Part shown: in pieces, positions 1 through 64,000 of the stretch
Position numbering within the stretch: position 1 is the first letter of the stretch
Layout: every line of letters starts with the position of its first letter
Assembly: GCA_963662405.2 (NCBI GenBank)
Contig: CAXXKT010000002.1
Coordinates: forward strand, 6,578-70,577
DNA: 64,000 nucleotides
DNA from: Syntrophales bacterium
Lineage (GTDB): Bacteria > Desulfobacterota > Syntrophia > Syntrophales > UBA2210
Reading direction: 5' to 3'
Notes under the pieces: model-generated
Seen by the model: the letters and a program-made list of their open reading frames with translations, nothing else
Databases searched by the model: none
What the model was told of the DNA's origin: nothing
Made by a program: the position numbers and the translations under genes

Positions 1-355
1 CCAAGAGGTGGAGGACCCCATGGATCATCAGGTAATCGATCTCATCATGGAGGGATAGATCTCCGCCTTTCGCGTCGCGCAGGGCCGTTTCCGCCGATAT
101 GACGATATCTCCGAGCAGGGGGGCGTTAATATCGCCGAACTCCCCTTCGTTCATGGAGAAGGCGATAACATTTGTCGGGTAATCCCGCCCCAAATATTCC
201 CGGTTGATACCGGAAATTATTTCATCGTCGACAATGGTCAGGCTGACCTCCCGGTTTTCCTCCCCGAGGGCTTTGAGAATCAAGCCCAGTGAGCGTTTGA
301 TTTGCACCAGATCAATCTCGATCGTTTGTTGTCTGTTAGTTGCCAAGATATTCAT
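1..355 (-). CDS. ybeY: rRNA maturation endoribonuclease YbeY (C-terminus cut by window edge)
   Basis: Minus-strand ORF from ATG at 355. Translation MNILATNRQQTIEIDL...DYLMIHGVLHLLG ends in the YbeY HGxLHLxG metal-binding motif. It follows phoH and the HD membrane gene, as in the conserved cluster. Confidence 0.85.
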   Translation of the reverse strand, partial: MNILATNRQQTIEIDLVQIKRSLGLILKALGEENREVSLTIVDDEIISGINREYLGRDYPTNVIAFSMNEGEFGDINAPLLGDIVISAETALRDAKGGDLSLHDEIDYLMIHGVLHLL

Positions 356-371
356 ATATATACCCTATCTC

Positions 372-2642
372 TCATGTCGAAGACTGATGGTATTCTATCC
401 GACGGTGAAAAATGCCGGTCAGTATCCGTGTAAATGTTTCGGCAATCTTTCTGAGATCGCGAAACGTCAACTCTGAGTCGTCAAGCTGCCCTTCTTCCAC
501 GACCTGTTGGATTCGGGTATTGACCAGGTTTTTTATCCGAGCGGGAGTCGGATTGGTCAATGTTCGTGACGATGCTTCTATGATATCTCCCAGAAGGACG
601 AGACCGGCCTCTTTCTTCTGAGGTTTTGGCCCGGGATATCGAAAGTCATCCTCGAGGATTGGCTGCCCGGAGGTCGTCTTGGTTTGTTTTTTTGCTTTTT
701 CGTAAAAGTAGGTTACGAGGCCCGTGCCATGATGTTGCCGTATGATATCAGTTATTGCTTTCCCGAGATTATGCTCCTTGGCCAGTTCACACCCATCCTT
801 GACGTGAGAGATAATAACGAGACTGCTCATCTGAGGAGATAAATCATCATGGCGGTTTTTCCAGTTTGGTTGATTTTCTATGAAATAGAGAGGTTTTTTG
901 ATTTTACCGATATCATGGTAATAGGCACTAACCTTCGCCAGGAGTGAATTTGCCCCGATTTCCTCAGCCGCCGCTTCAACGAGAGAGGCAACGATAACGC
1001 TGTGATGATAAGTGCCCGGCGCCGTCATAAGGAGTTCCTGAAAGATCGGTTGGTTGAGGTTTGCGAGTTCCATGAGCTTGATATCGGTCATATAACCGAA
1101 GAGGAATTCAAAGAGAGGAACGAGACCGGATACAATAAATCCCGACAAAAGGCCACCAAGGATTCCCATGACCAGTTGTATCGGGGTCTCAATTGACAAG
1201 GGGCTTCCGGAAAGCAAAGAGAGACAGAGGATAGCCCCCATATTAACCATCCCCACGACCAGCCCTGTTTTTAAAAAGGCCGAGCGCCGTTCGCAGCGGA
1301 TGATGAAGTGTGCCGCGATTACGCTTCCCACGAGGGAAAACAGGAACATCGGTGTTTTCCCGTCAAAGATGAAAGTCGCCATAATTGAGGAAAAGACCGC
1401 GAATATCAAACCTTCATTTCTCCCGATAAGGATGGCGACGAGCATTGCCCCCATGGTGAAAGGTATGGCATATAAACAAGGAGATGCGGGAATAAGCTGA
1501 TAACTCCGATCTATTGAGTCGCAGATGAATATCCCCGCCTTGACCAGGATCACTTGAAGGATAATCACAATACCCATAAACAGGATGTCCGTCACCACCG
1601 TCTTCGTCGAGCGAAAGCGCACACTGGCCATTCGGTAAAAGATGACCGATAGGAGTACTATCGTCAGAAAAATTCCCGAGAAGACAGAGGCACTGATCAA
1701 ACGGCTCCCTTCTTTTCCTTGGTAAAACGCATCCAGTTTATCAAGCTCGACCGGGGTAATCTTTTCTCCTGCTCGAATGATCATCTCGTTCTTCTGAACT
1801 TCGTACAGGACCGGCTTAATCTGGTCGGAAACCGCTTGTTTCCTCTTTTCTGTAGCATTATTGGCGAAGGTGAGATTGGGGCGCATGGTCTTTTGTGCTA
1901 ATGAGAGAAGGAGCTTGTCCGGCTTATGGGTGTTGAACAAGGCCGCCGCGTTTTTTCGGAGACGATCACTGACCTGCTCTCGGTACAGGACGGATGTTAT
2001 GTCCTTCAGCTCTCGTTCCTCCTGATTTCGTATTTCCCGTATTGTTATGCCCCTTTCCCTGTGAAGATCCAAGGCATCCTTATCGCCGATCAAGACATCA
2101 CCGTATGTGCAATAGATAAGGCGCACTATATGGGTACATAGATCAATCGGGAAGCCTCGTCTGGAAAGCTCGACAAATTCGCTGTTGGTTAAAGATATGC
2201 CGGATGCATCTTCGAAGGTTTTCTTTGCCTTTTCGCCGGACTCTTTTCCCATGGCGATCGCGGGATTCTTTGGATGGTACCCATCCACGGCGAGAAATGC
2301 CTTCGAGAGGGCAATGCCGATCTTTGCGGGCATGTCACTGTCAAAGTCATAGATGGCCTGCGTTGCTTCTATGGCGGCATTTCTCTTCTGTTCCGTTGAT
2401 GCCCGGTCAATCACGAGGAAATTGCGATCCGCCTGGATGTCCTTTGTTATGATCATTCCCACCTCATATGCCGGCGGTGCGATATGGAGGATCTGGGGAT
2501 AGAGTATGAGGGTGAGAATAAGCCCGACACCGATCGCTATGCCGCTTTTCTCGGAAAAGAGATCGCTTAGGAAACGATCCATCCACTTGCGACGCGGATC
2601 TCCGTTGGTGGTTCCATTCTGAGGGGGTGTTTTGGTAGCCAT
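372..2642 (-). CDS. 7TM-HD membrane phosphohydrolase (PgpH/YqfF-like HDIG protein)
   Basis: 756-aa ORF with a large N-terminal extracytoplasmic part and a multi-pass membrane block. It then carries the HD/HDIG motif (HHSVIVASLVEAAAEEIG...YYHDIGK). It sits between phoH and ybeY. Confidence 0.85.
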   Translation of the reverse strand: MATKTPPQNGTTNGDPRRKWMDRFLSDLFSEKSGIAIGVGLILTLILYPQILHIAPPAYEVGMIITKDIQADRNFLVIDRASTEQKRNAAIEATQAIYDFDSDMPAKIGIALSKAFLAVDGYHPKNPAIAMGKESGEKAKKTFEDASGISLTNSEFVELSRRGFPIDLCTHIVRLIYCTYGDVLIGDKDALDLHRERGITIREIRNQEERELKDITSVLYREQVSDRLRKNAAALFNTHKPDKLLLSLAQKTMRPNLTFANNATEKRKQAVSDQIKPVLYEVQKNEMIIRAGEKITPVELDKLDAFYQGKEGSRLISASVFSGIFLTIVLLSVIFYRMASVRFRSTKTVVTDILFMGIVIILQVILVKAGIFICDSIDRSYQLIPASPCLYAIPFTMGAMLVAILIGRNEGLIFAVFSSIMATFIFDGKTPMFLFSLVGSVIAAHFIIRCERRSAFLKTGLVVGMVNMGAILCLSLLSGSPLSIETPIQLVMGILGGLLSGFIVSGLVPLFEFLFGYMTDIKLMELANLNQPIFQELLMTAPGTYHHSVIVASLVEAAAEEIGANSLLAKVSAYYHDIGKIKKPLYFIENQPNWKNRHDDLSPQMSSLVIISHVKDGCELAKEHNLGKAITDIIRQHHGTGLVTYFYEKAKKQTKTTSGQPILEDDFRYPGPKPQKKEAGLVLLGDIIEASSRTLTNPTPARIKNLVNTRIQQVVEEGQLDDSELTFRDLRKIAETFTRILTGIFHRRIEYHQSST

Positions 2643-2657
2643 GGGTTCGTGTAATGG

Positions 2658-3653
2658 TTACTTTGCGCCCATCGGTTCTCTGCCGCCGAGATGGTTGTAG
2701 GCACGTATAATCGCCTGGACGAGACGGTGTCTTACCACATCTATCTCTGAAAAGTAAACAAAACGAATATCCTCGATTCCCTGTAAGAGAGATTCCACCT
2801 CTACAAGCCCCGATATCCTGTCGGGGGGGAGGTCGGTCTGGGTCACATCCCCGGTTATAACGGCCTTTGAACCGAATCCGAGCCGTGTGAGAAACATCTT
2901 CATTTGTTCTGAAGAGGTGTTCTGCGCCTCATCCAGGATAACGAAGGCATCATTCAGGGTTCTCCCCCTCATAAAGGCGAGAGGGGCTACTTCAATGATA
3001 CCTTTCTCGATTAATGCAGAGGCCCTTCCAAAATCCATCATGTCGTACAGGGCATCGTACACCGGTCTCAGATAGGGATTAACTTTTTCAGAAAGGTCGC
3101 CCGGCAGGAACCCCAGCCGTTCTCCCGCTTCCACCGCGGGTCTTGTCAGGATAATCCGGCTCACGCTCTTTTCGAGGAGCGCTCCGACCGCCATGGCCAT
3201 GGCGAGATATGTCTTCCCGGTCCCTGCGGGTCCTATTCCGAATACAATATCATAATCTCGCATGGAATCGATATACTGCTTTTGAGCGATACTCTTTGGC
3301 GTGATGACCCTCTTTTTCGTGGAAATGAAGACGGTATCGAGAAATATCGCCTCCAAGTCGGCAGAATGGTTTCTCGATAAGATACGATGTGCGTAATCGA
3401 TGTCGTTTGAATAGACGGGATAGCCCTTTTCAATAAGACCATACAGCTGCGACAGGAGGTTCTTGATAAGGGTGCAGTCGTGCACACCTCCCGATATGGA
3501 TATCGTGGATCCTCTGGTATTGAGTTTCACCCGTCCCAGTTTCTCGACGACCTTGCGATTCTTGTCCTGCTCTCCAAGAAGAGTCTTCAGCTTATCATTG
3601 TCCGGGAAGTGTATCTTGGTGACGGAGAGATCTTGAGGGTTTCTTTTCTCCAA
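2658..3653 (-). CDS. phoH: PhoH-like ATPase
   Basis: 331 aa with Walker A GPAGTGKTYLAMAMAV, ILDEAQN, and VITGDVTQTDLP typical of the PhoH/YbeZ family. Confidence 0.9.
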   Translation of the reverse strand: MEKRNPQDLSVTKIHFPDNDKLKTLLGEQDKNRKVVEKLGRVKLNTRGSTISISGGVHDCTLIKNLLSQLYGLIEKGYPVYSNDIDYAHRILSRNHSADLEAIFLDTVFISTKKRVITPKSIAQKQYIDSMRDYDIVFGIGPAGTGKTYLAMAMAVGALLEKSVSRIILTRPAVEAGERLGFLPGDLSEKVNPYLRPVYDALYDMMDFGRASALIEKGIIEVAPLAFMRGRTLNDAFVILDEAQNTSSEQMKMFLTRLGFGSKAVITGDVTQTDLPPDRISGLVEVESLLQGIEDIRFVYFSEIDVVRHRLVQAIIRAYNHLGGREPMGAK

Positions 3654-3828
3654 ATAGCGTATAACCTACCCACGTAGTGACCTCCTTATACCATACCTTC
3701 ACACGATCGCCAACAGCTATTGTTTTTTTCAATCCCTCATATGGTTCGTTTAAACGGTTGACAGGGATACCCGATTTACACCACAATAACAGCTGGTGCT
3801 GAATTTCCAAGAAAGGGAGGCCCGTACA

Positions 3829-4974
3829 ATGAAAACAAAATCCTGGAAGATTTACAATCCCGGGGGAGACAAACGGGTGATTGTCACCAAGACACTACCG
3901 GGAGCGAAATGGATCGACCTCCTCACGCGGGCGGGTTGTCAGGTCGACGTCTGTACGTCTCCGAATGCCCTGAACGGAGATGAAATACTCTCTGCCATCG
4001 GGAACCGCTGTGATGGCGCAATCGGGCAGCTGACGGAGATGTGGGGGGAAGAATTATTTTCGGCCCTCCAGCGGGCCGGTGGAAAGGTGTACGGTAATTA
4101 TGCCGTGGGGTATAACAATGTGGACGTTGATGCCGCGACGCGCCATCACATCTGTGTCGGAAACACGCCCGGTGTCTTGACGGAGACAACCGCCGAGATG
4201 GCTGTTGCCCTTACCTTCGCAGCGGCCCGACGGGTTATCGAGGCCGATCGATTTATGCGCCAAGGACGATTTGAGGGATGGCTTCCAACCCTGTTTCTCG
4301 GACGGCTTCTCTATCGGGGAACCGTCGGTATCATCGGTGCGGGACGTATCGGTGTATCCTATGCACGCATGATGGTCGAGGGACACAAGATGGATCTCGT
4401 CTATTATGACCCGGTCAGAAATGAAAGACTCGAAGAATATGTAGCCGCCTATGCCGACCTTCTCGTTTCACATGGAAAAGGGCCGGTCACATGCACACGG
4501 GCCGAAACGCCGGAAGCACTGCTCCAGACCGCTGATGTCGTGAGCCTTCACCCGGTGCTGGATGCACATACTCACCATTTTATCGATGCCCGGCGCCTGA
4601 GGCTCATGAAAAAAAATGCCATTCTGATCAATGCGGGGAGGGGGGCGCTGATCGATGAGGAGGCCCTCGTCGCTCATTGTCGCAACAATCCGGACTTTCG
4701 TGTGGGGCTCGATGTCTTCGAAGACGAACCCGATTTGAAACCGGGCCTCCGTGAGCTTGATAATGTCGTCATGACCCCCCATCTCGGTTCGGCGACCAGT
4801 TGGACGAGAGAGGGAATGGGTGTCCTTGCGGCGAGAAATGTGACTGGGGTATTGAAGGGTTATCCGGGTTGGGAGAGGGAGGACATGATGCCTTTTCTGG
4901 ACAACGATCCACCGAAAGCTACGCCCAGCATCGTCAATCGGAAGGCTCTGGCAATGCCGACATATCTTCGGTGA
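3829..4974 (+). CDS. D-isomer-specific 2-hydroxyacid dehydrogenase, hydroxypyruvate/glycerate dehydrogenase-like
   Basis: Track ORF 3796..4974; the start was moved to ATG 3829, which lies behind AGGGAGG. It has NAD fold GIIGAGRIG and catalytic region NAGRGALIDE...TPHLGSAT. Confidence 0.8.
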   Translation: MKTKSWKIYNPGGDKRVIVTKTLPGAKWIDLLTRAGCQVDVCTSPNALNGDEILSAIGNRCDGAIGQLTEMWGEELFSALQRAGGKVYGNYAVGYNNVDVDAATRHHICVGNTPGVLTETTAEMAVALTFAAARRVIEADRFMRQGRFEGWLPTLFLGRLLYRGTVGIIGAGRIGVSYARMMVEGHKMDLVYYDPVRNERLEEYVAAYADLLVSHGKGPVTCTRAETPEALLQTADVVSLHPVLDAHTHHFIDARRLRLMKKNAILINAGRGALIDEEALVAHCRNNPDFRVGLDVFEDEPDLKPGLRELDNVVMTPHLGSATSWTREGMGVLAARNVTGVLKGYPGWEREDMMPFLDNDPPKATPSIVNRKALAMPTYLR

Positions 4975-5203
4975 GGCAATATGCCGGAAACCGGTGGAAA
5001 ACATTTCATTTCTTCCCGTGCTTTATCGCTCTTTTAAGGGGAGATCCGGAGAGATCCGGAGAGATCCCGTTTGTAGGGAGAGAAACCCTATCCCGGTCGC
5101 TTAAAAGGCGCGCCTTCCCGGTGTGAGCGGCATTCGCCGATTGCCCTTCGATGGTGATCATGTTATAAAAAATAGGGGTGAGATATATTGTCTTGAGGGT
5201 ACG

Positions 5204-6301
5204 ATGAACGAAACCATACAAAGAAAAAAGACGCGTCAGATCTCAGTCGGTTCGGTCCGGATCGGAGGGAATGCCCCCGTTGCCGTTCAATCAATGACCT
5301 GTACCGATACGAGAGATGTGACGGCGACAATCAATCAGATCGAGAGATTGATCGAAGCGGGATGTGAAATTGTCCGGGTGGCGATTCCCGATGAGCGGGC
5401 GGTTCAGGCCCTGCCTGATATCAAAAAGGCCATATCGATTCCAGTGGTTGCGGACATCCATTTCGACGATCGTCTTGCCATCGGTGCCATCAGGAACGGT
5501 GCCGATTGTATCCGCATCAACCCGGGAAATATAGGGCAACACAAGCTCGGGCCGATCATTCAGGAAGCAAAAGACAAAAACATATCGATTCGTATCGGGA
5601 TCAATTCGGGTTCGATCGAAAAGGATATTCTTTCACGGTATGGCGCCCCCACGACGAACGCCCTTGTTGAGAGCGCCCTGCGGAATATACGTTACTTCGA
5701 AGAGATGGGTTTTTACGAACTCAAACTCTCCGTGAAGGCCTCGGATGTTTCCACTATGATTGAAGCCAATCGTGCCCTGTCGAAGGCAACCGATTATCCA
5801 CTCCACCTCGGAGTGACCGAGGCCGGACGCCTCCTTCAATCGGCCATCAAGTCATCCATCGGTATCGGGGCCCTTCTTCAAGAGGGGATCGGCGATACTA
5901 TACGGGTCTCTATCTCGGGAGATCCCGTTGACGAGGTCGGCGTTGCATATGACATCTTGAGGGCTCTAGGTATCAGGAAAGTGGGACCTGATATCGTTTC
6001 CTGTCCTACCTGCGGACGGTGCGAGGTGGACCTCTTCCGGCTGGTCCAAGAGGTGGAAGCCAGACTTTCCGGGATGAAAGATTACCTCAAGATTGCACTG
6101 ATGGGGTGTGTCGTCAATGGGCCGGGGGAGGCCGCTGAGGCCGATATCGGCATCGCAGGGGGACGACACATGGGACTTCTTTTTAAAAAAGGAGTGGTGG
6201 TCCGTAAAGTACGGGAAGAGGAGTTCGTCGATACCTTGATGACTGAGATTGATTCCATGCTCGAAGACAGGCATAGGACGGAAAGTATAGCACCACGATA
6301 G
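5204..6301 (+). CDS. ispG: 4-hydroxy-3-methylbut-2-en-1-yl diphosphate synthase
   Basis: Start at ATG 5204 (MNETIQRKKTRQISVGSVRIGG). The GcpE-family sequence runs throughout (IVRVAIP, INPGNIG, C-terminal CPTCGRC cluster cysteines). Confidence 0.9.
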   Translation: MNETIQRKKTRQISVGSVRIGGNAPVAVQSMTCTDTRDVTATINQIERLIEAGCEIVRVAIPDERAVQALPDIKKAISIPVVADIHFDDRLAIGAIRNGADCIRINPGNIGQHKLGPIIQEAKDKNISIRIGINSGSIEKDILSRYGAPTTNALVESALRNIRYFEEMGFYELKLSVKASDVSTMIEANRALSKATDYPLHLGVTEAGRLLQSAIKSSIGIGALLQEGIGDTIRVSISGDPVDEVGVAYDILRALGIRKVGPDIVSCPTCGRCEVDLFRLVQEVEARLSGMKDYLKIALMGCVVNGPGEAAEADIGIAGGRHMGLLFKKGVVVRKVREEEFVDTLMTEIDSMLEDRHRTESIAPR

Positions 6302-6319
6302 ACACCACAAGGAGGAAAA

Positions 6320-8029
6320 ATGCGTTACTCAGAGATGTTGCTGCCGACCACCAAGGAAACTCCCTCGGATGCGGAAATTGCAAGCCACCAGCTTATGTTG
6401 CGAGCGGGGCTGATACGAAAACTGGCCGGTGGTATCTATTCTTATCTGCCCCTGGGGTATCGAGTGATTCGAAAGGTGGAGAACATTATCCGTGAAGAGA
6501 TGGACCGGGCGGGTGCCCAGGAGGTGTTTTTGCCGGCCGTTCAACCGGCCGAGCTTTGGATGGAATCGGGCCGGTGGAACATGTATGGAAAGGAATTGCT
6601 GCGGTTCAAAGACCGACACAATCGGAATTACTGCATCGGGCCGACACATGAAGAGGTCATTACGGCTCTGGTTCGCGATGAGATACAAACGTATCGCCAG
6701 CTTCCCCTGAATCTTTACCAAATTCAGACAAAATTTCGTGATGAGATACGACCGCGGTTCGGGACTATGCGATCCCGGGAATTCGGCATGAAGGATGCCT
6801 ATAGCTTTGACGCCACGGAAGAGGGGGCGGAGGACAGTTATCGTAAGATGTTCGATGCCTACAATCGTATATTCGAACGATGTGGTCTTCATTTTCGACC
6901 GGTAGAGGCGGACAGCGGCAATATCGGGGGAAGTTTCTCTCATGAATTTATGGTCACCGCCGATTCGGGAGAGGATGCAATGGTTCATTGCACCGCATGT
7001 CCCTATGCTGCAAACCTTGAAAAGGCCGAATGCTCCCGACCGGAGGGAGAAACGGTTACTGACGATGATTCTCTGCCGCTGGAGGAGGTTCACACACCTG
7101 ATGTGCGAACGATTGAAGAGGTCTGCGCATTTCTTGACGTGTCTCCGAGCGACGTGGTCAAGACGATGATATTCATGTCCGACGACACGCCCGTGGCCGC
7201 GCTGGTTCGGGGTGACGAAGAGATCAATGAAGTAAAGCTCAGAAATTACCTGAAAAGTGACCGTCTTGAACTCGCGATGGACGACACCATCCTGGAGGTG
7301 ACCGGTTCTCCCCGGGGATTCGCCGGACCTATCGGAATTAAGTGTCGTATTATCGCCGACTATTCTCTCCTCAATATCAAGAATTTCGTCGTGGGAGGAA
7401 ACCGGGAAAATTACCACATTCAAAACTGCAACACCCCCCGGGATTTCAAGATCAGTGAGTACGCGGATCTGAGGGTGATACGAGAAGGAGACGTATGCCC
7501 ACGCTGTGGCGAAACCATCCGGATTGTCAGAGGTATTGAAGTAGGACACGTTTTCAAACTGGGTCTTAAGTACAGTAAAGCGATGAAGGCAATGTTCCTT
7601 GATCGTGACGGCAAAGAGAAATACATGGTAATGGGGTGTTACGGCATAGGTGTCGGGAGAACGGTTGCCGCGTGTATCGAGCAGAGTCATGATGAAAACG
7701 GCATTATATGGCCAATGGCGATTGCGCCGTATCACGTCATTATCACGCCCGTCAACATGAACGATGAGGCGATTTCCCGGACTGCGGAAGAGCTGTATCG
7801 GGGGCTTGTCTCCGCCGGCATACAGGTTATTCTGGATGATCGGGATGAACGGGCGGGAGTCAAATTTAAAGACGCCGACCTGATAGGAATACCCCTCAGG
7901 ATCACGATCGGTTCCAAGGGGATCGCCGAAGGGGTGACGGAGGTCAAATTCAGAAAATCGGGGACGGTTGAAAAAGTCCCGATTACAGCGGTGGTCGACT
8001 ACATATCCGACATATTGGTTGACGCATGA
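6320..8029 (+). CDS. proS: prolyl-tRNA synthetase (bacterial type with insertion/editing domain)
   Basis: 569 aa. The N-terminus MRYSEMLLPTTKETPSDAEIASHQLMLRAGLIRK and class II motifs are typical of ProRS. Confidence 0.95.
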   Translation: MRYSEMLLPTTKETPSDAEIASHQLMLRAGLIRKLAGGIYSYLPLGYRVIRKVENIIREEMDRAGAQEVFLPAVQPAELWMESGRWNMYGKELLRFKDRHNRNYCIGPTHEEVITALVRDEIQTYRQLPLNLYQIQTKFRDEIRPRFGTMRSREFGMKDAYSFDATEEGAEDSYRKMFDAYNRIFERCGLHFRPVEADSGNIGGSFSHEFMVTADSGEDAMVHCTACPYAANLEKAECSRPEGETVTDDDSLPLEEVHTPDVRTIEEVCAFLDVSPSDVVKTMIFMSDDTPVAALVRGDEEINEVKLRNYLKSDRLELAMDDTILEVTGSPRGFAGPIGIKCRIIADYSLLNIKNFVVGGNRENYHIQNCNTPRDFKISEYADLRVIREGDVCPRCGETIRIVRGIEVGHVFKLGLKYSKAMKAMFLDRDGKEKYMVMGCYGIGVGRTVAACIEQSHDENGIIWPMAIAPYHVIITPVNMNDEAISRTAEELYRGLVSAGIQVILDDRDERAGVKFKDADLIGIPLRITIGSKGIAEGVTEVKFRKSGTVEKVPITAVVDYISDILVDA

Positions 8030-8116
8030 TACGGCTCACATAAGCCCGATTCGCATACGAGCACAGTCTGTACAGAATGGATCCCCACCGCTGGCGCGAT
8101 AATTGAGAAGTAACGT

Positions 8117-10324
8117 ATGATACGGATAACCGACATATTGGAGGAAGCCCAGCAGTATCTCTCACGAAAAGATCTTGAGATGTTGGAAAAGGCTTATATC
8201 TTTTCAGCGTCCGTCCACCATGGACAACTTCGGCTGTCGGGGGAACCGTATCTCATTCATCCCCTTGAGGTGACGGGTATGATGGTGGGGATGAGACTTG
8301 ACGCCGCCACCTTGATTACCTGTCTCCTTCATGACACAGTGGAAGACACACTAGCGACCATCGAGCAGATAGAAGAGGCCTTCGGCAATGATGTCGCCTT
8401 TCTCGTAAACGGCCTGACCAAGATCAGCAAGATAACCTTTGGTGATCAACTGGAACGTCAGGCGGAAAACTTCAGGAAGATGATCCTGGCGATGTCTTCC
8501 GATATCAGGATCCTTTTGGTGAAACTGGCCGATCGGCTTCACAACATGCGCACACTCGACTTTCAACCACCGGACAGGCAGGTATTTATTGCGCAAGAGA
8601 CCCTCGAGGTCTATGCCCCGCTGGCAGCCCGTCTGGGCATCAACTGGATAAAAGATGAACTGGAGGACCTGTCGCTGAAATATCTCCACCCGGAGGGATA
8701 CTCTGAACTGGCCGAACGGATCGACATGAAAAAAGGAGAGCGTGACCGCTACACGGAGGAGATAAAGAACATCATCTGGGAAAAGATAGAAAGCTTTGGC
8801 ATCAAGGGAGAAGTCAGGGGAAGATCAAAACATTTTTACAGCATCTTCAAAAAGATGCACGAGCAGCGCATCAATTTCGATGAGGTCTATGATCTGACGG
8901 CATTCCGAATCATTCTCGCTTCGGACGAAGAGAGGAAATGCTATGAGGTGCTCAGCGTGATTCACGCCCTCTGGAAACCCGTTCCCGGACGGTTCAAGGA
9001 CTTCATCGCCATGCCGAAGGCAAACAACTATCGTTCCCTGCATACAACGGTGATCGGCCCCTATGGCGAGCGGGTGGAGATACAGATACGTACAAAGGAG
9101 ATGGATGAATGGGCGGAGAAAGGGATAGCCGCTCACTGGAAGTACAAGGAAGGGAAAACCTTTTCCACCGGGGATGAAGACCAGATCAACCAACTCAGGG
9201 AACTTCTCGACATGCAGAAAGATCACAAGGATGCCAGGGAGTTTATGAAGAATTTGAAGCTGGCACTCTACCCCGATGAGGTCTATGTCTTTACCCCCCA
9301 TGGTGACGTCAAATCCTTTCCGAAAGGCGCTACCCCGATCGATTTTGCCTACAGCGTCCATACCGATGTAGGGAACCAATGTATCGGGGCGAAGGTGAAT
9401 CGTAGCATCGTACCCCTGAAATACAAGCTCCAGAACGGAGATACCGTGGAAGTCATGACACAAACCGGCCATTATCCGAGCAAGGATTGGCTCAAATATG
9501 CGGTGACTTCACGGGCCTTATCAAAAATTAAACAGTGGATCAAAACGGAAGAGCGTGACAAGAGCATCGCCCTCGGACGTGATATCCTCGAAAAGGAATT
9601 GAAACGGCATCACCTCAAATTCGGCCAGTTGGTTAAGGCCAATGAATTTAGTACCATATTGGAGGAGAATTCACTCCCTACCGTGAACGATATGCTAGCC
9701 CTCATCGGGTATGGAAAGCTTTCGGCCCGGTATGTAACCAACCAGTTGCTGCATGAAGAAGAGGAGCAGCACGAAGAAAAAAGGGGGATTCTGGATAGGG
9801 TCAGGGATAGATTCAAGAAGGCTCCCTCCGATGCCGGAATCTCCATTACCGGGATCGATAACGTCATGGTGCGGTATGCAAAGTGCTGTAGTCCTCTTCC
9901 CGGCGATGACATCGTCGGCTGTGTGACGAGAGGGAGGGGAATCACCGTTCACATGGCCAACTGTCCCCGTATACAGGACATGGATCCCGAGAGAATTATC
10001 GAGGCCCAGTGGAATGTGGATGAGAAACAGACTTTCTCGGTCGGTGTCAGGGCAACCTGCAGGGACAAGAAAGGGCTCCTGTCGGAGCTGAGCAATGTCA
10101 TATATTCTCTGGGCATCAACACGACATACGTCAATGTCGATGCAACCCCGGGTAATTATGCGATCTGCAATTTTCAATTGGACGTCAAAGACCTGAAACA
10201 ACTCAATCTGGTTATCTCAGAGCTTCACAAACTCAAGAGTGTTTCATCCGTTGAAAGGATGCACGAATCGTTTTCTCCGAAAGGAAGGGATAAAATACGC
10301 GAATCTATTGACACACGGCACTGA
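8117..10324 (+). CDS. spoT: bifunctional (p)ppGpp synthetase/hydrolase (RelA/SpoT homolog)
   Basis: 735 aa with HD hydrolase (HPLEV, LLHDTVEDT) and synthetase core (YRSLHTTV, EIQIRT). TGS and ACT-like C-terminal regions follow. Confidence 0.95.
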   Translation: MIRITDILEEAQQYLSRKDLEMLEKAYIFSASVHHGQLRLSGEPYLIHPLEVTGMMVGMRLDAATLITCLLHDTVEDTLATIEQIEEAFGNDVAFLVNGLTKISKITFGDQLERQAENFRKMILAMSSDIRILLVKLADRLHNMRTLDFQPPDRQVFIAQETLEVYAPLAARLGINWIKDELEDLSLKYLHPEGYSELAERIDMKKGERDRYTEEIKNIIWEKIESFGIKGEVRGRSKHFYSIFKKMHEQRINFDEVYDLTAFRIILASDEERKCYEVLSVIHALWKPVPGRFKDFIAMPKANNYRSLHTTVIGPYGERVEIQIRTKEMDEWAEKGIAAHWKYKEGKTFSTGDEDQINQLRELLDMQKDHKDAREFMKNLKLALYPDEVYVFTPHGDVKSFPKGATPIDFAYSVHTDVGNQCIGAKVNRSIVPLKYKLQNGDTVEVMTQTGHYPSKDWLKYAVTSRALSKIKQWIKTEERDKSIALGRDILEKELKRHHLKFGQLVKANEFSTILEENSLPTVNDMLALIGYGKLSARYVTNQLLHEEEEQHEEKRGILDRVRDRFKKAPSDAGISITGIDNVMVRYAKCCSPLPGDDIVGCVTRGRGITVHMANCPRIQDMDPERIIEAQWNVDEKQTFSVGVRATCRDKKGLLSELSNVIYSLGINTTYVNVDATPGNYAICNFQLDVKDLKQLNLVISELHKLKSVSSVERMHESFSPKGRDKIRESIDTRH

Positions 10325-10371
10325 ATTGCTGTAGTAGATCTGCGCAGTGAAGGGTGGGAGGGAGACGGTAG

Positions 10372-11070
10372 ATGAACACAGGATTACAAAACATCATACG
10401 GGGGTTATTGATAGTTCTCTGGTTTGTCTCTCCCCTGTCCGCCGGAGCGGCAGAGCATATGCTGATGATAGACCCTGCTCACGGGGGGGCCGATACCGGT
10501 GTTAAACTGTCCCGAACCGTGTATGAGAAAGATATAACTCTTGCTATCGCGTTGGATATGAAGGAGCGTCTTTCCAAGACGAGCGGTATAACGATCCGCC
10601 TCACGCGGTCCGGTGATACCGATCTTACATTGGCGGAGAGGAAGAATATCCTTCGACAATCAAATGCGGATCTCGGGATCAGTCTCCACGTCAATGCAGG
10701 GTTTGGGCTGAACGCTGAAGGGTACGAGGTCTACTACCTTGGGGTCACGGCACCGTCCGCTCCCGAGCATAATTCAGGAGAGATCGTCAACGATATGGCA
10801 CAGACACGATGTTTTAATAACAGTGTCCTTTTTGCCCAGATGGTACAAAAAAACATGGAACAGGTCTTCCCGCGGAAGGGGAGAGGTCTCCGGGAAGCAC
10901 CGGTACACCTCCTACAGGCGCTAGAAATGCCGGCCATTCTCTTGGAAATAGGCTTCTCGACGAAACTTGAAGAAAAGAAACAGCTACGGGAAGACGCCGT
11001 GCAGAAGGCCGTTGCAGATGCCCTGACGCACAGTGTGAAAGAATATTTTTCGATGGATGGGTCATCATGA
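10372..11070 (+). CDS. N-acetylmuramoyl-L-alanine amidase (Amidase_3)
   Basis: 232 aa with a signal peptide, [17 protein letters not shown] and LLEIGF motifs. Confidence 0.85.
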
Positions 11071-11789
11071 TACGGTTTAACGGCCGCGGATGGAATGAAA
11101 TGCGGCGGATAAAGATAACCAGAGACTTCGTCTCGAGTGCGAAGGGGTCGGTCCTCATAGAAATAGGGGATACACGCGTGATATGCGCTGCCTCATTGGA
11201 AGACCGTGTGCCCCCCTTTCTGAAGAATTCGGGAAGGGGATGGCTGACCGCTGAATACGCCATGCTCCCCGCGTCCACGCCGCAAAGGAATGCTCGGGAG
11301 TCAGCGAGTGGAAAGATCAAAGGGAGAACGCACGAGATCCAGCGTCTGATAGGACGGTCGCTGCGGGCCGTGACCGATATGGCCGCTTTCGGTGAACGGA
11401 CGATCTTTATCGACTGCGATGTGATTCAGGCCGATGGAGGCACACGAACCGCATCCATCACCGGGGGATTTATCGCGCTGGTGGATGCCGCACGCCGACT
11501 GAAAGAGGAGGGGCTGATAGAACGCTTTCCTGTAAACGACTTTATCTCGGCGATCAGCGTCGGGATTGTCGACGGCGAAGTTCTTCTTGATCTGGATTAT
11601 GCTGAAGATTCGCATGCCGATGTCGATATGAACGTAGTCATGACCGGCAGCAAAGGGATCGTCGAGATCCAGGGAACTGCCGAGGCGGAACCCTTTCAGA
11701 GAGAACTGCTGGGTCGGATGATCGACACGGCGGACGCAGGGATCTCTCAACTGACGGAAAAGCAGAAGGAACTTCTCGGATCGCTCTAA
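11067..11789 (+). CDS. rph: ribonuclease PH
   Basis: 240 aa with [29 protein letters not shown] and [22 protein letters not shown] overlap with the amidase stop. Confidence 0.95.
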
Positions 11790-12460
11790 TGCCTCATTAT
11801 CGCGCTCCCGGATCAGCGTATGCTATGAACGAAGATGAAAAGCAAACAATCATTATCGCCTCGGAAAACAAGGGAAAGGTACGAGAACTTAAAGCGCTGC
11901 TTGAGGGAATGGAAGTGGACCTCCGGTCGCTGAGCGACTATCCTGACGCTCCTCATGTCGAGGAGAATGGGCGCACATTTCTTGAGAATGCCTTCATAAA
12001 GGCACGCACGATATCTGACTTTACCGGCATGACGGTCATTGCGGACGATTCCGGGTTGGAGGTTGACGCGCTCGGGGGGAGGCCTGGTATATATTCGGCC
12101 CGATATGCGGGAGATACAGCGACAGACGAAGAAAATATTTGCAAACTCTTATACGAAATGGGATCTGTTCCGGAAGGCAAGAGAGGGGCAGCCTTCCGTT
12201 GTGTGCTGGTTTTGTACCGGACCAACGGGACCTCTGAAACCTTTGAGGGGACATTGAGAGGATCAATTACTCGGGAACCATCGGGTAAAGAAGGATTCGG
12301 TTATGACCCCGTCTTTTTTGTCCCGGAATATATGGTCACCGTTGCCGAACTCGATCCGGCTGTCAAGAACCGGATCAGTCACCGGGGAAAGGCATTTGCA
12401 CAGCTCAAAGACCGTTTGGCCAAGGACCAGGCGGTCGATAAAAACTCAATCGGGGCGTAG
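11789..12460 (+). CDS. rdgB: dITP/XTP pyrophosphatase (RdgB/Ham1)
   Basis: Motifs [55 protein letters not shown] overlap with the rph stop; an alternative ATG lies at 11825. The last 10 nt overlap the tRNA 5' end. Confidence 0.9.
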
Positions 12461-12527
12461 CGCAGCCTGGTAGCGCGCCTGCTTTGGGAGCAGGATGTCG
12501 CAGGTTCAAATCCTGCCGCCCCGACCA
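12451..12527 (+). tRNA. tRNA-Pro (anticodon UGG), CCA encoded
   Basis: Manual cloverleaf: acceptor CGGGGCG/CGCCCCG, D arm GCGC-AGCCTGGTA-GCGC, anticodon arm CCTGC-TTTGGGA-GCAGG (UGG), T arm GCAGG-TTCAAAT-CCTGC, discriminator A plus CCA. Confidence 0.95.
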
Positions 12528-12530
12528 TTT
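12483..12530. repeat. att repeat copy 1 (tRNA-Pro from the anticodon loop to 3 nt past CCA)
   Basis: The 48 bp TTTGGGAGCAGGATGTCGCAGGTTCAAATCCTGCCGCCCCGACCATTT are identical at 21977-22024. The last 30 bp are identical at 31815-31844. Confidence 0.9.
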
Positions 12531-12584
12531 AAATCAAGTACTTATGATATATTCAGGGGAGTCAAAAAGAGATACTTTTATTAC

Positions 12585-12607
12585 CGGACCGTTTCCGGTA
12601 CCATTTT
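12585..12607. repeat. 23-bp direct repeat CGGACCGTTTCCGGTACCATTTT (left copy)
   Basis: Exact copy at 21826-21848; the similarity extends about 7 bp further 5' (TTATTAC vs TTATTCT). It lies ~55 bp inside att copy 1. Confidence 0.85.
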
Positions 12608-12746
12608 AATGAGTGCTTGAAGCACAAAAAAGGCCCCCGATCTCTCAGGAGCTTCAAATCCTTGCAAAAAGATCAAGAATCCATTTCCTTACTAAGCAAC
12701 ATCAACATGCTATCCAAATACGATAAAAAGAAGGGGGCATAAAAAC

Positions 12747-13157
12747 ATGGGATTTTTATCGCGCTTGTTCGGATCAAAAAAGCAAGAACTTATTGTCAAT
12801 ATACCTGGTCCCGGCCTATTTAAGCATGATGTAGTCGGGGAATCAAAATATCAGAAGGAGCTATCCGCAATATGTGGTGGCAAAACAGAGGACGGCCACA
12901 AAAAGGTTGTAACTGCCCTGCTGATACATGAAGACACTAATAAATATGACAACAAAGCCATCCTTGTTGCTATTGATGGCAATCCGGTTGGTTATCTTGA
13001 TAGAGAAAATGCGAGACAATTCAGGAAACTTCTTGCCGATGAAGGCTATCCCGGAGCCGGGGCAACATGTGCCGCCAAAATAGTCGGTGGCTGGCAAAGG
13101 AAAGACGGAGACGAAGGTCATTTCGGTGTCAAGCTTGATCTACCAGTGGTGGAATGA
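12747..13157 (+). CDS. hypothetical protein, HIRAN-like domain (tentative)
   Basis: 136 aa with a good RBS (AAGGGGG). VVGESKYQKEL...ALLIHEDTNKYDNKAILVAIDGNPVGYLDRENA...GHFGVKLDL resembles bacterial HIRAN-domain proteins, judged from memory of the family only. Confidence 0.45.
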   Translation: MGFLSRLFGSKKQELIVNIPGPGLFKHDVVGESKYQKELSAICGGKTEDGHKKVVTALLIHEDTNKYDNKAILVAIDGNPVGYLDRENARQFRKLLADEGYPGAGATCAAKIVGGWQRKDGDEGHFGVKLDLPVVE

Positions 13158-13367
13158 GGGCCGGGTGGTCTGGGTTCTGTTTTGAAAAGGGGGAGCTATG
13201 AAAACAAGCAGACTGATTAAATGTAAAAAACGTGACGGCAGTTATTGTTATTGTTCTTCTGATACTATTTTTTCTAACAGGCGGCTTCGGTCTGATGTAT
13301 TAAGAATATGGGATGGAGCAATTAAAGAAAGGGTATAATTAACAGGCTTGAAAGGAGACCGTGGAAG

Positions 13368-13595
13368 ATGTCGCACACAATCAAAGAACTCCGAGAAACA
13401 AGTGATGAACAACTTATAATTGACCATGATAAAAAAGCAGACAGTACCGATCCGGGTGTGAATTATTACCTCGATGAATTGCAGCGCAGGCAACAAAACA
13501 GACAAACCAAAATCATGTTGTGGCTTACTGTTGTGATAACGATATTAACAGCCGCCAATGTCATTACGGTTTTTGCTTCTCTGGCGTGTCGATAA
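13368..13595 (+). CDS. hypothetical small protein with C-terminal transmembrane helix
   Basis: 75 aa, RBS AAAGGAGA 8 nt upstream. A polar N-terminus is followed by IMLWLTVVITILTAANVITVFASLA. Confidence 0.45.
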   Translation: MSHTIKELRETSDEQLIIDHDKKADSTDPGVNYYLDELQRRQQNRQTKIMLWLTVVITILTAANVITVFASLACR

Positions 13596-13752
13596 ATTCT
13601 CTGACTTCATATCGTCCTGGTTTCCGCTCAAAGCTATTCATTTCCGAGAGCTTTGCTTTCATAACCGCTCTGCCAGTTGACCACATAATCGCCCCGTCCC
13701 CGGTATTCATCCATCTTGAAATTTCGGTGTTCCATATTCCATAATGTTTCAT
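13564..13752 (-). CDS. hypothetical small protein
   Basis: Track ORF 13564..13767; ATG 13752 is preceded by GGAGGA at 7-nt spacing (MKHYGIWNTEISRWMNTGDG...). Confidence 0.35.
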   Translation of the reverse strand: MKHYGIWNTEISRWMNTGDGAIMWSTGRAVMKAKLSEMNSFERKPGRYEVREFIDTPEKQKP

Positions 13753-13786
13753 ATTGCTGTCCTCCATTTTAAGAAAGGATCAAATA

Positions 13787-13975
13787 ATGACCGCACGAAT
13801 AAAAAGTATTGACAACGATCTAATAACCCTTGATGACGGTCACGCATATCGCGCCGAAAGAATGGATATGAATCGCCTATCATCGTGGAACGTTAATGAC
13901 AAGGTTAGAATAGGATATGATTACCTATTCCACTTTAAGCGCGAAAAAAAGGTACACGTCAGGCGCGAACGATAG
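13787..13975 (+). CDS. hypothetical small protein
   Basis: Track ORF 13754..13975; ATG 13787 lies behind AAGAAAGGA (MTARIKSIDNDLITLDDGHAY...). Confidence 0.35.
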   Translation: MTARIKSIDNDLITLDDGHAYRAERMDMNRLSSWNVNDKVRIGYDYLFHFKREKKVHVRRER

Positions 13976-14141
13976 GAACCACGCACGCTACCTCTATAAG
14001 AAGTTTCCCCTCGCAGGCAATCTCTTGCCCCTGGAGATTTCTTTTTTTGAAATCGCGGTCAAGAGGATAAGCATCCTCTATTGATACGACTTCGATACCA
14101 GCCGCTTTAAGATCACTAATTACCTTCTCTATTGTTCCCAT
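13959..14141 (-). CDS. hypothetical small protein
   Basis: 60 aa with a strong RBS (AGGAGGTGAGGT before the ATG). It sits directly downstream of terL on the same strand. Confidence 0.4.
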   Translation of the reverse strand: MGTIEKVISDLKAAGIEVVSIEDAYPLDRDFKKRNLQGQEIACEGKLLIEVACVVPIVRA

Positions 14142-14212
14142 ACCTCACCTCCTGAATTTTTCTTAACTCTACCCCAGGCCGCCGTCTTCGGGAGAGGTCA
14201 ACAATCTTGCGA

Positions 14213-15853
14213 TTAAAAACACATCCCGGCGAGGATCTCCTCTTTCGTCATATTTTCGTATGCTGAAACGAACGCGTCTTCATGTAGCAACAGGCCACCG
14301 GCAAGGGCCATAATTGCCGCGACTGCTGCATCTATCTTCTCTACGGATCGCCGCTTGGAGGGTTTCAGGTTTCCTGCTGCATCCGCTTCCGTGGTCAGAT
14401 TCGATATACACCACCGTAGCACCGGGTCATCGTTGTGACGGAGTTTTCTGGAAAGTATCAGTTTCAAAAGTTCCTTCGTTGGTGCTGACTGATCTTTGTA
14501 GCCCTGCCCGTGTCCGACCATGACCACACTTTCAGATTCAAGTGCTTGTCTCACCGATTCAGAGCCCCATCGGTCAAAGTGAATGGACTGAAGGTCAAAT
14601 TGTGTTTTCAGTTGGAGAATCTTCTCTATGATGAAGTTGTATTCAATCACAGCACCGGGAATCGCTATCAAGTCACCACTGTTAATCCATTGCAGGTAAG
14701 GTTTTCTCCGGTGCTGTCTTGCGGTATCTTCGGGCAGCCAGGACCAGGACAGCAAGTAAAAAAGATCCTCTTCACCGTCAGGAGGGAAACACAAGGAAAA
14801 GGATGTCAAGTCCTGTGTGCTCGATAGGTCAAGGCCACCGTAGCATTTACGGCCCGAAAGGTCAGGGATATCGCCCTTGCAGGCATCCCAATCGGTCATA
14901 GATATGAAGGGTGTAGCCGCTTCTGTCCACTGATTCAAGTGCAGCCTCTTGAATACGGCTTCATATGCAGGGCTTTCCTTTGCCCGTTCACACTCCCGTG
15001 CCAAGTACTCTTTGGAAATCGAAACACCTAAACAGGGATTGACGGCCTCCCAGATTGCCGAATCTGTCCAAGCGGCCCCCGTGGGAGCCTCATAAATCAC
15101 AGGGAAGAAGGCCTTGTCATTAATAACGCCGTCCTGGACACCCTTGGCGTATTGATATTTTTCGTAACATATGCTTGTCTGATCATATCCCGCCGTAGTA
15201 ATGGAAAGCGTCAATGGTTCCCGCCTCGCTCCCGTACTGGTTTGTAAAACGTCGATCAATTCACGGTCGGCGATTGCGTGAAGTTCATCAAATATGACAA
15301 GGTTTGAATTGCTACCATGCTTTGTGTTTGCTTCTGACGATAGAACCCGAAACACGCTGTCACGGTCAGGATATCTGATTTCACTTCTTAAGACTTCGGC
15401 GCGCCTGTCCAAATCCTCATCTTTAAAAATCATCATTTTCGCTGTATCAAAGACTATCCGTGCTTGTTGTCGATCCGCTGCGCAAGCGTAGAGTTGCTGG
15501 CCACGCTCCTCTTGGCAAAACAGAAAAAAGAGCGCAATACCAGAGATTAAAAGGCTCTTTCCGTTCTTCCTCGGTATGAAGATAAAGGCCTCCCGGAATC
15601 GCCTGAGGTGTGTCTTCTCATGCTTCCAGCCGAAAAGGTGGCCGATAATAGCCTCCTGCCACAATTCAAGCACAAAGGGATATAGGGCCTTTTCTCCGTG
15701 GACATGGTGAAGACACTCATGGAAGAAATCAATAGCCTCTTGACCGGCCTCGGCGTCAAGGTAGTAGTCTCCGGCGCTCTGGTACGGGTCGAATCTGACC
15801 GGATACCCCGGATTGAATTTGATCCAATCATTTGAAGAATCTATTTTTTCCAT
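14213..15853 (-). CDS. terL: phage terminase large subunit
   Basis: 546 aa with Terminase_1-type N-terminal ATPase (FIFIPRKNGKSLLISGIALFF, VIFDELHA) and a C-terminal nuclease region. It overlaps the terS stop. Confidence 0.85.
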   Translation of the reverse strand: MEKIDSSNDWIKFNPGYPVRFDPYQSAGDYYLDAEAGQEAIDFFHECLHHVHGEKALYPFVLELWQEAIIGHLFGWKHEKTHLRRFREAFIFIPRKNGKSLLISGIALFFLFCQEERGQQLYACAADRQQARIVFDTAKMMIFKDEDLDRRAEVLRSEIRYPDRDSVFRVLSSEANTKHGSNSNLVIFDELHAIADRELIDVLQTSTGARREPLTLSITTAGYDQTSICYEKYQYAKGVQDGVINDKAFFPVIYEAPTGAAWTDSAIWEAVNPCLGVSISKEYLARECERAKESPAYEAVFKRLHLNQWTEAATPFISMTDWDACKGDIPDLSGRKCYGGLDLSSTQDLTSFSLCFPPDGEEDLFYLLSWSWLPEDTARQHRRKPYLQWINSGDLIAIPGAVIEYNFIIEKILQLKTQFDLQSIHFDRWGSESVRQALESESVVMVGHGQGYKDQSAPTKELLKLILSRKLRHNDDPVLRWCISNLTTEADAAGNLKPSKRRSVEKIDAAVAAIMALAGGLLLHEDAFVSAYENMTKEEILAGMCF

Positions 15854-16199
15854 TGCCGTTTTCCTCTTCTCTTGGTGTTATTTTTACACCTCGGCTGTAT
15901 GGTGACAGTCCAAAGTGAGACAAAAGTTTCAAATAAAGGTCGCTGTAAGCTTTCCACATGGTAAAGGCCGGATGTTTTTTAGTGGTATCATGGAGCCCGT
16001 CAACGGCCAGGCCTTCACGCTCTATCAGCCGGTCAGATACTGTCATCTTATGGTAAACGCGACACAGGGTTTCAAAGGTCTCACGGTCAAGATTGTCCAG
16101 TGAGCCCGACTCTACTAGGCGCGGGCCAACGCTTTTCCATAACCTTTTTCCGTGTTCTCCCAGGTCTGAAGGTGCTTTCCAGAGCTTTGTAATTTTCAT
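15828..16199 (-). CDS. terS: phage terminase small subunit, P27 family
   Basis: 123 aa. ...GKRLWKSVGPRLVESGSLDNLDRETFETLCRVYHKM...KLLSHFGLSPYSRGVKI is characteristic of P27-family small terminases. Confidence 0.75.
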   Translation of the reverse strand: MKITKLWKAPSDLGEHGKRLWKSVGPRLVESGSLDNLDRETFETLCRVYHKMTVSDRLIEREGLAVDGLHDTTKKHPAFTMWKAYSDLYLKLLSHFGLSPYSRGVKITPREEENGNGKNRFFK

Positions 16200-16250
16200 A
16201 ATTTCCTCATTTACCTAAAACCGATTGACCTTCAGCGGTGTGCTTCTGCC

Positions 16251-16634
16251 CTAGCGCCGGTATGACGATCTCGCGCTTTCTGAAGATTTTACCCCCCCCT
16301 TGGCCCCATGCTCAACGTTGTGACAGGCAAGACAAAGGCTTTCCAGGTTATCCATAGCGAAGGGATCGCCACCGGCTTTCACTTCTTGCTTGTGGTGAAC
16401 CATCGTGGCAGGTGTAACCCTTCCCTGATCCATGCACTTCTGACACAAGGGAAACTCTTCCAGGTGCAACCGTCTAACCTTGCGCCATTGCGATGATACA
16501 TAGAGCGGGTCAGGTGTTTTGTTACCTTTCTCTTTCGTGTATCCCTTCAAGTGCTCATCACAATAACCCGAAGCATTACGGGTCAGATTGTGACAACCCT
16601 TCATTTTACAGACTCTGAACGCTCTCTTTGCCAT
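16251..16634 (-). CDS. HNH endonuclease
   Basis: Start moved to MAKRAFRVCK. It has CQKC...VHHKQEVKAGGDPFAMDNLESLCLACHNVEH (HNH with zinc cysteines). The position upstream of terS/terL matches HK97-like cos packaging modules. Confidence 0.85.
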   Translation of the reverse strand: MAKRAFRVCKMKGCHNLTRNASGYCDEHLKGYTKEKGNKTPDPLYVSSQWRKVRRLHLEEFPLCQKCMDQGRVTPATMVHHKQEVKAGGDPFAMDNLESLCLACHNVEHGAKGGVKSSESARSSYRR

Positions 16635-16766
16635 CAATTTTTTCTCCGCTTTATCACAACACACAAACGAGCCAGCCCACAGCAAAACCCATTATGGCCA
16701 TACACATATGAAGAAATATCTCTATTACGTTCATCTCATTATCTCCTCGCATCCCTGTTATTTTGT

Positions 16767-18491
16767 TCACCGTGCCATTTCATCAAACCTTGAATATTCC
16801 CCGTGATAATAAAGCAGACATTCCCCGCCGCTGTTGTACCGGCTCGCCTCAATCCTGACCAAGGTTGCCGGATCATAACTTTCCGTTGCTAATTCCCCGC
16901 CGTTTCCCTTCTTCCTGGCCCGGTGTAAAATTATCAGGTGATCGCAATCCGAAAAGATTGAAGATGAATCTTTCAAATCCATTGCCGTCATGATTGAGTT
17001 GGCCTGAATCTTTCGCGGTTGTGCAATCAGGATGATAGGAATTTCAAGTTCTTCGGCAAGGAACTTGAAGGCTTGAACGGCAAGCCCGATTTCTTGAACC
17101 TGGTTATTGATTGACCGGCAAAGAAAATGAAGATGGTCAAAGCATATCAGCTTCAGACCATAGCGCCGAATTGCCGCTTTCAGTGTTTCCATGATCCCGT
17201 CAAGTGTCGGCTTCTGGTAGCAGTAACCCAGGTAAAAGGGCTTTCCCTTGAAGTCGATCCGCGCCCTTTCGATCTCTGCAAGACCGATCTCTTCTGATTT
17301 GTTATGGCATTGCATGGCCTTCTGAACGATCTTCATCGGTCGCATCTCAAGGCAAAAGAAGAGGGAAGGAATATCTTGAAGGGCGTTATGGGTGATGGTC
17401 TGTAAAGCAAGGGTTGACTTTCCTATCTTCGGGGGTGCGGATAGAACAATCAGTTCACCCGGCATAAAACCCGTTTTGATTATACGGTCAACAGCCCCCC
17501 AGCCGGTTCTAATCCCAGTCGCCTGGTCCGGTCGTTGCGCTTCCTCTCGATACTTTTTCACACCTTCGGCAAAGGTCATGATCCCGGCAACATCAAATTG
17601 ACGCGCTTCATTGACCATCTCGGAAAATTCATTATGACCGCCGCCGGCCCGGAATAGGTCGTTTACGTCCTGGCCATCAGGTAAGGCCACGTTTAAACAG
17701 CGCTCATATCCTAACCTCCGCGCCGCTTCACGGGCTCCCTTCTGTCCCGGTTCATCCTGGTCATAGCAAAGGTATATTTTCTTAACGGCTTGAAGCTGGT
17801 CAATCCATGACGGGTCAAATGATCCAGCCCCTGTGGTAACTCCAACAACGTTTTTTATTCCCTGGTCAATCAAGGTCAATGCGTCAAGTTCGCCCTCAGT
17901 GATATAGATCTCATCCGGGTGTTCCTCTACAACGTCACCGTTAAAAAGGATTGACCGGCAACCCTTAACGCGCCGGAAGGTCTTTTCTGTGGGGGGCAGT
18001 GACCGGCTCTTAATGTTTATCAGCTTGTCTTTTTCGTAGTGGGGTATGGTCAACCATCGGCCCCCGTCTCTGTCGATCTGTAATCCAAGCTTGAAAGCTT
18101 TGGCGGTCTCAATGCTGATCCCCCTGGCCTCTGTGATGTAACTTACGGCGTTCTGGTCGGTCAAAAGGCGCTCATAGGCTTCTGTGGCCTTCTTTTCATC
18201 CGGCTTGATTGAAGGGGCGTCTTTATCCTCGAAAGCCTGCCTGACGGCTCCCTGTGGCTTCTGGTTCATGCGTCTGGTCCCTCGCTGTGGTTGAAAGTCT
18301 CCATAATGTTTTTGCAGGGTGATAAGGTTTCCCCGTTCCTGGCACTTGTGGCAATAGAAAGCGCCTTCATCCGGATCCATGTAAAAATGACTTTTCGGAT
18401 CCCCGCAAAAGGGGCAGGTTTTCAAGACTGCCTGTCCTGATTGAATCCGGTATTCAAGCCCCTTGCTCTGAATATATTCAAGTGCCGTCAT
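16767..18491 (-). CDS. bifunctional DNA primase/helicase (T7 gp4-like)
   Basis: 574 aa: zinc finger CPFCGDPKSHFY...CHKCQERG, Toprim (ITEGELDALTL, CYDQDEPG), DnaB/RepA-like Walker A SAPPKIGKST and Walker B ICFDHLHFL. Confidence 0.85.
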   Translation of the reverse strand: MTALEYIQSKGLEYRIQSGQAVLKTCPFCGDPKSHFYMDPDEGAFYCHKCQERGNLITLQKHYGDFQPQRGTRRMNQKPQGAVRQAFEDKDAPSIKPDEKKATEAYERLLTDQNAVSYITEARGISIETAKAFKLGLQIDRDGGRWLTIPHYEKDKLINIKSRSLPPTEKTFRRVKGCRSILFNGDVVEEHPDEIYITEGELDALTLIDQGIKNVVGVTTGAGSFDPSWIDQLQAVKKIYLCYDQDEPGQKGAREAARRLGYERCLNVALPDGQDVNDLFRAGGGHNEFSEMVNEARQFDVAGIMTFAEGVKKYREEAQRPDQATGIRTGWGAVDRIIKTGFMPGELIVLSAPPKIGKSTLALQTITHNALQDIPSLFFCLEMRPMKIVQKAMQCHNKSEEIGLAEIERARIDFKGKPFYLGYCYQKPTLDGIMETLKAAIRRYGLKLICFDHLHFLCRSINNQVQEIGLAVQAFKFLAEELEIPIILIAQPRKIQANSIMTAMDLKDSSSIFSDCDHLIILHRARKKGNGGELATESYDPATLVRIEASRYNSGGECLLYYHGEYSRFDEMAR

Positions 18492-19255
18492 ATAATCCTC
18501 ATCCCCTGGCTTCTGTAATGTTCATCAAGGGCATGACTCCCTGTTGACTTCATAACTTCCACGCTTGTCATGCTGGTCTCTGGTTTCAGATTTCGGATGA
18601 TTCCCAAAAGGTACTTTTCGCCCTTCTTCTGTTCTGCATATCCCTTTTCAAGATAAGCCCTGGTCCCTGTCATAACCGACTCAACCGGGTATTTATTCCA
18701 TGACTGCAAAATGGACAGCTTCACACTGTCTGCAATTCGGTTTGATTTTCTGGTTGATGATATGGCTTGAAATGCCTGGTTGATGATTTCCTGGTTTGAA
18801 TATCTTTCTTCCAGGGCAGAGATTTCAGAAAGTATTTTTTCAGGGGTTCTTTTCTTCTTATGTTCTTTTGTTCTTGTATGTTGCCCTTTGTTTGCCACTT
18901 GTTTGTCGTTTTGCGTGTCGTTTTCGTTCTCACTGCTCTGGTAAACGCTCCAATTTACAATGGTAATTACCGAAAACTTGTTTGTCGTTTTGCGTGTCAA
19001 ATTTCCGGCCTTTTCCAGAAAATCAAGAATGGTGCGGATTTCCCGGACTGTAAGGCCCGTTTCCTTAGAAGCTACGCGTAATCCGAAGATGAATTGACCC
19101 GGCATAAGGTGGACAACCTGCAAGCCTACAATGGCATCAAATTCTTTATGGGTAGCCTTCATGAGGCAGTAGGTCCAGAAAGCCCAAAGCTTATGATTCT
19201 TGATCCATCCGGCATCAAGGGACTTGCGCCATAGTTTCACATAGCCTTGATTCAT
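18488..19255 (-). CDS. replication initiator-like protein (phage O / DnaD-like winged-helix N-terminus)
   Basis: 255 aa. MNQGYVKLWRKSLDAGWIKNHKLWAFWTYCLMKA... is typical of phage replication-protein N-termini. ATGA overlap with the primase gene. Confidence 0.5.
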   Translation of the reverse strand: MNQGYVKLWRKSLDAGWIKNHKLWAFWTYCLMKATHKEFDAIVGLQVVHLMPGQFIFGLRVASKETGLTVREIRTILDFLEKAGNLTRKTTNKFSVITIVNWSVYQSSENENDTQNDKQVANKGQHTRTKEHKKKRTPEKILSEISALEERYSNQEIINQAFQAISSTRKSNRIADSVKLSILQSWNKYPVESVMTGTRAYLEKGYAEQKKGEKYLLGIIRNLKPETSMTSVEVMKSTGSHALDEHYRSQGMRII

Positions 19256-19464
19256 TTATCCGCCCCCACTGGTAGCTGATACGCCTTCGGATCTTCAAAC
19301 CGGGCATTGAAGAGTGCTGCAATTTCTTCCTCAGTGATCTGGACACGGCCCCTCTTATCTGCCAGTTCAGCGATTAGAAGGAACATGTTCGCGCCCAGAG
19401 GATTCTTCTGGAAAAGACGGTTGTACCGCTTCTTGAATTTCCGGTTCGGCTTGACGTCGATCAT
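19252..19464 (-). CDS. hypothetical protein
   Basis: Start moved to MIDVKPNRKF. It overlaps the downstream gene by 4 nt and is co-oriented within the replication module. Confidence 0.4.
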   Translation of the reverse strand: MIDVKPNRKFKKRYNRLFQKNPLGANMFLLIAELADKRGRVQITEEEIAALFNARFEDPKAYQLPVGADK

Positions 19465-19466
19465 GA

Positions 19467-19673
19467 TTAGGCCTCGATAGAACCCCGCGAACCATCCCGC
19501 GCCGCTAATCGTTCCGCCAGCCATGCATCAATCTCTTCTTCAAGCCAGCCAACAGAGTTTCCCCCCAACTGTAGCCGCTTCGGGAATCGTCCCGCCTTTT
19601 CCATTCTCCAGATAGTGGGATCGCTGAGGGGAACCCGTGATAGAAGTTCCGGTTTTCTGATTACTCTGGTCAT
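19467..19673 (-). CDS. alpA: AlpA-family transcriptional regulator / excisionase-like HTH
   Basis: Start moved to MTRVIRKPELLSRVPLSDPTIWRMEKAGRFPKRLQLGGNSVGWLEEEIDAWL, the classic AlpA/HTH_17 pattern. Confidence 0.8.
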   Translation of the reverse strand: MTRVIRKPELLSRVPLSDPTIWRMEKAGRFPKRLQLGGNSVGWLEEEIDAWLAERLAARDGSRGSIEA

Positions 19674-19788
19674 TGTTGCTTTTCCTTTCCGGCAAAAAAA
19701 ATGCCCATCAAGTGTTCTTTTGATAGGCATTAAAGCACAGTACAAAACATTGCTCTATGTATGGGGGTACGGCAGTTACGTACAGTAT

Positions 19789-20571
19789 TTATGGTGTAAC
19801 AGTGATATTGTTTCCCATTGGTGCGGCGTTTGTTGTATCGATCTTGACTGCGAAAGTATTTTTTGTGGCATAAATGACTGGTGAATCTTTGCCGTTTAAC
19901 AAGGTTGCATCCTTACCCGTGGCACCAGATAGGGTAACAATGTCACCGTCTAAAAGACCGTGATTTTCTTTTTCTATGATTGTAGGATAGCCTATTCTGG
20001 CAGTACAGTCCCGTACAGGGTCTTTCTTCCATTTTTCAGCGTTCCGATAAAACCATTGCTTAACAGTTTCAAAATTTATGTCTGTTCCCCACTCTTCTTT
20101 GACACATTGCGCCGCACCACGGAAGATATCATCCATTGGTTTGCCATCATTCTTGTTGATTTGATCAATAACATATGAAATAGCAATGATTCTTTCGCGA
20201 TAGGATTTGTATTGTTTCCAAGGTCCAGAACCGCCAGAAGAATCAAAGCCGAAGCACCAATCGAGCTTATTTGCCTTATTGTCTGTACGCATAAGACGCT
20301 TTGCGGTCCCGTCAAGATATTTTAATATCCATTCAGGGAGCGGGAGGCTGTTCTCCCGTACAAATTGGTAGGCGTCCCATACAGCAAGAGGGTTTCCTGT
20401 TTCCTCATAATCAAGTTTAAATCCATCAAGTGATCTCTTCTTTTGCTGCTGGATTATATCCAGCCCTCTAAAATAGGCTTTTAAACGAACCTCCACGGGT
20501 CCGCTTTCAGGCACTTCGGGGGGCAGAAGATAGTAGTTTAGAGGTAGTGTTCTACGTCGTTTTTTAGCCAT
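19789..20571 (-). CDS. hypothetical protein (260 aa) between integrase and alpA
   Basis: Start at MAKKRRRTLPL, 4 nt after the integrase stop. No motif recognised. Confidence 0.5.
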   Translation of the reverse strand: MAKKRRRTLPLNYYLLPPEVPESGPVEVRLKAYFRGLDIIQQQKKRSLDGFKLDYEETGNPLAVWDAYQFVRENSLPLPEWILKYLDGTAKRLMRTDNKANKLDWCFGFDSSGGSGPWKQYKSYRERIIAISYVIDQINKNDGKPMDDIFRGAAQCVKEEWGTDINFETVKQWFYRNAEKWKKDPVRDCTARIGYPTIIEKENHGLLDGDIVTLSGATGKDATLLNGKDSPVIYATKNTFAVKIDTTNAAPMGNNITVTP

Positions 20572-21790
20572 GCTTGTAATCCCCCATTGAAATAACTTTG
20601 CCGCCTGTAGGTGCAAATCCAAGGATTGATTGTAAGCGCCGTTCCCAAGCCATCAGCGCTTGACGTTTTTCTTTGTCATAGGGATAGCGATTATAGACGG
20701 CCAAAAGCCCTTGAAGTTTATGCCCCAGTACCCGCTCCGCGATTACATCATCAATTCCGATTTCAGCAAGACGGGTCCGCAGGGTCCGACGGATATCATG
20801 AGAAGAAAATCCCTCTGTGATTCCCATTTCCGACCAATGTCTCCGGATCGCGTTTGTCATTGCCCCCACCGTGACAGGAGTTCCTTCGTTATGCGTCGAT
20901 CTGAAAACCCATAATGAATCACTTGAATAAATCTTTGCTTCGTCAAGTATATCCTGCATCATAGGAACAACCGGAACCCGGTTTTCTTCGTTGTTTTTTC
21001 GAGCGTCCGCCGGTATCACCCACCACGCATCGGAGAGGTTCTCCCACTTCATCCTTGCAACCTCTCCCGGCCTTTGCCCGGTCAACAGGATCATTTTCAA
21101 GGATAGTTTTGTCAATCGGTAAATGTCGATCTCCGTATTTTCAAGATCCATAGCAGACCAAAAAAGCTTAATCTCTTCATCAGAAAGTACACGTGAACGA
21201 GGAGTTTCCTTGGTCTTCCGCATGCCACCCAAGGGAGAAAATTCTATCATCCCCCGTTCGGCTGCGAAGTTGAACATTCTGACAAGCACCCCTTGCAAAC
21301 GATTTGCACCAATAGGAGCTCGTTCTCTCACCTTGTCCAGTAACAGGACAGCATCCCGCCTTGTGATCGTGTTCACCTTGCGCCGTTTCCAAGAGGGTAG
21401 GGCATCTTTTTTTACAAGCCTTCGCCGCTCTCCGCCTGTCTTGCTTTTTGATAATTCTCGTTCCCAAAATTCGTTGAGTAGATCCTCAAAAGTTGGGTCC
21501 AGCTTGGATTTGCTCTTTTTTTCCTTGGCCTTTGCTGCTGGGTCAATGCCGTTTTCAACGTCTCGTAAGGCAAGAGCAGTCCGTTCCCTGGCCATGGCAA
21601 GTGAGACAGCCGGATATAATCCAAGGGAAAGCCTCTTTCGCCCCGGATTTTTGCCAGTATAGGTATAACGCAAGGTCCAGGATTTCTTCCCTGACGGATA
21701 AACCCGAAGGAATAAACCATTCTCATCTGCGAGATAAAACTCTTGATCGCGTGGTTTAATCCGTCTGATTTGAAGGTCAGTCAATGGCAT
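20564..21790 (-). CDS. int: tyrosine integrase, P4-type (N-terminal arm-binding DUF4102-like domain)
   Basis: 408 aa. MPLTDLQIRRIKPRDQEFYLADENGLFLRVYPSGKKSWTLRY is the P4-integrase N-terminus. Catalytic residues: TGQRPGE (R), SHDIRRT (HxxR), LGHK...AVYNRY (H, Y). Confidence 0.9.
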   Translation of the reverse strand: MPLTDLQIRRIKPRDQEFYLADENGLFLRVYPSGKKSWTLRYTYTGKNPGRKRLSLGLYPAVSLAMARERTALALRDVENGIDPAAKAKEKKSKSKLDPTFEDLLNEFWERELSKSKTGGERRRLVKKDALPSWKRRKVNTITRRDAVLLLDKVRERAPIGANRLQGVLVRMFNFAAERGMIEFSPLGGMRKTKETPRSRVLSDEEIKLFWSAMDLENTEIDIYRLTKLSLKMILLTGQRPGEVARMKWENLSDAWWVIPADARKNNEENRVPVVPMMQDILDEAKIYSSDSLWVFRSTHNEGTPVTVGAMTNAIRRHWSEMGITEGFSSHDIRRTLRTRLAEIGIDDVIAERVLGHKLQGLLAVYNRYPYDKEKRQALMAWERRLQSILGFAPTGGKVISMGDYKHG

Positions 21791-21825
21791 AATATTTCCC
21801 TTTCGTGCGGTCCGGCAGTTATTCT

Positions 21826-21848
21826 CGGACCGTTTCCGGTACCATTTT
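21826..21848. repeat. 23-bp direct repeat CGGACCGTTTCCGGTACCATTTT (right copy)
   Basis: Exact copy of 12585-12607. It lies 36 bp upstream of the integrase start and ~130 bp inside att copy 2. Confidence 0.85.
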
Positions 21849-21976
21849 TTAGGGTATAACAGCGAAGAAACATGAAACGCTATGAAGAGAGAATATTGCT
21901 ATATCCTCTTAATGTCAATAGATTTTTGAATGCTCTTGAATGGTTTTGAAAAGGAGAGAAAGATGGAAAATTCTTT

Positions 21977-22024
21977 TTTGGGAGCAGGATGTCGCAGGTT
22001 CAAATCCTGCCGCCCCGACCATTT
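21977..22024. repeat. att repeat copy 2 (3' 48 bp of the tRNA-Pro locus)
   Basis: Identical to 12483-12530. It is not a complete tRNA because the 5' half is missing. Confidence 0.9.
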
Positions 22025-22070
22025 TTATATTATAATTACAATAACTTACAAAAGTTTTGTGCCTCAAAAT

Positions 22071-22080
22071 AGTGGTGCAA
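22071..22080 (+). repeat. AGTGGTGCAA motif (candidate integrase arm-type site, int-proximal)
   Basis: The same 10-mer occurs twice in tandem at 31749-31758 and 31760-31769, at the other end of element 2. All three are in the same orientation, 45-65 bp from the att cores. Confidence 0.5.
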
Positions 22081-23404
22081 AGCTCGTTCAGTTTTTGTTG
22101 ATTTTTCCCCTCTCCTGACGACTTCGCATAGATCATTCTGACGTCATCCGATTCAATCTGAAAATACCGTTCAAAAGCCTTGTTGGTGGAATGCATTGTT
22201 GCCCGTTTTATCTGTTCAGGGGAGAAATGCTTTCTCAGGGCTCGCGCGGAACTGTGACGTGTCCCTCCGTACAGATCAACGTCAGCAATTCCCAAATTTG
22301 AACAGGCTCTTTTCCAGTATCGGCGTAAAAGGTCATTGCCAAAAGGGGCACCTTCCTTGAAAACACGTTGACCCTTGGCCGCAGGTCTATGTCGAAAGAA
22401 ATGGAGGCGAGGAAGGGCAGGGGGGAACGTTTTAAGAATCTCGATATCCTCATCCAGTAAAGAACGGCCTTGTAACGCTTCTCTTTTGGGTGTGGGAAGA
22501 GAAAATAGCCATTACCCGTATCGATATGACCCTCTTGGAGAGAAAGAAGCTCCTTGGGCCGAATTGAAATATATGTGGCAAGCCAACGTATGGCAAGGTA
22601 GATTTTGGGATTCACATTATGCGATATATTCCAAACCTCGTTAAGAATAGCGTCTTGAGTTTCCTTGTCAATGACGTTCCTGAAACCGAGGGTAAATTTA
22701 CATTCAGGAAATTCGGGGAATTCATACTGCCTGAAAGATTTCTTTTCTCTTCTCCATACCCACGTAAAAAAGTCATGGAGACAAGACATATAATTTGAAG
22801 CAGTTTTAGCGCCAACATTCAAGGAAGACTTGAAGTCCTCAAGCTCTCCATATTGAATCTTTTTGATCGTTATATCATCAAAGAATTCTTGTGCAGTTTT
22901 TATATAATTTTGAAGATTTTGGAAGTGACGTTTTGTGATAACTCCTCTCTGAACTTCGTCTGATTTGAGCAATAACCATTTGTCAGACAGGGTTTTAAAT
23001 CCCAGTGGGTTCCCAGCTTGATAATCTCTCCGATCAAAAGTTCCTTCATCTTCCTTGTAACGGATACCTTCGAGAAATCGCCGTGCACTGTCATAATAGG
23101 TAAATGTCTTATATACCCCTTTGAACTTTATAAAAAATGAAGACGCTTTTTCATCCCTGTGTTTCGGGCAATAAAGGCCCGTTTTCCCGTCATCTTTAAA
23201 AGATCGATTACATTTAGGACACCGCTCACGAGAATAGATTCCGCCTATCATGCACAGTCCCCCTTTTTGATATAATGGGGGATAAGTATCACGAACGGGA
23301 GAATCTTTCAAATTAGGCCACCTCCACGCAGAACAAAGGGTATTCTTGTTCGGAGGTTTTCGGTTTATCAGTGTATGTTGTGATATCCATGGAATTCACC
23401 GTGC

Positions 23405-24595
23405 TTAATATTTCCTTTGGAATCGCCTAACCATTTTATGTACCCGTTCAGTTCTGGAATCCTTCTTCCGGTGGTACTTTGCTCTTTTTTCCTTGACCCG
23501 TGCTTGCACGTCGGGAAGATATTCAGGGTACATAGAAACTTGTTCGGCATAGGTAGCAACACAATCATGAATACTGTAAGTGGTTTCAGGACTTCTCCTT
23601 TTTTCTTGATCAAGAGCATGAAGTGAAATGGCTAATCCATTTAACTGTTGAATCAGTCGTATCTCATCATTACACACGGCCTTTTCCCTCACGAGAGGTT
23701 CGGCATCCTGTACATTGTTGAATCCATTTTGAATCACCTTCCACCACCCAAAGGTTGACCTCTGGGTGTGATGAAGACCCGGCCTGTCCTGAAACTTGAG
23801 CCAATTTCTTGTGCAATACGCCCAAAGATTAACCGCCTTTTTTAAAAGATCAGAAGGCGTGTCAATATGGACTTCATCAAGGACTTCCCGCCTCATCTGA
23901 AATTCAAACCGTATAATCTTGGAGCTTTCCGGAACTTCCGAAATACCCCATACATCAAACATCCATGTTTTTTTCGATTGCTGTTTGATCTCCAAAGGCT
24001 TGTCATACAGTCGGGCTGAAATATCACCTTTTCCGATCCGAATACCGGTCAGCTTTTTGTGCCGAAAATAGGGAGCATAATCGGTTGCACGACTGACAAC
24101 ATATTCCAAGAGCTTCGTATTCCACCATCCTTCGGGCATAAGAACATCAACGCATAAGTCAACACGGCTTACTCTTTTCTTTGTAATATATCCCCCATTT
24201 GCTTCAACAATTCCCACCACCGTTTTAATTGCTTTATGTACGCCCAAATGCCAGAGGGTTTCAGAACGAATTTCTACGATAACACTTGCTTGAGGCCCCG
24301 GTTCTTTCCAGTTGCCCACTTTGAAGGTAAAATCAGAGGCCAAGAGAATCCAAGCATATCCCTTAGCCCCATGCGGTTTGATCAAGAAAGGCCACTCTTC
24401 AGAAGGATCGGCATATTTCAGTTTTCCCGGATGATCTTTTTTGAGCTCTTGGGCTTTTTTTTTCAGTTCTTCGAGATATGGAAATAAACGAGGGCCGCGC
24501 CAGGCAACATCCATAGATAAAACAAGGGTATCCACACCAGAGGCAAGTATATTTTCCTGATTAATTTTCACCTTTGAGGGGTACCTGATAGTCAT
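23405..24595 (-). CDS. rolling-circle replication initiator (Rep_trans-like)
   Basis: 396 aa. VSRVDLCVDV, ARLYDKPLEI and IIRFEFQMRRE resemble the conserved blocks of Rep_trans (replication initiation factor) proteins. Confidence 0.65.
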   Translation of the reverse strand: MTIRYPSKVKINQENILASGVDTLVLSMDVAWRGPRLFPYLEELKKKAQELKKDHPGKLKYADPSEEWPFLIKPHGAKGYAWILLASDFTFKVGNWKEPGPQASVIVEIRSETLWHLGVHKAIKTVVGIVEANGGYITKKRVSRVDLCVDVLMPEGWWNTKLLEYVVSRATDYAPYFRHKKLTGIRIGKGDISARLYDKPLEIKQQSKKTWMFDVWGISEVPESSKIIRFEFQMRREVLDEVHIDTPSDLLKKAVNLWAYCTRNWLKFQDRPGLHHTQRSTFGWWKVIQNGFNNVQDAEPLVREKAVCNDEIRLIQQLNGLAISLHALDQEKRRSPETTYSIHDCVATYAEQVSMYPEYLPDVQARVKEKRAKYHRKKDSRTERVHKMVRRFQRKY

Positions 24596-25014
24596 ACGGT
24601 ACCCCCACTATCAGATGACAGATCAAGGGACATTTGCCCCTCAGATATCCACCGGTTTTTAGCAACACGTCTCTTTTTGTCTTTGCTTTTGATATTTCCC
24701 TGACTTCTGGATCTGATCGGATGATCTGAAGATTGCTCAGCATCAAAAAAGTTAGCCTTTGCGGTCTCTCTGCCGGACCGCTTTGGCTTTTCGCATCCAG
24801 AATGCTGGCGACGAAGGAGAGTAGTTTTTTCCTCTTCCGATAGTACACGTGAACCGGGAAAGGCTTGGAGTATTTTATTGATGAGCGGTTGATGTTTTTT
24901 CTTGATTATATCAGCGTAAGTTCTCAGGGGCTGTGCCGACAAATTATATATACGGCTCACCTCTTCACGAACGGGGATTTCATCATTTAACGAAAGATTA
25001 TGCTTTAAAAACAT
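24592..25014 (-). CDS. hypothetical protein (basic C-terminal half)
   Basis: 140 aa with ATGA-type overlap with the Rep gene start. No motif recognised. Confidence 0.45.
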   Translation of the reverse strand: MFLKHNLSLNDEIPVREEVSRIYNLSAQPLRTYADIIKKKHQPLINKILQAFPGSRVLSEEEKTTLLRRQHSGCEKPKRSGRETAKANFFDAEQSSDHPIRSRSQGNIKSKDKKRRVAKNRWISEGQMSLDLSSDSGGTV

Positions 25015-25117
25015 AAAACTCTCCCATGTGCAGTGGGAGAGCCTCTTGACACACCCGATCTAACGGAATATCATTACAAGTGATATTGGGCTGCCGAAAG
25101 GCTCTCATATCGTTACA

Positions 25118-25160
25118 GAGACCAAGCACCGGGACCGGCCAAAGTCAGGTGCTTGGTCTC
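25118..25160. other. perfect 13-bp inverted repeat GAGACCAAGCACC-N17-GGTGCTTGGTCTC
   Basis: Read directly from the sequence. It lies between the RHH gene and the Rep operon. No U-tract follows on either strand, so it is not a classical intrinsic terminator. It is a candidate Rep nick-site hairpin. Confidence 0.5.
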
Positions 25161-25168
25161 ACTCCTGA

Positions 25169-25438
25169 TTATTCTTTAATCTTCAATTCTCCTTCTTCGT
25201 TGAAGGTAATTTTCCCACTGGCAATGCCTGCCCGGATATTCTTTATGAGTTTCTGACCGAATTTAAAGGCAGCAAGCAAACCGATTTTCTCCAACATGAT
25301 TGCATCTTCATATGCTGACTCTAAGAGGTTCCTCATTAGCTGACTCCTGCTGACCCCGATCTTAGTCGCCATTTCATCGAGCTTTGCGACAAATTCAGGT
25401 TCAAGTTGAACGGTATATTGCTCTTTTGTCTTTTTCAT
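25169..25438 (-). CDS. ribbon-helix-helix (CopG/Arc-like) DNA-binding protein
   Basis: 89 aa. The N-terminal YTVQLEPEFVAKLDEMATKIGVSRSQLMRNLLESA fits a beta-strand plus two helices RHH pattern. Confidence 0.6.
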   Translation of the reverse strand: MKKTKEQYTVQLEPEFVAKLDEMATKIGVSRSQLMRNLLESAYEDAIMLEKIGLLAAFKFGQKLIKNIRAGIASGKITFNEEGELKIKE

Positions 25439-25559
25439 ATCTTGCCCCCATTATGATGTGACTTTACATCATAATCATCTCATATATCATTTCCATTGTC
25501 AAAGGTTTTTTTTCTAATGAAATTCAAAAAATGCGGGGAGAGAGCTAATCACACAAAGA

Positions 25560-25689
25560 CTCTCCCCTTACGCCTTGCCGTGATTAGCACGAGCGCCCGA
25601 ACTGTCAAGGGTTCCCTTCGGCTCACTTCGTTCGGCCTTGACAGTCCGGCCTTGGCTCGTGCTTAAAAATAATCAGGCGACGGGGAGAG
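25560..25689. other. ~130-nt imperfect palindrome
   Basis: The left arm CTCTCCCC..CGCC..TGATTAGCACGAGC..GAACTGTCAAGG pairs with CCTTGACAGTCC..GCTCGTGC..TAATCA..GGCG..GGGGAGAG. A third GGGGAGAG at 25535-25542 can alternatively pair with CTCTCCCC at 25560-25567. Confidence 0.6.
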
Positions 25690-25829
25690 GGTAGGGCGAC
25701 ATTCAGGCTCAAGGAAAAGGGTAGAAACTATGTAAATGTTCATTTTGATGGTTCATGTCCACTTATTTGTCGGAATAATTTGGTAGCATAAGTTGTAATC
25801 ACAATATGAAAGCAAAACATTAAATTATC

Positions 25830-25867
25830 TTGACAATACACTGCCATAGAGTTAACAACTAGTTGTT
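25830..25867 (+). promoter_or_regulatory. candidate sigma-70 promoter (TTGACA-17-TAACAA) overlapped by perfect 14-bp palindrome AACAACTAGTTGTT
   Basis: TTGACA at 25830-25835; palindrome at 25854-25867. It lies ~180 bp upstream of the DUF4062 gene start. The -10 element is weak. Confidence 0.3.
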
Positions 25868-26045
25868 TTAAATCTTGATGTAAATTTTCTTAAAGTACCC
25901 AGCTGTAACAATCAGTTGCCCTGAATCAGTACGCTATGCGCGCAGCATCTCATGAATCAGTGAATTGATTTGACCCATTCAGGATAAATCATCCGCAGAG
26001 TGTTATGTCTATTAACGAAAGATATATCTATAAGGTGTGAATTTT

Positions 26046-26390
26046 ATGAAAAGAACGATCTCAGTCTTTATCGCATCTCCAAGTGATCTCGCCAATGAGC
26101 GTCGTTATTTCAAGGAAGCAATTAAACAGTTAAACGTAGGCTTTGGCGATGGTGCAAATGTCGAATTTGTACCTTTGGGATGGGAGGATACCCTGGCATC
26201 AACAGGAAGACGGAACCAGGATGTGATCAATAAAGAAGTAGATGAGTGTGATGTGTTTATTTTGGTAATGTATAGACGGTGGGGCCAAAACGCGCTCGAT
26301 GCAGAACCATATACGTCATACACAGAAGAGGAATTTTACAGAGCCCTTGAACGGTGGAAAAAAGAAGAGTCTCCTGAGATATTTGTTTTT
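26046..26390 (+). pseudogene. 5' fragment of a DUF4062 (TIR-like) domain gene, truncated by IS insertion
   Basis: MKRTISVFIASPSDLANERRYFKEAIKQLN...DECDVFILVMYRRWG...SYTEEEFYRALE...PEIFVF follows the DUF4062 pattern (VFISS..DL..ER / DiFigi.g.RYG / T..E...A / lvF). The ORF then runs into IS sequence. Confidence 0.6.
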
Positions 26391-27442
26391 GGCGATTATA
26401 TACTTGACAAACCCATTTGGGGGTGCTATTCTACTTTCAAATGGAGGCAAACCATGAAAACTATAGGATTTGATGCCCCGTATTTCACGGACGATAAAAA
26501 GGCTAGGCTATATCTTGAAAAAGTAAGATGGCCTAATGGTCCAATTTGTCCCCACTGTGGGAGTAATGAAAAGCATTATTCTCTCAAGAGCAAAGAAGAT
26601 TCTAAGAAACCAGTCCGGGAAGGTGTATGGAAGTGCAAAAAATGTAGGAAGCAATTCAGTGTTACCGTGGGAACGGTCTTTGAGAAAAGCCACATACCAC
26701 TTAACAAATGGCTATTTGCAACGTTTCTTATTTGCTCTTCCAAGAAAGGTGCGAGCGCACATCAACTGCATCGTATGATAGGGGTTACCTATAAAACAGC
26801 GTGGTTTATGTTTCACCGTATTAGATACGCAATGGATCAAAAGCCAAAAGGGAAAATGACTGGTACGGTTGAAGCTGATGAGACCTATGTTGGCGGGAAG
26901 GGGCATGGCAAGCGTGGGCGTGGTGCCGAAAAAAAGACTCCGGTCTTTTCCTTGGTAGAACGTAATGGTTCCGTAAGGTCCATGCCAGTAGAGCGCGTTA
27001 CAAGTGTAAACCTAAAGGCCATTATTAGGGAACATGTTGAAAAAACTGCAACTATAATGACCGATGACTTTCTTTCCTATCGTGGCTTGGGACGTGAATT
27101 CTCGTTGCATCACGTCATTAACCATGGTAATAAAGAATACGTCCGTGGGAATGTACACACCAACACGATTGAGGGGTATTTTAGTATCCTTAAACGCGGG
27201 ATAGTTGGGGTTTATCAGCATGTTGGTAAACAGCATCTTCACAGATACCTTTCTGAATTTGATTTCCGGTACAACGAACGTAAAGTTGATGATGCACAAC
27301 GGAGTGTATTGGCTCTGTGTGGCATTGAAGGGAAAAGACTTATGTACAGGGACTCATCGGCAGAAAGAAGGATTGCAATGTGAGGTCTTTTGATATGACT
27401 GAAATAAAAATACGGGTTTTGTTAAACAAGGGGAAAATCGGT
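26391..27442 (+). mobile_element. IS1595-family insertion sequence (boundaries approximate)
   Basis: Gapped imperfect inverted repeats: GGCGATTATATACTTGACAAACCCATTTGG (from 26391) versus the reverse complement of 27407-27442 (ACCGATTTTCCCCTTGTTTAACAAAACCCGTATTTT). They enclose a single transposase gene. No clear target duplication was found. Confidence 0.5.
26454..27383 (+). CDS. IS1595-family transposase
   Basis: Own RBS GGAGG, then ATG 26454 (MKTIGFDAPYF). N-terminal zinc ribbon CPHCG...CKKCRKQFSVTVGT, then a DDE domain (VEADETYVGG, IMTDDFLSY, HTNTIEGYFSILKRG). Confidence 0.85.
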   Translation: MKTIGFDAPYFTDDKKARLYLEKVRWPNGPICPHCGSNEKHYSLKSKEDSKKPVREGVWKCKKCRKQFSVTVGTVFEKSHIPLNKWLFATFLICSSKKGASAHQLHRMIGVTYKTAWFMFHRIRYAMDQKPKGKMTGTVEADETYVGGKGHGKRGRGAEKKTPVFSLVERNGSVRSMPVERVTSVNLKAIIREHVEKTATIMTDDFLSYRGLGREFSLHHVINHGNKEYVRGNVHTNTIEGYFSILKRGIVGVYQHVGKQHLHRYLSEFDFRYNERKVDDAQRSVLALCGIEGKRLMYRDSSAERRIAM

Positions 27443-28192
27443 GTTCCCCTAGATAAACTTGGAAACATTTCTAGTGAAACGATGAAATTCTTGCGTTTAA
27501 TGACTCGTGATGTGGGAATTTCTTCCTTTGACAAAGGCAAATGGATAGCGAAAAATTTTGAAAATGGTTCTCTTGCTTATGATAGCGTTTATGAGGGTGT
27601 CTATGAGCAGGAACATGTAGAAAAGTTTAATGCTGGGATTGTATATACAACTTCTCGTTTGCAAGAGGATATACCACGCTGCGATTTTGTGAGTTCTGAA
27701 ACCATGTTGCAATATACAAAAATCGGGAATCATATTGATGCAGGAGAAGTAATTGAGTTTGGACTGTACAAAAACGGAACGAGAGTTCCCGGTGAATGGA
27801 AAGAGCTAACAAAAGAAAAGGCGGAACAAATATCCAAGGTTGTTAAAACTTATGTAGAATATATGGGCTCAATATATGGCTCCATTCACGCTTTTAACAA
27901 GGGTGCTAAACCACAATTTATAAGTGTAAGGGATGCCATAACCGGTGATTTGATTCATTGCGAATTTGGGTTAGAGCACTATCAAGATATAATACGAGCC
28001 CTTAAAGGACCAAATTCAACTGTATATATTTCTGGTCGGATTAAAGAAAACCTTGTCACCAAAAAGATTGACTCCATTTCTTTAACAAGAATTAAGGTTG
28101 CTCCTGTATTATCTGATGAAGAATATCACATGTTTTTTGGATGTGCTCCCGATATTGAATCAATAAAGGATGATGATATCTATGGAGACTGA
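27395..28192 (+). CDS. hypothetical 266-aa protein; possibly the displaced 3' part of the DUF4062 gene (from ~27443)
   Basis: Open frame from 27380; the first ATG is 27395, 12 nt after the transposase stop and inside the putative IS right end. No P-loop or other motif was recognised. Its stop overlaps the PIN gene start by 11 nt. Confidence 0.5.
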   Translation: MTEIKIRVLLNKGKIGVPLDKLGNISSETMKFLRLMTRDVGISSFDKGKWIAKNFENGSLAYDSVYEGVYEQEHVEKFNAGIVYTTSRLQEDIPRCDFVSSETMLQYTKIGNHIDAGEVIEFGLYKNGTRVPGEWKELTKEKAEQISKVVKTYVEYMGSIYGSIHAFNKGAKPQFISVRDAITGDLIHCEFGLEHYQDIIRALKGPNSTVYISGRIKENLVTKKIDSISLTRIKVAPVLSDEEYHMFFGCAPDIESIKDDDIYGD

Positions 28193-28739
28193 AAACCGGG
28201 TATACATGGATTCGTGTTGTTTTATTGATATGGCGAAGATGGCAAAAATTACTCATCTCAATAAAAACACACACGATCCAACCGGAAGAACTGAGGATGT
28301 ATGGTACTTGAGGCGTCTGTGTGATGCTGCTAGGGCTGGAGATATCGAGATTATAAGCTCAACGTTGGCAATAGCCGAATGTCTTCATGATGGCAATCGA
28401 GACAAAATAGATGATACAGCAAAGGATTTATTTGAAAAATACCTAACTTCAGGAAGTGTTGTTTTACCTATTGAAGCTGGGTATGATGTGTGTGTTCAAG
28501 CGAGAGATTTATTTTGGAGGCACGGGATTCTTTTGTCGGGTGCAGATCAGGTGCATCTCGCATCAGCAATTGAAACGAATTGCAGGGAGCTCATCACCAC
28601 TGACGAGAAAATACAGACTAGGCAGAAATTTCATGATGCTATTGCGCCAATAGAGAAAATACTTGGAATCACAGTTATTCGCGCTTCGGCTACCACGATA
28701 TTGCCGGGGAAATATAGACAAGTACAAGCAGGCATATGA
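28182..28739 (+). CDS. PIN-domain nuclease
   Basis: METENRVYMDSCCFID (first Asp), LAIAEC (Glu), GADQVHLASAIE (Asp) and LITTDEK (Asp) give the four conserved acidic positions of PIN domains. RBS AAGGA. Confidence 0.7.
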   Translation: METENRVYMDSCCFIDMAKMAKITHLNKNTHDPTGRTEDVWYLRRLCDAARAGDIEIISSTLAIAECLHDGNRDKIDDTAKDLFEKYLTSGSVVLPIEAGYDVCVQARDLFWRHGILLSGADQVHLASAIETNCRELITTDEKIQTRQKFHDAIAPIEKILGITVIRASATTILPGKYRQVQAGI

Positions 28740-28909
28740 ATAAAAGCAAAAAGAATAAAGAAAATAAACCGCTAGAAATTGGTTCGCCAGTAATTGAACG
28801 CGATGAATTTGATGCGTTAATCAAGAAGGTTCTTTCTGTTCCCCCACCCAAGAAATCAGAAAAGAAAAGTAAAAAACAACGTCAAAAGGAGAATAAACAT
28901 GAAGAATGA
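28736..28909 (+). CDS. hypothetical 57-aa lysine-rich protein (below the ORF-track size cut-off)
   Basis: The ATG overlaps the PIN stop (ATGA). Translation: MNKSKKNKENKPLEIGSPVIERDEFDALIKKVLSVPPPKKSEKKSKKQRQKENKHEE. Its stop overlaps the next gene's start. Confidence 0.4.
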   Translation: MNKSKKNKENKPLEIGSPVIERDEFDALIKKVLSVPPPKKSEKKSKKQRQKENKHEE

Positions 28910-29144
28910 AAAACAGACTTCAGAAGAAGTTGCAAAACTTGCAGCGCAAACACTCCAAGACGATAATTCTTCCGCTACCGCTAAAAAGTTAGCTGCTTCT
29001 GTACTGTCACAATCGGGTACTGGAAAACAAACAGGCGCAGAGATAGAAGACCTTGCATCAAAGGTATTACAGAGCGATAAATATAGTGACGACACAAAGT
29101 CACTTGCTGGATCAGCACTTTCACAATCCAACAAAGATAGGTAG
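28899..29144 (+). CDS. hypothetical 81-aa protein with four internal LA-x-x-x-LQ/LSQS repeats
   Basis: Repeats VAKLAAQTLQD / AKKLAASVLSQS / EDLASKVLQSD / KSLAGSALSQS. RBS AAGGAGAA; translationally coupled to the upstream ORF. Confidence 0.5.
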   Translation: MKNEKQTSEEVAKLAAQTLQDDNSSATAKKLAASVLSQSGTGKQTGAEIEDLASKVLQSDKYSDDTKSLAGSALSQSNKDR

Positions 29145-29147
29145 CGA

Positions 29148-29414
29148 CTATCCTTTCTCTATAAGATCTGTAATTTTCTTTACGCTACAAGTTGGTATAT
29201 GAATAATACCTGATGCTTGGATATTGGTTTCTGATGATATATCACCCATGTTCGGAGCAATGGCCTTTACATCTTTACCGTCATAAATCATGAATCCAAC
29301 AGAAACACACGATATTGGATCGCTCTTATGATAGTCACTGAGGTGTTGCCACTCTGGGTATGGCCTCACACTATCAAACCATTCAATCATTACCATTCTA
29401 ACTTTTTTCTTCAT
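29148..29414 (-). CDS. hypothetical protein
   Basis: 88 aa, convergent with the PIN operon (3-nt gap between stops). No motif recognised. Confidence 0.4.
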   Translation of the reverse strand: MKKKVRMVMIEWFDSVRPYPEWQHLSDYHKSDPISCVSVGFMIYDGKDVKAIAPNMGDISSETNIQASGIIHIPTCSVKKITDLIEKG

Positions 29415-29509
29415 ATTTATATTGGGTTTCTAAAGTATATAATCGCCTTGTTTTTTTCAAGCGAGTTGATTCGGCATCAGAAGCAGACCCCGGGCCTCAA
29501 CTAAAAAAA

Positions 29510-31678
29510 GTGATTGATTTTAAAAAACGATTAGAAGATACGAGGCAGATTATTTATCGCTATTTCGACGATAAATCTGGTTTTGTCAAAGAGGTGGATA
29601 GCCATCTTCGTGCTTACGTAAAAGGAGATTTACCTAAAACGCCGTCAAGCAAAGATATAATTGTATTACCCACGGCTGCGATTGAAGAGATTGAAAAAGC
29701 TAAAACCTATGCTGAACAGAAAGCTTTAGAGGCAGAACAAGCTCATGATAATGCAGAAAAAACGCGTATTAAATTAGAGAAAATGCAATTACAAACTGCA
29801 AAGGATGCGGCGGAATTATCAAAAGAGGGGAAAATAGAATATGCACGGGAGAAATTTTCAGAGCTTTTAATAGAGTCAGTTGATTTGAGGATTTTATCTC
29901 TTGCATATGAGTTCTTCAATTGTACAGGTGATTTGGATTCAGCATTTGAAGCTTCGAGAAAGTGGTTAAGCATAAGTGGTCCTGATCAGAAATCCGCTGC
30001 TACAGCAAGTGCCTATGGCAATCTCGGAGTTCTGTATAAGACGCGAGGCGATTTTGAGCGCGCAGAAGAAATGTACCAAAAGTCATTGGTTATCGATGAG
30101 GCACTTGATCGTAAAGAAGGCGTGGCAATCACCTATGGCAACCTCGGTGTCCTGTATCAGATACGAGGTGACCTTGAGCGCGCAGAAGAAATGTACCAAA
30201 AGTCATTGACTATCAATGAGGAGATTGGTCGTAAAGAGGGTATGGCAAATGCCTATGGGAACCTTGGAGTTCTGTATAAGATGCGAGGCGATATTCAGAA
30301 GTCCGAAGAAATGTATCATAAGTCATTGGCTATCGATGAGAAGATTGGTCGCAAAGAGGGTATGGCAAATGCCTATGGGAATCTCGGGATTTTGTATCAG
30401 ATACGAGGTGACCTAGAGCACGCCGAAGAAATGTTTCAAAAGGCATTGACCATCAATGAAACGCTTGGTCGCAAAGAGGGTATGGCAAATAACTATTCTA
30501 GCCTCGGAATCCTCTATATAACGCGAGGTGACATCGAGAGATCCGAAGAAATGCACCAAAAGGCATTGGCCATAGATGACGCGCTCGGTAGCAAAGCCGG
30601 TATGGCAAATGAATATGGCAACCTCGGAATCTTGTATATGAAACGAGGCGATCTTGCGCGAGCCGAAGAAATGCACCAAAGAGCATTGGCCATCAATGAG
30701 GCTCTTGGTCGCAAAGAAGGTATGGCAAATGCCTATGGCAACCTCGGAATCCTGTATAAGACGCGAGGCGACCTTGCGCGAGCCGAAGAAATGTTTCAAA
30801 AGGCATTGACCATCAATGAAACGCTTGGTCGCAAAGAAGGTATGGCAAATGACTATTCAAACCTCGGGATCCTGTATAAGACGCGAGGGAACCTAGAGCA
30901 CGCCGAAGAAATGTACCAAAAGGCATTGACCATATCTGAGGCACTTGGCAGCAAAGAGGGTATGGCAATTGACTATAGCAACCTCGGGATCCTGTATAAG
31001 ACGCGAGGCGACCTAGACCGCGCAGAAGAAATGTACCAAAAAGCATTGGCCATCGATGAAGCGCTTGGTCGTAAAGAGGGCATGGCAAATGAATATGGCA
31101 ATCTCGGGATACTGTATATGGATCGGGGCGACTTAGAACGCGCCGAAGAAATGTACCAAAAGTCATTGGCTATCAATGAGGAGATTGGTCGCAAGGAGGG
31201 TATAGCAAATGCCTATGGAAACCTCGGAATTCTGTATCAGAGGCGAGGTGATCTAGAGCACGCCGAAGAAGTGTTCCAAAAGTCATTGGCTATCAATGAG
31301 GAGATTGGTCGCAAGGAGGGTATAGCAAATGCCTATGGGAACCTCGGGATACTGTATCAGATGCGAGGGAACCTAGAGCACGCCGAAGAAATGCACCAAA
31401 AGTCATTGGCTATCAATGAGGAGATTGGTCGCAAAGAGGGTATGGCAATTGGCTATAGCAACCTCGGGATCCTGTATAAGATGCGAGGGAACCTAGAGCA
31501 CGCCGAAGAAATGTTCCAAAAGTCATTGACTATCAATGAGGAGATTGGTCACAAAGAGGGCATGGCAATTGGCTATAGTAACCTCGGGATCCTGTATAAG
31601 ACACTAGGCGATCTTGAGCGCGCTGAAGAAATGCACCAAAGGTCATCACATCTTTTTACTGAATTGAAAAAATCATAG
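29510..31678 (+). CDS. tetratricopeptide-repeat protein (14 tandem 40-aa TPR_10/12-like units) with unique ~165-aa N-terminal region
   Basis: 722 aa, with the unit xYGNLGILYxxRGDLExAEEMxQKxLAINEExGRKEGMAN repeated 14 times. GTG start as given by the track, and no strong RBS, so the start is uncertain. Confidence 0.8.
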   Translation: MIDFKKRLEDTRQIIYRYFDDKSGFVKEVDSHLRAYVKGDLPKTPSSKDIIVLPTAAIEEIEKAKTYAEQKALEAEQAHDNAEKTRIKLEKMQLQTAKDAAELSKEGKIEYAREKFSELLIESVDLRILSLAYEFFNCTGDLDSAFEASRKWLSISGPDQKSAATASAYGNLGVLYKTRGDFERAEEMYQKSLVIDEALDRKEGVAITYGNLGVLYQIRGDLERAEEMYQKSLTINEEIGRKEGMANAYGNLGVLYKMRGDIQKSEEMYHKSLAIDEKIGRKEGMANAYGNLGILYQIRGDLEHAEEMFQKALTINETLGRKEGMANNYSSLGILYITRGDIERSEEMHQKALAIDDALGSKAGMANEYGNLGILYMKRGDLARAEEMHQRALAINEALGRKEGMANAYGNLGILYKTRGDLARAEEMFQKALTINETLGRKEGMANDYSNLGILYKTRGNLEHAEEMYQKALTISEALGSKEGMAIDYSNLGILYKTRGDLDRAEEMYQKALAIDEALGRKEGMANEYGNLGILYMDRGDLERAEEMYQKSLAINEEIGRKEGIANAYGNLGILYQRRGDLEHAEEVFQKSLAINEEIGRKEGIANAYGNLGILYQMRGNLEHAEEMHQKSLAINEEIGRKEGMAIGYSNLGILYKMRGNLEHAEEMFQKSLTINEEIGHKEGMAIGYSNLGILYKTLGDLERAEEMHQRSSHLFTELKKS
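30011..31675 (+). repeat. tandem 120-bp coding repeat array (about 13.9 units)
   Basis: The period is exactly 120 bp (unit starts 30011, 30131 ... 31571). Several non-adjacent units are nearly identical at the DNA level, e.g. 30421-30490 vs 30781-30850 and 31141-31215 vs 31261-31335. Confidence 0.9.
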
Positions 31679-31748
31679 CACTAAAAGAACATACATTTAG
31701 ACATTGTTCTATTTCAGACAAAAGATGTCAGCACCCTGCCAAGTATAA

Positions 31749-31769
31749 AGTGGTGCAAAAGTGGTGCAA
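31749..31769 (+). repeat. two tandem AGTGGTGCAA motifs (candidate integrase arm-type sites)
   Basis: AGTGGTGCAA-A-AGTGGTGCAA, 45-65 bp left of att copy 3. The same 10-mer occurs at 22071-22080. Confidence 0.5.
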
Positions 31770-31814
31770 CCACCTTGTAAGTAGTTGATATTATTGGCTG
31801 TCGTCAGGTTCAAA

Positions 31815-31844
31815 TCCTGCCGCCCCGACCATTTTTATATTGTA
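31815..31844. repeat. att repeat copy 3 (last 30 bp of the tRNA-Pro locus; degenerate further 5')
   Basis: CAGGTTCAAATCCTGCCGCCCCGACCATTT is identical to the tRNA end. 31801-31814 (GGCTGTCGT) resembles GGATGTCG with one mismatch and one insertion. The 3' flank TTATATT is shared with copy 2. Confidence 0.85.
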
Positions 31845-31968
31845 CAATCTTTATTTGTCATTATCTTCTCCAATTTATCCCTTCCCTTTTTTTCAACAAT
31901 CCACGAAACAGTCTCTCTCTATTGGTCTGTCTCGATTGGTATGGCCATGCGATACTTACTTTGTTATA

Positions 31969-33672
31969 ATGTCAGGAAAACCCGGTACGGGAGCTTCCAT
32001 GACCAATTACTTCAAGCAGGCTGCAGAGAAGATCTATTGTGACGCGAAGAACTCCGGGCGGTTGATCGAAGGGCGATCGCTCGAACAGCTCAAGGAAATC
32101 GCCGTGCGGCAGGACGGCGTGATCCAGACGAATCTGGGTTCCGTCGCCGCGGATTCCGAGCCCATGTCCCGCTCGGCGCCTCATACGAAAAACAGTGTCG
32201 ATGAGCCCTTTGGTGACGAAGAGACGGCCCTCGCCGCGGAGGCTGTCGAGTATCTCGGGAGGGAAACGATCCTTTCTCTCGATACGATCGTCGGCGACGG
32301 GAAGGACGGTGTCACGGCGCGGTTCATCATGCCGGTTGAACACGCACAGATCGCCTACGGGGTGAAACTCCTCTTCGAAGACACACCGGCCTCCCGGGTG
32401 GTGGAAAAACCGACCTATACGATCATCTTCTTTACCGATGAGTTCTTCGAACCCAATAAATTCAAGAAACTGATCGACAAGAATGTCTCGGTTCGTCTCT
32501 GGATGGGGGACAGGCGCGGGGAGCAGGTCAAGATCTGCCGTAACAGCACCTACGTGGGTGAGGCGAAGAAAGGTGTCTTTCAATTCGAAGGCTGGCGTGT
32601 AAAGAAGATCGATCAGAAGGGGATATTTCTTCATTGCGGGGCACGGCGCGATTATCTCTGGGTGTACGATCTCGAGACGGAGCGGCCGGAGCTGCAGGAA
32701 CTCGTCACGGGCATCTCCGGTCTCACGGCGACGGGGAAGACAACGACCCTCTGCCGGAAACTGGCGAAGCTGCCCCGCGAGTCGTCCGAAATGATCGGTG
32801 ACGACGGGGGAATCATAGGGATGGATGGAAGTTACGCGGCATTCGAACAGGGCGGGATCTATATCAAAACGGAAGGCCTTGACGAGAGCCAGCCGGAGAT
32901 CCTCCGCGCCGTTCTCGGGGAAGATGTATTTCTCGAGAATGTGGCCATCTCCCGCTATCCCTATACCCCCGATTTCAAAGACACCGGCAAAACGGGGAAC
33001 GGCCGCGCCGTCGTCAGGCGGGACCGTCTGGGGATCGCCAGTCAAAGCCTCCGGGCCGACCGTCTCGATTATATCATCATGCTGACACGAAACCCCCTTG
33101 CCAATGTCATTTCGCGTCTGTCACCCGAACAGGCCACGATGCAGTTTATCTACGGAGAATCGATCGAGAGCTCGGGGGGAAATCCCGAAGAGGCCGGGAA
33201 ATTCAAGCGTGTCGTCTTCCTTGATCCCTTTCTGGTGGGCGATCGCCTGGAACACGCGTTGCTCTTTTATGAGATCATCAAGAAAAACCGCATCAAATGC
33301 TACCTGGCCAATACCGGAACCATCGGCGAGAACGATCTGAAGGTGTCACTGCGCCAGTCACTCGCCTCGTACAGCGACATACTGCGCGTTCAAATCCGGT
33401 TCGGGTCCGAGCCGGATCACCTGGGATACCACAATCCGATCAAGAGTGACCGGGCGAACATGGACCTGATGAACGCCTATCCCCGGTTTCAGGACAAGGG
33501 ACTCCTCAAGCAAAAAGTGGCGGATTTCTTCAGGGGACGCCGGGCCTTTCTGGAGGATTTCGAATCGAAATGGGGCCCGATCCCGGAGCCGATCCGGGAA
33601 TCACTCCCGTACCTTGACGATCATGTCGATTTTACTTACCTGGAAAAGGAATATCTCGGCTATATCGAGTGA
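31969..33672 (+). CDS. phosphoenolpyruvate carboxykinase (ATP)-like protein
   Basis: Start moved to ATG 31969 (MSGKPGTG...); the track ORF start at 31840 reads out of the att repeat. The kinase P-loop ISGLTATGKTTT and the overall length fit ATP-type PEPCK, although the sequence is divergent. Confidence 0.6.
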   Translation: MSGKPGTGASMTNYFKQAAEKIYCDAKNSGRLIEGRSLEQLKEIAVRQDGVIQTNLGSVAADSEPMSRSAPHTKNSVDEPFGDEETALAAEAVEYLGRETILSLDTIVGDGKDGVTARFIMPVEHAQIAYGVKLLFEDTPASRVVEKPTYTIIFFTDEFFEPNKFKKLIDKNVSVRLWMGDRRGEQVKICRNSTYVGEAKKGVFQFEGWRVKKIDQKGIFLHCGARRDYLWVYDLETERPELQELVTGISGLTATGKTTTLCRKLAKLPRESSEMIGDDGGIIGMDGSYAAFEQGGIYIKTEGLDESQPEILRAVLGEDVFLENVAISRYPYTPDFKDTGKTGNGRAVVRRDRLGIASQSLRADRLDYIIMLTRNPLANVISRLSPEQATMQFIYGESIESSGGNPEEAGKFKRVVFLDPFLVGDRLEHALLFYEIIKKNRIKCYLANTGTIGENDLKVSLRQSLASYSDILRVQIRFGSEPDHLGYHNPIKSDRANMDLMNAYPRFQDKGLLKQKVADFFRGRRAFLEDFESKWGPIPEPIRESLPYLDDHVDFTYLEKEYLGYIE

Positions 33673-33725
33673 TGCTCAAACGAAAGATGATCTCCTTCCA
33701 AACCGGATGACCGGCGCGGGAAGCC

Positions 33726-34796
33726 CTACAGCCATTTTTTCCTTTTAAAGAAGCCGAGCAAACCCACTGCAACGGCGATCATCGCGACCCAGAGCACCGG
33801 ATAGGCCCAACGTACCTTCAGTTCCGGCATAAACTCGAAGTTCATACCGTAGATCCCGGCCATGAATGTCAGGGGGATAAAGATGGACGCGAAGATGGTC
33901 AGCACCTTCATCACCTCGTTCATCTTGTTGCTCACGCTCGAGAGATAGAGATCGATCATCCCGGAAAGGATATCCTGGTAGGTCTCCACGGAATCGATTA
34001 CCTGGATTGTATGGTCGTAGAGATCGCGAAGATATGGGGAGATATCGGCGCTGATCAGTGCCGATTCGGCCCTCTCCAGACCGCTGATGACTTCCCTGAG
34101 CGGCCAGACAGATTTACGCAGAAAGATGATTTCCTGCTTGAGGTTATGGATATCCTGGAGGGTCTGAGGTTGTGGGTTTTGTGATAATTCCTCTTCCAGC
34201 GCTTCAATCCGTTCACCGCATTTCTCCAGGAGGATGAAATAGTGGTCGACGATGGAGTCGATGAGGGCATAGGCGAGGTAATCCGCCCCCATGCGTCTCA
34301 CTCTGCCCTTACCGTTCCGTATCCTTTCACGCAGGGGATTGAAGACGTCCCCGGGGGCCTCCTGGAAGGAGATAACGAAGTGTTGCCCCAGTATGATGCT
34401 GATCTGCTCGGTTCGGACCGTATCCGCATCATCATCGTAACGAAGCATCTTTAAGATAACGAGGACGTAAGAATCGGCATCTTCCATCTTCGGGCGCTGT
34501 CCCGTGTGGAGGATATCCTCCTGGATCAGGGGATGGACCCCGAACTGTTCCCCGATCTTTTCGATGATCGACACGTCGTGTAGACCGTTGACATTGATCC
34601 ATGTCACCCTAGAGGTCTCTTTAAAGGAAAAAGTCTGCTCGACCTCTGCAACCTGCTGTTCATGAAAGATGGTCTGATCATAGTCCATCACGGTGATGGT
34701 TACCGTCTCGGTCTTCCTTTCTCCGATGTGAACGAGAGAACCCGGAGAGAGCCCCACCTTGGAAGATGCTCGTTTGAATAATTTCGGCATGGTCAT
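33726..34796 (-). CDS. corA: magnesium/cobalt transporter CorA
   Basis: 356 aa with two C-terminal TM helices and the GMNFEFMPE signature. Confidence 0.9.
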   Translation of the reverse strand: MTMPKLFKRASSKVGLSPGSLVHIGERKTETVTITVMDYDQTIFHEQQVAEVEQTFSFKETSRVTWINVNGLHDVSIIEKIGEQFGVHPLIQEDILHTGQRPKMEDADSYVLVILKMLRYDDDADTVRTEQISIILGQHFVISFQEAPGDVFNPLRERIRNGKGRVRRMGADYLAYALIDSIVDHYFILLEKCGERIEALEEELSQNPQPQTLQDIHNLKQEIIFLRKSVWPLREVISGLERAESALISADISPYLRDLYDHTIQVIDSVETYQDILSGMIDLYLSSVSNKMNEVMKVLTIFASIFIPLTFMAGIYGMNFEFMPELKVRWAYPVLWVAMIAVAVGLLGFFKRKKWL

Positions 34797-34799
34797 CCG

Positions 34800-36428
34800 T
34801 TACCCTTTGTCCTCTTGCCCTGTCCGTTTCAGATCGTCGAGACCGGAAAGGGTTATGTTCAGTGGTCTCCGATCGTCCTGTGCCAGATAGGTAGTGGTGG
34901 TCGGGAAGGCGAACTCGATTCCTTCCGCTTCGAATGCGCGCATGATCCGAAAGTTGACCTTTTCGTTGAAACGTATGGCCTCCCAGAAATCAGGCGGATG
35001 GAACCAGTACCACACGGCTATATTCAAAGAGGCGTCATTGAATTCGTTAAAAAACACCTGTGGTGGATAATCAGGGTGCATCCCTTCATGATCTTTCAAG
35101 ATATCCTTGATGATAGAAACGGCACGTTCAACCTTTTCCACCGGTGTGTCGTAGGTAATGGTGATATTCGTCTGACGTCGGACACTGGGGCGCATGCCGA
35201 TATTTTCGATGTTGGAACTTGCCATCTTTTCGTTGGGTATGGAGACCACGTGACCGGGGAAGGTCCGCAGTCGGGTGCTTCGAAACCCGATTTCCTCGAC
35301 ATACCCATCGAAACTATCCACGACGACCCGGTCCCCGATCCTGAAGGGCTTGTCCACCATGATCATGAAGCTGCCAAAGAGATTCTTCAGGGTATCCTGG
35401 GCGGCCAGGGCAACTGCCAGACCGCCGATACCCAGACCGGCGAGGAGGGTCGTCATCGGTTTTCCCGTCGCAGCCTTGAGGAGGTAGATCGAGCCGAACA
35501 GAATAACCAGGACCTTCGCGACGATGCGGACCATCTGGACGAAGTTCATGTCGAACTCGTTGTCGTCTCTCTTGACGAACCGGGTCAGTTCGTATTCGAT
35601 CACCGCCAGGATTTGGTAGAAAAAGGTGACAACCACCAGGGTCCCGACGACGTTGGTCATTATCTCTATTACCCGGTCGGTCGAGGCAGGGAGCTTGAGG
35701 ATTTCCTGCGTTGCGTAAATGGCGATGGCGAGAAGGAGCAGGCGAATGGGCCAGAGGGCCGCCTTGAGGAGGAGATGCAGACGGATCTTCTCCTCATCGT
35801 CCCTCAGGGCAACGGTTAGGGTGCTCAGGAAGGTGGTCAGGAACCTTCCTCCCACATAAAGGATCGCATATACAAGAAAGAGCGTTACATACAGCCACCA
35901 GGAAGATCTCCAGAGCCACGGCGGAAAGAGATCCCGCTGGGTATACGAAAAAACGATGACTACGGAGACAATCGTAGCGATCCTCAGGACTCCCCTGAAG
36001 CGTGTGAGGAAAGGTTCCGCAGTCTCCCTTGCCTGAGTTTCCGTGGGGAGAAGGTCTAAAAATCGTACGAGTTGAAAGATGAAAAGGATGCAGGCAATAG
36101 CAAAGAGAAAGGCCTCAAGTCCGTGGAGGAGAATAAGCAATTTGGGGGGGATTACCAGGGGGATCTCGGTAGCTCTCAGGAGCAGAGCGGCGACGGCGAG
36201 ACGAAATGAGGGGACCAGGCCGGAAAGATAAGGGAGCCATGCCTTCACCCGTTTTACTTCCAGGATCACCTGAATCCGCCTGTTGAAATGGCGCCAGAGG
36301 AGCTCCAGCAAAAAAAATCCGAAGACCAGAATAGCGAGCGATATAAAGAACTGCCACGGAGCATTGCCGCTGCGTACCTTATCGAGAAGAGGAATAATCC
36401 CCTGAAAAAAATCGTTGAAACGGTCCAT
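34800..36428 (-). CDS. mechanosensitive ion channel (MscS family, multi-TM N-terminal extension)
   Basis: 542 aa. The MscS core is FMIMVDKPFRIGDRVVVDSFDGYVEEIGFRSTRLRTFPGHVVSIPNEKM. Confidence 0.85.
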   Translation of the reverse strand: MDRFNDFFQGIIPLLDKVRSGNAPWQFFISLAILVFGFFLLELLWRHFNRRIQVILEVKRVKAWLPYLSGLVPSFRLAVAALLLRATEIPLVIPPKLLILLHGLEAFLFAIACILFIFQLVRFLDLLPTETQARETAEPFLTRFRGVLRIATIVSVVIVFSYTQRDLFPPWLWRSSWWLYVTLFLVYAILYVGGRFLTTFLSTLTVALRDDEEKIRLHLLLKAALWPIRLLLLAIAIYATQEILKLPASTDRVIEIMTNVVGTLVVVTFFYQILAVIEYELTRFVKRDDNEFDMNFVQMVRIVAKVLVILFGSIYLLKAATGKPMTTLLAGLGIGGLAVALAAQDTLKNLFGSFMIMVDKPFRIGDRVVVDSFDGYVEEIGFRSTRLRTFPGHVVSIPNEKMASSNIENIGMRPSVRRQTNITITYDTPVEKVERAVSIIKDILKDHEGMHPDYPPQVFFNEFNDASLNIAVWYWFHPPDFWEAIRFNEKVNFRIMRAFEAEGIEFAFPTTTTYLAQDDRRPLNITLSGLDDLKRTGQEDKG

Positions 36429-36644
36429 AGTCTCCCTCCTCTAAGAAACCCCGTTACTATAGCAGATATTATGAGTTTGAAACACAAGGAAACTCTAAAA
36501 TTTTATCTGGTGGTGTGGTAATGAGAAAGGGAGGATACGAAGGATGAGGAGATGACGGTGCTTCAACAAAAGAGTGTCGCAAGACAGGGCTCGATAGGAC
36601 GGAATCCCGTAGCTGCCCACCTGTCGAATGATTCTCCGATATCA

Positions 36645-37541
36645 TTATGCCGAAGAGGACTTTGTCGATACTGCAGTTTTCTTTTTGAAAGAAACCCCTG
36701 AGATCTCATAGGAAATCGCACCAAATTTACACGATGACTGCATACATTTCAGACAGCGAATACAATCGTGTTGATTGGCGCCTTCGTAAAACCGCACCCC
36801 CATGGGGCAGTGATTGTAGCACTCTTTACACAGGACGCATTTGTCGGGATAATGCACCATCCTGAAGACGCTGACTTTGTTGAAGAGGGAGTAGATCGCC
36901 CCCAGGGGGCAAACGATTCGGCAGAAGGGTCGCTTGATGAACACCATTAGGGCCAGGGAAATGATCAGAATAACGATCTTGTTGAAATAGAGCCAACCGA
37001 AGAGTTCACGCAACTGGGGCTGGAGAAGGGTAAGGGGAATCCCCGCCTCAAGTGTTCCCGCCGGGCAGACATATTTACAGAACCACGTGACCCCGTAACC
37101 GAGCCCGTCAACAGCCAGAAGGGGGAGAAGGATTACAAAAAGGGCCAGAAAGCCGTATTTGAGATAGGTTAACCAGCGAGGGATCTCCATCTTACGCGAG
37201 GGAATCTTGTAAATCAGCTCCTGAAGAAAGCCGAAGGGGCAGACCCAGGCACAGGGCATGCGTCCGACCAGGCTCCCGGTCATCCCCAGTACCCCCAAGA
37301 CATACAGACCGATGTGCGTATTGCCCGCCTTGAGACTCGGCCTGACATTCGCGAAAAGCGTCTGGAGCGAACCGAGGGGGCAGGCCCCCGTCGCCGCCGG
37401 GCAGGAATAACAGTTGAGCCCGGGGACGCAGATTGATTTGAGCTTCCCCTGGTATATGTTCCGGGTAAAGGGGAAGAGGAGGTAGGCGTTGCTGATCAGT
37501 GTTGCCGCACCCTGTATCCATCGTCGCAGGCGCGCCATCAT
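36645..37541 (-). CDS. membrane polyferredoxin (NapH/MauN-like 4Fe-4S binding protein)
   Basis: Start moved to ATG 37541 (MMARLRRW), which overlaps the upstream miniprotein stop. It has repeated CxxCxxxCP motifs (CYSCPAATGACP, CKYVCPAG, CVLCKECYNHCP) within TM segments. Confidence 0.75.
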   Translation of the reverse strand: MMARLRRWIQGAATLISNAYLLFPFTRNIYQGKLKSICVPGLNCYSCPAATGACPLGSLQTLFANVRPSLKAGNTHIGLYVLGVLGMTGSLVGRMPCAWVCPFGFLQELIYKIPSRKMEIPRWLTYLKYGFLALFVILLPLLAVDGLGYGVTWFCKYVCPAGTLEAGIPLTLLQPQLRELFGWLYFNKIVILIISLALMVFIKRPFCRIVCPLGAIYSLFNKVSVFRMVHYPDKCVLCKECYNHCPMGVRFYEGANQHDCIRCLKCMQSSCKFGAISYEISGVSFKKKTAVSTKSSSA

Positions 37542-37684
37542 CCGATACCTATGCAACTCAGACAGATACGGACAGCTTTCTCCCAGACAGCCGCTGCTTC
37601 TCCATTGATAATACCGATAATGACACAAGCCAGGGAGAGAAAAAAGAGAATGAAGCCACCCTTGCTGACGTTTTTCCGTATCAT
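37538..37684 (-). CDS. 48-aa membrane miniprotein with C-terminal CxxC (CD1871A-like family, from memory)
   Basis: Not in the ORF track. Translation: MIRKNVSKGGFILFFLSLACVIIGIINGEAAAVWEKAVRICLSCIGIG. ATGA overlap with the polyferredoxin gene. Confidence 0.5.
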   Translation of the reverse strand: MIRKNVSKGGFILFFLSLACVIIGIINGEAAAVWEKAVRICLSCIGIG

Positions 37685-37717
37685 AGAATCCCTTTTCTAT
37701 CGGGTGATTAAACGATA

Positions 37718-38236
37718 TTAGTTGTTTGCACGCTCCTTCTCACACTCATCAAGAAGTGCGACTATCTTTCCTTCGATGAATGCCTTGTCTCGGCGGCCGA
37801 GGATTGATTCCACGACCGCTCCGTTTTTTATCAGATAGGAGAGAGGGATAGCAGAGATACGATAGTGTTTGGCGACCTTTTCGCCTCCCCAGTAAACGGG
37901 GAACTTGAGCCCCATCTGATCCACAAGCGGTTGCATTGCCGATGGTCCCCCCATATCAAGGCTGATCCCAATTATCTTAAGGCCTCTGTCTTTGTACTTC
38001 TCATACATCTCCTGGAGAACCGGTAGTTCTGCCCGGCACGGAGCGCACCACGCAGCCATGGCGACCAGCATAACAGGGCACCCCCGTTCCTGTATCAATG
38101 TTTCGATTCCGGCAACATCAATAGGAACGATGGTGTTTTTTGTGTCCTGCGGAGGGGATGGTTCATCCTGAGAACAGCTGGAGGATATGGCCACGCACAA
38201 TAGAATGACCAGAACAATCATCAATTTTTTTTTCAT
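37718..38236 (-). CDS. TlpA/ResA-like thiol:disulfide oxidoreductase lipoprotein
   Basis: Start moved to MKKKLMIVLVILLCVAISSSCS (lipobox). It has a thioredoxin-fold WCAPC active site. Confidence 0.8.
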   Translation of the reverse strand: MKKKLMIVLVILLCVAISSSCSQDEPSPPQDTKNTIVPIDVAGIETLIQERGCPVMLVAMAAWCAPCRAELPVLQEMYEKYKDRGLKIIGISLDMGGPSAMQPLVDQMGLKFPVYWGGEKVAKHYRISAIPLSYLIKNGAVVESILGRRDKAFIEGKIVALLDECEKERANN

Positions 38237-38360
38237 AGTTTCCCCTTGATCTTGCTTGGTATCCTTCGCTCGAAGTTGAAACACCGATGAACTTTATCAT
38301 AATGGGACTGCAAATCAAGGGTTTTCGGCTTTATGATAGGCAACAGCGAACGAGAATCGA

Positions 38361-38564
38361 TCAGAAGGAGAGCGCTTCGCCCTTTCTCCGGCGATTTTTT
38401 GAGGTATGATCGCCGTTGTCCCCCAACTTCGCTTTTTTCCTGCGGCATTCCATGCACCGTCTGGGGATGCTGAAATTACGGGTTCTGTACCTGCGCTGTT
38501 CGGAGGCGGTGAAGACAAATTCATCCCCGCACTGAATGCACCTGATTGTGATATCGTCCACCAT
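38361..38564 (-). CDS. zinc-ribbon protein
   Basis: Start moved to MVDDITIRCIQCGDEFVFTASEQRRY...PRRCMECRRKK (two CxxC pairs). It is the last gene of the kamA operon string. Confidence 0.55.
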   Translation of the reverse strand: MVDDITIRCIQCGDEFVFTASEQRRYRTRNFSIPRRCMECRRKKAKLGDNGDHTSKNRRRKGEALSF

Positions 38565-38580
38565 TCGGTTCCTATCGGTA

Positions 38581-39063
38581 TTATTGCGATTTATCAATGT
38601 TCTTCATGAAGATGACCTTGGTGTCTCCCTGCCGGTAGAAATCCTCCAGGATACAGACACTGCCATACCCCTGCTTTTTATAGAACCGTCGGGCAGGGGC
38701 ATATGGAGGGGAGCTTGAGGTATCGACATACACCTTTCCGCCTCCTTGCATGGCAATAATCTTCTCCATGAACTCGACAAGTTCGGACGCAACACCCCTC
38801 CCTCGAACCGGTGGATCTATCGCGATCCAATAAAGGTCATAGCGACGATCAGTCATCGGTATCGGGCCGAAGCAGATATACCCTCGGAATTGCCCCGCTT
38901 CGTCATAGGAGGAAAAGGCCTGATAGTCGCCACCATCCTTTCGCGCCAGTACCTGATCGACAATCTCCATCGCGACGGCGATCTCTGCTTCGTTAAAAAC
39001 GCCCGTCTGTTTCAGAATACGGAGGATCTCTTTTCTATCCTGATGTGTTATCGGTTTGATCAT
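38581..39063 (-). CDS. GNAT-family N-acetyltransferase
   Basis: Start moved to ATG 39063 (MIKPITHQDR). It has the acetyl-CoA motif VRGRGVASELVEFMEKI...ARRFYKKQGY. One nt separates it from the upstream stop. Confidence 0.8.
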   Translation of the reverse strand: MIKPITHQDRKEILRILKQTGVFNEAEIAVAMEIVDQVLARKDGGDYQAFSSYDEAGQFRGYICFGPIPMTDRRYDLYWIAIDPPVRGRGVASELVEFMEKIIAMQGGGKVYVDTSSSPPYAPARRFYKKQGYGSVCILEDFYRQGDTKVIFMKNIDKSQ

Positions 39064-39064
39064 A

Positions 39065-40063
39065 TCAGCACAACCGGAGTGACATAAATTGCAAGAAATA
39101 ACGCACCATCTCAGCATACGGAATCCCCGCATGTGAGAGAGAAGCGACAAATCCCGCATCCGGGCTGATGCACGGATTCGCATTAATCTCAAGGACAAAG
39201 GGGGTGTTCCGGGAGTCCGTCCTGATGTCGACCCGTGCATAGTCCCTGAGCATGAAGATACGAAAGCATTCACGGGCGATCTCCTCGAGTGATCCCTTGA
39301 GCGGAGAGGGGAGGTTATGAGGGAATTTTCTGACGGCGTTGTGATATTCCGGTGCCGATGCATCCCATTTTGCCCGATATCCAACGATACGATGGGTATC
39401 GGCCGGAAATGCCGAAAAATCTATCTCTGCTATCGACATCACATCGGCCGTGGGATAACCGAAAAGGGAGACGTTGAATTCCCTTCCGTCGATGTATTCC
39501 TCGACGAGCAGGGACCCGAACCGTTTGTGAAGAGAGGGAAGTGCCTCCCGCAGGACATTTTCATCAAGAAAGACCGATTCCTGATCGATCCCGATACTGG
39601 CGTCCTCGAATCTCGGTTTTACGATGATCGGGAAAGCGAGACAGGCGGCATTAAAATGGGGAGTACCTTCATATATGAGATATCCCGGTGTCCGTATTCC
39701 ACACGCCTTCAATATCCGTTTTGTCGTGACCTTATCCGTCGTATAGGTGATGGCCCACGAGGGTGATCCGGTAAAGGGGATTCCCAGGAGCTCGAGGAGA
39801 GCGGCGGCGTGACCGGAAAAGAGAGGATTCTCATCGACGGTCTCACAGAGGTTGAAGACCTGATCGACGGGCTTGTCCCGAATCGTTGCAAGAAACGCAT
39901 CTACATTCCGGGAAAAAGGAATTCGTATGGAGGGGTAACCCAGATCGCAGAAGACTTTCTCGATCGCGGCCACCTGTCTCATGACATCAGAAGAGGACTC
40001 GGAAAAAGAGTAGGGACCTGATGGTGGGACATTGTGCACCAATCCTATCAATGAGTTCTTCAT
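39065..40063 (-). CDS. ATP-grasp ligase, D-alanine--D-alanine ligase family (paralog 2)
   Basis: 332 aa with ATP-grasp blocks (FPIIVKPRFEDASIGI, LVEEYIDGREFNVSL, ARVDIR...FVLEINANPCISP). Confidence 0.75.
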   Translation of the reverse strand: MKNSLIGLVHNVPPSGPYSFSESSSDVMRQVAAIEKVFCDLGYPSIRIPFSRNVDAFLATIRDKPVDQVFNLCETVDENPLFSGHAAALLELLGIPFTGSPSWAITYTTDKVTTKRILKACGIRTPGYLIYEGTPHFNAACLAFPIIVKPRFEDASIGIDQESVFLDENVLREALPSLHKRFGSLLVEEYIDGREFNVSLFGYPTADVMSIAEIDFSAFPADTHRIVGYRAKWDASAPEYHNAVRKFPHNLPSPLKGSLEEIARECFRIFMLRDYARVDIRTDSRNTPFVLEINANPCISPDAGFVASLSHAGIPYAEMVRYFLQFMSLRLC

Positions 40064-40066
40064 GGC

Positions 40067-41062
40067 CTACATACATACCTTACCCGCGCCGTTCAAGCGG
40101 CCCAGGGCAGAGCGCATAATCGCATCAATCAGCGCGGTGTAGGTCATCCCCCTCCGTGCGGCGATGATACAGAGGTCCGAATTTTCCGGATGAAGTCCGG
40201 CAATGGGATTCACCTCCATGAAGTTCGGCACCCCCGCGGTATCCACGCGCAGGTCCACACGCCCCGAATCTCTTCCCCCGAGGCCGTGCCATGCCCTGAG
40301 TGCCGTCTCTTCCGCCTGCCGTGCTATTCCATCGTCCACCAGGCGGTATTCGACCCGTTCCTTGAAACGCTCTTTATTCTCGTAGGAATAGACTTCCGGG
40401 TCGGCGTTGTCCTTGAGCAGGACCTCAATGGTGCCCATTGATACGGCATTCTTCCCCGTGCCGAGGATCCCCACGGTGAATTCGCGGCCGGGGAGAAAGG
40501 TTTCCACTAATGCGGCCTGTCGGTGTTCTCGGATAATCTTTTTGCATACCTGTTCAAGTGCATGCCGATCGGTAATCTTTGATGCGGCGTCAATCCCTTT
40601 TCCGGTCCCCTCTGCGACGGGTTTCGCAAAGAGAGGGTAGGGGAGATCAACGGTGGCAATCTCCGCCTCCGATTCCACGATACAGAACGAGGGGGTAGGG
40701 ATTCCCAGATCCCGGAGTACCCGCTTCACCATCCCCTTGTGCAGGGTCAGGGAGAGGATCAGGGGATCGGAGAATGTATAGGGAATTCCGTACGCATCGA
40801 GAAGCGCGGGGACTTGTGCCTCACGCCCGTATCCCCGGAGACCCTCGGCGATGTTGAAGACGATATCCCAGCGATCTCCCGAGCTGAGCCGCTGCACCAG
40901 GGCCTTGACGTTGCCGATCCTTACGGGTTCATGTCCGAGATCCCTCAGACTTGTTTCTATCGCGAGGATCGTCTCCTCACGGTCGAACTCCGCCGTCGCC
41001 TCGGCGCCGTATCCGGCACGGAGATACTCATCGCGGAGATCGTAGGTCATACCAACTTTCAT
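40067..41062 (-). CDS. ATP-grasp ligase, D-alanine--D-alanine ligase family (paralog 1)
   Basis: Start moved to ATG 41062 (MKVGMTYDL). ATP-grasp blocks: YPLFAKPVAEGTGKGI, LVETFLPGREFTVGI, GRVDLRVD...NFMEVNPIAGLHP. Confidence 0.75.
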   Translation of the reverse strand: MKVGMTYDLRDEYLRAGYGAEATAEFDREETILAIETSLRDLGHEPVRIGNVKALVQRLSSGDRWDIVFNIAEGLRGYGREAQVPALLDAYGIPYTFSDPLILSLTLHKGMVKRVLRDLGIPTPSFCIVESEAEIATVDLPYPLFAKPVAEGTGKGIDAASKITDRHALEQVCKKIIREHRQAALVETFLPGREFTVGILGTGKNAVSMGTIEVLLKDNADPEVYSYENKERFKERVEYRLVDDGIARQAEETALRAWHGLGGRDSGRVDLRVDTAGVPNFMEVNPIAGLHPENSDLCIIAARRGMTYTALIDAIMRSALGRLNGAGKVCM

Positions 41063-41086
41063 CGCTTGCAAAATTCTCCTCAACGC

Positions 41087-42385
41087 CTAATGAATCTGAG
41101 CCGCATCCCCGTCGAAATACCGATAGAGATCGCCGGCATAGTTCTTCAGAACGACGTCGTCGCCCTCCCGCCCCATCACGTAATCGGGCATCAGGGGGAC
41201 TTTTCCCCCTCCGCCGGGACAGTCGATGACGTACGTCGGAACGGCGAAGCCGCTCGTGTAGCCACGCAGTCCCCTGATAATCTCCAGCCCTTTCTCGACC
41301 GGTGTCCTGAAATGTCCCGATCCGATAATCGGGTCACACTGGTAGAGATAGTAGGGCCTGACACGCATCATGACCAAGCCGTGAAAGAGCCGGCGCATAG
41401 TTTCAACGTCGTCGTTGATCCCAGAGAGCAGAACCGTCTGGCTCTGCAGGGGGATCCCGGCGTTCGCGAGATTGCTGCAGGCCTTTCTCACGTCCTCCGT
41501 CAGCTCCGCGGGATGGGTAAAGTGGATACTCATCCAGAGGGGATGGAACCGCCCCAGCATCCGGCAGAGGGCGGGGGTAATACGCTGAGGCATGACCACC
41601 GGCGCCTTGGTGCCGATTCGCAATATCTCGACGTGGGGGATCCGGCGCAATCGGGACAGGAGCCATTCCAGAGTGTCGTCCGGAAGGGTCAGAGGATCTC
41701 CCCCCGAAAGCAGGACGTCACGTATCGCACTGTTCGATTCGATATATTCTATTACCTTGTTCCACCTGTCTATCGAAAGACTGTGGTCCTTGGGACCTCC
41801 CACAATCCGTGACCGGGTACAATAGCGGCAGTAGGTCGAGCAGGTATCGGTTATAAGGAAGAGCACCCTGTCGGGATAACGATGAACCAGGCCAGGCATG
41901 GGGGCATCCTTCTCCTCTCCCAGGGGGTCCTCACTCTCTCCCCGGGTCCTGACCCTTTCCGCCGCGGTCGGAATAACCGTTCGTCGCAGTGGTTGGGAGG
42001 GATCGCATGGATCGAGAAGGCTTGCGTAATATGGTGTGATCGCAACGGGTAATGCGGTACCATACGCGCTGAGAGCGCTGCGCTCTTCCGCGCTGAGTCG
42101 GAACATCCCTTCGAGTTCGTCCAATGTAGTGATTCGATGGCGGAGCTGCCAGCGCCAGTCATTCCACTCGAGCGCACTCGCCCCCTTAAAAAATTTCCTT
42201 CGGAACTGGAGGGCCCCGCATTTCGCAGAAAATCCCGAAACAGCTTCCAATCTCGAGACTTTTTCCAGACCTGCACCGTCCGTTTTGATTCTATGAGCGT
42301 CTGTGTTTACCGTTCCAAGGGTCACAGACGCGGTACTACCGTCGGGAGGCTCGCCATCCTCAAGGCTGATTTCCTGTTTCTCCAT
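41087..42385 (-). CDS. kamA: lysine 2,3-aminomutase (radical SAM, KamA/AblA family) with ~80-aa N-terminal extension
   Basis: 432 aa. The CSTYCRYCTRS cluster motif, LSGGDPL, and WNDWRWQLRHRITTLDEL are characteristic of KamA-family enzymes. Confidence 0.85.
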   Translation of the reverse strand: MEKQEISLEDGEPPDGSTASVTLGTVNTDAHRIKTDGAGLEKVSRLEAVSGFSAKCGALQFRRKFFKGASALEWNDWRWQLRHRITTLDELEGMFRLSAEERSALSAYGTALPVAITPYYASLLDPCDPSQPLRRTVIPTAAERVRTRGESEDPLGEEKDAPMPGLVHRYPDRVLFLITDTCSTYCRYCTRSRIVGGPKDHSLSIDRWNKVIEYIESNSAIRDVLLSGGDPLTLPDDTLEWLLSRLRRIPHVEILRIGTKAPVVMPQRITPALCRMLGRFHPLWMSIHFTHPAELTEDVRKACSNLANAGIPLQSQTVLLSGINDDVETMRRLFHGLVMMRVRPYYLYQCDPIIGSGHFRTPVEKGLEIIRGLRGYTSGFAVPTYVIDCPGGGGKVPLMPDYVMGREGDDVVLKNYAGDLYRYFDGDAAQIH

Positions 42386-42424
42386 CGTTATTTTCCCCCT
42401 CGTTTGGGAATGCGAATCGAATCG

Positions 42425-42712
42425 TTATTCCAATACTTCATAAGACAATACCTTGATCACTCGATCTCCCTCATCTTCAACGATCTCTCCGGCGACCTTC
42501 ACCTTCTCTCCGGCGTGACCAGCCAGTTCCTCCCCGTTATCATCCGTCATTATTTCGTAAACCTGATCGCCGTCTGCGATAATCTGAAAGTCATCGTTGA
42601 CCTCACCCACGATCGTCACCGTACTCGCCCCCCATGCAACACCCGAGATCAACACGGTAGTCATTATCAACACAAACCCCAGACATACAAAACACCGTAC
42701 CTTCTGAAACAT
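42425..42712 (-). CDS. small exported protein (95 aa), first gene behind the sigma-54 promoter
   Basis: ATG 42712 lies 10 nt after AAGGAGG. The signal-like MFQKVRCFVCLGFVLIMTTVLISGVAWG is followed by an acidic beta-rich domain. Confidence 0.6.
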   Translation of the reverse strand: MFQKVRCFVCLGFVLIMTTVLISGVAWGASTVTIVGEVNDDFQIIADGDQVYEIMTDDNGEELAGHAGEKVKVAGEIVEDEGDRVIKVLSYEVLE

Positions 42713-42754
42713 ACTAATCAAGCCTCCTTGTTGAGAATACTTTTCAACCGCTGA

Positions 42755-42770
42755 GCAAACAATGTGCCCA
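42755..42770 (-). promoter_or_regulatory. sigma-54 promoter (GG-N10-GC): TGGGCACATTGTTTGC on the minus strand
   Basis: The reverse complement of 42755-42770 gives GGCAC-N5-TTGC with exact -24/-12 spacing. It lies ~30 nt upstream of the RBS/ATG at 42712 and next to the gene for a sigma-54 activator. Confidence 0.7.
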
Positions 42771-42823
42771 GCACATAACTATGCGATATCATGCATTGAA
42801 GAGATTATTGGGACCGCAGGGAT

Positions 42824-42840
42824 CGGAACCCTGAGTTCCG
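42824..42840. promoter_or_regulatory. palindrome CGGAA-N7-TTCCG (candidate enhancer/UAS 1)
   Basis: ATCGGAACCCTGAGTTCCGAT has 8-bp perfect arms, about 90 bp upstream of the predicted sigma-54 start. Confidence 0.45.
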
Positions 42841-42946
42841 ATTAAAGAAAACGGTGAAACGAAAAGACTTCAGATATAAAGTAATACCCTTTGTTATTAT
42901 AGGCTAATACGACGAGAGGAACTAATTGTTCCCATTACAGGTATAC

Positions 42947-42963
42947 CGGAATTGAGAATTCCG
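42947..42963. promoter_or_regulatory. palindrome CGGAA-N7-TTCCG (candidate enhancer/UAS 2)
   Basis: CGGAATTGAGAATTCCG has the same half-sites and spacing as 42824-42840, about 210 bp upstream of the predicted start. Confidence 0.45.
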
Positions 42964-43019
42964 ATTCTGTATCACAGGGGGGGGCAAAGAGGGCGTCGGG
43001 AAGATAGCAAATCGGCAGA

Positions 43020-44471
43020 TTACCTGGGCGAATTCATTCTCGGCACCTTAAAATCGTTCTTGTTGAGGTCGTAGCGGTTCAACAGCTTGGAGAGCTGGCG
43101 GGTGGTAATCCCTGCCCTCCGCGCGGTGGCACTGATGCTTCCGCGTTCCTCAGCAAGGATCTCCTTCAGGTAGAGACGTTCCACCTGTTCGACCCCCGCC
43201 TGTCTGAGCTCCTTGAGGGTCAGCGAGGAGTCGATCCGGATCCCCCCCGCACCGGCCTCGTTTTCAAAGAGTTCACCCGGGAAACTCTCGGGGTTCAGGA
43301 CCGATGATTGCTCGATAATATGAGCCCGTTCGATTAGGTTCTGAAGCTCACGTATATTCCCCGGCCATGAGTAGCGCATGAACGCCTGCAGTACATCGGG
43401 ATGGATGTCACGGATTTCCTTCTTTGAAAACTGATTCAGTTTTTTCAGGAATATCTCGACGAAGAGGCGTATATCCTCCCTGCGCTCCCGTAAGGAAGGG
43501 ATCTCAATGGGAAAGACGTTCAGGCGATAGAAGAGATCTCTCCTGAATGTGCCGGCATCGGTCATCCTTTTCAGGTCCGTGTTTGTTGCGGCGATCGTCC
43601 GGACATCGGCATTGATTATCTCCTCACCACCTACCCGCTGAAAGAGCCCCTCCTGAAGGATCTGGAGGAGTTTGATCTGCGCGGCGGGGGTGATCGTTCC
43701 GATCTCGTCGAGGAAGATGGTCCCCCCCTTTGCGATTTCAAATTTTCCCAGTTGTCTCCTCACGGCGCCCGTAAATGAACCCTTTTCGTGCCCGAAGAGT
43801 TCACTCTCCAGGAGCGTTTCGGGAATTGCACCGCAGTGGAGACTGATGAAGGGACCGTCCTTTCGATTACTGTGCCGGTGGATCAGTTTTGCGAGAACGC
43901 TCTTGCCGGTCCCCGTGTCGCCGCTGATCAGAACGGTGCTGTTGGTGGACGCGACCAGCCGGGCCTTCTCGAAAACCTGTTTCATCGCCGGGCTTCTCGT
44001 CTGGACCAGTTCGAGCGAGTCCCCTTCCCAGAACTTGTCCCGAAGATATTCAAACTCAGACTGCATGACAATCGACTCATAGATGCTGTCCGCGACGTAT
44101 TTCACTTCATCGGGATCGAGTGGGTAGGTCAGATAGTTGCTTGCCCCGGCCTTGACCGCCATGACGGCTTCCCTGATCGTCTCCGGGGGCGACATGACGA
44201 TTATCTCCACATCGGGGGCGGCGAGCCAGAAGGGTTGGAGCGCTGTTTTGTATCCGTTTCCTCCTGTTCGGCTTCGGAGAATAGCGAGATCGATAAAGAG
44301 AAAATCGTAATGCCGATCGCGGAGCAGTTCTATGGCTATATCGAGATTGGCAGCCTCGTCAATCACCTTTCTCTCGCGAAAACCGGTACACACTGTCTGA
44401 AAAGCAGATCGATCCGGCGCGATTACAAGGGCAGTACGCGATGTTTTAGGTCGATTTCGGAATGATCCCAC
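43020..44471 (-). CDS. sigma-54-dependent response regulator (NtrC family)
   Basis: 483 aa: a receiver-like N-terminus, an AAA+ core (GDTGTGKSVLAKLIH, ESELFGHEKGSFTGA GAFTGA-type loop) and a C-terminal Fis-type HTH. GTG start as in the track. Confidence 0.9.
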   Translation of the reverse strand: MGSFRNRPKTSRTALVIAPDRSAFQTVCTGFRERKVIDEAANLDIAIELLRDRHYDFLFIDLAILRSRTGGNGYKTALQPFWLAAPDVEIIVMSPPETIREAVMAVKAGASNYLTYPLDPDEVKYVADSIYESIVMQSEFEYLRDKFWEGDSLELVQTRSPAMKQVFEKARLVASTNSTVLISGDTGTGKSVLAKLIHRHSNRKDGPFISLHCGAIPETLLESELFGHEKGSFTGAVRRQLGKFEIAKGGTIFLDEIGTITPAAQIKLLQILQEGLFQRVGGEEIINADVRTIAATNTDLKRMTDAGTFRRDLFYRLNVFPIEIPSLRERREDIRLFVEIFLKKLNQFSKKEIRDIHPDVLQAFMRYSWPGNIRELQNLIERAHIIEQSSVLNPESFPGELFENEAGAGGIRIDSSLTLKELRQAGVEQVERLYLKEILAEERGSISATARRAGITTRQLSKLLNRYDLNKNDFKVPRMNSPR

Positions 44472-44695
44472 CCCTCAGAGTATCCTCCCTTCGATTAAGC
44501 AATTTCCGCATATGTATCATGACTCCCAATCCGGAAACCGTATTTTTTCTCTTTATTCCTGTTTTCATAATGATTCAAGTCTTTTCACACCCCCTTCAAG
44601 AAGAACAGGAAACGTACTTCTTGACATATAACCTCAATGGAGTTAATCCCTTTGGCAAGCTAAACAATTAATTCTTCTGAAAAGGAGCTTGAATC

Positions 44696-45007
44696 ATGTC
44701 AAAATCACGTATCGTAATGTACATTCTTACAGGTCTGTTGGTGGCCTTTTTCCTCGGCTGTGCCTCAACACCCCAAACGGAAAGCACCGGAGAGTACATC
44801 GATGATACGGTAATCACCACCAAGGTTAAAGCCCTGCTTGCCAAGGATGACGTGTTGAAATCATTTCAGATCGGTGTCGAAACCTTCAAAGGAGTTGTCC
44901 AACTGAGCGGTTTTGTCAACGCTGAAAAGACCCGTGAAAAGGCGAGGGCCATTGCCGGGACCGTCAAAGGAGTCAAATCCGTCAAAAACGACCTGATCAT
45001 AAAATAG
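44696..45007 (+). CDS. BON-domain lipoprotein (OsmY-like)
   Basis: 103 aa with lipobox FFLGCAS and BON pattern DDTVITTKVKALLAKD...VETFKGVVQLSGFV...VKGVKSVKNDL. Confidence 0.85.
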   Translation: MSKSRIVMYILTGLLVAFFLGCASTPQTESTGEYIDDTVITTKVKALLAKDDVLKSFQIGVETFKGVVQLSGFVNAEKTREKARAIAGTVKGVKSVKNDLIIK

Positions 45008-45178
45008 GATTTCCCCTTTTGCAGACAGGGGACAAGGCATTTAAAATGCGAGACGGTAGCAGTCCCTTTGCTCCTATTACATGAGGGAGGTGACGACCCT
45101 TTGTTCAGGCGGTATGTCGTTGCGTTGGTACTTTCATAGCCAGATTCCATGTTCGAATTCAGACCATACGGGGGCACA

Positions 45179-46198
45179 ATGGAGAGCCAATACGAGAGAA
45201 TAAATAACGCCTGTCTCCTCATCTTGGCGGCGACGGCCGTCACAGTGGCATTGATCTATACGAAATCAATACTGATTCCCTTCGTTATTGCCTTCTTCAT
45301 CTACGCGATCCTCTCCCCCATCATAGAAGGATTGAACACAAAACTGAAATGGCCGCGTGCCCTGGTCATTATATTCGTCACCACGATATTCCTTATCTTC
45401 ACCGCCCTGATCGGGATATTTATCGTCAATTCCCTGAACGATTTTTTCAAGGACGCGGCGCAGTATAAAGAACGGATTGTTGAATCCGTGGCATGGGTTC
45501 GGGCCACCGCGGAGGGATTCGGCTATCGAATACAGGATATCTCGATTGAGAATGCCGTCAAAAAACTCCCTTTCTTTTCTGTGGCGGGAAACATCACTCT
45601 GGCAGCCGGTTCCTTCCTCGGGAACCTATTCCTGGTCATCGTCTTTGTCTTTTTCTTTCTCCTCGGAGAAACAGTCTCGATGACGGATGACAACCAATTG
45701 ATCTCTCAGATGAAACACAACATATCACGGTACGTCGCCACCAAGTTTCTGACCTCTCTCGTCACCGGTATATTTGTCTTTATCCTTCTCGTCTCATTCC
45801 GTGTCGAGATGGCTTTTCTTTTCGGTGTGCTGACCGTCCTCTTCAATTTCATTCCCACGATCGGCTCCATTATCGCCACGGGACTCCCCGTCCCGGTCAT
45901 TCTTCTCCAGTTCGGCTTCGGCTGGCAGTTGTGGGCCGTCCTGGCCGTCTCGATGGTGATCCAGATCGCGATCGGAAACGTGATCGAGCCCAAACTGATG
46001 GGGGAACGCATGGACCTGCACCCCATCACCGTCCTCCTCTTTCTGATGTTCTGGGGTCTCGTCTGGGGTCTGCCGGGAATGTTCCTGGCCGTTCCCATCA
46101 CCGCCGTCCTCAAGATCGTCCTGAGCCGGATAGAGACGACACAGACCCTTGCGGAACTGATGGCGGGTAGGATTGGGGAGAATAAAGCGGCGCAGTGA
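45179..46198 (+). CDS. AI-2E family transporter (PerM/UPF0118)
   Basis: Start moved to ATG 45179. Multi-TM protein with the conserved C-terminal block NFIPTIGSIIA...GLVWGLPGMFLAVPITA. Confidence 0.8.
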   Translation: MESQYERINNACLLILAATAVTVALIYTKSILIPFVIAFFIYAILSPIIEGLNTKLKWPRALVIIFVTTIFLIFTALIGIFIVNSLNDFFKDAAQYKERIVESVAWVRATAEGFGYRIQDISIENAVKKLPFFSVAGNITLAAGSFLGNLFLVIVFVFFFLLGETVSMTDDNQLISQMKHNISRYVATKFLTSLVTGIFVFILLVSFRVEMAFLFGVLTVLFNFIPTIGSIIATGLPVPVILLQFGFGWQLWAVLAVSMVIQIAIGNVIEPKLMGERMDLHPITVLLFLMFWGLVWGLPGMFLAVPITAVLKIVLSRIETTQTLAELMAGRIGENKAAQ

Positions 46199-46404
46199 AG
46201 GGAACAGGGGTCACGGATATAGGCTAAAACCGGTTAATTATCGGATATTATACGGATCATCATAAAATTCTGCAGATAGACTGTTGTATTTCTAATATTC
46301 GATTTAATACCAAAATCTTATGTCATATTGACCTTTCCCCCATAAACTATGCCATGTTCAAATTGAGTCTATCCTGATAAAAGGCATAATAGGAGGACTC
46401 AGGA

Positions 46405-46671
46405 GTGAAGCGCAAACGATTTGCAACGGAACAGATTATCAAAATTCTCAAAGAGGCTGAGCTGGGTATCAAGATTACGGAACTGTGTAGAAAGCATGGC
46501 ATATCCGAACAAACCTTTTACAACTGGCGGAACAAGTACGGCAGCATGGATATAAGCGAGGCAAAACGCCTGAAGCTCATCGAAGTTGAGAATCGCCGCC
46601 TCAAACGCCTGGTAGCCGATCTGCGCCTCGACAAGCAGGTATTAAAGGACCTCCTTGAAAAAAACTTCTAA
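46405..46671 (+). CDS. IS3-family transposase OrfA (HTH)
   Basis: 88 aa (GTG start). MKRKRFATEQIIKILKEAELGIKITELCRKHGISEQTFYNWRNKYG plus a leucine zipper. GAAAAAAAC slippery site at 46657-46665. Confidence 0.85.
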   Translation: MKRKRFATEQIIKILKEAELGIKITELCRKHGISEQTFYNWRNKYGSMDISEAKRLKLIEVENRRLKRLVADLRLDKQVLKDLLEKNF

Positions 46672-47536
46672 CGCCCACGGCGAAGAGAGGAGCGAGAGAT
46701 TATATTATCTCCCACTTTGGGTTGAGCATGAGGAAGGCCTGTAGACTGATAGGGCTCAATCGATCCACGAGCCAGTACCAACCGGTAGCGAGCAAAGAGG
46801 AGAAACTCACGACGCGAATGAAAACTCTGGCATATAAACATAAACGCTACGGAAGCCCCCGGCTGCATGTATTGTTGAAGAAAGAAGGACTCGTTGTCAA
46901 CCACAAGAGGACCGAACGAATCTACCGGCAAGAAGGATTATCACTACGGGTGCGCACAAAGAAGAAACGGGTGATGCCTGTGCGCGGTACCATGCACTGG
47001 GCATCGGGGCCACAGGATGTATGGTCCGTAGACTTCGTGTCTGATTCTCTTTCGGATGGAAGGAGATTTCGGATATTGACAATCATCGATGATTTTACCC
47101 GAGAGTCTCCCGGAATCCTGGTTGCACGATCCATCTCTTCGAGAAGAGTCACTAGCTTCATTGATCAGATTGCTTTATATCGTGGCTATCCCAACCGCAT
47201 CAGGGTGGACAACGGTCCCAGTTCGCCAGCGCCTGGTTTCATGCTTGGTCGGAGAAACAAAACATCACCGTTGAGCATACCCGTCCTGGGAAACCCTCTG
47301 ACAAGGCCTTCATTGAGAGTTTTAACGGGAAGATCAGAGATGAAAGCCTTAACGAACATTGGTTTCTTTCTATCCCTGATGCTCAGTCCAGGATTGAACA
47401 GTGGAGGAATGAGTACAACAAAGAACGACCCCATAGCTCATTGAATAACCTGACTCCCTATGAGTTTATAAAAGAACATGATATGAAAACCATTAGCAAG
47501 AAACTCAATTTACCCTTGGCCTATATAATGGGGTAA
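46659..47536 (+). pseudogene. IS3-family transposase OrfB (DDE integrase core) with an inactivating 1-nt deletion near 47217-47221
   Basis: The -1 frame relative to orfA gives ...RKACRLIGLNRSTSQY...WSVDFVSD...IRVDNGP. The expected continuation (E)FASAWFHAWSEKQNITVEHTRPGKPSDKAFIESFNGKIRDE...RPHSSLNNLTPYEF lies in the +1 frame, ending at 47536. Confidence 0.8.
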
Positions 47537-47689
47537 GGTCAATATCTATGAAGTCTTATCGAGGTGTTTTATACGGCAAATCCGCCGGGTTAAGGTTTTT
47601 ATCAGGATCCAGATAAACATTGTTATGTGCTTTTGATATCGGTTGATGGTTTAAAAAATTTGTAACTTATTGTTGCCAAGGATTCTATT

Positions 47690-48418
47690 GTGAACAGGTC
47701 TGATCTAAAAGTAGTTAATATTCCAACCATTTTATGGGGAGATAAATCAGAAAAGATATTTGTTGCCATACACGGGAATATGTCCAATAAGGCTGATGAC
47801 GTAATAATTGTCTTTGCAGAAGAAGCGGTTAAAGCAGGATATCAAGTTTTGAGCTTTGATTTACCGAAACATGGAGATCGTAAAAGTGAAACGACACTCT
47901 GCAAGGTTCAAAATTGCGTGGAAGATCTTAATACAATAATGAAATACTCAAAATCTCTATCAAATAATGTGAGTGTATTTGGATGCAGCATAGGAGCATA
48001 CTTCAGCCTTTTGGCATATATGCATGAGAAATTGCGGCAAGCAATGTTCCTGTCTCCAGTGGTTAATATGGAGTCTGTTATAATCAACATGATGAAATGG
48101 TTTGATATTACAGAAGAAAAACTTATGAAAGAAAAAGAGATAGTAACACCCATAGGTGAAGTACTTTATTGGGATTATTATTCATATGTGAAAAAACATC
48201 CCATTGCTGAATGGAAAATTCCTACATCGATCTTGTATGGTTCTGAAGATAATTTGACAGATTTTATTACTATTTCTTCATTTTCAAATCAGTTTAAATC
48301 CGATCTGGAAGTTTTAGAAAATGGAGAACATTACTTTCACACAGAGGAACAGTTATCGTCTTTTAGGCGATGGGTAAATGATAAATTAATGGTTAGAGAA
48401 TCTACATATCACACATAA
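47690..48418 (+). CDS. alpha/beta-fold hydrolase
   Basis: 242 aa (GTG start). Nucleophile elbow GCSIGAY, IFVAIHGN, and late D/H positions (GSEDN, GEHYFH). It sits in a markedly AT-rich segment just right of the IS3 copy. Confidence 0.7.
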   Translation: MNRSDLKVVNIPTILWGDKSEKIFVAIHGNMSNKADDVIIVFAEEAVKAGYQVLSFDLPKHGDRKSETTLCKVQNCVEDLNTIMKYSKSLSNNVSVFGCSIGAYFSLLAYMHEKLRQAMFLSPVVNMESVIINMMKWFDITEEKLMKEKEIVTPIGEVLYWDYYSYVKKHPIAEWKIPTSILYGSEDNLTDFITISSFSNQFKSDLEVLENGEHYFHTEEQLSSFRRWVNDKLMVRESTYHT

Positions 48419-48423
48419 CAAAT

Positions 48424-48497
48424 GCATAAACTCGGACCTTTCTCGCGCCGTTTCGTTCGCTTCGCTCTCTACTCTCTGCGAAAAAGGCCGGTTATGC
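48424..48497. other. 74-nt imperfect hairpin with bulged bases immediately 3' of the hydrolase gene
   Basis: GCATAAACTCGGACCTTTCTCGCG ... CTGCGAAAAAGGCCGGTTATGC. The arms pair with single-base bulges on the 5' arm, the loop is ~28 nt, and there is no U-tract. Confidence 0.5.
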
Positions 48498-48747
48498 TGG
48501 TGTTCAGCGGACGCTGCCCTAAGCTGCTTCGGTCGGCGCGTAGCGCCTCCCGAACCAGCGGATGGACTTGTCCCCCTTGAGGCAGGTCATCCGACGCATG
48601 TTCTTCTCTAAAACAGACAGATCGCATAAACACGCAATTGATTTTTCTCTAATCAATCAAATCTTTGCCCCGAATATCATTGACAAATTAAGCCGGAAGT
48701 GGTTTTAATCCCTGAGATAAATCTTTTCCTGTCTCCATAAAGCAAAG

Positions 48748-51198
48748 GTGCGCGTGATGGAAGCTGTCCTGAAGGTCCTGAACAAGATTGAAAACCCGCT
48801 GATCTTTCTGTCGAGGGATTCGTACAAGAACCTCCCGATCGTCAGGGATCTTGAACGGACGATGTCGGGTTTCATCAGCGAGTTGATGATGGCTTTTTCG
48901 GAGAACGCGATTTCGAATTCTGAAAAAACGATTATCGAACTCCAAAAGGTCTTCAAGGGCTTCGATGTGCTTCCTGTGCCGGACCGCAAGCGGCGGATCG
49001 ACGCGGCCCTCGTCTATATACGGGAGCTGAAAAACCTCTGCGCCGAACCGGCCCAGCCATCTCCCTCCGTAATGGCTCTTCACGACCCGGAGGACCGGGC
49101 CGCCTGTTTTAAGAAGCTGGCGCTCGATGTCCAGTACCTCAAGGGGGTCGGCCCGAAGGTCTCTGCGCTCCTCGGCCGTAAGGGGCTGAAGAACGTTGAA
49201 GATATGCTTTACTTTCTCCCCAGAAGATATGAAGATAGAAGGCATATTCAGACGATATCAGCCGTCGCCGTCGGCGTGCGCGAGACGGTGGTGGGGAGGG
49301 TAACGGATGTGGGCGTCAAACGTTACCGAACCCGGCGCGTTCTCGAGGTGACGATGGGAGACACAACCGGTCTCCTCACCGCAAAGTGGTTCCAGGGGAA
49401 CTTTTCCTACCTCGCCAAACGGTTCAAGGCGGGGCAACAGGTCATCCTGACGGGGGAGGTGAAGGTCTTTCTCCACGGAAAGGAGATGCTCCACCCCGAC
49501 TACGAGATACTGGACGATACCGATGACGAGATGATCCACTTCAAACGGATTGTCCCCGTCTACTCCGAGACGGAAGGACTGCACCAGAAATCTATCAGGC
49601 GGATCATGATGCGGGTCGTCCAGGACTATGCGCTCTGTATTTCCAGCCCGATCCCGGAAGAGATCTGCCGAAGGAATCGCCTCGTCGACATCGGGCACGC
49701 GATCCGGAATGTCCATTTCCCCGACCACGATCAGGATATTGATGCCCTCAATGATCTTTCTTCGCCGGCCCGTCGTCGTCTTGTCTTCGACGAGTTCTTC
49801 TTCTTTGAGTTGGGAATGGCCCTCAAACGGACGGGGCAGGTCTTCGAACAGGGGATCTCCTTTCCAACGGGGGGATCGCTGGTACAGAAATTTCACGATA
49901 TCCTTTCCTTCGAGATGACCGGGGCGCAAAAGCGGGTTGTCGGGGAGATCGAGGCGGATATGGCACGCCCGCACCCGATGCACCGGCTCCTTCAGGGAGA
50001 TGTGGGAAGCGGGAAGACGGTTGTTTCCATGGCCGCGATGGTGACCGCCTGCGAGGCGGGGTATCAGACGGCCATCATGGCCCCGACGGAAATCCTGACT
50101 GCCCAGCATTTCAAGAATATCAGCCGGTGGTCACAGGAACTGGGTATTGGAGTGGTCCTTCTCACCGGTAATATGAAAGCGGCCGAACGCAAGGAAGCCC
50201 TGACGAGGATCGAATCGGGAGAGATCAGCATTGTCGTGGGGACCCATGCGATAATCCAAGAAGGGGTTGCCTTTAATCGGCTTGGCCTCGTCGTAATCGA
50301 CGAACAGCACCGTTTCGGTGTTATCCAGCGGGCCGCCCTCCGGGGGAAGGGAATCAATCCCGACGTGCTCGTCATGACGGCAACACCGATACCGCGGACC
50401 CTCGCCATGACGGTGTACGGTGATCTCGATCTTTCCGTAATCGACGAGATGCCCCCCGGCAAGAAGCCCATCAAGACAAAAGTCTTTTATGAAAAGAGCC
50501 GAGAACAAGTCTACGAGATCATCCGTAAGGAGGTGAAGAAGGGGAATCAGGCCTTCATCGTCTACCCCCTCGTGGAGGAATCGGAGGCCCTTGACCTGAA
50601 GGACGCGACGAGCATGGCCGCACATCTTCAGAAGGATATCTTCCCCGAACTGCGCGTGGGACTGGTACACGGGAGGATGAAAGGAACAGAGAAAGACGCG
50701 ATCATGGCCGATTTCAAGGAACGCGCCCTGGATATCCTGGTCTCCACGACCGTGATCGAGGTGGGGATCGATATCCCGACGGCTTCGCTGATGGTCGTAG
50801 AGCACGCGGAACGGTTCGGCCTATCGCAGCTGCACCAGCTCAGGGGAAGGGTGGGGCGGAGTGATCTGCGTTCCTATTGCATCCTGGTCGCCCAGCACCG
50901 CGGAAGCGCGGACGCACGAAAACGGCTCCGCGTGATGGAAGAGACGAACGACGGCTTTCGAATCGCGGAGGAGGATCTCCTGATCCGCGGCCCCGGCGAA
51001 TTCATGGGGACCAGGCAGTCCGGGCTCCCGGATTTCAGGGTCGCGAGCATCTTGAGGGATGCCACAACGCTCAACGAGGCGCGCCAGGAGGCCTTTCTTC
51101 TGGTGGAGAGGGATCGGGGCCTCGAAAGGCATCAAGACCTCAAAGAGACGCTTCTGAGGCGCTGGGAGCACCGTCTCGAAATCGCCAAGACGGGATAA
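48748..51198 (+). CDS. recG: ATP-dependent DNA helicase RecG
   Basis: 816 aa: wedge domain plus SF2 helicase motifs (GDVGSGKTVV, DEQHRFGV, MTATPIPRT, QLHQLRGRVGR). GTG 48748 or ATG 48757 may be the start. Confidence 0.95.
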   Translation: MRVMEAVLKVLNKIENPLIFLSRDSYKNLPIVRDLERTMSGFISELMMAFSENAISNSEKTIIELQKVFKGFDVLPVPDRKRRIDAALVYIRELKNLCAEPAQPSPSVMALHDPEDRAACFKKLALDVQYLKGVGPKVSALLGRKGLKNVEDMLYFLPRRYEDRRHIQTISAVAVGVRETVVGRVTDVGVKRYRTRRVLEVTMGDTTGLLTAKWFQGNFSYLAKRFKAGQQVILTGEVKVFLHGKEMLHPDYEILDDTDDEMIHFKRIVPVYSETEGLHQKSIRRIMMRVVQDYALCISSPIPEEICRRNRLVDIGHAIRNVHFPDHDQDIDALNDLSSPARRRLVFDEFFFFELGMALKRTGQVFEQGISFPTGGSLVQKFHDILSFEMTGAQKRVVGEIEADMARPHPMHRLLQGDVGSGKTVVSMAAMVTACEAGYQTAIMAPTEILTAQHFKNISRWSQELGIGVVLLTGNMKAAERKEALTRIESGEISIVVGTHAIIQEGVAFNRLGLVVIDEQHRFGVIQRAALRGKGINPDVLVMTATPIPRTLAMTVYGDLDLSVIDEMPPGKKPIKTKVFYEKSREQVYEIIRKEVKKGNQAFIVYPLVEESEALDLKDATSMAAHLQKDIFPELRVGLVHGRMKGTEKDAIMADFKERALDILVSTTVIEVGIDIPTASLMVVEHAERFGLSQLHQLRGRVGRSDLRSYCILVAQHRGSADARKRLRVMEETNDGFRIAEEDLLIRGPGEFMGTRQSGLPDFRVASILRDATTLNEARQEAFLLVERDRGLERHQDLKETLLRRWEHRLEIAKTG

Positions 51199-51288
51199 AT
51201 CCTGAACTTTAACCTTGAAACTTTTCCCCAACTGTTATAGCAGTCTGCTATCAGAAGCTAATGTCAGCAGACGGAAGGGATTATCGGC

Positions 51289-52620
51289 GTGGGCAAGGAT
51301 ATATCGATTGGTTTGATCGGGTTCGGTACCATCGGTACCGGCGTTGTGAAGTTACTGCAGGAAAACAGCGAACTCATACGAAAACGTCTGGGTGCTCGGC
51401 TGGTTATCAAGAAGATTGCCGATATCGATATCACAACGCCGCGGCCGGTCACGGTTGATCGTAAGATTCTCACGACGGACGTGCGTGAGGTCTTGGAAGA
51501 TCCGGAGATTTCCATTGTCGTCGAGTTGGTGGGAGGTTACACCTATGCAAAGAAAATTGTCCTGGATGCGATTCGGGGGGGGAAACACCTCGTTACCGCC
51601 AACAAGGCGCTCATTGCCACCTTTGGGAATGAGGTGTTCGAGGCGGCCGACAGCGAAAAGGTAAATATCGGGTTCGAGGCGAGCGTCGGGGGGACGATTC
51701 CGATCATCAAGACACTGAAGGAGAGCTTGGCGGGAAACAACGTTGATTCTATCTTCGGGATTATGAACGGGACCTGCAACTATATCCTGACGAGGATGAC
51801 CCGTGAGGGAGGAGATTTCGCTTCGGTTCTCAAAGAGGCGCAGGCCCTCGGATTTGCCGAGGCCGACCCGACCTACGATATCGAAGGTATCGACACCGCT
51901 CACAAGCTCGCGATCTGTTTGTCTCTCTCCTATGGCAAGCGCGTGGTGCTGGATGATATCTACCGTGAGGGGATCGCGCAGACAAGTCCCCTGGACATCG
52001 AATTTGCCGGTGATCTGGGGTATACCATTAAACTGCTCGCCATCGCGATTCGACGCGGGGAGGTCATAGAGGCACGGATACACCCGACTATGATCCCCTT
52101 CGACCACATCCTGGCCAGTGTGAATGGAAACTTCAACGCCTTCCATTTGATGGGAGATGCCTCCGATTCGGTTTTCCTGTATGGCCAGGGGGCGGGGATG
52201 ATGCCGACGGCGAGTGCCGTGGTGGGTGATCTGATCGATATAGCGCGGGACATCACGGCCGGGATCTGGAGGAGGGTCCCCCTGCGTTCCTACAAAAAAG
52301 AGCAGATCAATGATATCCAGCTTCTTCCGATGGATGATGTTCTTACGAACTACTACTTCAGATTCTCGGCGGTTGACCGTCCCGGCGTTCTCTCCAAGAT
52401 AGCCGGTATCCTGGGAAAACACGATATCAGTTTATCCTCGGTGATTCAGAAGGAAAACAAGCTCGAGGCGGAGGATAGAGGAGTACCCATTGTCGTCACG
52501 ACCTATAAGGCACGGGAGAGAAACGTCCGTACGGCGTTGGAAGAAATCGACAACACGCTTGAGGATGTCGTCTTCGGTAAGACGACGTGGATCAGGATAG
52601 AGGACCAAGCGCTGAGATGA
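51289..52620 (+). CDS. hom: homoserine dehydrogenase
   Basis: 443 aa (GTG start) with NAD fold IGLIGFGTIGTGV, catalytic domain and a C-terminal ACT domain. Confidence 0.9.
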   Translation: MGKDISIGLIGFGTIGTGVVKLLQENSELIRKRLGARLVIKKIADIDITTPRPVTVDRKILTTDVREVLEDPEISIVVELVGGYTYAKKIVLDAIRGGKHLVTANKALIATFGNEVFEAADSEKVNIGFEASVGGTIPIIKTLKESLAGNNVDSIFGIMNGTCNYILTRMTREGGDFASVLKEAQALGFAEADPTYDIEGIDTAHKLAICLSLSYGKRVVLDDIYREGIAQTSPLDIEFAGDLGYTIKLLAIAIRRGEVIEARIHPTMIPFDHILASVNGNFNAFHLMGDASDSVFLYGQGAGMMPTASAVVGDLIDIARDITAGIWRRVPLRSYKKEQINDIQLLPMDDVLTNYYFRFSAVDRPGVLSKIAGILGKHDISLSSVIQKENKLEAEDRGVPIVVTTYKARERNVRTALEEIDNTLEDVVFGKTTWIRIEDQALR

Positions 52621-53843
52621 AATATTTGATTCTACTGGGCGATGGGATGGCTGACTGGCCGCTTCCCGAATTGCAGGGGAAAACTCCCCTGCAGGCGGCC
52701 CACACTCCCAATATGGACCGGATAGCAGCCGAAGGGACGCTGGGGCTGATCGACACGATTCCCCCCGGATTCACCCCCGGGAGTGACGTGGCGAATCTTT
52801 CCGTTTTGGGATACGATCCGAAAGTATATCATACCGGGCGCGGCCCCCTCGAGGCGGTGAGCACGGGGATTACCTTGGCCTCTGACGATGTCGCATTCCG
52901 CTGCAATCTTGTAACATTCGGCACTAAAGAGGAACTCGTCATGGAGGACTTTACTGCCGGCCATATATCGTCCGAGGAGGCCGGGTGGATCGTAGAGAAT
53001 CTCGATGCCGAACTTAGGTCTCATGATATCCGGTTTTATCCCGGTGTCGGGTATCGTCACCTGATGATATACCGAGGCGGTCCCACGACACTGGAGACGA
53101 CCCCCCCTCATGACATCACCGACCAACCGATCGCCGGCCACCTGCCGAAGGGAGAGGGTTCTTATGAGATCAGGCGGCTCATGGAACGCTCGCGCACTAT
53201 ATTGCAGGATCATCCCGTGAACCTTCAGCGCGCAGCGCAAGGCAAAAGAACAGCCGATTCCATTTGGTTATGGGGTGAGGGGAGGGCGCCCGCAATGAAC
53301 CCCCTCACCACCCGCTACGGGATTAAAGGGGGGATCATTTCGGCCGTCGATCTTCTGAGGGGGATCGGGATCTGCGCCGGGCTTGAGGTTCTCCATGTCG
53401 AGGGCGCGACCGGCTACATCGACACTAATTATCGGGGAAAAGCGGAGAAAGCGCTTGAATTCCTGAGGGGTGCTGATTTCGTTTTTCTCCATGTCGAGGC
53501 CCCCGACGAGATGGGGCATGAGGGGAACATAGAGGGGAAAATCAAGGCCATCGAGGATTTTGACCGTGAGGTTGTCGGAAGGATTTTGACCGGGCTCCCC
53601 TCGCTCGGGGATTTCAGGGTGCTTGTCCTGAGTGACCACCCCACCCCGATAGAGCTGAAAACCCATTCGTCGGACCCCAGCCCTTTCGCTGTTCTCTCCT
53701 CCGTCGATGAGGAAAATATCGGGGAGGGAAAAGCGTACGGCGAGATATCCGCCGATGATGCCGGGATATTCATTTCTCCCGGCTATTTGCTGATGGATCG
53801 CTTTATGAAGGATTGGAGAGGATTCATTGGAAAAAAAGGGTGA
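52617..53843 (+). CDS. cofactor-independent phosphoglycerate mutase-like protein (ApgM family; possible alternative homoserine kinase)
   Basis: Start at ATG 52617, an ATGA overlap with the hom stop. MKYLILLGDGMADWPL...TPNMD...HVEAPDEMGHEG...LSDHPTP are metalloenzyme-superfamily ApgM motifs. Confidence 0.8.
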   Translation: MKYLILLGDGMADWPLPELQGKTPLQAAHTPNMDRIAAEGTLGLIDTIPPGFTPGSDVANLSVLGYDPKVYHTGRGPLEAVSTGITLASDDVAFRCNLVTFGTKEELVMEDFTAGHISSEEAGWIVENLDAELRSHDIRFYPGVGYRHLMIYRGGPTTLETTPPHDITDQPIAGHLPKGEGSYEIRRLMERSRTILQDHPVNLQRAAQGKRTADSIWLWGEGRAPAMNPLTTRYGIKGGIISAVDLLRGIGICAGLEVLHVEGATGYIDTNYRGKAEKALEFLRGADFVFLHVEAPDEMGHEGNIEGKIKAIEDFDREVVGRILTGLPSLGDFRVLVLSDHPTPIELKTHSSDPSPFAVLSSVDEENIGEGKAYGEISADDAGIFISPGYLLMDRFMKDWRGFIGKKG

Positions 53844-54234
53844 GTGCCGGATCAGGGTCATTTACGGCGACACGGATGCGATGGGTATTGTTTACTATGC
53901 AAATTATCTGAAATGGTTTGAGATAGGCCGCAATGAGTTGATGCGTGACATGGGCATTGCCTACGCCGATCTTGAGCAATCCGGTTATAGCATGCCGGTA
54001 ATCGAGCTGGGGTGCGAGTATCTTTCCCCCGCGCGGTATGATGATGTCTTGATGATTGAAACGATGATGACCAATCTCAGACGGGCAAGCGTTCGATTCG
54101 ATTATGTGATATATAGTGAAGGGAAAGAGCGAATCCTTGCCGAGGGTTTTACCCGCCATCCCTTTATAAACAGTAAGGGAAAGATCGTGAGGGTCCCGAA
54201 GCATATAGCGGACATAATAAACGGAGAAGAATAG
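53827..54234 (+). CDS. ybgC: acyl-CoA thioesterase (YbgC/4HBT family)
   Basis: 135 aa (TTG start per the track). RVIYGDTDAMGIVYYANYLKWFEIGRNELMRDMG is the hotdog-fold YbgC signature. Confidence 0.8.
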   Translation: MEKKGECRIRVIYGDTDAMGIVYYANYLKWFEIGRNELMRDMGIAYADLEQSGYSMPVIELGCEYLSPARYDDVLMIETMMTNLRRASVRFDYVIYSEGKERILAEGFTRHPFINSKGKIVRVPKHIADIINGEE

Positions 54235-54246
54235 AGGAGGCCTTGA

Positions 54247-54951
54247 ATGGCGGATAAGCTGACGAAAAAGGAACTAGAACAACCGGATGAGTTTCACACC
54301 ATGGGGTGGCGTGCCCTCCAGTATCTATCCGAACACCGGGATAGGTTTTACCTGGGTGGGGCGATTATTCTGTTACTCATCATTGCCGTTGGGGGATGGT
54401 ACTTTTACCGTGTGAATTATGAGGAGAAGGCACAGAACCTGTATTCGGCTGCGTACGCAACCTACGCGGTGAGCGATCAGTCCCCGGAGACAATGAGGGG
54501 TCTCTACCTCAAGGCCATCGGGATGTACAACAAACTTCTGGAAACGCATCCGAGCAGCCATGCAGCGAAATTGTGTTACTATACTCTGGGCAATCTTTAT
54601 TTTAAGGTCGACAACATAGAAAAATCCATTGAATCCTACGACATCTTTCTCAAACGGTTCAAAAACGATGATATGCTGATTGCCCTGACCTATCAGGGAT
54701 TGGGGTACTGCTATGAAGACGAGAAAGACTACGACAATGCGTTGCGAAACTTTCAAGCGTCAACTGACCGACTCAAGGGAACCCAAATCGAGTATATGAA
54801 TTATGTCAGTATCGCGCGAGTATACGAGAAGATGGGGAATAATGGGAAATCACTTGAATACTACCGGAGCGCCGCAGGTAAAACGAACAATCCGGTCATG
54901 GAGATGCTGATCACAAATAGGATCGCATCATTAACTTCTAAAAGCAGTTAA
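54247..54951 (+). CDS. membrane-anchored TPR protein (YfgM/YbgF-like)
   Basis: 234 aa with an N-terminal TM helix followed by TPR-like repeats. Confidence 0.6.
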   Translation: MADKLTKKELEQPDEFHTMGWRALQYLSEHRDRFYLGGAIILLLIIAVGGWYFYRVNYEEKAQNLYSAAYATYAVSDQSPETMRGLYLKAIGMYNKLLETHPSSHAAKLCYYTLGNLYFKVDNIEKSIESYDIFLKRFKNDDMLIALTYQGLGYCYEDEKDYDNALRNFQASTDRLKGTQIEYMNYVSIARVYEKMGNNGKSLEYYRSAAGKTNNPVMEMLITNRIASLTSKSS

Positions 54952-54975
54952 ATAACATAATGTTAGAAGGGTTAC

Positions 54976-56781
54976 ATGCAACAAATGAAAGCATTAATGT
55001 CAGGAAATGAGGCAATAGCACGGGGGGCGTGCGAGGATGGTGTTACGTTTGCTTCCGCTTACCCCGGAACACCGAGTACCGAGATCATGGAAGCCTTTGC
55101 AAAATATGACGGTGTCTATGCGGAATGGTCGCCCAACGAAAAGGTGGCCCTCGAGGTGGGGATCGGGGCTGCCCTGGGCGGTGCACGCGCCATGGTGGTG
55201 ATGAAACATGTTGGAGTCAATGTCGCCGCCGACCCTCTGTTCACAGTGAGCTACACCGGTACGGAGGGCGGGCTTGTTATCATCAGCGCGGATGATCCCT
55301 CGATGCACAGCTCACAGAACGAACAGGACAACCGAAATTATGCCCGGGCCGCCAAGATTCCGATGCTCGAACCCGCAGACAGCGCCGAGGCAAAGGAGTT
55401 CATCAAGATCGCCTTCAAGATAAGCGGGGAATTTGATACCCCGGTCTTTCTCAGGACGACTACACGGGTCTCCCATTCTAAATCCATCGTAAACCTGGAA
55501 GACTCCATCCCTGCAGAAGAGACGAGGGGGATACGGCCGAACCCGTCAAAGTATGTGATGGTCCCCGCCAAGGCGCGGGAGCGAAGGGTCGAAGTGGAAA
55601 AAAAGATGGAGCGACTCCGGGCATTTGCCGAGACCTTCCCTGAAAACCGGATGGAGATCAATGATACGAGCGTGGGTGTCATCACTGCCGGGATGCCGTA
55701 CAACTATACAAAAGATGTCTTCCCCGGCTATTCATACCTCAAGTTGGGAATGGTATACCCTCTTCCTGAGGATCTGATACGGGAATTCGCCTCGAAGGTG
55801 GAAAAGATTTACGTCGTCGAGGAACTTGATCCCTTCATCGAGGAGCAGGTGCGGGCGATGGGAATCGAGGTGACCGGGAAAGAAGCCTTTCCCTATACGG
55901 GCGAGTTTGACCCCGGTGTTGTGGAGGCGGGGATTACCGGAAAAGAGGCAGTGACGGTAAATCTTCCCGACCGTTTTCTCCCGCAGCGGCCGCCCAATCT
56001 GTGCCCAGGTTGCCCCCATCGCGGACTGTTCTATGTTCTTGGAAAAATGAAGGTGTTCGTTACCGGCGACATCGGCTGTTATACCCTCTCGTTCATGAAG
56101 CCCCTTGAGGGGCTTGACTCCTGTATCTGTATGGGTGCCAGCGTGGGGATGGCCCACGGGATGGACAAGGCCCTGCCCGAGCCGGGGAAGGTCGTCGGAG
56201 TGATCGGTGATTCCACCTTCATCCATTCGGGGATTACGCCGCTCCTCAACATGGCGTACAATAAAAGTAATGCCGTCATTGTGATATGCGACAACCGAAC
56301 GACCGCCATGACCGGGATGCAGGAACACCCCGGGACCGGCATCACTCTTCAGAGAGAAGCGACGAAGACGCTTGATTTGTTTGAGCTCGGGAAGGTACTT
56401 GGAATCGACAATGTGCGGATACTCAATCCTTTTGATATGAAAGAAACAAGACAAGCGATTAAAGAAGAACTTTCCACAAACGGTCCCTCGCTGGTGATAG
56501 CGCGGGCGCCCTGCGCCCTTCTCGCCATTAAGCAGAAGGTGATGAGGAAGCCATCCCTGCGGGTAGATCCGGACAAGTGTACCGGCTGTAAGGCCTGTCT
56601 CGGTCTGGGTTGTCCACCGATTTCATGGCGTAATTTCGAGGATTTGGAAATGAAGATAGAAAAGAAGACAAAGAAACAGGAAGGAATCGCCCTGATCGAT
56701 TCGGCCACCTGCGACGGATGTACCCTGTGCATGCAACTGTGCAGCGCGGGAGCTATCGAGGAGGTTGCGAACAATGAGTAA
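54976..56781 (+). CDS. iorA: indolepyruvate:ferredoxin oxidoreductase subunit alpha
   Basis: 601 aa. N-terminus MSGNEAIARGACEDGV...AYPGTPSTEI, a TPP-binding region GDIGCYT and a C-terminal 2x[4Fe-4S] region (CTGCKAC...CDGCTLC). Confidence 0.9.
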   Translation: MQQMKALMSGNEAIARGACEDGVTFASAYPGTPSTEIMEAFAKYDGVYAEWSPNEKVALEVGIGAALGGARAMVVMKHVGVNVAADPLFTVSYTGTEGGLVIISADDPSMHSSQNEQDNRNYARAAKIPMLEPADSAEAKEFIKIAFKISGEFDTPVFLRTTTRVSHSKSIVNLEDSIPAEETRGIRPNPSKYVMVPAKARERRVEVEKKMERLRAFAETFPENRMEINDTSVGVITAGMPYNYTKDVFPGYSYLKLGMVYPLPEDLIREFASKVEKIYVVEELDPFIEEQVRAMGIEVTGKEAFPYTGEFDPGVVEAGITGKEAVTVNLPDRFLPQRPPNLCPGCPHRGLFYVLGKMKVFVTGDIGCYTLSFMKPLEGLDSCICMGASVGMAHGMDKALPEPGKVVGVIGDSTFIHSGITPLLNMAYNKSNAVIVICDNRTTAMTGMQEHPGTGITLQREATKTLDLFELGKVLGIDNVRILNPFDMKETRQAIKEELSTNGPSLVIARAPCALLAIKQKVMRKPSLRVDPDKCTGCKACLGLGCPPISWRNFEDLEMKIEKKTKKQEGIALIDSATCDGCTLCMQLCSAGAIEEVANNE

Positions 56782-57355
56782 TACCTCTGTGCAAAGTGTC
56801 TTGATGGTGGGCGTGGGTGGTCAAGGAATCATACGAGCCAGTGATATCCTTTCAGCGGTCCTGATGAAAGCGGGGTTTGACGTCAAAAAGAGCGAAGTCC
56901 ACGGGATGGCCCAGAGGGGAGGGTGTGTGAGCAGCCATATTCGGTTCGGATCGAAGGTATATTCCCCTCTCGCTAAAAAAGGAGACGCCGATCTCCTGGT
57001 TTCTTTTGAAAAACTGGAGACCCTCCGGTATCTCGACTATTTGAAGGCCGACGGGAAGGTCGTCATCAACGACGAAGAAATCTACCCCCCGTCCGTCAAT
57101 CTCGGGGAAGAGCCATATCCCGATGATGTCATCACCTTCATAAAACAGTATTTTAGTGACGTTAAGGTGGTTGATGCCACCGATATGGCGTTTCGTTCAG
57201 GTGATCGCCGGATGGCAAACACGGTTATCCTGGGCGTCCTCTCCTCGCACCTGGATGTAAACGATGGTGTGTGGGAAGGTGTGTTGGAAGAGAGCTTCCC
57301 CGCAAAGATCCTTGAGGGGAACAAGGCAGCCTTCACATTGGGGAGAGGTGTATAA
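56774..57355 (+). CDS. iorB: indolepyruvate:ferredoxin oxidoreductase subunit beta
   Basis: Start at ATG 56774, overlapping the iorA stop. LMVGVGGQGIIRASDIL...SEVHGMAQRGG is a gamma-type 2-oxoacid oxidoreductase domain. Confidence 0.85.
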   Translation: MSNTSVQSVLMVGVGGQGIIRASDILSAVLMKAGFDVKKSEVHGMAQRGGCVSSHIRFGSKVYSPLAKKGDADLLVSFEKLETLRYLDYLKADGKVVINDEEIYPPSVNLGEEPYPDDVITFIKQYFSDVKVVDATDMAFRSGDRRMANTVILGVLSSHLDVNDGVWEGVLEESFPAKILEGNKAAFTLGRGV

Positions 57356-57361
57356 GAAAAG

Positions 57362-58297
57362 ATGCGATTGACCGTTGTCAGGCTTGCAGTTCTCCTTCTG
57401 GTGATTTTTGTAATATATCCCGGCGAGGTGCGAGGAGGAGGAGGAGAAGACCAGGGTGACTGCGAACGGCAGTTTACCTTCGCGGAGAGCCTCTTCAACG
57501 AAGCCGATTATTTTCGGGCGATTGGAGAATACAAGCGATTCATATTTCTCTGCCCAGGCTCAACGCAGCTCTGTGAAAAGGCATATTTCAAGATTGGTCT
57601 GAGTTATTTCAGGGCAAATCAATGGCAGGGGGCACGGGAGGCGTTCGGTACCTTTCTGATCACGTTCCCTGACAGCATACAGAAGCCGGATGCACTCTAT
57701 TTGAAAGGAATGAGCGAGAAGCATCTTTCGCTCCATCACGAGGCCATTGCCACCTTTGCTCGGCTCATAGAGACAGACAGGAACGAATATCAAGCGAAAG
57801 CGATATATCAAAGTGCGCTGATCTTCGTCGATCGTGAAGAATGGAAAAGGGCAGGGGAGATGTTTGCCCGTATCCCCGAGGGGAACAGCCTGTACGATTC
57901 CGCCCGGGTCTTTTCAGCAGGCATTGACCGAATTGACAATCTCCCCTCCAAATCACTCCCTCTCGCCGGAACGCTTGCCGCCGTCCTTCCCGGTGCCGGG
58001 CACCTGTATACAGAGAGACCGAAAGATGCCCTTGTTGCCTTTCTCCTGAACGGTTTTTTCATATGGAGCGCCATCGAGCTATTCAAAGATGACAAATATG
58101 TCACCGGCGGGATCGTGTCGTTCTTCGAATTCGGGTGGTATACCGGCAACATTTACAGTGCCATCGGCAGCGCACACAAATTCAACAAAAGGACAAGAGA
58201 GGATTTTATCAACGGACTGAAAACCCGGGTCACCGTCTCGTATCTCCATGGTTCAGACCGTGCGTATAACGGTCTTATGTTGAGCATGAGTTTTTAA
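57362..58297 (+). CDS. TPR-repeat protein with C-terminal membrane segments
   Basis: 311 aa with a signal/anchor, TPR-like repeats, and hydrophobic segments LAGTLAAVLPGAGHLY... and VAFLLNGFFIWSAIELF. Confidence 0.55.
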   Translation: MRLTVVRLAVLLLVIFVIYPGEVRGGGGEDQGDCERQFTFAESLFNEADYFRAIGEYKRFIFLCPGSTQLCEKAYFKIGLSYFRANQWQGAREAFGTFLITFPDSIQKPDALYLKGMSEKHLSLHHEAIATFARLIETDRNEYQAKAIYQSALIFVDREEWKRAGEMFARIPEGNSLYDSARVFSAGIDRIDNLPSKSLPLAGTLAAVLPGAGHLYTERPKDALVAFLLNGFFIWSAIELFKDDKYVTGGIVSFFEFGWYTGNIYSAIGSAHKFNKRTREDFINGLKTRVTVSYLHGSDRAYNGLMLSMSF

Positions 58298-58304
58298 CCT
58301 TAAA

Positions 58305-58754
58305 ATGTCGAACCATAAAATTTATATTTTACTTGTTCTGGTGTGGATCATCCTACCGGCCACCGCCGGATGGTCGCGTTCAAGTGCTTTTACCCCCTGG
58401 AGATTCAGTGATCGGGCTGCCGATCAGGTCCATGCATCATCCCCGGGAGACAAGAGAGCCCCTTCTTTACCTGCGCGATTGGCACTCTCAGGACTGCGAG
58501 TCTTCTCCGAATGCATATCCAGGGTGGATGGGGATCGCTGTCCCATGTATCCGACCTGTGCCTCCTATAGCCGCCAGGCTTTTAAGAAGCACGGTTTTTT
58601 TATTGGGTTTGCGATGACCGCCGATAGGTTGATACATGAATCAAGCGAGGTAGACTATGCCCCCCGCGTACGAGTGTATGGGCGAATGCGATACTACGAT
58701 CCGGTCAGTTGGAATGATTCTTGGTGGTATCATCCCGAGGGTCTTGACAAATAG
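58305..58754 (+). CDS. YidD-like membrane protein insertion efficiency factor with N-terminal extension
   Basis: 149 aa with RCPMYPTCASYSRQAFKKHG (YidD motif CxxxPxCSxY). Confidence 0.65.
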   Translation: MSNHKIYILLVLVWIILPATAGWSRSSAFTPWRFSDRAADQVHASSPGDKRAPSLPARLALSGLRVFSECISRVDGDRCPMYPTCASYSRQAFKKHGFFIGFAMTADRLIHESSEVDYAPRVRVYGRMRYYDPVSWNDSWWYHPEGLDK

Positions 58755-58780
58755 CAGGGAAGTAATAGATTAGAGGCATT

Positions 58781-59713
58781 ATGGCGGAAGACTATTATCA
58801 GATACTCGGTATCGACAAGAAGGCATCGCAAGACGATATAAAGAAGGCATACCGTAAACTTGCGCTCGAATACCACCCCGATAGAAATCAGGGGAATGCA
58901 TCAGCCGAAGAGCGATTCAAAAAGATCAGCGAGGCATACGCCGTCCTGGGTGATGTGGAGAAACGGAAACAGTACGACAGCTTCGGGTCCCAGGAGGCAT
59001 TCAATCGAAGTTTTTCCCAGGAGGATATATTCAGAGGGTTCGATCTCAACGACATACTGAGAGACCTCGGTGGGTTTGGTAGTGCGGGCAGGATGCGGGG
59101 ACAAAACCGTGGCTATGGAACGGACGATCTTTTTTCACAACTTTTCCGGGGACAACAACAGCAGTATCGACAGCAACCGGTCCCCCGAAAGGGCCAGGAC
59201 CTTGAGTACAACCTCTCCATCAGTATCGAAGATGCCTATTCCGGATCGGAGAAACGAATCACATTCAAGAAGGATGATGGCGGCTTGACCGAAATGACCG
59301 TGAAGGTTCCGAAGGGTATCGATACCGGTAAAAAAATGAGACTTGCCGGAAAAGGACTTCCCGGCTCAGGCGGTGGTCCTCCCGGCGATATGTTCATTAA
59401 CGTCAAGATCGCCCCTCATCAGTTCTTCACACGGGAGGGGGATGACATTTTTATCCACAAGTCTATCACCTTTCCTCAGGCCGCCCTGGGTACCTCCGTC
59501 GACATCCGGATGCCGGATGGTGAAACAAAGCGGATCAAGGTGCCGCCGGGGACGCAGGCAAACACCAAGATCAGAATGAAGGGCTTCGGCTTTCCCAAGT
59601 TCAGGGGGACCGGCAGAGGAGACGGTTATGTGCGTTTTTCTATCGAGGTGCCCAAAAAACTAACCAAAAAGCAATCTCAATTGATTAAAGCCCTTGTTGA
59701 AGAAGGACTCTAA
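58781..59713 (+). CDS. cbpA: J-domain co-chaperone, CbpA-like (no zinc-finger domain)
   Basis: 310 aa. J domain DYYQILGIDKKASQDDIKKAYRKLALEYHPDRN, a G/F-like linker, then DnaJ C-terminal beta domains. Confidence 0.85.
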   Translation: MAEDYYQILGIDKKASQDDIKKAYRKLALEYHPDRNQGNASAEERFKKISEAYAVLGDVEKRKQYDSFGSQEAFNRSFSQEDIFRGFDLNDILRDLGGFGSAGRMRGQNRGYGTDDLFSQLFRGQQQQYRQQPVPRKGQDLEYNLSISIEDAYSGSEKRITFKKDDGGLTEMTVKVPKGIDTGKKMRLAGKGLPGSGGGPPGDMFINVKIAPHQFFTREGDDIFIHKSITFPQAALGTSVDIRMPDGETKRIKVPPGTQANTKIRMKGFGFPKFRGTGRGDGYVRFSIEVPKKLTKKQSQLIKALVEEGL

Positions 59714-59812
59714 TCACTTTTACGTTCCGTATTAACACGACCTCGATGCGGATACAGTATCCCTCCGGGTCTTCTGTTAAGATCGATTATTTTGCAAGGA
59801 AAGAGGACGTGC

Positions 59813-61264
59813 GTGAAAAAGGATGGGATAAACGAACTCGATTGCATATTCAAACCACGCTCCATCGCCGTTATCGGGGCATCCGACACCTTTCGGAAGT
59901 GGGGAACCCTTATGGTGGAGCGACCACTCACAACCGGTTATCACGGTGCTATATATCCCATTAATCCCCACAAGAAACGAATACTGGGGCTTCCCGCCTA
60001 TCCCCGGGTGGGCGATGTTCCCGGTAATATCGATCTCGCCGTTATCACCACACCTTCAGCTACTATTCCGAATATCCTGCGCGAGTGCGCTGAGAAGGGT
60101 ATCAGGGGAGCAGTCATCATTACGGCCGGTTTCGCCGAAGTAGGGGAAGAGGGGAGACACCTCGAAGAGGAGATGGTCGCCGCTGCCCGTGAGGGTGGAA
60201 TCAGGTTTGTGGGTCCGAACGGGATGGGGATATGGAGCGCCGCGGCCCACCTCAGCCTGTGCTTTCACCAGGCTCCCAAATCGGGACCCATGGCGTTCGT
60301 TTCCCAGAGCGGGACCTTCGGTGTCGCCATGGCCCGGGTAGCGAATCAGAAAGGACACGGTCTCAGCAAATTCATCAGTATCGGTAACCAGGCGGACCTC
60401 GAAGCCGCCGATTACCTCGAATATCTGGCCGGTGACGAAGAAACGAAGGTCATCCTACTCTACCTCGAGGGCCTGAAGGATGGGAGGCGTTTCTTTGAGG
60501 TCGCAAAGAGGGTGATACGCGAAAAACCGCTGGTCGTCTATAAGGCAGGACGCTCAAAGGCGGGTGCTCGGGCGACCATGTCACATACCGCGTCGATCGC
60601 CGGATCGGAAAAGGTCTTTGACGGGATGTGCCGACAGGTCGGAATCATCCAGGTTCGGGAGGCCTTTCACCTCTTCGAGGTGGCCGAAGCCCTGGCGCAG
60701 CTTCCCCTGCCTTCGGGAAACCGGGTTGCCATCCTGGGGAGCGGCGGACAGGGGGTCGTGGGGAGCGATGCCTGCTCGGCCTTCGGACTCGAACTCCCCG
60801 AACTGGACCCCGATATGGCCCGAACGATCACGGCACTTCTCCCCGCCCACGCGCCGCCGGCGACAAACCCCATCGATTTCGCCGGAAGCAGACGGACCGC
60901 CATTCAGGAGGCGGAAATTATCGAAAAACTCCTCAAACTGCATTATATCGACGGCGTTATCAGCAACGTACCCGTCAGCCCGCAGATATGGGATCCTTCA
61001 CTGGAGATCATTGATATCAAGGGCGATTCCCTTTCAGAACCCGTCAAGACCGCCGTCGACGGCGCCAGATTGTATGCCTCGCTACCCGAAAAATACGGCA
61101 AACCGATCATCTGTCTCCGGTTCGGCCGCATCGAGAAGGATATCATGGAGGGCATCCTAGGGGAGGGGGGAATACCGGTATACGATACCCCGGAACAGTG
61201 CGCCCGCGCGATGTCGGCCCTCTTTCGATACGGCTCCACCCGTAGAAGAATAAACGGCAGCTAA
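59813..61264 (+). CDS. ADP-forming acyl/acetyl-CoA synthetase alpha-type subunit (CoA-binding + succinyl-CoA-synthetase-like domains)
   Basis: The start is probably GTG 59813, behind AAGGAAAGAGGA. Motifs: SIAVIGASD...KWG, ITAGFAE, and the phosphohistidine loop MSHTASIAG. Confidence 0.75.
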   Translation: MKKDGINELDCIFKPRSIAVIGASDTFRKWGTLMVERPLTTGYHGAIYPINPHKKRILGLPAYPRVGDVPGNIDLAVITTPSATIPNILRECAEKGIRGAVIITAGFAEVGEEGRHLEEEMVAAAREGGIRFVGPNGMGIWSAAAHLSLCFHQAPKSGPMAFVSQSGTFGVAMARVANQKGHGLSKFISIGNQADLEAADYLEYLAGDEETKVILLYLEGLKDGRRFFEVAKRVIREKPLVVYKAGRSKAGARATMSHTASIAGSEKVFDGMCRQVGIIQVREAFHLFEVAEALAQLPLPSGNRVAILGSGGQGVVGSDACSAFGLELPELDPDMARTITALLPAHAPPATNPIDFAGSRRTAIQEAEIIEKLLKLHYIDGVISNVPVSPQIWDPSLEIIDIKGDSLSEPVKTAVDGARLYASLPEKYGKPIICLRFGRIEKDIMEGILGEGGIPVYDTPEQCARAMSALFRYGSTRRRINGS

Positions 61265-61472
61265 TCGTACCGATAGAATCTCTTCGATTTCGAAGACGAA
61301 TTATCATAGCTACCCGTTGAAAGGTCAAATCAGTTTGACCCGATTGCACCTGGAAGATAAAAATGATATTGGGCAACCCTTTCGGAAGCAATGTCAATTT
61401 CTCCGAGTTCAAGTTTTCACGTTCGCGAGGACGTGGCGTTTATACAAACATACAGAGAGGAGTCGTCAAGGT

Positions 61473-62330
61473 ATGTCATTGAAAAAAGTAGGGGTTATTG
61501 GTGCGGGGATGATGGGTGCAGAGATCTCTCTTTGCTTTGCCAATGGGGGATACGATGTGGTGATGAGTGATGCTACCAGGGATTTGGCATTGAATGGTAA
61601 AACCCGGCAAGAAACGATTCTTGATAAGAGCATTAAAAAGGGAAAGATAGATGCTTCTGACAAGGAAGCGATCCTAAGTCGTATTGTTGCAACGGATCAG
61701 ATTGAAGCGATGGATGATGCCGATCTCGTTATCGAGGCGGTGGTAGAGAATTTCGAACTCAAAAAGGGAATTTTTGAAAGGCTTGACGCCGTATGCAAAA
61801 AAGAGTGTGTGATAGCGAGTAACACATCGAGTATTCCCATCACTAAACTGGCGACGACTGTAACAAGAGAAAGGGCCGAAAGGTTTCTCGGCATCCACTT
61901 TTTTTCTCCGGCCTTTATCATGAAGCTGGTCGAGATTATCCCCGGCTATCTCTGTCAGAGAGAGGCGGTCGAATGTGCCAAAGCGGCTGCCCAGTCGATC
62001 GGCAAAACCCCGGTCGAGGTCAAGGATGTCGCCGGGTTTGCCGTTAACAGGTTGCTGAATATCTTCTTCATCGAGGCGATAAAGCTTCTGGAGGAAGGGG
62101 TGGCAACGGTGGAGGATATTGACACGGCATGCAAGCTGGGTCTGGGTCACCCGGTGGGCCCGTTTGAACTGTTGGATCTGACGGGACTTGATCTGAACTT
62201 GAGTGTCCATGAGGTGCTTTTTAACGAGTACGGCGAAAGGTTTCGGCCGCGCCCGCTGCTCAGAAAAATGGTTACCTCTGGCTTGTACGGAAGGAAGTCG
62301 GGAGAGGGCTTCCACAACTATAACAAGTAG
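61473..62330 (+). CDS. hbd: 3-hydroxyacyl-CoA (3-hydroxybutyryl-CoA) dehydrogenase
   Basis: Start moved to ATG 61473 (MSLKKVGVIGAGMMGAEI). Motifs: SNTSS, HFFSPA, GFAVNRL. Confidence 0.9.
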   Translation: MSLKKVGVIGAGMMGAEISLCFANGGYDVVMSDATRDLALNGKTRQETILDKSIKKGKIDASDKEAILSRIVATDQIEAMDDADLVIEAVVENFELKKGIFERLDAVCKKECVIASNTSSIPITKLATTVTRERAERFLGIHFFSPAFIMKLVEIIPGYLCQREAVECAKAAAQSIGKTPVEVKDVAGFAVNRLLNIFFIEAIKLLEEGVATVEDIDTACKLGLGHPVGPFELLDLTGLDLNLSVHEVLFNEYGERFRPRPLLRKMVTSGLYGRKSGEGFHNYNK

Positions 62331-62648
62331 GAAAAACGCTTTCGATCGTGCTTGGTCTTCTGGAATATAACCGGATGAAATTAATCAGATTTACCTGCAG
62401 GGGAGGGCACCACTCTCTCCTGCAGGGGGTAACCCTTTGAAAAGGCGAGCGTACCACCCCCTCATTCTCTGCAAGTTTTGTTTTCCCACGGAAAGACTCG
62501 ATTCATTATACAAATTCAATCGAAATATCGGGGAACTCTTTTCAAATTCACGCTTCAGATCTCTCATGAGTGATGACGTGAGAGGTGGTCCGGTTTCTTT
62601 GGACAGGTAACAGGGATTTATAAGTGGGAAGTTGCCCTGGGTTTGTGT

Positions 62649-63479
62649 TCATGCCGCAGCCTGTCCCTGTGGTAGTGATTCAAAATAAACCATAGCCGGT
62701 GTCTTTCTGTCAAAAGTATTGTGCCACCGTTTCTCGTTGTAGAACTGAAAATAGTCGGTAAGCCCCTTCTTCAACTCTTTCATTGAACCGTATGCCTTCA
62801 GATAGATATCTTCGTACTTGACGCTCTTCCAGAGCCGTTCGATGAAGACATTGTCCATCCATCGCCCCTGACCGTCCATGCTGATAGAGATATCATGAGA
62901 GCGAAGGACATCGATGAATGCCTGTGAGGTAAACTGACTGCCCTGATCGGTATTGAAGATAGCCGGGCGCCCATACGTGGTGAGTGCTTCTTCAAGCGCA
63001 TCCACACAAAACGCACTGTCCAACGTATTCGACAACCGCCAGGAGAGGACCATCCGACTCGCCCAGTCCATAACGGCTACCAGATAACAGAACCCTCGTT
63101 CCATGGGAATATACGTGATATCGGCAGACCATACGTGGTTGGGACGGATGATATCAAGTCCCCGTAACAGATACGGATATATCGGGTGCTGGGGATGCTT
63201 TATCGATAATCTCGGCTTGATGTACAACGCCTCGATCCCCATGCGACGCATCAACCGACGTACCTTATCACGTCCGATATCATACCCTCTCTGCCACAGC
63301 TCATTGCGAATCTTCCGACTCCCATAGAAGGGATACTGAAGATGAATCTCATCAATCTGACGCATCAGCTCCAGATCCTTCGCGCTGACCGGAACCGGAG
63401 AGTAATAAACACTCGATCGGGACAGCTCCAAGAGTTCGCATTGACGGGTTATGGGCACACTCTTTTCTCTCTTGATCAT
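62649..63479 (-). CDS. IS3-family transposase OrfB (DDE integrase core)
   Basis: 276 aa: HVWSADITYIPM (D), AIFNTDQGSQFTS (D), NVFIERLWKSVKYE (E). Confidence 0.9.
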   Translation of the reverse strand: MIKREKSVPITRQCELLELSRSSVYYSPVPVSAKDLELMRQIDEIHLQYPFYGSRKIRNELWQRGYDIGRDKVRRLMRRMGIEALYIKPRLSIKHPQHPIYPYLLRGLDIIRPNHVWSADITYIPMERGFCYLVAVMDWASRMVLSWRLSNTLDSAFCVDALEEALTTYGRPAIFNTDQGSQFTSQAFIDVLRSHDISISMDGQGRWMDNVFIERLWKSVKYEDIYLKAYGSMKELKKGLTDYFQFYNEKRWHNTFDRKTPAMVYFESLPQGQAAA

Positions 63480-63778
63480 CGCTTTGCGCTCGTTCCGTTG
63501 ATGCGACCGAGCGCATGTGATAAAAAATCATTCTCCATCGATAACTGTCCGATCTTGGCGTGAAGTTCTTTTACATCCGGACCCTGGTTGTCCTTATGAC
63601 CCTTGCCAAATACGTCCGATGCGTGATCCATCAACTGCTTCTTCCATGTGGTGATCTGGTTCGGGTGTACCTGATACCGCTCGGCAAGCTCAACGATCGT
63701 CTGGTCCCCTTTCAGTGCCTCCAATGCCACCTTCGCCTTGAAGGACGGTGCATGGTTCCTCCGCGGTCTCTTGCTCAT
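63476..63778 (-). CDS. IS3-family transposase OrfA (HTH)
   Basis: Start moved to MSKRPRRNHAPSFKAKVALEALKGDQTIVELAERYQVHPNQITTWKKQL. A TTTTTTA run (63521-63527, minus strand) upstream of the ATGA overlap could serve as a -1 slippery site. Confidence 0.85.
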   Translation of the reverse strand: MSKRPRRNHAPSFKAKVALEALKGDQTIVELAERYQVHPNQITTWKKQLMDHASDVFGKGHKDNQGPDVKELHAKIGQLSMENDFLSHALGRINGTSAKR

Positions 63779-64000
63779 ATCTCTTTCCTCCTTACGTCCA
63801 CTATAGAGCAACTTTCCCACTTATGCACCTGTCCAAATTTGCCCGACCAGCTCTGTGATCGCCAGGGCGATCGCACGGCAGGTGAAGCAACCCGGGAAGT
63901 GATCCGTAAAATCGGTAAAAAGATACATTTCCCGTTCCATCTCATTGTACCGGACCCGGGTTATGACTCCCAACCTGTCCAGTGAAAGCCCGCGTTCCGG

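Follow-up and report, generated by a model that had tools for sequence, protein, structure and literature searches.

Very probable tandem integration of two independent elements, one satellite-like and one plasmid-like, at a tRNA-Pro gene of a Syntrophales bacterium

In the genome of a Syntrophales bacterium (GCA_963662405.2), the 3′ end of a tRNA-Pro(UGG) gene is present three times in 19.3 kb, which raises the question of whether the site is occupied by one mobile element or by several, how they came to lie there and whether they can still move. All coordinates refer to the window, the whole stretch of 64,000 nt that was analysed (CAXXKT010000002.1:6578-70577). The original prediction from this sequence was that two unrelated integrative elements share the tRNA gene, and this is borne out by relatives with an empty or singly occupied site. 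The locus very probably consists of two independent elements in tandem, each with its own integrase: E1 (12531-21976, 9.4 kb), a satellite-like island, and E2 (22025-31804, 9.8 kb), a decaying plasmid-like island (Table 1).

The tRNA-Pro(UGG) gene is the lone tRNA call of ARAGORN. Its 3′ end plus 3 nt recurs exactly over 48 nt (12483-12530 = 21977-22024), as had been claimed; the further 30-nt repeat is also exact, but its third copy lies at 31805-31834 (matching 12501-12530), 10 nt further left than the 31815-31844 originally given. Copies 2 and 3 are identical over 37 nt (21995-22031 = 31805-31841), both being extended by TTATATT where AAATCAA extends copy 1, in agreement with the prediction, and about 8 nt of additional, imperfect homology precede the identity block of copy 3. 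The 27-nt core occurs three times in the window and in none of 100 shuffles, and all three copies are in direct orientation, the arrangement that defines tandem arrays in Islander. The two intervals are indeed richer in AT than their surroundings (GC content 0.466 in E1 and 0.421 in E2 vs 0.513 and 0.521 in the flanks), and each contains its own tDNA fragment and its own tyrosine integrase, intact in E1 and frameshifted in E2. The predicted difference between the P4-type integrase of E1 and the integrase of E2 with its zinc-ribbon N-terminus was also recovered (BLASTP similarity not significant, E 0.3).

Table 1. Features of the tRNA-Pro array and its right flank
Feature	Coordinates	Strand	Remarks
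tRNA-Pro(UGG), intact	12451..12527	+	ARAGORN, sequence; anticodon loop 12483-12489; T-stem/loop 12500-12516; CCA 12525-12527
att copy 1, attL of E1	12483..12530	+	48-nt identity block, exact repeat
E1 P′ arm, putative tandem arm-type integrase sites	12578..12607	+	CGGACCGTTT / CCGGTACCATTT; repeat family, 93%
136-aa ORF	12747..13157	+	weak HIRAN-like match below Pfam cut-off
E1 large terminase (TerL)	14213..15853	-	full length, ATPase + nuclease domains
E1 small terminase (TerS)	15828..16199	-	Terminase_4
E1 HNH endonuclease	16251..16685	-	
E1 primase-helicase	16767..18491	-	CHC2 zinc finger, Toprim, DnaB_C
E1 DnaD/O-like initiator	18488..19255	-	
E1 AlpA-type regulator/excisionase	19467..19745	-	
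E1 277-aa protein	19789..20622	-	no assigned function
E1 P4-type tyrosine integrase	20564..21790	-	408 aa, intact
E1 P arm, second putative arm-type pair	21819..21848	+	repeats 12578-12607
att copy 2, attR of E1 + attL of E2	21977..22031	+	48 nt, 21977-22024; 37 nt, 21995-22031
E2 tyrosine integrase pseudogene	21915..23251	-	two frames
E2 left putative arm-type motif	22071..22080	+	AGTGGTGCAA
E2 rolling-circle replication initiator (Rep)	23405..24595	-	Rep_trans fold, full length
E2 basic protein	24592..25014	-	140 aa
E2 RHH (CopG-type) regulator	25169..25438	-	
Non-coding stretch	25585..25722	.	86% identical to matching place of the G239 E2-type element
DUF4062-TPR cargo gene, 5′ part	26046..26390	+	115 codons, DUF4062 domain
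IS1595-family element	26391..29447	+	3,057 bp
IS1595 transposase	26454-27383		Zn-ribbon + DDE_Tnp_IS1595; NCBIfam E 3e-66
DUF4062-TPR gene, 3′ part	29456..31678	+	linker + ~14 TPR units, 120-bp repeats
E2 right putative arm-type motif	31749..31769	+	two tandem AGTGGTGCAA
att copy 3, attR of E2	31805..31841	+	exact repeat
PEPCK-like gene (pck), right chromosomal flank	31999..33672	+	adjoins tRNA-Pro directly in G007

The original prediction proposed a search for an empty tRNA-Pro/pck junction, and one is present in a genome of the same genus (G007), to which the joined flanks of the window align colinearly; because this junction is empty, the 19.3 kb represent an insertion. Each type of element also occurs alone at tRNA-Pro. 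An E2-type element of 6.6 kb bounded by a fragment that starts in the T-arm is found in G008, and another in G005, where the contig stops before its far end; the integrases of these two elements are single-frame proteins of 405 and 413 aa, respectively. An E1-type element of 9.1 kb, bounded by a fragment that starts in the anticodon loop, is found in G018, and an E1-type packaging module (TerL, HNH, capsid and portal) adjoins tRNA-Pro in G209, on a contig that stops before the integrase and fragment. In a member of another genus (G239), an E1-type element proximal to the tRNA is again followed by a distal E2-type element. Stacking at tRNA genes is well known, with 125 tandem tDNA arrays listed in Islander (PMC4383910), but the present case is unusually cleanly resolved: the site is empty in one relative, the two types are each found by themselves in others, and the stack recurs in a different genus. 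As in Islander arrays, ICESt1/CIME and streptococcal IMEs, an intact tRNA gene is followed by direct 3′ fragments and each interval has its own integrase, unrelated to the other; the differences from these arrays are the two sublocations that the integrases appear to use and the host, which belongs to an uncultured-type anaerobe lineage.

Each element would have been inserted by its own tyrosine integrase, rebuilding the 3′ end of the tRNA gene and displacing the old one. The identity block of E1 begins with the first nucleotide of the anticodon loop (12483) and that of E2 within the T-stem (12501), starts that match the two classes of attP subsites described in Islander (PMC4383910). The 48-nt repeat would thus exist because the P4-type integrase of E1 crosses over at the anticodon loop, and the 30-37-nt repeat because that of E2 crosses over in the T-arm. 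In G018, attL and attR differ within the T-stem, so that the crossover there lies 5′ of it. Because different sublocations of one tRNA are used, the possible layouts are constrained: the user of the anticodon loop can sit only next to the intact tRNA gene. The array thereby illustrates how two integrase families acting on different parts of one tRNA restrict the arrangements that can arise.

The order of insertion is another matter. The TTATATT flank shared by copies 2 and 3 had been taken to indicate that E1 arrived last, a reading that we reject because both histories, when written out, yield exactly the present sequence. The block of E2 comprises only the segment from the T-arm to the flank, which the intact tRNA and the 48-nt fragment displaced by E1 both contain, and an incoming element can use attL or attR of the resident (PMC4383910; PMC5357655). 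What follows copy 2 is the left end of E2 itself, homologous to the sequence after the complete tRNA in G005, with its lone E2-type element. Sharing of flanks between att copies is therefore no guide to the order of insertion. Topology gives a weak preference for E2 first, an order that forces the observed layout, whereas E1 first would produce it only if E2 had chosen the fragment over the tRNA.

E1 resembles phage satellites. The similar repeat pairs at its two ends are putative arm-type sites, as judged from their position and conservation, and a different pair, of two GGGGTACAAA, occurs at both corresponding positions in E1-type relatives. The integrase contains the domains Arm-DNA-bind_3 (PF13356, E 1.4e-23), PF22022 and PF00589 (positions 3-167 of 172), and shares 54-87% full-length identity with the E1-type integrases at tRNA-Pro in G018, G057 and G239; the adjacent 277-aa protein is kept beside the integrase in E1-type relatives at 27-37% identity. 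Another island, located at the tmRNA gene, encodes a primase-helicase with 83% identity to that of E1, and two exact 23-nt direct repeats within the E1 initiator gene (18897-18919 and 18976-18998) are likely to mark the replication origin. TerL is the sole PF03354 TerL of the genome. Between TerL and the tRNA, where the elements of G057 and G209 encode a protease-capsid and a portal, E1 has a 1.7-kb stretch of small ORFs that includes the 136-aa ORF; region 12531-14212 contains no capsid, protease, portal or connector ORFs, and tblastn with the capsid and portal genes of the relatives detected no remnants there.

In gene content (int, alpA, initiator with primase-helicase, and HNH-TerS-TerL), size (about 9.4 kb) and location at a tRNA, E1 corresponds to PICIs and cf-PICIs, and the relatives in G057 and G209 share HNH, TerL, protease-capsid and portal with cf-PICIs; E1 differs from cf-PICIs in that genes for capsid, protease, portal and connectors are all absent. 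Classical PICIs encode TerS or a redirecting factor at most and are not known to encode a full TerL. E1 is a satellite-like island with a complete terminase set and no capsid genes. It probably can still be excised, given that none of its genes is damaged and that each att copy is accompanied by putative arm-type sites. The genome also contains a prophage with a tape measure and a portal of lambda type, which is a possible helper. Alternatively, E1 could have arisen by deletion and lost the ability to spread, because the capsid and portal of its closest relatives are absent between TerL and the tRNA.

E2, by contrast with E1, has a broken integrase, a point that was absent from the original prediction. 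One frame encodes the zinc-ribbon N-terminus (CxxC...CPxH, conserved among homologues) and the core-binding domain, and the other, which runs on through att copy 2, the catalytic R-H-x-x-R...Y. In comparison with three intact homologues, a single nucleotide is missing near 22464, a position outside any long homopolymer, and this deletion separates the two frames; the E2-type integrases of G239, G008 and G005 are intact. In principle, the frameshift could be an assembly error. No other intact E2-type integrase was found in the genome, where a C-terminal fragment alone occurs elsewhere. Exact copies of AGTGGTGCAA are confined in the window to 22071, 31749 and 31760, beside the two att copies of E2, and their position and conservation suggest that they are arm-type sites.

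The prediction that defence cargo concentrates here finds thin support in one candidate, a DUF4062-TPR gene of E2 with an N-terminus matching the PADLOC candidate PDC-S60, and this gene is inactivated by an insertion. The inserted element, the boundary of which is corrected here, splits the gene between codons 115 and 116, a junction across which homologues are contiguous. It belongs to the IS1595 family, with which it shares a Zn-ribbon and DDE_Tnp_IS1595 transposase, terminal inverted repeats (25 nt, 23 of 25 matching) and an 8-bp target duplication (TTGTTTTT, 26383-26390 and 29448-29455); it is distinguished by being single-copy in the genome and by its passengers, namely a PIN protein of 189 aa, a 270-aa ORF and small ORFs, the ORFs having no assigned function. 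Given the 1-nt deletion, the split cargo gene and the lack of another intact integrase of this type, E2 is decaying and probably stuck in place.

The demonstrable damage to E2, its integrase and cargo gene alike, leads to the question of whether the entire array is a fossil, with both elements fixed and E1 a non-transferable derivative of a capsid-forming satellite or the stump of a prophage. The protease-capsid and portal genes of G057 and G209 would fit such a history, as would the absence of a PF04860 portal from the whole genome. However, the integrase, AlpA, initiator, primase-helicase, HNH, TerS and TerL of E1 are all full length, its att copies are exact, its arm repeats still agree at 93%, no remnants of capsid or portal genes were detected in 12531-14212 and the prophage might act as helper, so that this explanation, although possible, is rather doubtful.

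Another explanation, which we regard as quite unlikely, is that the stack travels as one composite, with the E2-type integrase recombining copies 1 and 3 and E1 as a passenger. The core of E2 is present in all three copies, in G057 an E1-type element is followed by a third, T-arm-onward fragment, and in the G239 stack a 2.7-kb HSP of 79% identity spans the E1 integrase, copy 2 and the E2 integrase, compared with 73% in the adjoining HSP, from neighbouring core sequence, despite the identical tRNA contained in the latter. Nevertheless, site-specific junctions are deterministic, and hence identical junctions arise independently; the cargo and replication modules of the source genome and G239 are wholly different (G239 lacks TerL and primase, and the Rep proteins are just 33% identical), the integrases have diverged unequally (87% aa identity for E1 vs 78% for E2), each type is found alone, and the E2 integrase of the window is broken. 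A related idea, that the two types form a recurrent partnership in which recombination of copy 1 with copy 3 by an E2-type integrase might release the entire array, is unlikely; if true, it would carry a satellite-like island from one genus to another as the passenger of a rolling-circle element and would explain both the stack in a second genus (G239), with its homologous block of back-to-back integrases, and the relic in a second family (G057). That a single island with an att relic inside it fills the locus, or that the repeats are assembly artefacts, is highly improbable, and no evidence in favour was found: the two halves differ in integrase type, arm repeats and identity-block length, the solitary elements of G008 and G018 largely refute it, as do the loci of G005 and G209, which were read in part, and misjoins are not expected for 30-48-nt repeats in unique flanks of a 3-contig assembly.

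The core genes of the plasmid-like E2 encode the RHH regulator, the basic protein, Rep and the zinc-ribbon integrase. IMEs combine a working integrase with a relaxase and oriT recognised by a conjugative system. The Rep of E2 matches neither PF02486 nor any other Pfam family even at E 5, nor any NCBIfam model, and gives no match among PDB sequences; its predicted model (pLDDT 79), however, matches the Geobacillus rolling-circle replication initiator 4cij, as expected of Rep_trans initiators (Foldseek against chains A-C: E 2e-11 to 6e-11, TM 0.56-0.57 on the target). R195, Y197, K199 and E202 (R-x-Y-x-K-x-x-E) are invariant in 23 homologues, and Y197 may be the counterpart of the RepD/RepC active-site Tyr. 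Unlike the Rep_trans/MobT comparison group, the model has no identifiable N-terminal HTH, and compared with RepC/RepD, pT181-type initiators and MobT it has an extra helical C-terminal extension of about 110 aa. Rep adjoins a tyrosine integrase, as in IMEs, which pair such genes (PMC5357655), but no conjugation or oriT genes were recognised in E2, in contrast to the MobT relaxases of IMEs/ICEs and to AICE-like plasmids, and the Rep_trans/MobT/AICE comparators come from Firmicutes or Actinobacteria whereas its host belongs to a deltaproteobacterial-type lineage. More than 400 homologues, named Syntrophales, Smithella or Deltaproteobacteria, indicate that small, integrating rolling-circle elements of this kind form a large family in anaerobic deltaproteobacterial-type lineages, one that escapes Pfam and NCBIfam. 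The conserved non-coding stretch of E2 could be an origin or have a regulatory role. At the position of the 140-aa basic protein, a related locus has an ORF of similar size (133 aa).

ARAGORN identifies a single tRNA gene in the window, tRNA-Pro(UGG), and its 3′ segment recurs at the boundaries of two adjacent integrated elements, a phage-satellite-like island (E1) and a small plasmid-like integrative element (E2). Exact-match extension gives identities of 48 nt between copies 1 and 2 and 30 nt between copies 1 and 3, whereas copies 2 and 3 match over 37 nt because both run on into TTATATT (see the table). The original prediction placed the first two copies exactly; its third interval, 31815-31844, was off by 10 nt and is correctly 31805-31834. 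Three occurrences of the 27-nt core are found in the window, compared with none in 100 shuffles. The lower GC content claimed for the two intervals is borne out: E1 has 0.466 and E2 0.421, while the flanks have 0.513 and 0.521. The proposed alignment to a relative with an empty tRNA-Pro/pckA-like junction was carried out with G007, a genome of the same genus. There, the PEPCK-like gene comes immediately after tRNA-Pro, which is preceded by the same genes as in the window. When joined in silico, the flanks of the window are colinear with G007 across the tRNA, the adjoining intergenic region and the start of pck, and accordingly the 19.3 kb between copies 1 and 3 represent extra DNA. Comparative evidence suggests that the locus is accurately assembled (the source genome, G000, consists of 3 contigs, 3.8 Mb; the window is G000:C2:6578-70577).

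Coordinates of the features of the tRNA-Pro(UGG) locus and of related loci (positions in the window unless a contig or locus is named)
Feature	Position	Strand	Remark
tRNA-Pro(UGG)	12451-12527	+	
Copy 1	12483-12530		attL of E1
E1	12531-21976		
Hairpin	12582-12600		
Repeat array in initiator gene	18846-18998		
Catalytic-half frame of E2 integrase	21915-22100	-	
Copy 2	21977-22024		attR of E1; attL of E2 (to 22031)
E2	22025-31804		
Gap in E2 integrase	near 22464		1 nt
IS1595-family element	26391-29447		26383-29455 with target duplications
Copy 3	31805-31834		attR of E2 (to 31841)
pck start	31999		
48-nt identity	12483-12530 = 21977-22024		
30-nt identity	12501-12530 = 31805-31834		
37-nt identity	21995-22031 = 31805-31841		
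tmRNA island	L023 (G000:C1:311000-330999), ~11300-18800		
Third satellite-like island	L024 (G000:C1:2436000-2455999), ~2198-10500		
Tailed prophage	G000:C1:2360614-2370894		
Integrase remnant at tRNA-His(GUG)	L025 (G000:C1:2680000-2695000), ~7296-7650		
Integrase remnant in G239	L053 (G239:C160:4500-23500), 16838-16892		

The E1/E2 stack belongs to an already known class, that of tandem accretion. In streptococcal ICEs and IMEs, such accretion proceeds through insertion at the attL or attR of an element already in place; the integrases involved are often unrelated and the partners decayed (PMC5357655). Among 3,919 islands, the Islander survey counts 125 arrays with at least two members (PMC4383910). 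The same survey tabulates two classes of attP subsites, one centred on the anticodon and the other on the T-stem or its junction (PMC4383910), to which the E1 and E2 blocks respectively correspond: the 48-nt block begins with the first anticodon-loop base, and the 30-nt block begins in the T-stem, with imperfect homology reaching a few bases further upstream. In another compared genome, G018, attL and attR of the E1-type element mismatch within the T-stem, which places the crossover 5′ of it, and the E2-type fragments of G008, G017, G057 and G239 all begin at the T-arm. Taken together, these observations indicate that the cleavage site within this tRNA gene differs between the two integrases.

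With every insertion, the tRNA is rebuilt from sequence borne by the element. Had E2 arrived first, leaving a 30-nt fragment distal to itself, E1 would subsequently have had to use the sole complete anticodon stem-loop, that of the intact tRNA, and the observed order of tRNA, E1, 48-nt fragment, E2 and 30-nt fragment would follow. Had E1 arrived first, its 48-nt fragment would have been followed by the native flank, and E2 might have used the T-arm of either the tRNA or this fragment; the former would put E2 in the proximal position, whereas the latter would reproduce the observed sequence in full, with TTATATT following both copy 2 and copy 3. The original prediction took this shared flank as a sign that E1 arrived last, an argument that fails given that both histories yield it: the sequence past copy 2 is the left end of E2 itself, homologous to the sequence past the full tRNA in G005, and is therefore uninformative on the order. 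If the decay of E2 and its lower GC content say anything about the order, they contradict each other, and what is left is a prior that mildly favours the earlier arrival of E2.

The genes of E1, all on the minus strand, encode, in order, a P4-type integrase (408 aa; Arm-DNA-bind_3, Phage_int_M and Phage_integrase domains), a 277-aa protein, AlpA, a 90-aa ORF, a DnaD/O-like initiator, a primase-helicase, an HNH protein, TerS and a full-length TerL. Small ORFs occupy the 1.7 kb past TerL, together with a 136-aa ORF that gives a weak HIRAN-like match. The integrase is located at the tRNA-distal end, a layout shared by the G018 and G057 elements of E1 type, the two used for this comparison (the G209 contig stops short of the integrase). 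A 30-nt repeat (93%) is found 48 nt inside attL and 129 nt inside attR of E1, and its relatives carry a different tandem decamer pair, two units of GGGGTACAAA, at both equivalent positions, suggesting that these repeats are the P and P′ arm-type sites and co-vary with the arm-binding domain. The hairpin close to attL was considered as a terminator of the tRNA gene, a reading rejected in favour of arm-type sites given its recurrence upstream of attR and the decamer pairs at both homologous positions in the relatives. Within the initiator gene, two exact 23-nt direct repeats, 79 bp apart and next to a 3.8-fold run of GTTCTTTT, form a candidate origin, iteron-like in layout in the manner of other origins embedded in initiator genes.

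The E1-type elements of G057 and G209 contain protease-capsid and portal genes between TerL and the tRNA and look like capsid-forming PICIs (cf-PICIs). E1 follows the same integration and packaging logic but falls outside the definition of cf-PICIs because it shows no trace of capsid, protease or portal genes of this type. Its TerL is the sole PF03354 terminase in the G000 genome, which encodes no PF04860 portal. Close relatives of this TerL were not found: the contig collection yielded a 59% partial match on a 3-kb contig at best and one at 28%, IMG/VR a single match at 42%, and 300 genomes of the order identities of 42% at most; in none of these three sets was a second copy of the exact E1 architecture found. 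The terminase set lacking a capsid is among the more unusual pieces of the locus.

Two further satellite-like islands in the same genome encode replication genes 83-88% identical to those of E1. In one, the integrase gene lies directly 3′ of ssrA, the primase-helicase is 83% and the DnaD-like initiator 50% identical to the E1 counterparts, and no packaging genes were seen. The other, located at tRNA-Cys with tRNA-Gly also adjoining, encodes an integrase, a 437-aa HK97-type capsid protein, a TerS-like protein, a DnaB_C helicase, a DnaD-like initiator with an N-terminus 88% identical to that of E1, and HTH_17; having a capsid but neither TerL nor portal, it is complementary to the terminase-only set of E1. 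A tailed prophage on contig 1, which encodes a tape measure protein (PF10145, E 5e-38) and, at C1:2360614, a portal of the lambda type (PF05136, E 3e-76), could be the helper of E1 and the other islands.

In E2, the integrase is divided over two frames, the first encoding a CxxC...CPxH N-terminus, the core-binding domain and the first catalytic Arg, and the second R-H-x-x-R and the Tyr. A 1-nt gap emerges when it is aligned with its homologues in G239 (78% identical), G008 and G005, all of them single-frame. Because these homologues lack the frameshift, it is not a programmed one; the disruption appears likely on comparative grounds. The catalytic-half frame has no stop ahead of copy 2 and reads through the tRNA fragment into the end of E1; the intact homologues of G008 and G005 end ahead of the tRNA. 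Elsewhere in the G000 genome, E2-type integrase sequence is limited to a 62-aa fragment adjacent to tRNA-His, and therefore complementation in trans is ruled out. This C-terminal remnant, 56% identical and ~100 bp past the tRNA gene, is the scar of another E2-type element. The putative arm motif AGTGGTGCAA is present in exactly three copies in the window, all ~60 nt or less from the two att copies of E2.

The 396-aa Rep of E2 matches nothing in Pfam, NCBIfam or the PDB sequences (phmmer and profile searches) and only a generic endonuclease/replication-initiation family in PHROGs; none of its homologues, which number more than 400 (407 at E <= 1e-5), has a name, and their sources are given as Syntrophales, Smithella or 'Deltaproteobacteria' MAGs. 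Where sequence searches gave no name, structure prediction identifies the fold: the AlphaFold model (pLDDT 79) matches the Geobacillus rolling-circle initiator 4cij (E 2e-11). Residues R195, Y197, K199 and E202 are invariant. In other assemblies, small ORFs, Rep and an integrase again form a module beside tRNA-His and tRNA-Thr, in the gene order of E2 (RHH, basic protein, Rep, integrase) and likewise with the 3′ end of the integrase gene toward that of the tRNA. The E2-type element family, to which no Pfam or NCBIfam model responds, is also among the more unusual pieces of the locus.

The cargo of E2 is a DUF4062-TPR gene, the N-terminal piece of which matches the PADLOC candidate PDC-S60, interrupted by a 3,057-bp IS1595-family element that is present once in the G000 genome and carries ORFs of 270 aa, 189 aa (PIN), 57 aa and 81 aa, along with an 88-aa ORF on the minus strand. 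An alternative right end at 27442, which would join DUF4062 to the 270-aa ORF, was rejected: it has no target duplication, whereas the end at 29447 comes with inverted repeats matching at 23 of 25 positions and a perfect 8-bp duplication, TTGTTTTT. The shorter boundary is also contradicted by the linker just past the element, all 51 homologues of which carry DUF4062, and by the two cargo pieces, which match a single intact homologue over residues 1-115 and from residue 116 on, abutting at 115/116.

Among the 38 genomes of the family searched, the core is present in 28, and eight have at least two copies within two mismatches; G018 is a ninth, counted separately owing to a T-arm difference in its own tRNA. 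Only G000 and G239, the latter a member of another genus, have three copies on a single contig; in G239, tRNA-Pro is followed by an E1-type element, a 48-nt copy and TTTTTATATT, an E2-type element and a T-arm copy. The E1-type element of G239 shares the integrase (87% identical) and AlpA (79%), and its cargo is different, without TerL or primase; its E2-type element has an intact 418-aa integrase (78%) and a Rep of the G008 type. A single 2.7-kb HSP (79% identity) spans the E1 integrase, copy 2 and the E2 integrase of the two stacks; such continuity is no proof of common descent because site-specific junctions are deterministic, and the differing cargo argues for mosaic evolution. In G057, from another family, a third, T-arm-onward fragment 577 bp beyond the E1-type element is the remnant of a stack of this kind. 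The G239 array formerly had at least one additional member: an 18-aa remnant of the C-terminus of a further E2-type integrase lies ~60 nt past its third att copy.

Follow-up and report, generated by a model that had tools for sequence, protein, structure and literature searches.

A PICI-like element of a Syntrophales bacterium with a complete HK97-type terminase and no capsid genes, a probable phage satellite

Why would an integrated element keep a complete phage terminase without a shell to fill? The question is raised by Element 1, which lies in a 64-kb stretch of DNA (64,000 nucleotides, the window) from an uncultured anaerobic Syntrophales bacterium. Classical phage-inducible chromosomal islands (PICIs) carry no TerL; capsid-forming PICIs (cf-PICIs) have an HNH-TerS-TerL triad together with capsid genes, their TerL and capsid phylogenies being tightly linked. 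This literature agrees with the background given in an earlier note on the locus, which had offered two explanations, a satellite type using helper procapsids or the remainder of a larger element after deletion. Our analysis favours the satellite, and we consider it reasonably likely that Element 1 is an integrated PICI-like phage satellite which has its own motor and packages its DNA in helper-phage procapsids.

Element 1 extends over about 9.5 kb (~12531-22024) and lies between two copies of the 3′ end of tRNA-Pro, a direct repeat that is perfect over 48 bp; a repeat search in the window showed the first 48 nt of attL to be an exact copy of attR. Since the integrase carries an arm-DNA-binding domain, the 30-nt hairpin repeat near attL is a candidate arm-type integrase site. 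All genes of Element 1 are intact, and the element is probably still mobile. Its tandem neighbour, Element 2, has clearly decayed: its integrase is a remnant and an IS has inserted.

Table 1. Features of Element 1 and its integration site, in coordinates of the window.
Feature	Position	Strand	Basis
tRNA-Pro (anticodon TGG), integration target	12451..12527	+	ARAGORN; Rfam RF00005, 70.1 bits
attL, 48-bp core repeat, tRNA-Pro 3′ part plus 3 nt	12483..12530	.	repeat family D3
Hairpin-containing 30-nt repeat near attL	12578..12607	.	repeat family D4, 93% identity to 21819-21848
136-aa accessory protein, weak HIRAN-domain match	12747..13157	+	PF08797 E 6.6e-4, below curated cutoff
75-aa accessory protein, hydrophobic C-terminal segment	13368..13595	+	good ribosome-binding site
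67-aa accessory ORF, last gene of the flank common to L097	13564..13767	-	86% identity in L097
Exchangeable hijack cassette (two small ORFs, TerL, TerS, junction block, HNH)	13771..16760	-	comparison with L097
62-aa ORF inside cassette	13787..13975	+	weak DUF1344 match, E 0.0014
60-aa ORF directly after TerL	13959..14141	-	strong ribosome-binding site
TerL, HK97 type, full length	14213..15853	-	PF03354 and PF20441; phrog_9 5e-168
TerS, P27 / Terminase_4 family	15828..16199	-	PF05119 7.2e-17
HNH-TerS junction, conserved non-coding block	16200..16250	-	alignment A2 of nine elements
HNH endonuclease, packaging type, 128 aa from likely start 16637 (ORF 16251-16685)	16251..16637	-	PF01844 2.4e-9; phrog_144 6.5e-30
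T7 gp4-like primase-helicase	16767..18491	-	Zn-ribbon, Toprim and DnaB_C domains; phrog_239 2.3e-77
DnaD-like replication initiator or helicase loader	18488..19255	-	phrog_2514 2.9e-31
Iteron pair, exact 23-nt direct repeat, 79-nt spacing	18897..18998	.	repeat search
69-aa conserved ORF, replication module, likely start 19461 (ORF 19252-19524)	19252..19461	-	conservation in relatives
AlpA-family regulator or excisionase	19467..19745	-	PF05930 1.2e-12; phrog_2790
260-aa accessory protein, likely start 20571 (ORF 19789-20622)	19789..20571	-	AlphaFold2 model and homolog search
Tyrosine integrase (int), arm-binding domain	20564..21790	-	PF13356 Arm-DNA-bind_3 1.4e-23; PF00589 Phage_integrase 7.8e-17; PF22022
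Second copy of the 30-nt hairpin repeat, near attR	21819..21848	.	repeat family D4; stem-loop listing
attR of Element 1, also left junction of tandem Element 2	21977..22024	.	repeat family D3

Profile searches identified the nine co-oriented minus-strand genes from int to TerL that had been read earlier from the letters alone, positions included, and the gene sizes of 260 and 70 aa given at that time fit the likely true start codons. For AlpA, the likely start at 19673 yields a protein of 68 aa. The 260-aa protein has only seven close homologs and none among the other compared elements; its AlphaFold2 model (pLDDT 74) combines a helical N-domain with a small C-terminal beta-barrel, and its sole fold matches are the beta-barrels of E1 FCCH and endosialidase over ~80 residues. 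On the predicted structure, it is not a capsid or portal fold.

The replication module is shared with related elements. Its 69-aa ORF, which matched no family, is 83% identical in L093 and 62% identical in L097 and L265, and the primase-helicase has 97% identity to that of L097 and 66% to that of L265. The iteron pair, for which 0 occurrences are expected by chance, is located inside the DnaD-like gene and is the probable origin of replication of Element 1. Iteron-like repeats with the same spacing are also present in L093 and L265, a conservation across three relatives.

Both TerL domains are full length (ATPase 1.3e-36, nuclease 1.9e-50). The closest solved structure is the HK97 TerL (6Z6D, E 1.7e-63), to which Walker A (RKNGKS), Walker B (IFDELH) and the nuclease motifs (GLDLS, FDRW, KID) align. 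Comparison with the 92%-identical sibling L093 gave dN/dS values of 0.10 for TerL, 0.11 for TerS and 0.14 for HNH, indicating purifying selection on the packaging genes. Thus, with a full-length TerL, catalytic motifs in place and dN/dS of ~0.1, the HNH-TerS-TerL motor looks functional. The HNH protein also gives weak matches to ZorE, a defence-associated HNH.

A search for a cos-like site near terS had been proposed as well. The non-coding block at the HNH-TerS junction is conserved in nine elements, with the consensus ..CAACGTCAA..AAATCGGTTTTAGG in alignment A2, and it is a candidate cos or terminase recognition site; we take the cos of HK97-like phages to sit at the equivalent position. However, a loose scan for the junction motif was not specific, matching unrelated positions at about chance rate, and the gap between HNH and TerS is just 3 nt in one relative, L095.

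The second half of the puzzle, the missing shell, was approached with profile HMMs for shell genes built from 47 related prophages. Neither portal, prohead protease nor major capsid genes were detected in the window (best E 0.89), and tblastn with sister-element capsids and portals as queries returned no match at E<=1. These results confirm a complete terminase in an element with no capsid, portal or tail genes. The same holds for its relatives: a portal, protease or capsid gene was found in 0 of the 16 clade loci screened. Among control loci with more distant TerL relatives, 74 of 80 have a portal, typically in the order TerL, portal, protease, capsid.

TerL falls in a clade that comprises at least 11 lineages; only about a dozen were found, all in metagenomes of uncultured anaerobes. 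Their elements span 8.6–10 kb, share 51–97% TerL identity, and carry no capsid or portal gene. Neither gene thus follows terL in the homologous islands, and in Element 1 no portal remnant aligns near 14.2 kb. The HNH-TerS-TerL triad is kept in all 11 inspected lineages, with an HNH homolog upstream of TerS at every clade locus and TerS identities of 48–96%. Outside the triad the backbones are unrelated, with integrases of 21–25% identity and replication genes of gp4-like, DUF3987 or DnaB types. The clade is monophyletic (NJ bootstrap 100/100), and two compact capsid-forming elements join it in a wider group (100/100) that is separate from the phage TerLs sampled. These compact elements, which encode TerL, a protease-capsid fusion, a portal and an integrase, constitute the sister group. 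The best GenBank phage TerL is 42–45% identical; IMG/VR contains no member of the clade (best match 49%), and no virion-associated sequences were found.

Circular forms were seen for two relatives only, L006 (a 9,325-bp circle with a 127-bp terminal overlap) and L265 (an 8,622-bp circle with a 30-bp overlap), calls that are limited by the fact that terminal contig overlaps can also come from tandem copies. The L006 element is found integrated at tRNA-Leu in L005, in which this tRNA follows TerL within 200 bp and is itself followed by host genes.

These data bear on the other explanation of the earlier note, a dead derivative of a prophage or of a capsid-forming island, with portal, protease and capsid lost recently and the terminase genes being relics without a current role. 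The degraded state of the neighbouring Element 2 would fit such decay, and the sister group makes a past loss of capsid genes plausible. Against this, the capsid-less layout has been retained while TerL diverged to 51% identity, selection has acted on all three packaging genes, genes and att repeats of Element 1 are intact, two relatives were assembled as circles, and searches for portal or capsid remnants were negative. We therefore regard a recent dead deletion as very improbable and already largely refuted; a deletion origin survives only as a plausible ancient event. Recurrence, purifying selection, circular relatives, monophyly and the cassette exchange described below argue instead that the capsid-less layout is that of a conserved family and not a one-off deletion.

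Between the end of TerL and the element end there are 1.68 kb with ORFs of at most 136 aa, close to the ~1.6 kb of small ORFs noticed earlier. The 136-aa protein has counterparts of 87% identity in L093 and of 96% in L097, and a clear HIRAN gene follows TerL in another relative, L008. The 75-aa protein is 99% identical in L097; family searches with this protein, the 67-aa ORF and the 60-aa ORF gave no match, and the 62-aa ORF has no homolog in the other compared elements. Capsid-size or helper-interference genes were not recognised in Element 1. Such HIRAN-like and other small genes next to TerL, together with the ZorE resemblance of the HNH, could suggest that the cassette serves mainly interference or defence, occupying helper procapsids or cutting helper DNA and so protecting the host population, with efficient island transfer secondary or absent. 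Known satellites hinder helper packaging, and satellite TerS genes have been classed as interference genes. Still, we consider this unlikely as the main function: the triad is always accompanied by integrase and replication genes and by a conserved block at the junction, as self-packaging predicts, circular copies exist, and no defence system was matched convincingly by the PADLOC models. Moreover, interference and self-transfer can coexist.

The sibling L097 shows what can stand in place of the terminase. Its flanks are 92–96% identical to Element 1 (16761-18859 and 12623-13770), and between them the terminase cassette is replaced by genes for a 57-aa protein, a TerS-like 113-aa protein, a 397-aa capsid homolog and a 90-aa protein. 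The capsid homolog is a full-length HK97-fold gene, and L097 has neither a terminase large subunit nor a portal. Judged by its genes, the TerS-like and capsid-homolog pair represents a classical PICI module. This raises a three-tier dependency in which Element 1 would obtain capsids from co-resident capsid-encoding islands, of the compact or L097 type, and tails from a phage. Its TerL is nearest to the compact elements, at 51–52% identity compared to at most 49% for phage and prophage TerLs, and groups with them at full bootstrap, and L097 offers a capsid on the same backbone without a TerL. Yet the identity margin of 52% versus 49% is small, the two types were not observed together in one genome or contig, and a pair with L097 would still require a phage portal. 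Such a satellite of satellites thus appears distinctly unlikely.

In its overall design Element 1 resembles classical Gram-negative PICIs (EcCICFT073 type; the SatelliteFinder ‘PICI’ model) in its ~9.5-kb size, tRNA integration between att repeats, single-direction order of int, alpA, primase/replication and packaging genes, TerS homolog, far-end accessory genes, and lack of tail, lysis, portal and connector genes, and the TerS-like and capsid-homolog module of these islands is found in its sibling. In contrast to them, it encodes a full TerL and an HNH, has no capsid-morphogenesis gene, and resides in an anaerobic Syntrophales host, not an enterobacterium or Firmicute. With cf-PICIs (EcCIEDL933 type) it shares the HNH-dependent, cos-type triad and the PICI backbone, but it has none of the genes by which these are defined (major capsid protein, protease, portal, head-tail connectors), so that the TerL-capsid linkage is broken; the sister elements with a protease-capsid fusion and portal resemble Firmicute cf-PICI variants. 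Phage HK97 (gp74 HNH, gp1 TerS, gp2 TerL) has a homologous TerL and likewise an HNH directly upstream of TerS, and the conserved block of Element 1 lies at the HK97-like cos position, but no portal, protease or capsid genes follow the terminase in Element 1. PICI-like tycheposons and marine VEIMEs are also small and integrate at tRNA genes; they have a primase-helicase and just one hijack gene of phage origin, TerS or MCP, a choice that parallels the alternation of terminase and capsid types between Element 1 and L097. Unlike in Element 1, TerS, MCP or HNH are reported singly there, and TerL or a complete terminase is not reported. The helper-exploitation module of Element 1 is predicted to be a complete HK97-type terminase, where classical PICIs have TerS and/or genes for capsid remodelling.

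We propose the following life cycle. Element 1 resides at tRNA-Pro with its intact arm-binding integrase and AlpA. Upon helper infection or induction, AlpA-type control would activate the co-oriented operon and the element would excise; replication would start from the iterons and use its own primase-helicase. TerS, TerL and HNH would then recognise and cut the element’s own site, most likely the junction block. HNH-dependent HK97-type packaging is cos-type and needs two cos sites per packaged unit. We infer that Element 1 is packaged into helper procapsids: the terminase would attach to the portal of HK97-like procapsids made by the helper and drive satellite DNA into them, probably several 9.5-kb units per head because there is no size-redirection gene. 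Helper tails and lysis functions would finally release transducing particles. No helper phage is present in the 64-kb window.

Alternatively, the terminase might cut while Element 1 is integrated and send adjacent host DNA into helper heads, a lateral or GTA-like transduction that we consider extremely improbable. In situ packaging of flanking DNA is known for integrated pac or cos elements, the packaging genes point towards the tRNA-Pro side, and lateral transduction mediated by PICIs has been reported (PMC12829572). Against this stand the full excision and replication module of Element 1, relatives that circularise, and the need for two cos sites noted above.

The elements form a conserved and apparently undescribed group. 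They are probably phage parasites, each with a motor of its own and a shell that it would have to borrow. If the proposed cycle is true, the satellite would not depend on the helper’s terminase specificity for packaging and would compete with its helper for procapsids.

Two islands lie in tandem at tRNA-Pro, as the 3′ part of this tRNA recurs at 21977-22024 and, as a partial third att copy, near 31800-31834. The first of them, Element 1, has a run of nine genes, all read on the minus strand, in the order integrase, 260-aa unknown, AlpA, 69-aa ORF, DnaD-like initiator, primase-helicase, packaging endonuclease (HNH), small terminase (TerS) and large terminase (TerL). All are backed by Pfam and PHROG profiles, and the layout first described by the earlier note proved correct in every detail. 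The primase-helicase is gp4-like with Zn-ribbon, Toprim and DnaB_C domains, the 546-aa TerL has complete ATPase and nuclease domains, and the ORFs of the element are intact. The TerL-to-tRNA gap of 1.68 kb holds, again as first noticed, small ORFs only, none of them longer than 136 aa and none matching a capsid-related family. One of these (12747-13157) has a weak HIRAN match; HIRAN proteins recur as accessory genes beyond TerL, with a clear example at 8681-9211 of the related metagenome locus L008.

Features of the two tandem islands at tRNA-Pro (window positions)
Feature	Position	Strand	Details
tRNA-Pro (TGG)	12451-12527		integration target; only Rfam match found
48-bp att direct repeats	12483-12530 and 21977-22024		exact; last 45 nt of the tRNA + 3 nt
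Element 1	about 12531-22024		9.5 kb
30-nt hairpin-containing repeat	12578-12607 and 21819-21848		direct orientation, just within each end of Element 1
HNH endonuclease	16251-16637	minus	51 nt upstream of TerS
TerS, P27 family		minus	PF05119, E 7.2e-17
AlpA regulator	19467-19745	minus	PF05930, E 1.2e-12
Tyrosine integrase, arm-binding domain	20564-21790	minus	PF13356, PF00589
Element 2	about 22025-31834		
Integrase C-terminal remnant	about 22100-22295		Element 2, by att copy
IS1595-family transposase fused to DUF4062	26037-27383		Element 2
PIN-domain protein	28170-28739		Element 2
TPR protein, 722 aa	29885-31744		Element 2

Portal, tail and lysis genes are absent from Element 1. Among more distant relatives of the TerL, 47 loci with portal, prohead protease and major capsid genes after TerL supplied HMMs for these three proteins, gene identities being verified by Pfam on examples. 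Against the six-frame translation of the whole window the HMMs reached a best E of 0.89, and tblastn with capsid and portal queries from the closest relatives that encode a capsid returned nothing at E≤1; positive controls were detected by the same HMM and tblastn searches. The lack of capsid and portal genes claimed by the earlier note is thereby upheld. With both methods, remnants of portal, protease and capsid were absent from the window and from all loci of the terminase-only TerL clade to which Element 1 belongs, and the truncated portal at ~14.2 kb that the earlier note would have taken as the mark of a dead prophage fragment was not found. No Element 1 ORF matched a capsid family, and Pfam detected no head-tail adaptor or connector among the remaining ORFs of ≤136 aa; PHROGs was searched with the operon's nine genes plus the ORF of 136 aa.

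Cryptic capsid or portal folds, for which the earlier note had proposed profile and structure searches, were found neither among the ORFs at 12.5-14.2 kb nor in the 260-aa protein. The former are all ≤136 aa, less than an HK97-fold capsid or a portal protein needs, and gave no capsid-related family match. The 260-aa unknown (19789-20571) is the sole unannotated ORF big enough for such a fold. The model obtained for it (pLDDT 74) consists of a helical domain and an 80-residue β-barrel of the E1 FCCH/endosialidase type, and we rejected it as a cryptic capsid, portal or connector protein because the modelled fold differs and homologs are absent from related elements. Only seven close homologs exist, none of them in related elements, indicating that the gene is accessory. 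The sole structural matches of its C-terminal β-barrel were the ubiquitin E1 FCCH domain and a phage endosialidase/tail-fibre β-barrel domain.

A search of 5.8 billion proteins recovered a tight group of TerLs sharing 59-97% identity, with the next values at ≤52%. We inspected contigs of eleven lineages (metagenome loci L001-L012, L093-L096, L183 and L265-L267), and all eleven represent elements on the 8.6-10 kb scale that share an integrase, small HTH/AlpA/MerR regulators and a replication module, then HNH, TerS and TerL. What comes directly after TerL is an integrase in some elements, a tRNA with host genes in others, or else a short accessory stretch. Homologs of HNH (42-57% identity), TerS (48-78%) and TerL (51-70%) were detected by tblastn in every lineage, the HNH even at loci without a called HNH gene, and the HNH sits next to the terminase genes at every clade locus. 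The integrases are mutually only 21-25% identical and the replication modules, of gp4-like, DUF3987 primase or DnaB type, have no relation to one another. Thus, with the triad of HNH, TerS and TerL present in every lineage and integrases and replication modules divergent, the conserved core is the terminase triad on diverse backbones. The survey of homologous islands that the earlier note had suggested yielded nothing capsid-like past TerL: all 16 clade loci screened lack portal, protease and capsid genes, whereas 74 of 80 control loci from the genome collection, which are relatives with more distant TerLs, carry a portal, and the portal/capsid synteny downstream of TerL is present in controls and absent in the clade.

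The nearest TerL was 48% identical in a collection with one genome per GTDB species and 42-45% identical among GenBank phages; IMG/VR contained no clade member (best 49% identity), and a JGI metagenome scan added one further member only. At one locus (L001, 12406-20571) an 884-aa beta-helix (NosD/Big_5) protein is encoded downstream of the terminase-only element, and beyond it lie another, separate Terminase_4 gene as well as an integrase and tRNA-Ala, which may point to a composite or tandem structure.

A neighbour-joining tree was computed for 38 TerLs, 25 of them phage and prophage proteins that were the top matches in three collections. The eleven terminase-only lineages form one clade in it, with a bootstrap of 100/100. 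Its sisters are the compact elements L013 and L263, the combined group again receiving 100/100, and both are set apart from the 25 phage and prophage TerLs. The two sisters are ordered replication module, HNH, TerS, TerL, S78-protease-capsid fusion, portal and integrase, with no tail genes in view. They form islands of roughly 10-13 kb by host genes or tRNA-Leu (L263, 6654-16998; L013, about 2950-15994), appear to be minimal satellites of the capsid-forming kind in Thermodesulfobacteriota-type hosts, and resemble Firmicute variants of phage-inducible chromosomal islands that form capsids (cf-PICIs) in the literature. The simplest history is a capsid-forming-type ancestor with an ancient loss of capsid and portal, after which the terminase-only state was kept and diversified; the opposite direction, a gain of capsid and portal genes by a terminase-only type, is a less simple possibility.

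Selection on the packaging genes was estimated against a sibling element (L093) whose replication-to-TerL segment is 92% identical to the window at the DNA level. The dN/dS values are 0.10 for TerL, 0.11 for TerS, 0.14 for HNH and 0.13 for the primase-helicase; the terminase triad is under purifying selection. A defective prophage remnant was rejected, as the ORFs are intact, dN/dS on the packaging genes is 0.10-0.14 and the layout is kept in at least 11 lineages. The second explanation offered by the earlier note, a deletion derivative of a larger element, is, as a recent event, essentially refuted by the conserved family, the intact genes, the low dN/dS and the lack of remnants. Its first, a satellite with its own terminase, is supported by the family, by selection and by circular relatives, while the packaging step is one that we infer.

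Two terminase-only relatives were assembled in a form that suggests circles. The 9452-bp contig L006 (JGI 3300022916) has a 127-bp terminal overlap, implying a 9,325-bp circle, and its TerL also occurs integrated in L005, where a tRNA-Leu follows 200 bp on and then host arginase and NifU genes. The 8652-bp contig L265 has a 30-bp terminal overlap, as expected with 31-mers, which gives an 8,622-bp circle, and its TerL was found on 17 contigs from several runs. Within the initiator gene of Element 1, an exact 23-nt repeat occurs at 79-nt spacing (iterons at 18897 and 18976), and related repeats with equal 79-nt spacing are present in L093 and L265; this pattern fits a predicted replication origin. 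The 30-nt repeat just inside both ends contains a hairpin with a 7-bp stem (TACCGGA..TCCGGTA). As the two copies would flank the attP core in the circle, they are a candidate pair of arm-type integrase sites, and they may be either such sites or terminators. A promoter and terminator scan gave counts not above shuffled expectation, and Rfam detected the tRNA alone.

Sibling islands with a closely related backbone were reached via the 90%-identity cluster of the window primase-helicase (L097, 6631-15778, also L098-L102). Positions 16761-18859 of the window are 95% identical to 9633-11731 of L097, and 12623-13770 are 92-96% identical to 14400-15625. Between these shared flanks the window holds 3.0 kb with two small ORFs, TerL, TerS and HNH, and L097 holds 2.7 kb encoding proteins of 57, 113, 397 and 90 aa. 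The 113-aa protein gave a near-threshold, TerS-like Terminase_4 match (E 5.5e-5) and the 397-aa protein is a PF05065 capsid protein of HK97 fold (E 3e-78). With TerS-like and capsid genes and neither portal nor TerL, the L097 element carries the classical PICI module of TerS plus capsid homolog. The breakpoints of the swap are the primase-helicase stop codon and the start of a 67-aa ORF, and the L097 element is located at tRNA-Met with a different integrase. The window element is the L097 backbone with an alternative, terminase-complete module.

The TerL matches the large terminase of HK97, whose structure is solved (6Z6D, E 1.7e-63), and the two align at Walker A, Walker B and the nuclease motifs. 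At the HNH-TerS junction, where cos is located in HK97-like phages, a non-coding block is conserved across elements whose proteins are only ~50% identical. This block is the best, if weak, candidate for a cos site; we grade it as candidate only because a loose motif scan by regular expression was unspecific, hitting unrelated sites about as often as chance would. In one relative HNH and TerS are separated by hardly any intergenic sequence.

The islands are embedded in housekeeping genes, with PhoH, ProRS, RelA/SpoT, amidase, RNase PH and Ham1 in one flank and PEPCK, CorA and MscS in the other. For the ProRS of this uncultured host, the identity is 84% with a 'Syntrophaceae bacterium' MAG and 71% with Syntrophus buswellii. 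No helper prophage was found within the 64-kb window of the 445,674-bp contig, and PADLOC matched no convincing defence system. Element 2, in tandem at the same tRNA-Pro site, appears degraded; apart from the features listed in the table it has two uncharacterised ORFs (358 and 396 aa), and its TPR gene contains ~14 tandem 120-nt (40-aa) units that are mutually 73-83% identical (repeat families D1 and D2).

Classical PICIs carry an integrase, a regulator, a primase-replicase, a capsid-morphogenesis gene and TerS, and are described as being without TerL. Element 1 has the PICI features integrase with att repeats, AlpA regulator, replication module and TerS, but differs from the classical type in its full-length TerL and in the missing capsid-morphogenesis gene. 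The literature consulted treats TerL as marking cf-PICIs, whose genes further include those for capsid, protease, portal and connectors and for which tightly linked TerL and capsid phylogenies have been reported; Element 1 shares HNH-TerS-TerL with them and has none of these capsid components. With the HK97-type, HNH-dependent cos terminases it has in common a homologous TerL with its motifs and an adjacent HNH, but not the downstream portal/capsid synteny. VEIMEs and PICI-like tycheposons have been reported with TerS, MCP or HNH singly, and the modules for helper exploitation described in the literature consulted are capsid remodelling, terminase redirection (TerS, Rpp, cos mimic) or an own complete capsid, as in cf-PICIs. 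No description of a capsid-less satellite with TerL was found in the literature searched, which lay mostly outside subscription journals, and we give the layout about an even chance of being truly undescribed.

Element 1 combines an intact integration module, an iteron replication module and an intact, selected terminase triad with circular relatives and the lack of shell, tail and lysis genes. In the mechanism that we propose, a helper phage would trigger induction via AlpA, and the element would be excised and then replicated. TerS, TerL and HNH would cut the element's own cos-like site, and the satellite TerL would dock on the portal of helper procapsids, so that satellite DNA is packaged. 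Packaging would probably proceed as multimers, as no size-redirection gene is recognisable. We lean moderately towards this mechanism as a whole, with its packaging of satellite DNA by the element's own terminase into helper procapsids. Evenly balanced, in our view, is the wider claim of an unnamed satellite class with a whole motor and no shell, which would be free of the helper terminase and reliant on helper procapsids, tails and lysis, and in which motor cassettes and cassettes of TerS plus capsid homolog would be interchangeable by recombination at fixed junctions.

The Element 1 group is a small, conserved family of PICI-like satellites with cassette exchange. SatelliteFinder's PICI model allows one component to be missing ('Type B') and does not list TerL among forbidden components; judging from this model description, such elements may be filed as incomplete PICIs. 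Virus-detection pipelines that depend on capsid hallmarks may overlook them. If the proposed reading is true, these elements would represent a further satellite strategy, in which an own motor is combined with a borrowed shell, and hijack modules would be swappable as cassettes on one backbone. A terminase that needs a foreign portal would also lend itself to testing which rules govern the compatibility of motor and portal, and PICI-like satellites would extend to strictly anaerobic syntrophic Thermodesulfobacteriota.

Follow-up and report, generated by a model that had tools for sequence, protein, structure and literature searches.

What does a string of four tightly coupled small genes, one of them encoding a PIN-domain nuclease, do in the genome of a Syntrophales bacterium? 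A sequence-only reading of the window (the whole 64,000-nt stretch of DNA analysed here) had placed four ORFs at 27395-29144, and all of them were confirmed, with start codons that agree with the N-termini of homologues. The overlaps claimed at each junction were also found, namely 11 nt between the first gene and the PIN gene (28182-28192), an ATGA between the PIN gene and the gene for a 57-aa protein (28736-28739) and 11 nt between the latter and the gene for an 81-aa protein (28899-28909). The first ORF was correctly positioned, although its product, given as 266 aa and called P266 below, is 265 aa long. Similarly, the context had been grasped in part: the string does lie in an integrative island, but its status as a transposon passenger had been overlooked, together with an IS1595 transposase gene (tnp) located 11 nt upstream of the 265-aa ORF (Table 1). 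The string proves to be carried as a passenger by an IS1595 transporter IS, and in our preferred answer, to which we assign a probability of roughly 60%, P266 and the PIN protein would form a toxin-antitoxin-like pair, either rendering loss costly or acting in abortive infection.

Table 1. Features of the transposon and of the gene that it interrupts (positions in the 64-kb window)
Feature	Position	Strand	Description
Target gene, 5' part	26046..26390	+	DUF4062 domain, 115 codons
Target-site duplication, left copy	26383..26390	.	8 bp, TTGTTTTT, identical 8-mer abutting IRL
IRL (left terminal inverted repeat)	26391..26415	+	25 nt, GGCGATTATATACTTGACAAACCCA
IS1595-family transposase (tnp)	26454..27383	+	309 aa, N-terminal zinc ribbon and DDE domain
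P266	27395..28192	+	265 aa, conserved partner of PIN
PIN-domain nuclease	28182..28739	+	185 aa, 11-nt overlap with P266 gene
K57	28736..28909	+	57-aa Lys-rich basic protein, ATGA overlap with PIN gene
81-aa repeat protein	28899..29144	+	two ~33-aa repeats, variable cargo
88-aa ORF	29148..29414	-	last gene before IRR
IRR (right terminal inverted repeat)	29423..29447	-	25 nt
Target-site duplication, right copy	29448..29455	.	8 bp, TTGTTTTT, abutting IRR
Target gene, 3' part	29456..31678	+	linker and TPR repeats

The region 26391-29447 is one 3,057-bp IS1595-family transporter IS, arranged as IRL, tnp, the 265-aa OB-fold protein, PIN, the 57-aa basic protein (K57), variable cargo and IRR, with five ORFs between tnp and IRR. 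Its ends are 92% complementary over 25 nt and are flanked by the A/T-rich 8-bp duplication; a 15-mer of the element end occurs exactly twice in the 64-kb window, which holds a single copy of the element. The transposase matches NCBIfam NF033547 (223.6 bits, cut-off 75, over 1-215 of 215) and, in Pfam, DDE_Tnp_IS1595 (PF12762, 5.6e-40) and Zn_ribbon_IS1595 (PF12760, 2.6e-16). An A/T-rich target duplication of 8 bp (7-9 bp) is typical of the IS1595 family (PMC12561309). A TTGACA -35-like box lies inside IRL, and a promoter-like site at 26404-26432 is a consensus match that does not rise above chance. No terminator-like site was found on the + strand between tnp and the 81-aa gene. In the scheme that we propose, a transposase promoter in IRL would drive all the passenger genes.

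This transposon jumped into, and split, a DUF4062-TPR candidate defence gene. The 5' part of this gene matches PF13271 (4.5e-12) and PADLOC PDC-S60; joined to the 3' part, it yields an 855-aa ORF free of internal stops, on which the PDC-S60 score rises from 60.8 to 93.5 bits and the match (residues 1-243) crosses the junction. Both the element and the split gene lie on an integrative island, the borders of which are repeats of the tRNA-Pro 3' end. The DUF4062 fragment reads in frame into the transposase ORF, and what looks like a 448-aa 'DUF4062-transposase' ORF is an artefact of the junction. This anatomy also disposes of a suggested ~368-aa fusion of DUF4062 to the 265-aa protein: homologues of the latter are free-standing, a 993-bp transposase region lies between the two ORFs, and DUF4062 continues into the TPR ORF instead. 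Because excision rejoins DUF4062 to the TPR ORF, the 265-aa protein was never fused to it.

To what extent the string belongs to the transposon is seen in about 26 related loci, picked by peptide patterns as a sample and not as a census (the scan pattern came from a nine-sequence alignment, A4; pattern scans with A1 over genome and metagenome contigs found nothing). The order tnp, ~265-aa protein, PIN and small Lys-rich protein recurs in ~19 of the ~26, with shared gene order and spacing in L002-L005, L008, L009, L012, L014, L019, L021, L022, L025-L030 and the P0013 contig. Hence three of the four genes do co-occur elsewhere in the same order and with the same coupling, and the 81-aa gene does not. 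Both inverted-repeat ends and a clean 8-bp duplication were found in five elements, those of the window, L004, L008, L012 and L019, the last four being complete elements of 2,983-6,025 bp. In L025, inverted repeats are present and a clean duplication is lacking, and the IRL motif recurs at the left end of each of the L004, L008, L012 and L025 elements. Given its intact ends, its duplication and these five independent insertions, we infer that the window element is mobile.

Over the six complete elements, the pairwise identities of transposase, P266 and PIN correlate (r = 0.87-0.91). Transposase identity among linked loci falls to 40-45%, and the transposase-linked members of the P266 tree fall in four deep clades. 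Altogether, these comparisons indicate that P266, PIN and K57 form a conserved core inherited with the transposase lineage across distant bacteria, and that this core and the transposase move as one unit. P266 and PIN are also found without transposase, in L013, L015/16, L018, L020, L023 and L032, and the active site is intact in every transposase-less locus with a complete PIN (L015, L016, L018, L020, L024 and L032; the L013 and L023 sequences stop inside the PIN gene, and the L023 lineage is represented by L024). The pair would therefore function on its own, and the history favoured by the data is a single old association followed by losses.

The fixed place right after tnp, the tight coupling over deep divergence and the co-divergence of the three proteins could also be expected of transposition accessory proteins, with the OB-fold protein acting on single-stranded or flapped end DNA and PIN serving as a structure-specific DNase that processes flaps or, in the manner of TnsA in Tn7, cuts the non-transferred strand. 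An OB fold like the SSB, ExoVII and RecG-wedge domains and the restriction of K57 to loci with a transposase would suit such proteins. We nevertheless hold this role to be quite improbable: intact P266-PIN pairs exist without transposase or recognisable ends, and PIN matches the VapC-type PF01850, whose characterised members are RNases. Moreover, most IS1595 members consist of a transposase alone, and so the transposase chemistry needs no such partners. A broader version, in which the OB-fold protein, PIN and K57 are not cargo but belong to the machinery of a distinct IS1595 lineage built of several proteins, also seems unlikely to us. They would then perform second-strand or flap cleavage at the transposon ends, or couple transposition to a kill switch, and the transposase-less pairs would be domesticated derivatives. 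If true, a dedicated accessory nuclease would be seen here for the first time in an IS1595 or IS1-superfamily element, and proteins acting in transposition would represent a new mechanism for the superfamily.

The small proteins differ in their relation to the core. K57, which is Lys-rich as had been proposed (pI 9.8), carries a core motif, (D/E)EFDA(V/L)(M/I)KK(I/V)LSxPP, and, after it, a K-rich tail (alignment of six homologues). Relatives of K57, recognised by HMM or by eye, follow PIN in 12/13 transposase-linked loci and in 0/6 transposase-less loci; L019 has no K57-like ORF. The presence of K57 tracks the state of the transposon and not the PIN pair, and K57 probably serves the element, for example in DNA binding or regulation. 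A reverse-order pair, in which the downstream K57 would be the PIN antitoxin and P266 would have an unrelated role, could be imagined from its small size, its ATGA overlap at the PIN stop and its occurrence in 12/13 transposon copies. We consider this highly improbable and rejected K57 as the antitoxin, since the six transposase-less loci retain P266 and an intact PIN without a K57-like ORF, L019 also lacks one, K57 follows the transposase and not PIN, and K57 is strongly basic where PIN is acidic (pI 5.7).

The 81-aa protein is indeed repetitive, with two ~33-aa repeats by self-alignment (score 68 versus 26 +/- 5 for shuffles, 0/500 of which reach 68), and matches phrog_5079, of unknown function, in two stretches (1.1e-24). 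No relative was found in any related locus, and we discarded it as part of a conserved system. The 88-aa minus-strand ORF is probably variable cargo as well; it matches phrog_25889 (2.7e-06) and shows a weak, end-to-end similarity to an L025 ORF of the same position and orientation (24% identity, E 5e-4 in a single comparison).

The PIN protein matches Pfam PF01850 with 34.9 bits (cut-off 23.6). Its four acidic catalytic positions, pointed out previously, are D10, E66, D122 and D141 and are kept in 21/21 relatives (D or E at the first). It also has an insert of ~30 residues and, at its C-terminus, a conserved LPxxYRQ tail, and a profile search of PDB sequences with the PIN family reached none of the solved PIN structures at E <= 1. 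The P266 gene lies upstream and overlaps the PIN gene by 8-11 nt. PIN follows P266 wherever the downstream sequence can be read, with the exception of L033, where a truncated P266 copy without PIN is the sole orphan seen, and no PIN without P266 was seen among the sampled loci. The toxin-like reading is drawn from these features: acidic residues conserved in 21/21, a partner that is upstream and overlapping, and no PIN without P266.

The pair resembles VapBC in the four acidic residues of PIN and in the upstream, translationally coupled partner gene. As the sequence-only reading had argued, it is nonetheless not a classical VapBC: P266, at 265 aa, is 3-4 times larger than VapB and lacks the DNA-binding domains usual in antitoxins (RHH, AbrB, Phd or HTH), which makes autoregulation and neutralisation conjectural. 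The 185-aa PIN with its insert and tail also departs from VapBC, as does the absence of an own promoter region from most copies. In most transposon copies the pair starts 8-23 nt after tnp, without such a region, an arrangement that is unusual for an addiction module.

P266 has no match in Pfam, NCBIfam, PADLOC or PHROG. Its family, which carries no annotation, counts 405 cluster representatives at 50% identity; the listed homologues measure 126-295 aa (full-length ones ~250-295 aa) and nearly all match the profile from its first few residues. The AF2 model (pLDDT 92.4) has a C-terminal OB fold, with PDB OB-fold matches, that resembles the Stn1, aaRS-anticodon, SSB, ExoVII and RecG-wedge types, and an alpha/beta N-terminal part without a solved-structure match; two family members match Pfam Stn1 and tRNA_anti-codon. 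A profile search of PDB sequences with P266 gave nothing meaningful, and a 143-sequence alignment used as a protein-search query retrieved five proteins only. The family was not found in a phage collection (tblastn with the window P266), in a plasmid collection (tblastn with the window and Lysobacteraceae P266) or in IMG/VR (pattern scan). Plasmids are usually rich in addiction modules, and the negative result in the plasmid collection speaks against the preferred reading.

Structurally, the P266 model is matched best over its full length by a phage-encoded DUF6575 protein (E 3.5e-10, TM 0.48), and a validated defence system from an E. coli pangenome screen contains DUF6575 (PMC9519451). This match is among the points that speak for anti-phage defence or abortive infection, in which the OB-fold protein would sense phage nucleic acid or protein and release or guide PIN, with the transposon as a spreader between defence islands. 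Others are the persistence of the pair without transposase, the window copy in an island and inserted in a candidate defence gene, and the neighbourhood of other copies: DNA methyltransferase or type IIG R-M-like genes are cargo or neighbours in L008, L019, L025, L015/16 and L033, and AAA-ATPase genes, defence-type by eye only, adjoin the L033 and L012 loci. Toxin-antitoxin modules are, however, also enriched in defence islands, and thus the neighbourhood does not discriminate. The DUF6575 link is weak and structural (TM-score only 0.37-0.48, with no detectable sequence similarity), PADLOC-DB v2 holds no match at E <= 0.1 for the P266, PIN, 57-aa or 81-aa proteins, and in most sampled loci the pair is tied to and transcribed behind the transposase, not self-controlled. 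A defence or abortive-infection role is possible, this reading seeming less likely to us than the preferred one, and selfish maintenance of the transposon is at least as likely.

Transporter ISs of the IS1595 family (tIS) have been described (10.1101/2021.05.26.445724; Siguier, Gagnevin and Chandler, 2009, as cited in PMC3129680). The element shares with them a single DDE transposase bearing an N-terminal zinc ribbon, ~25-bp terminal inverted repeats, an 8-bp A/T-rich duplication and passenger genes between tnp and IRR. It differs in having a three-gene core that is conserved beside tnp even between deeply diverged copies, with variation confined to the distal part. Its ends (GGnnATTAT...) and the 3-6 kb size presumably fit the ISNwi1 group with passenger genes of the ISfinder table. 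We found no literature linking IS1595 with a PIN module.

Another parallel is provided by Tn3-family transposons, which carry integral toxin-antitoxin pairs with PIN (PF01850) or PIN_3 toxins (Lima-Mendez et al., 2020, PMC7157771). These pairs have been suggested to stabilise the transposon, or else the replicon on which it travels (PMC7157771). There as here, a PIN gene pair sits beside the transposition genes and not among ordinary cargo. The transposon family and its chemistry are different, however, and the antitoxins of Tn3 are small proteins of the RHH, Phd or AbrB type, in contrast to the 265-aa OB-fold protein and basic miniprotein found here. Tn3 modules were also acquired about 10 separate times (PMC7157771), unlike the one old association favoured by our data. 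The transposon-borne module is thus a variant of two known themes, transporter ISs and Tn3 toxin-antitoxin pairs.

Most likely, we infer, the module is a toxin-antitoxin-like maintenance or defence unit integral to this transposon lineage. The element inserted into the DUF4062-TPR gene on the tRNA-Pro island, duplicating 8 bp. In the toxin-antitoxin-like scheme, PIN would have nuclease activity, most probably as an RNase in the way of VapC, and the coupled upstream OB-fold protein would bind or restrain it, or direct it to nucleic acid. P266-PIN may then make losing the transposon, or its carrier replicon, costly, in parallel with the pairs integral to Tn3-family transposons, or may alternatively act as an abortive-infection module.

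The annotation of the locus is hereby corrected to a DUF4062-TPR candidate defence gene knocked out by a transposon, and the OB-fold protein and PIN nuclease constitute a newly defined, unannotated two-gene module. If this is an addiction or defence module, the idea of integral toxin-antitoxin pairs would extend beyond Tn3 to transposons of the simplest class, and the element would be a compact 3-kb vehicle that ferries R-M and methyltransferase genes between genomes.

The four-gene string sits as passengers inside a transposable element, a context that the sequence-only reading had lacked. A 25-nt inverted repeat (26391-26415 vs 29423-29447, 92% pairing) carries the 8-mer TTGTTTTT immediately outside each arm, and in-silico removal of 26391-29455 puts the DUF4062 codons into one frame with the ORF ending at 31678, giving an 855-aa DUF4062-TPR protein with no interruption. 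Matched to the PADLOC candidate defence model PDC-S60, this rejoined protein scores 93.5 bits instead of 60.8, and the matching region (residues 1-243) extends over the junction. Because of the repeats, the flanking 8-mer, the restored target and the match across the junction, 26391-29447 (3,057 bp) is an IS1595-family transporter IS. Such IS-like elements carry passenger genes and are known from the IS1595 and IS66 families (10.1101/2021.05.26.445724); A/T-rich 8-bp duplications are typical for the IS1595 family (PMC12561309). The passengers are the four genes and a minus-strand 88-aa ORF. A fusion of DUF4062 to the 265-aa protein (P266), considered earlier, is excluded, as the DUF4062 codons return to the TPR ORF once the transposon is removed.

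The ORF preceding the string, at 26037-27383, is a chimera, with DUF4062 at residues 10-103 and the remainder an IS1595 transposase with a zinc ribbon (NF033547, 223.6 bits), which has a separate ATG at 26454. It is the longest ORF there (448 aa), the DUF4062 fragment being read in frame through the left inverted repeat, and annotation pipelines would probably label it a DUF4062-transposase fusion protein. A conserved TTGACA is present in the left repeat, as is a promoter-like site at 26404-26432 (consensus match only), and consensus matching found no plus-strand terminator-like site upstream of the 81-aa gene, a pattern of sequence signals consistent with a single operon. The right repeat contains a promoter-like site, TTTATA-16-TATAAT (29416-29443, again consensus only), facing outward to the 3' TPR fragment, whose earliest in-frame start codon among the listed ORFs is a GTG at 29510; this severed fragment might still be expressed.

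The 3' end of tRNA-Pro(TGG) (12451-12530) is repeated twice downstream (48 nt identical at 21977-22025, 30 nt at 31805-31834), which marks two tandem low-GC islands at the tRNA gene, ~12.5-22.0 kb and ~22.0-31.8 kb. The string had been assigned to an integrative element, and it does lie in the second island, whose last gene is the interrupted DUF4062-TPR gene; at the DNA level the TPR part (29885-31744) consists of ~14 tandem copies, 120 bp in period and 73-83% identical. The first island (12747-21790) encodes large and small terminase, an HNH endonuclease, a primase-helicase (Toprim + DnaB_C) and a tyrosine integrase, with no capsid or tail gene among ten ORFs scanned, and may be a phage satellite or remnant.

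Passenger genes, complete related elements and methyltransferase/R-M-like genes. L-numbers denote related loci carrying P266 relatives; other coordinates are those of the window.
Feature	Position	Strand	Size	8-bp duplication	Extra cargo
P266	27395-28192	+	265 aa
PIN	28182-28739	+	185 aa
K57 (Lys-rich)	28736-28909	+	57 aa
Two-repeat protein	28899-29144	+	81 aa
Reverse ORF	29148-29414	-	88 aa
L004 element			3,199 bp	AAATTTAT	94-aa and 109-aa ORFs
L008 element			3,749 bp	GAAATTAT	N6/N4 methyltransferase
L012 element			2,983 bp	TTTTTCAA	139-aa ORF
L019 element			6,025 bp	CAAATTTG	983-aa type IIG R-M-like gene
Methyltransferase/R-M-like	L008 8607-9914
Methyltransferase/R-M-like	L019 7410-10361
Methyltransferase/R-M-like	L025 834-3857
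Methyltransferase/R-M-like	L015/L016 downstream
Methyltransferase/R-M-like	L033 1-2226

As first described, every junction in the string overlaps (in order, 11 nt, ATGA, 11 nt). The 81-aa protein is built from two ~33-aa repeats. The 185-aa protein is a PIN domain (PF01850, 34.9 bits), and alignment shows constraint acting on its active site: the acidic residues (YMDS, IAEC, GADQ, TTDE) are kept in 21/21 aligned relatives.

Close homologues of P266 and PIN are scarce. On all their contigs with readable flanks the order is constant: transposase, P266 type (~262-269 aa) after 8-23 nt, overlapping PIN (161-191 aa), basic protein (43-63 aa), variable part. Pattern scans added 23 more distant loci, scored with local HMMs; at every locus with downstream sequence the gene right after P266 is PIN (sole exception, the truncated remnant L033), and in ~19 of ~26 distinct informative loci the gene right before P266 is an IS1595 transposase. 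Besides the window copy, four complete elements have same-type inverted repeats and clean 8-bp duplications (table). Across six complete elements, pairwise identities of transposase, P266 and PIN correlate (r = 0.87-0.91), the transposase being most conserved in every comparison; the core is inherited together with it. P266-PIN pairs are also maintained without a transposase. Transposase-linked members are spread over four deep clades of the P266 neighbour-joining tree with transposase-less members interleaved, a pattern that speaks for an old association, subsequently lost in places. The multi-component view holds for P266, PIN and K57, which co-occur elsewhere in the same order, and fails for the 81-aa protein, which had no counterpart in other related loci.

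The 81-aa protein (phrog_5079) and the 88-aa ORF (phrog_25889) are variable cargo. The latter had one weak counterpart among the related loci (L025 6680-6934, minus strand, 24% identity end to end), likewise just inside the right repeat in the same orientation, and may represent a recurrent right-end gene. In L019, the right duplication of the 6-kb element leads straight into another IS1595-type end (10817-10848) and another transposase gene (11663-12628, 41% identical to that of the window), so insertions there may be tandem or nested. Genes for DNA methyltransferases or type IIG R-M-like proteins turn up repeatedly, either as extra cargo of these elements or as direct P266-PIN neighbours (L008 by a Pfam N6_N4_Mtase match, the others by eye from translated ORFs), which speaks for a rival reading of P266-PIN as a dedicated anti-phage system. 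PADLOC matched no component. Over its full length, the P266 model is structurally closest to two phage proteins that are uncharacterised; one bears the annotation DUF6575, a domain that also appears in a validated E. coli defence system (PMC9519451). The predicted likeness is a lead only, again on the side of the anti-phage reading.

The P266 model is confident (AlphaFold, pLDDT 92.4, 143-sequence alignment) and predicts an OB fold at residues ~150-240, resembling Stn1, Asn/Lys-tRNA-synthetase anticodon-binding domains, the Rim1 SSB, ExoVII and the RecG wedge; two family members independently matched Pfam Stn1 and tRNA_anti-codon. A search of solved structures gave no match for the N-terminal half. 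By profile search the family is large and unannotated (405 representatives at 50% identity), its full-length members being free-standing proteins of ~250-295 aa. The SSB-like fold and the fixed position of the core would also suit accessory factors for transposition, but pairs exist without a transposase. A 265-aa OB-fold partner bears out the earlier view that this is not a classical VapBC pair.

K57-type proteins share the motif (D/E)EFDA(V/L)(M/I)KK(I/V)LSxPP and a K-rich tail. They follow PIN in 12/13 transposase-linked vs 0/6 transposase-less loci (raw counts, uncorrected for phylogeny). The occurrence of K57 follows that of the transposase, and its role is probably to serve the element. 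K57 (pI 9.8) and the transposase (9.9) are basic, P266 (5.8) and PIN (5.7) acidic. As an antitoxin K57 is ruled out, because transposase-less loci retain intact PIN without it.

Neither transporter ISs nor transposon-borne toxin-antitoxin pairs are new; a core of OB-fold protein, PIN and basic miniprotein long tied to one IS1595 lineage appears undescribed within the literature searched. As the most likely reading we infer a toxin-antitoxin-like role for P266-PIN, in which the upstream, translationally coupled OB-fold protein would restrain or direct an active PIN nuclease; the closest precedent is the PIN-type pairs found next to transposition genes in Tn3-family transposons (PMC7157771). Such a pair would make loss of the transposon or its replicon costly, and possibly also act in abortive infection.
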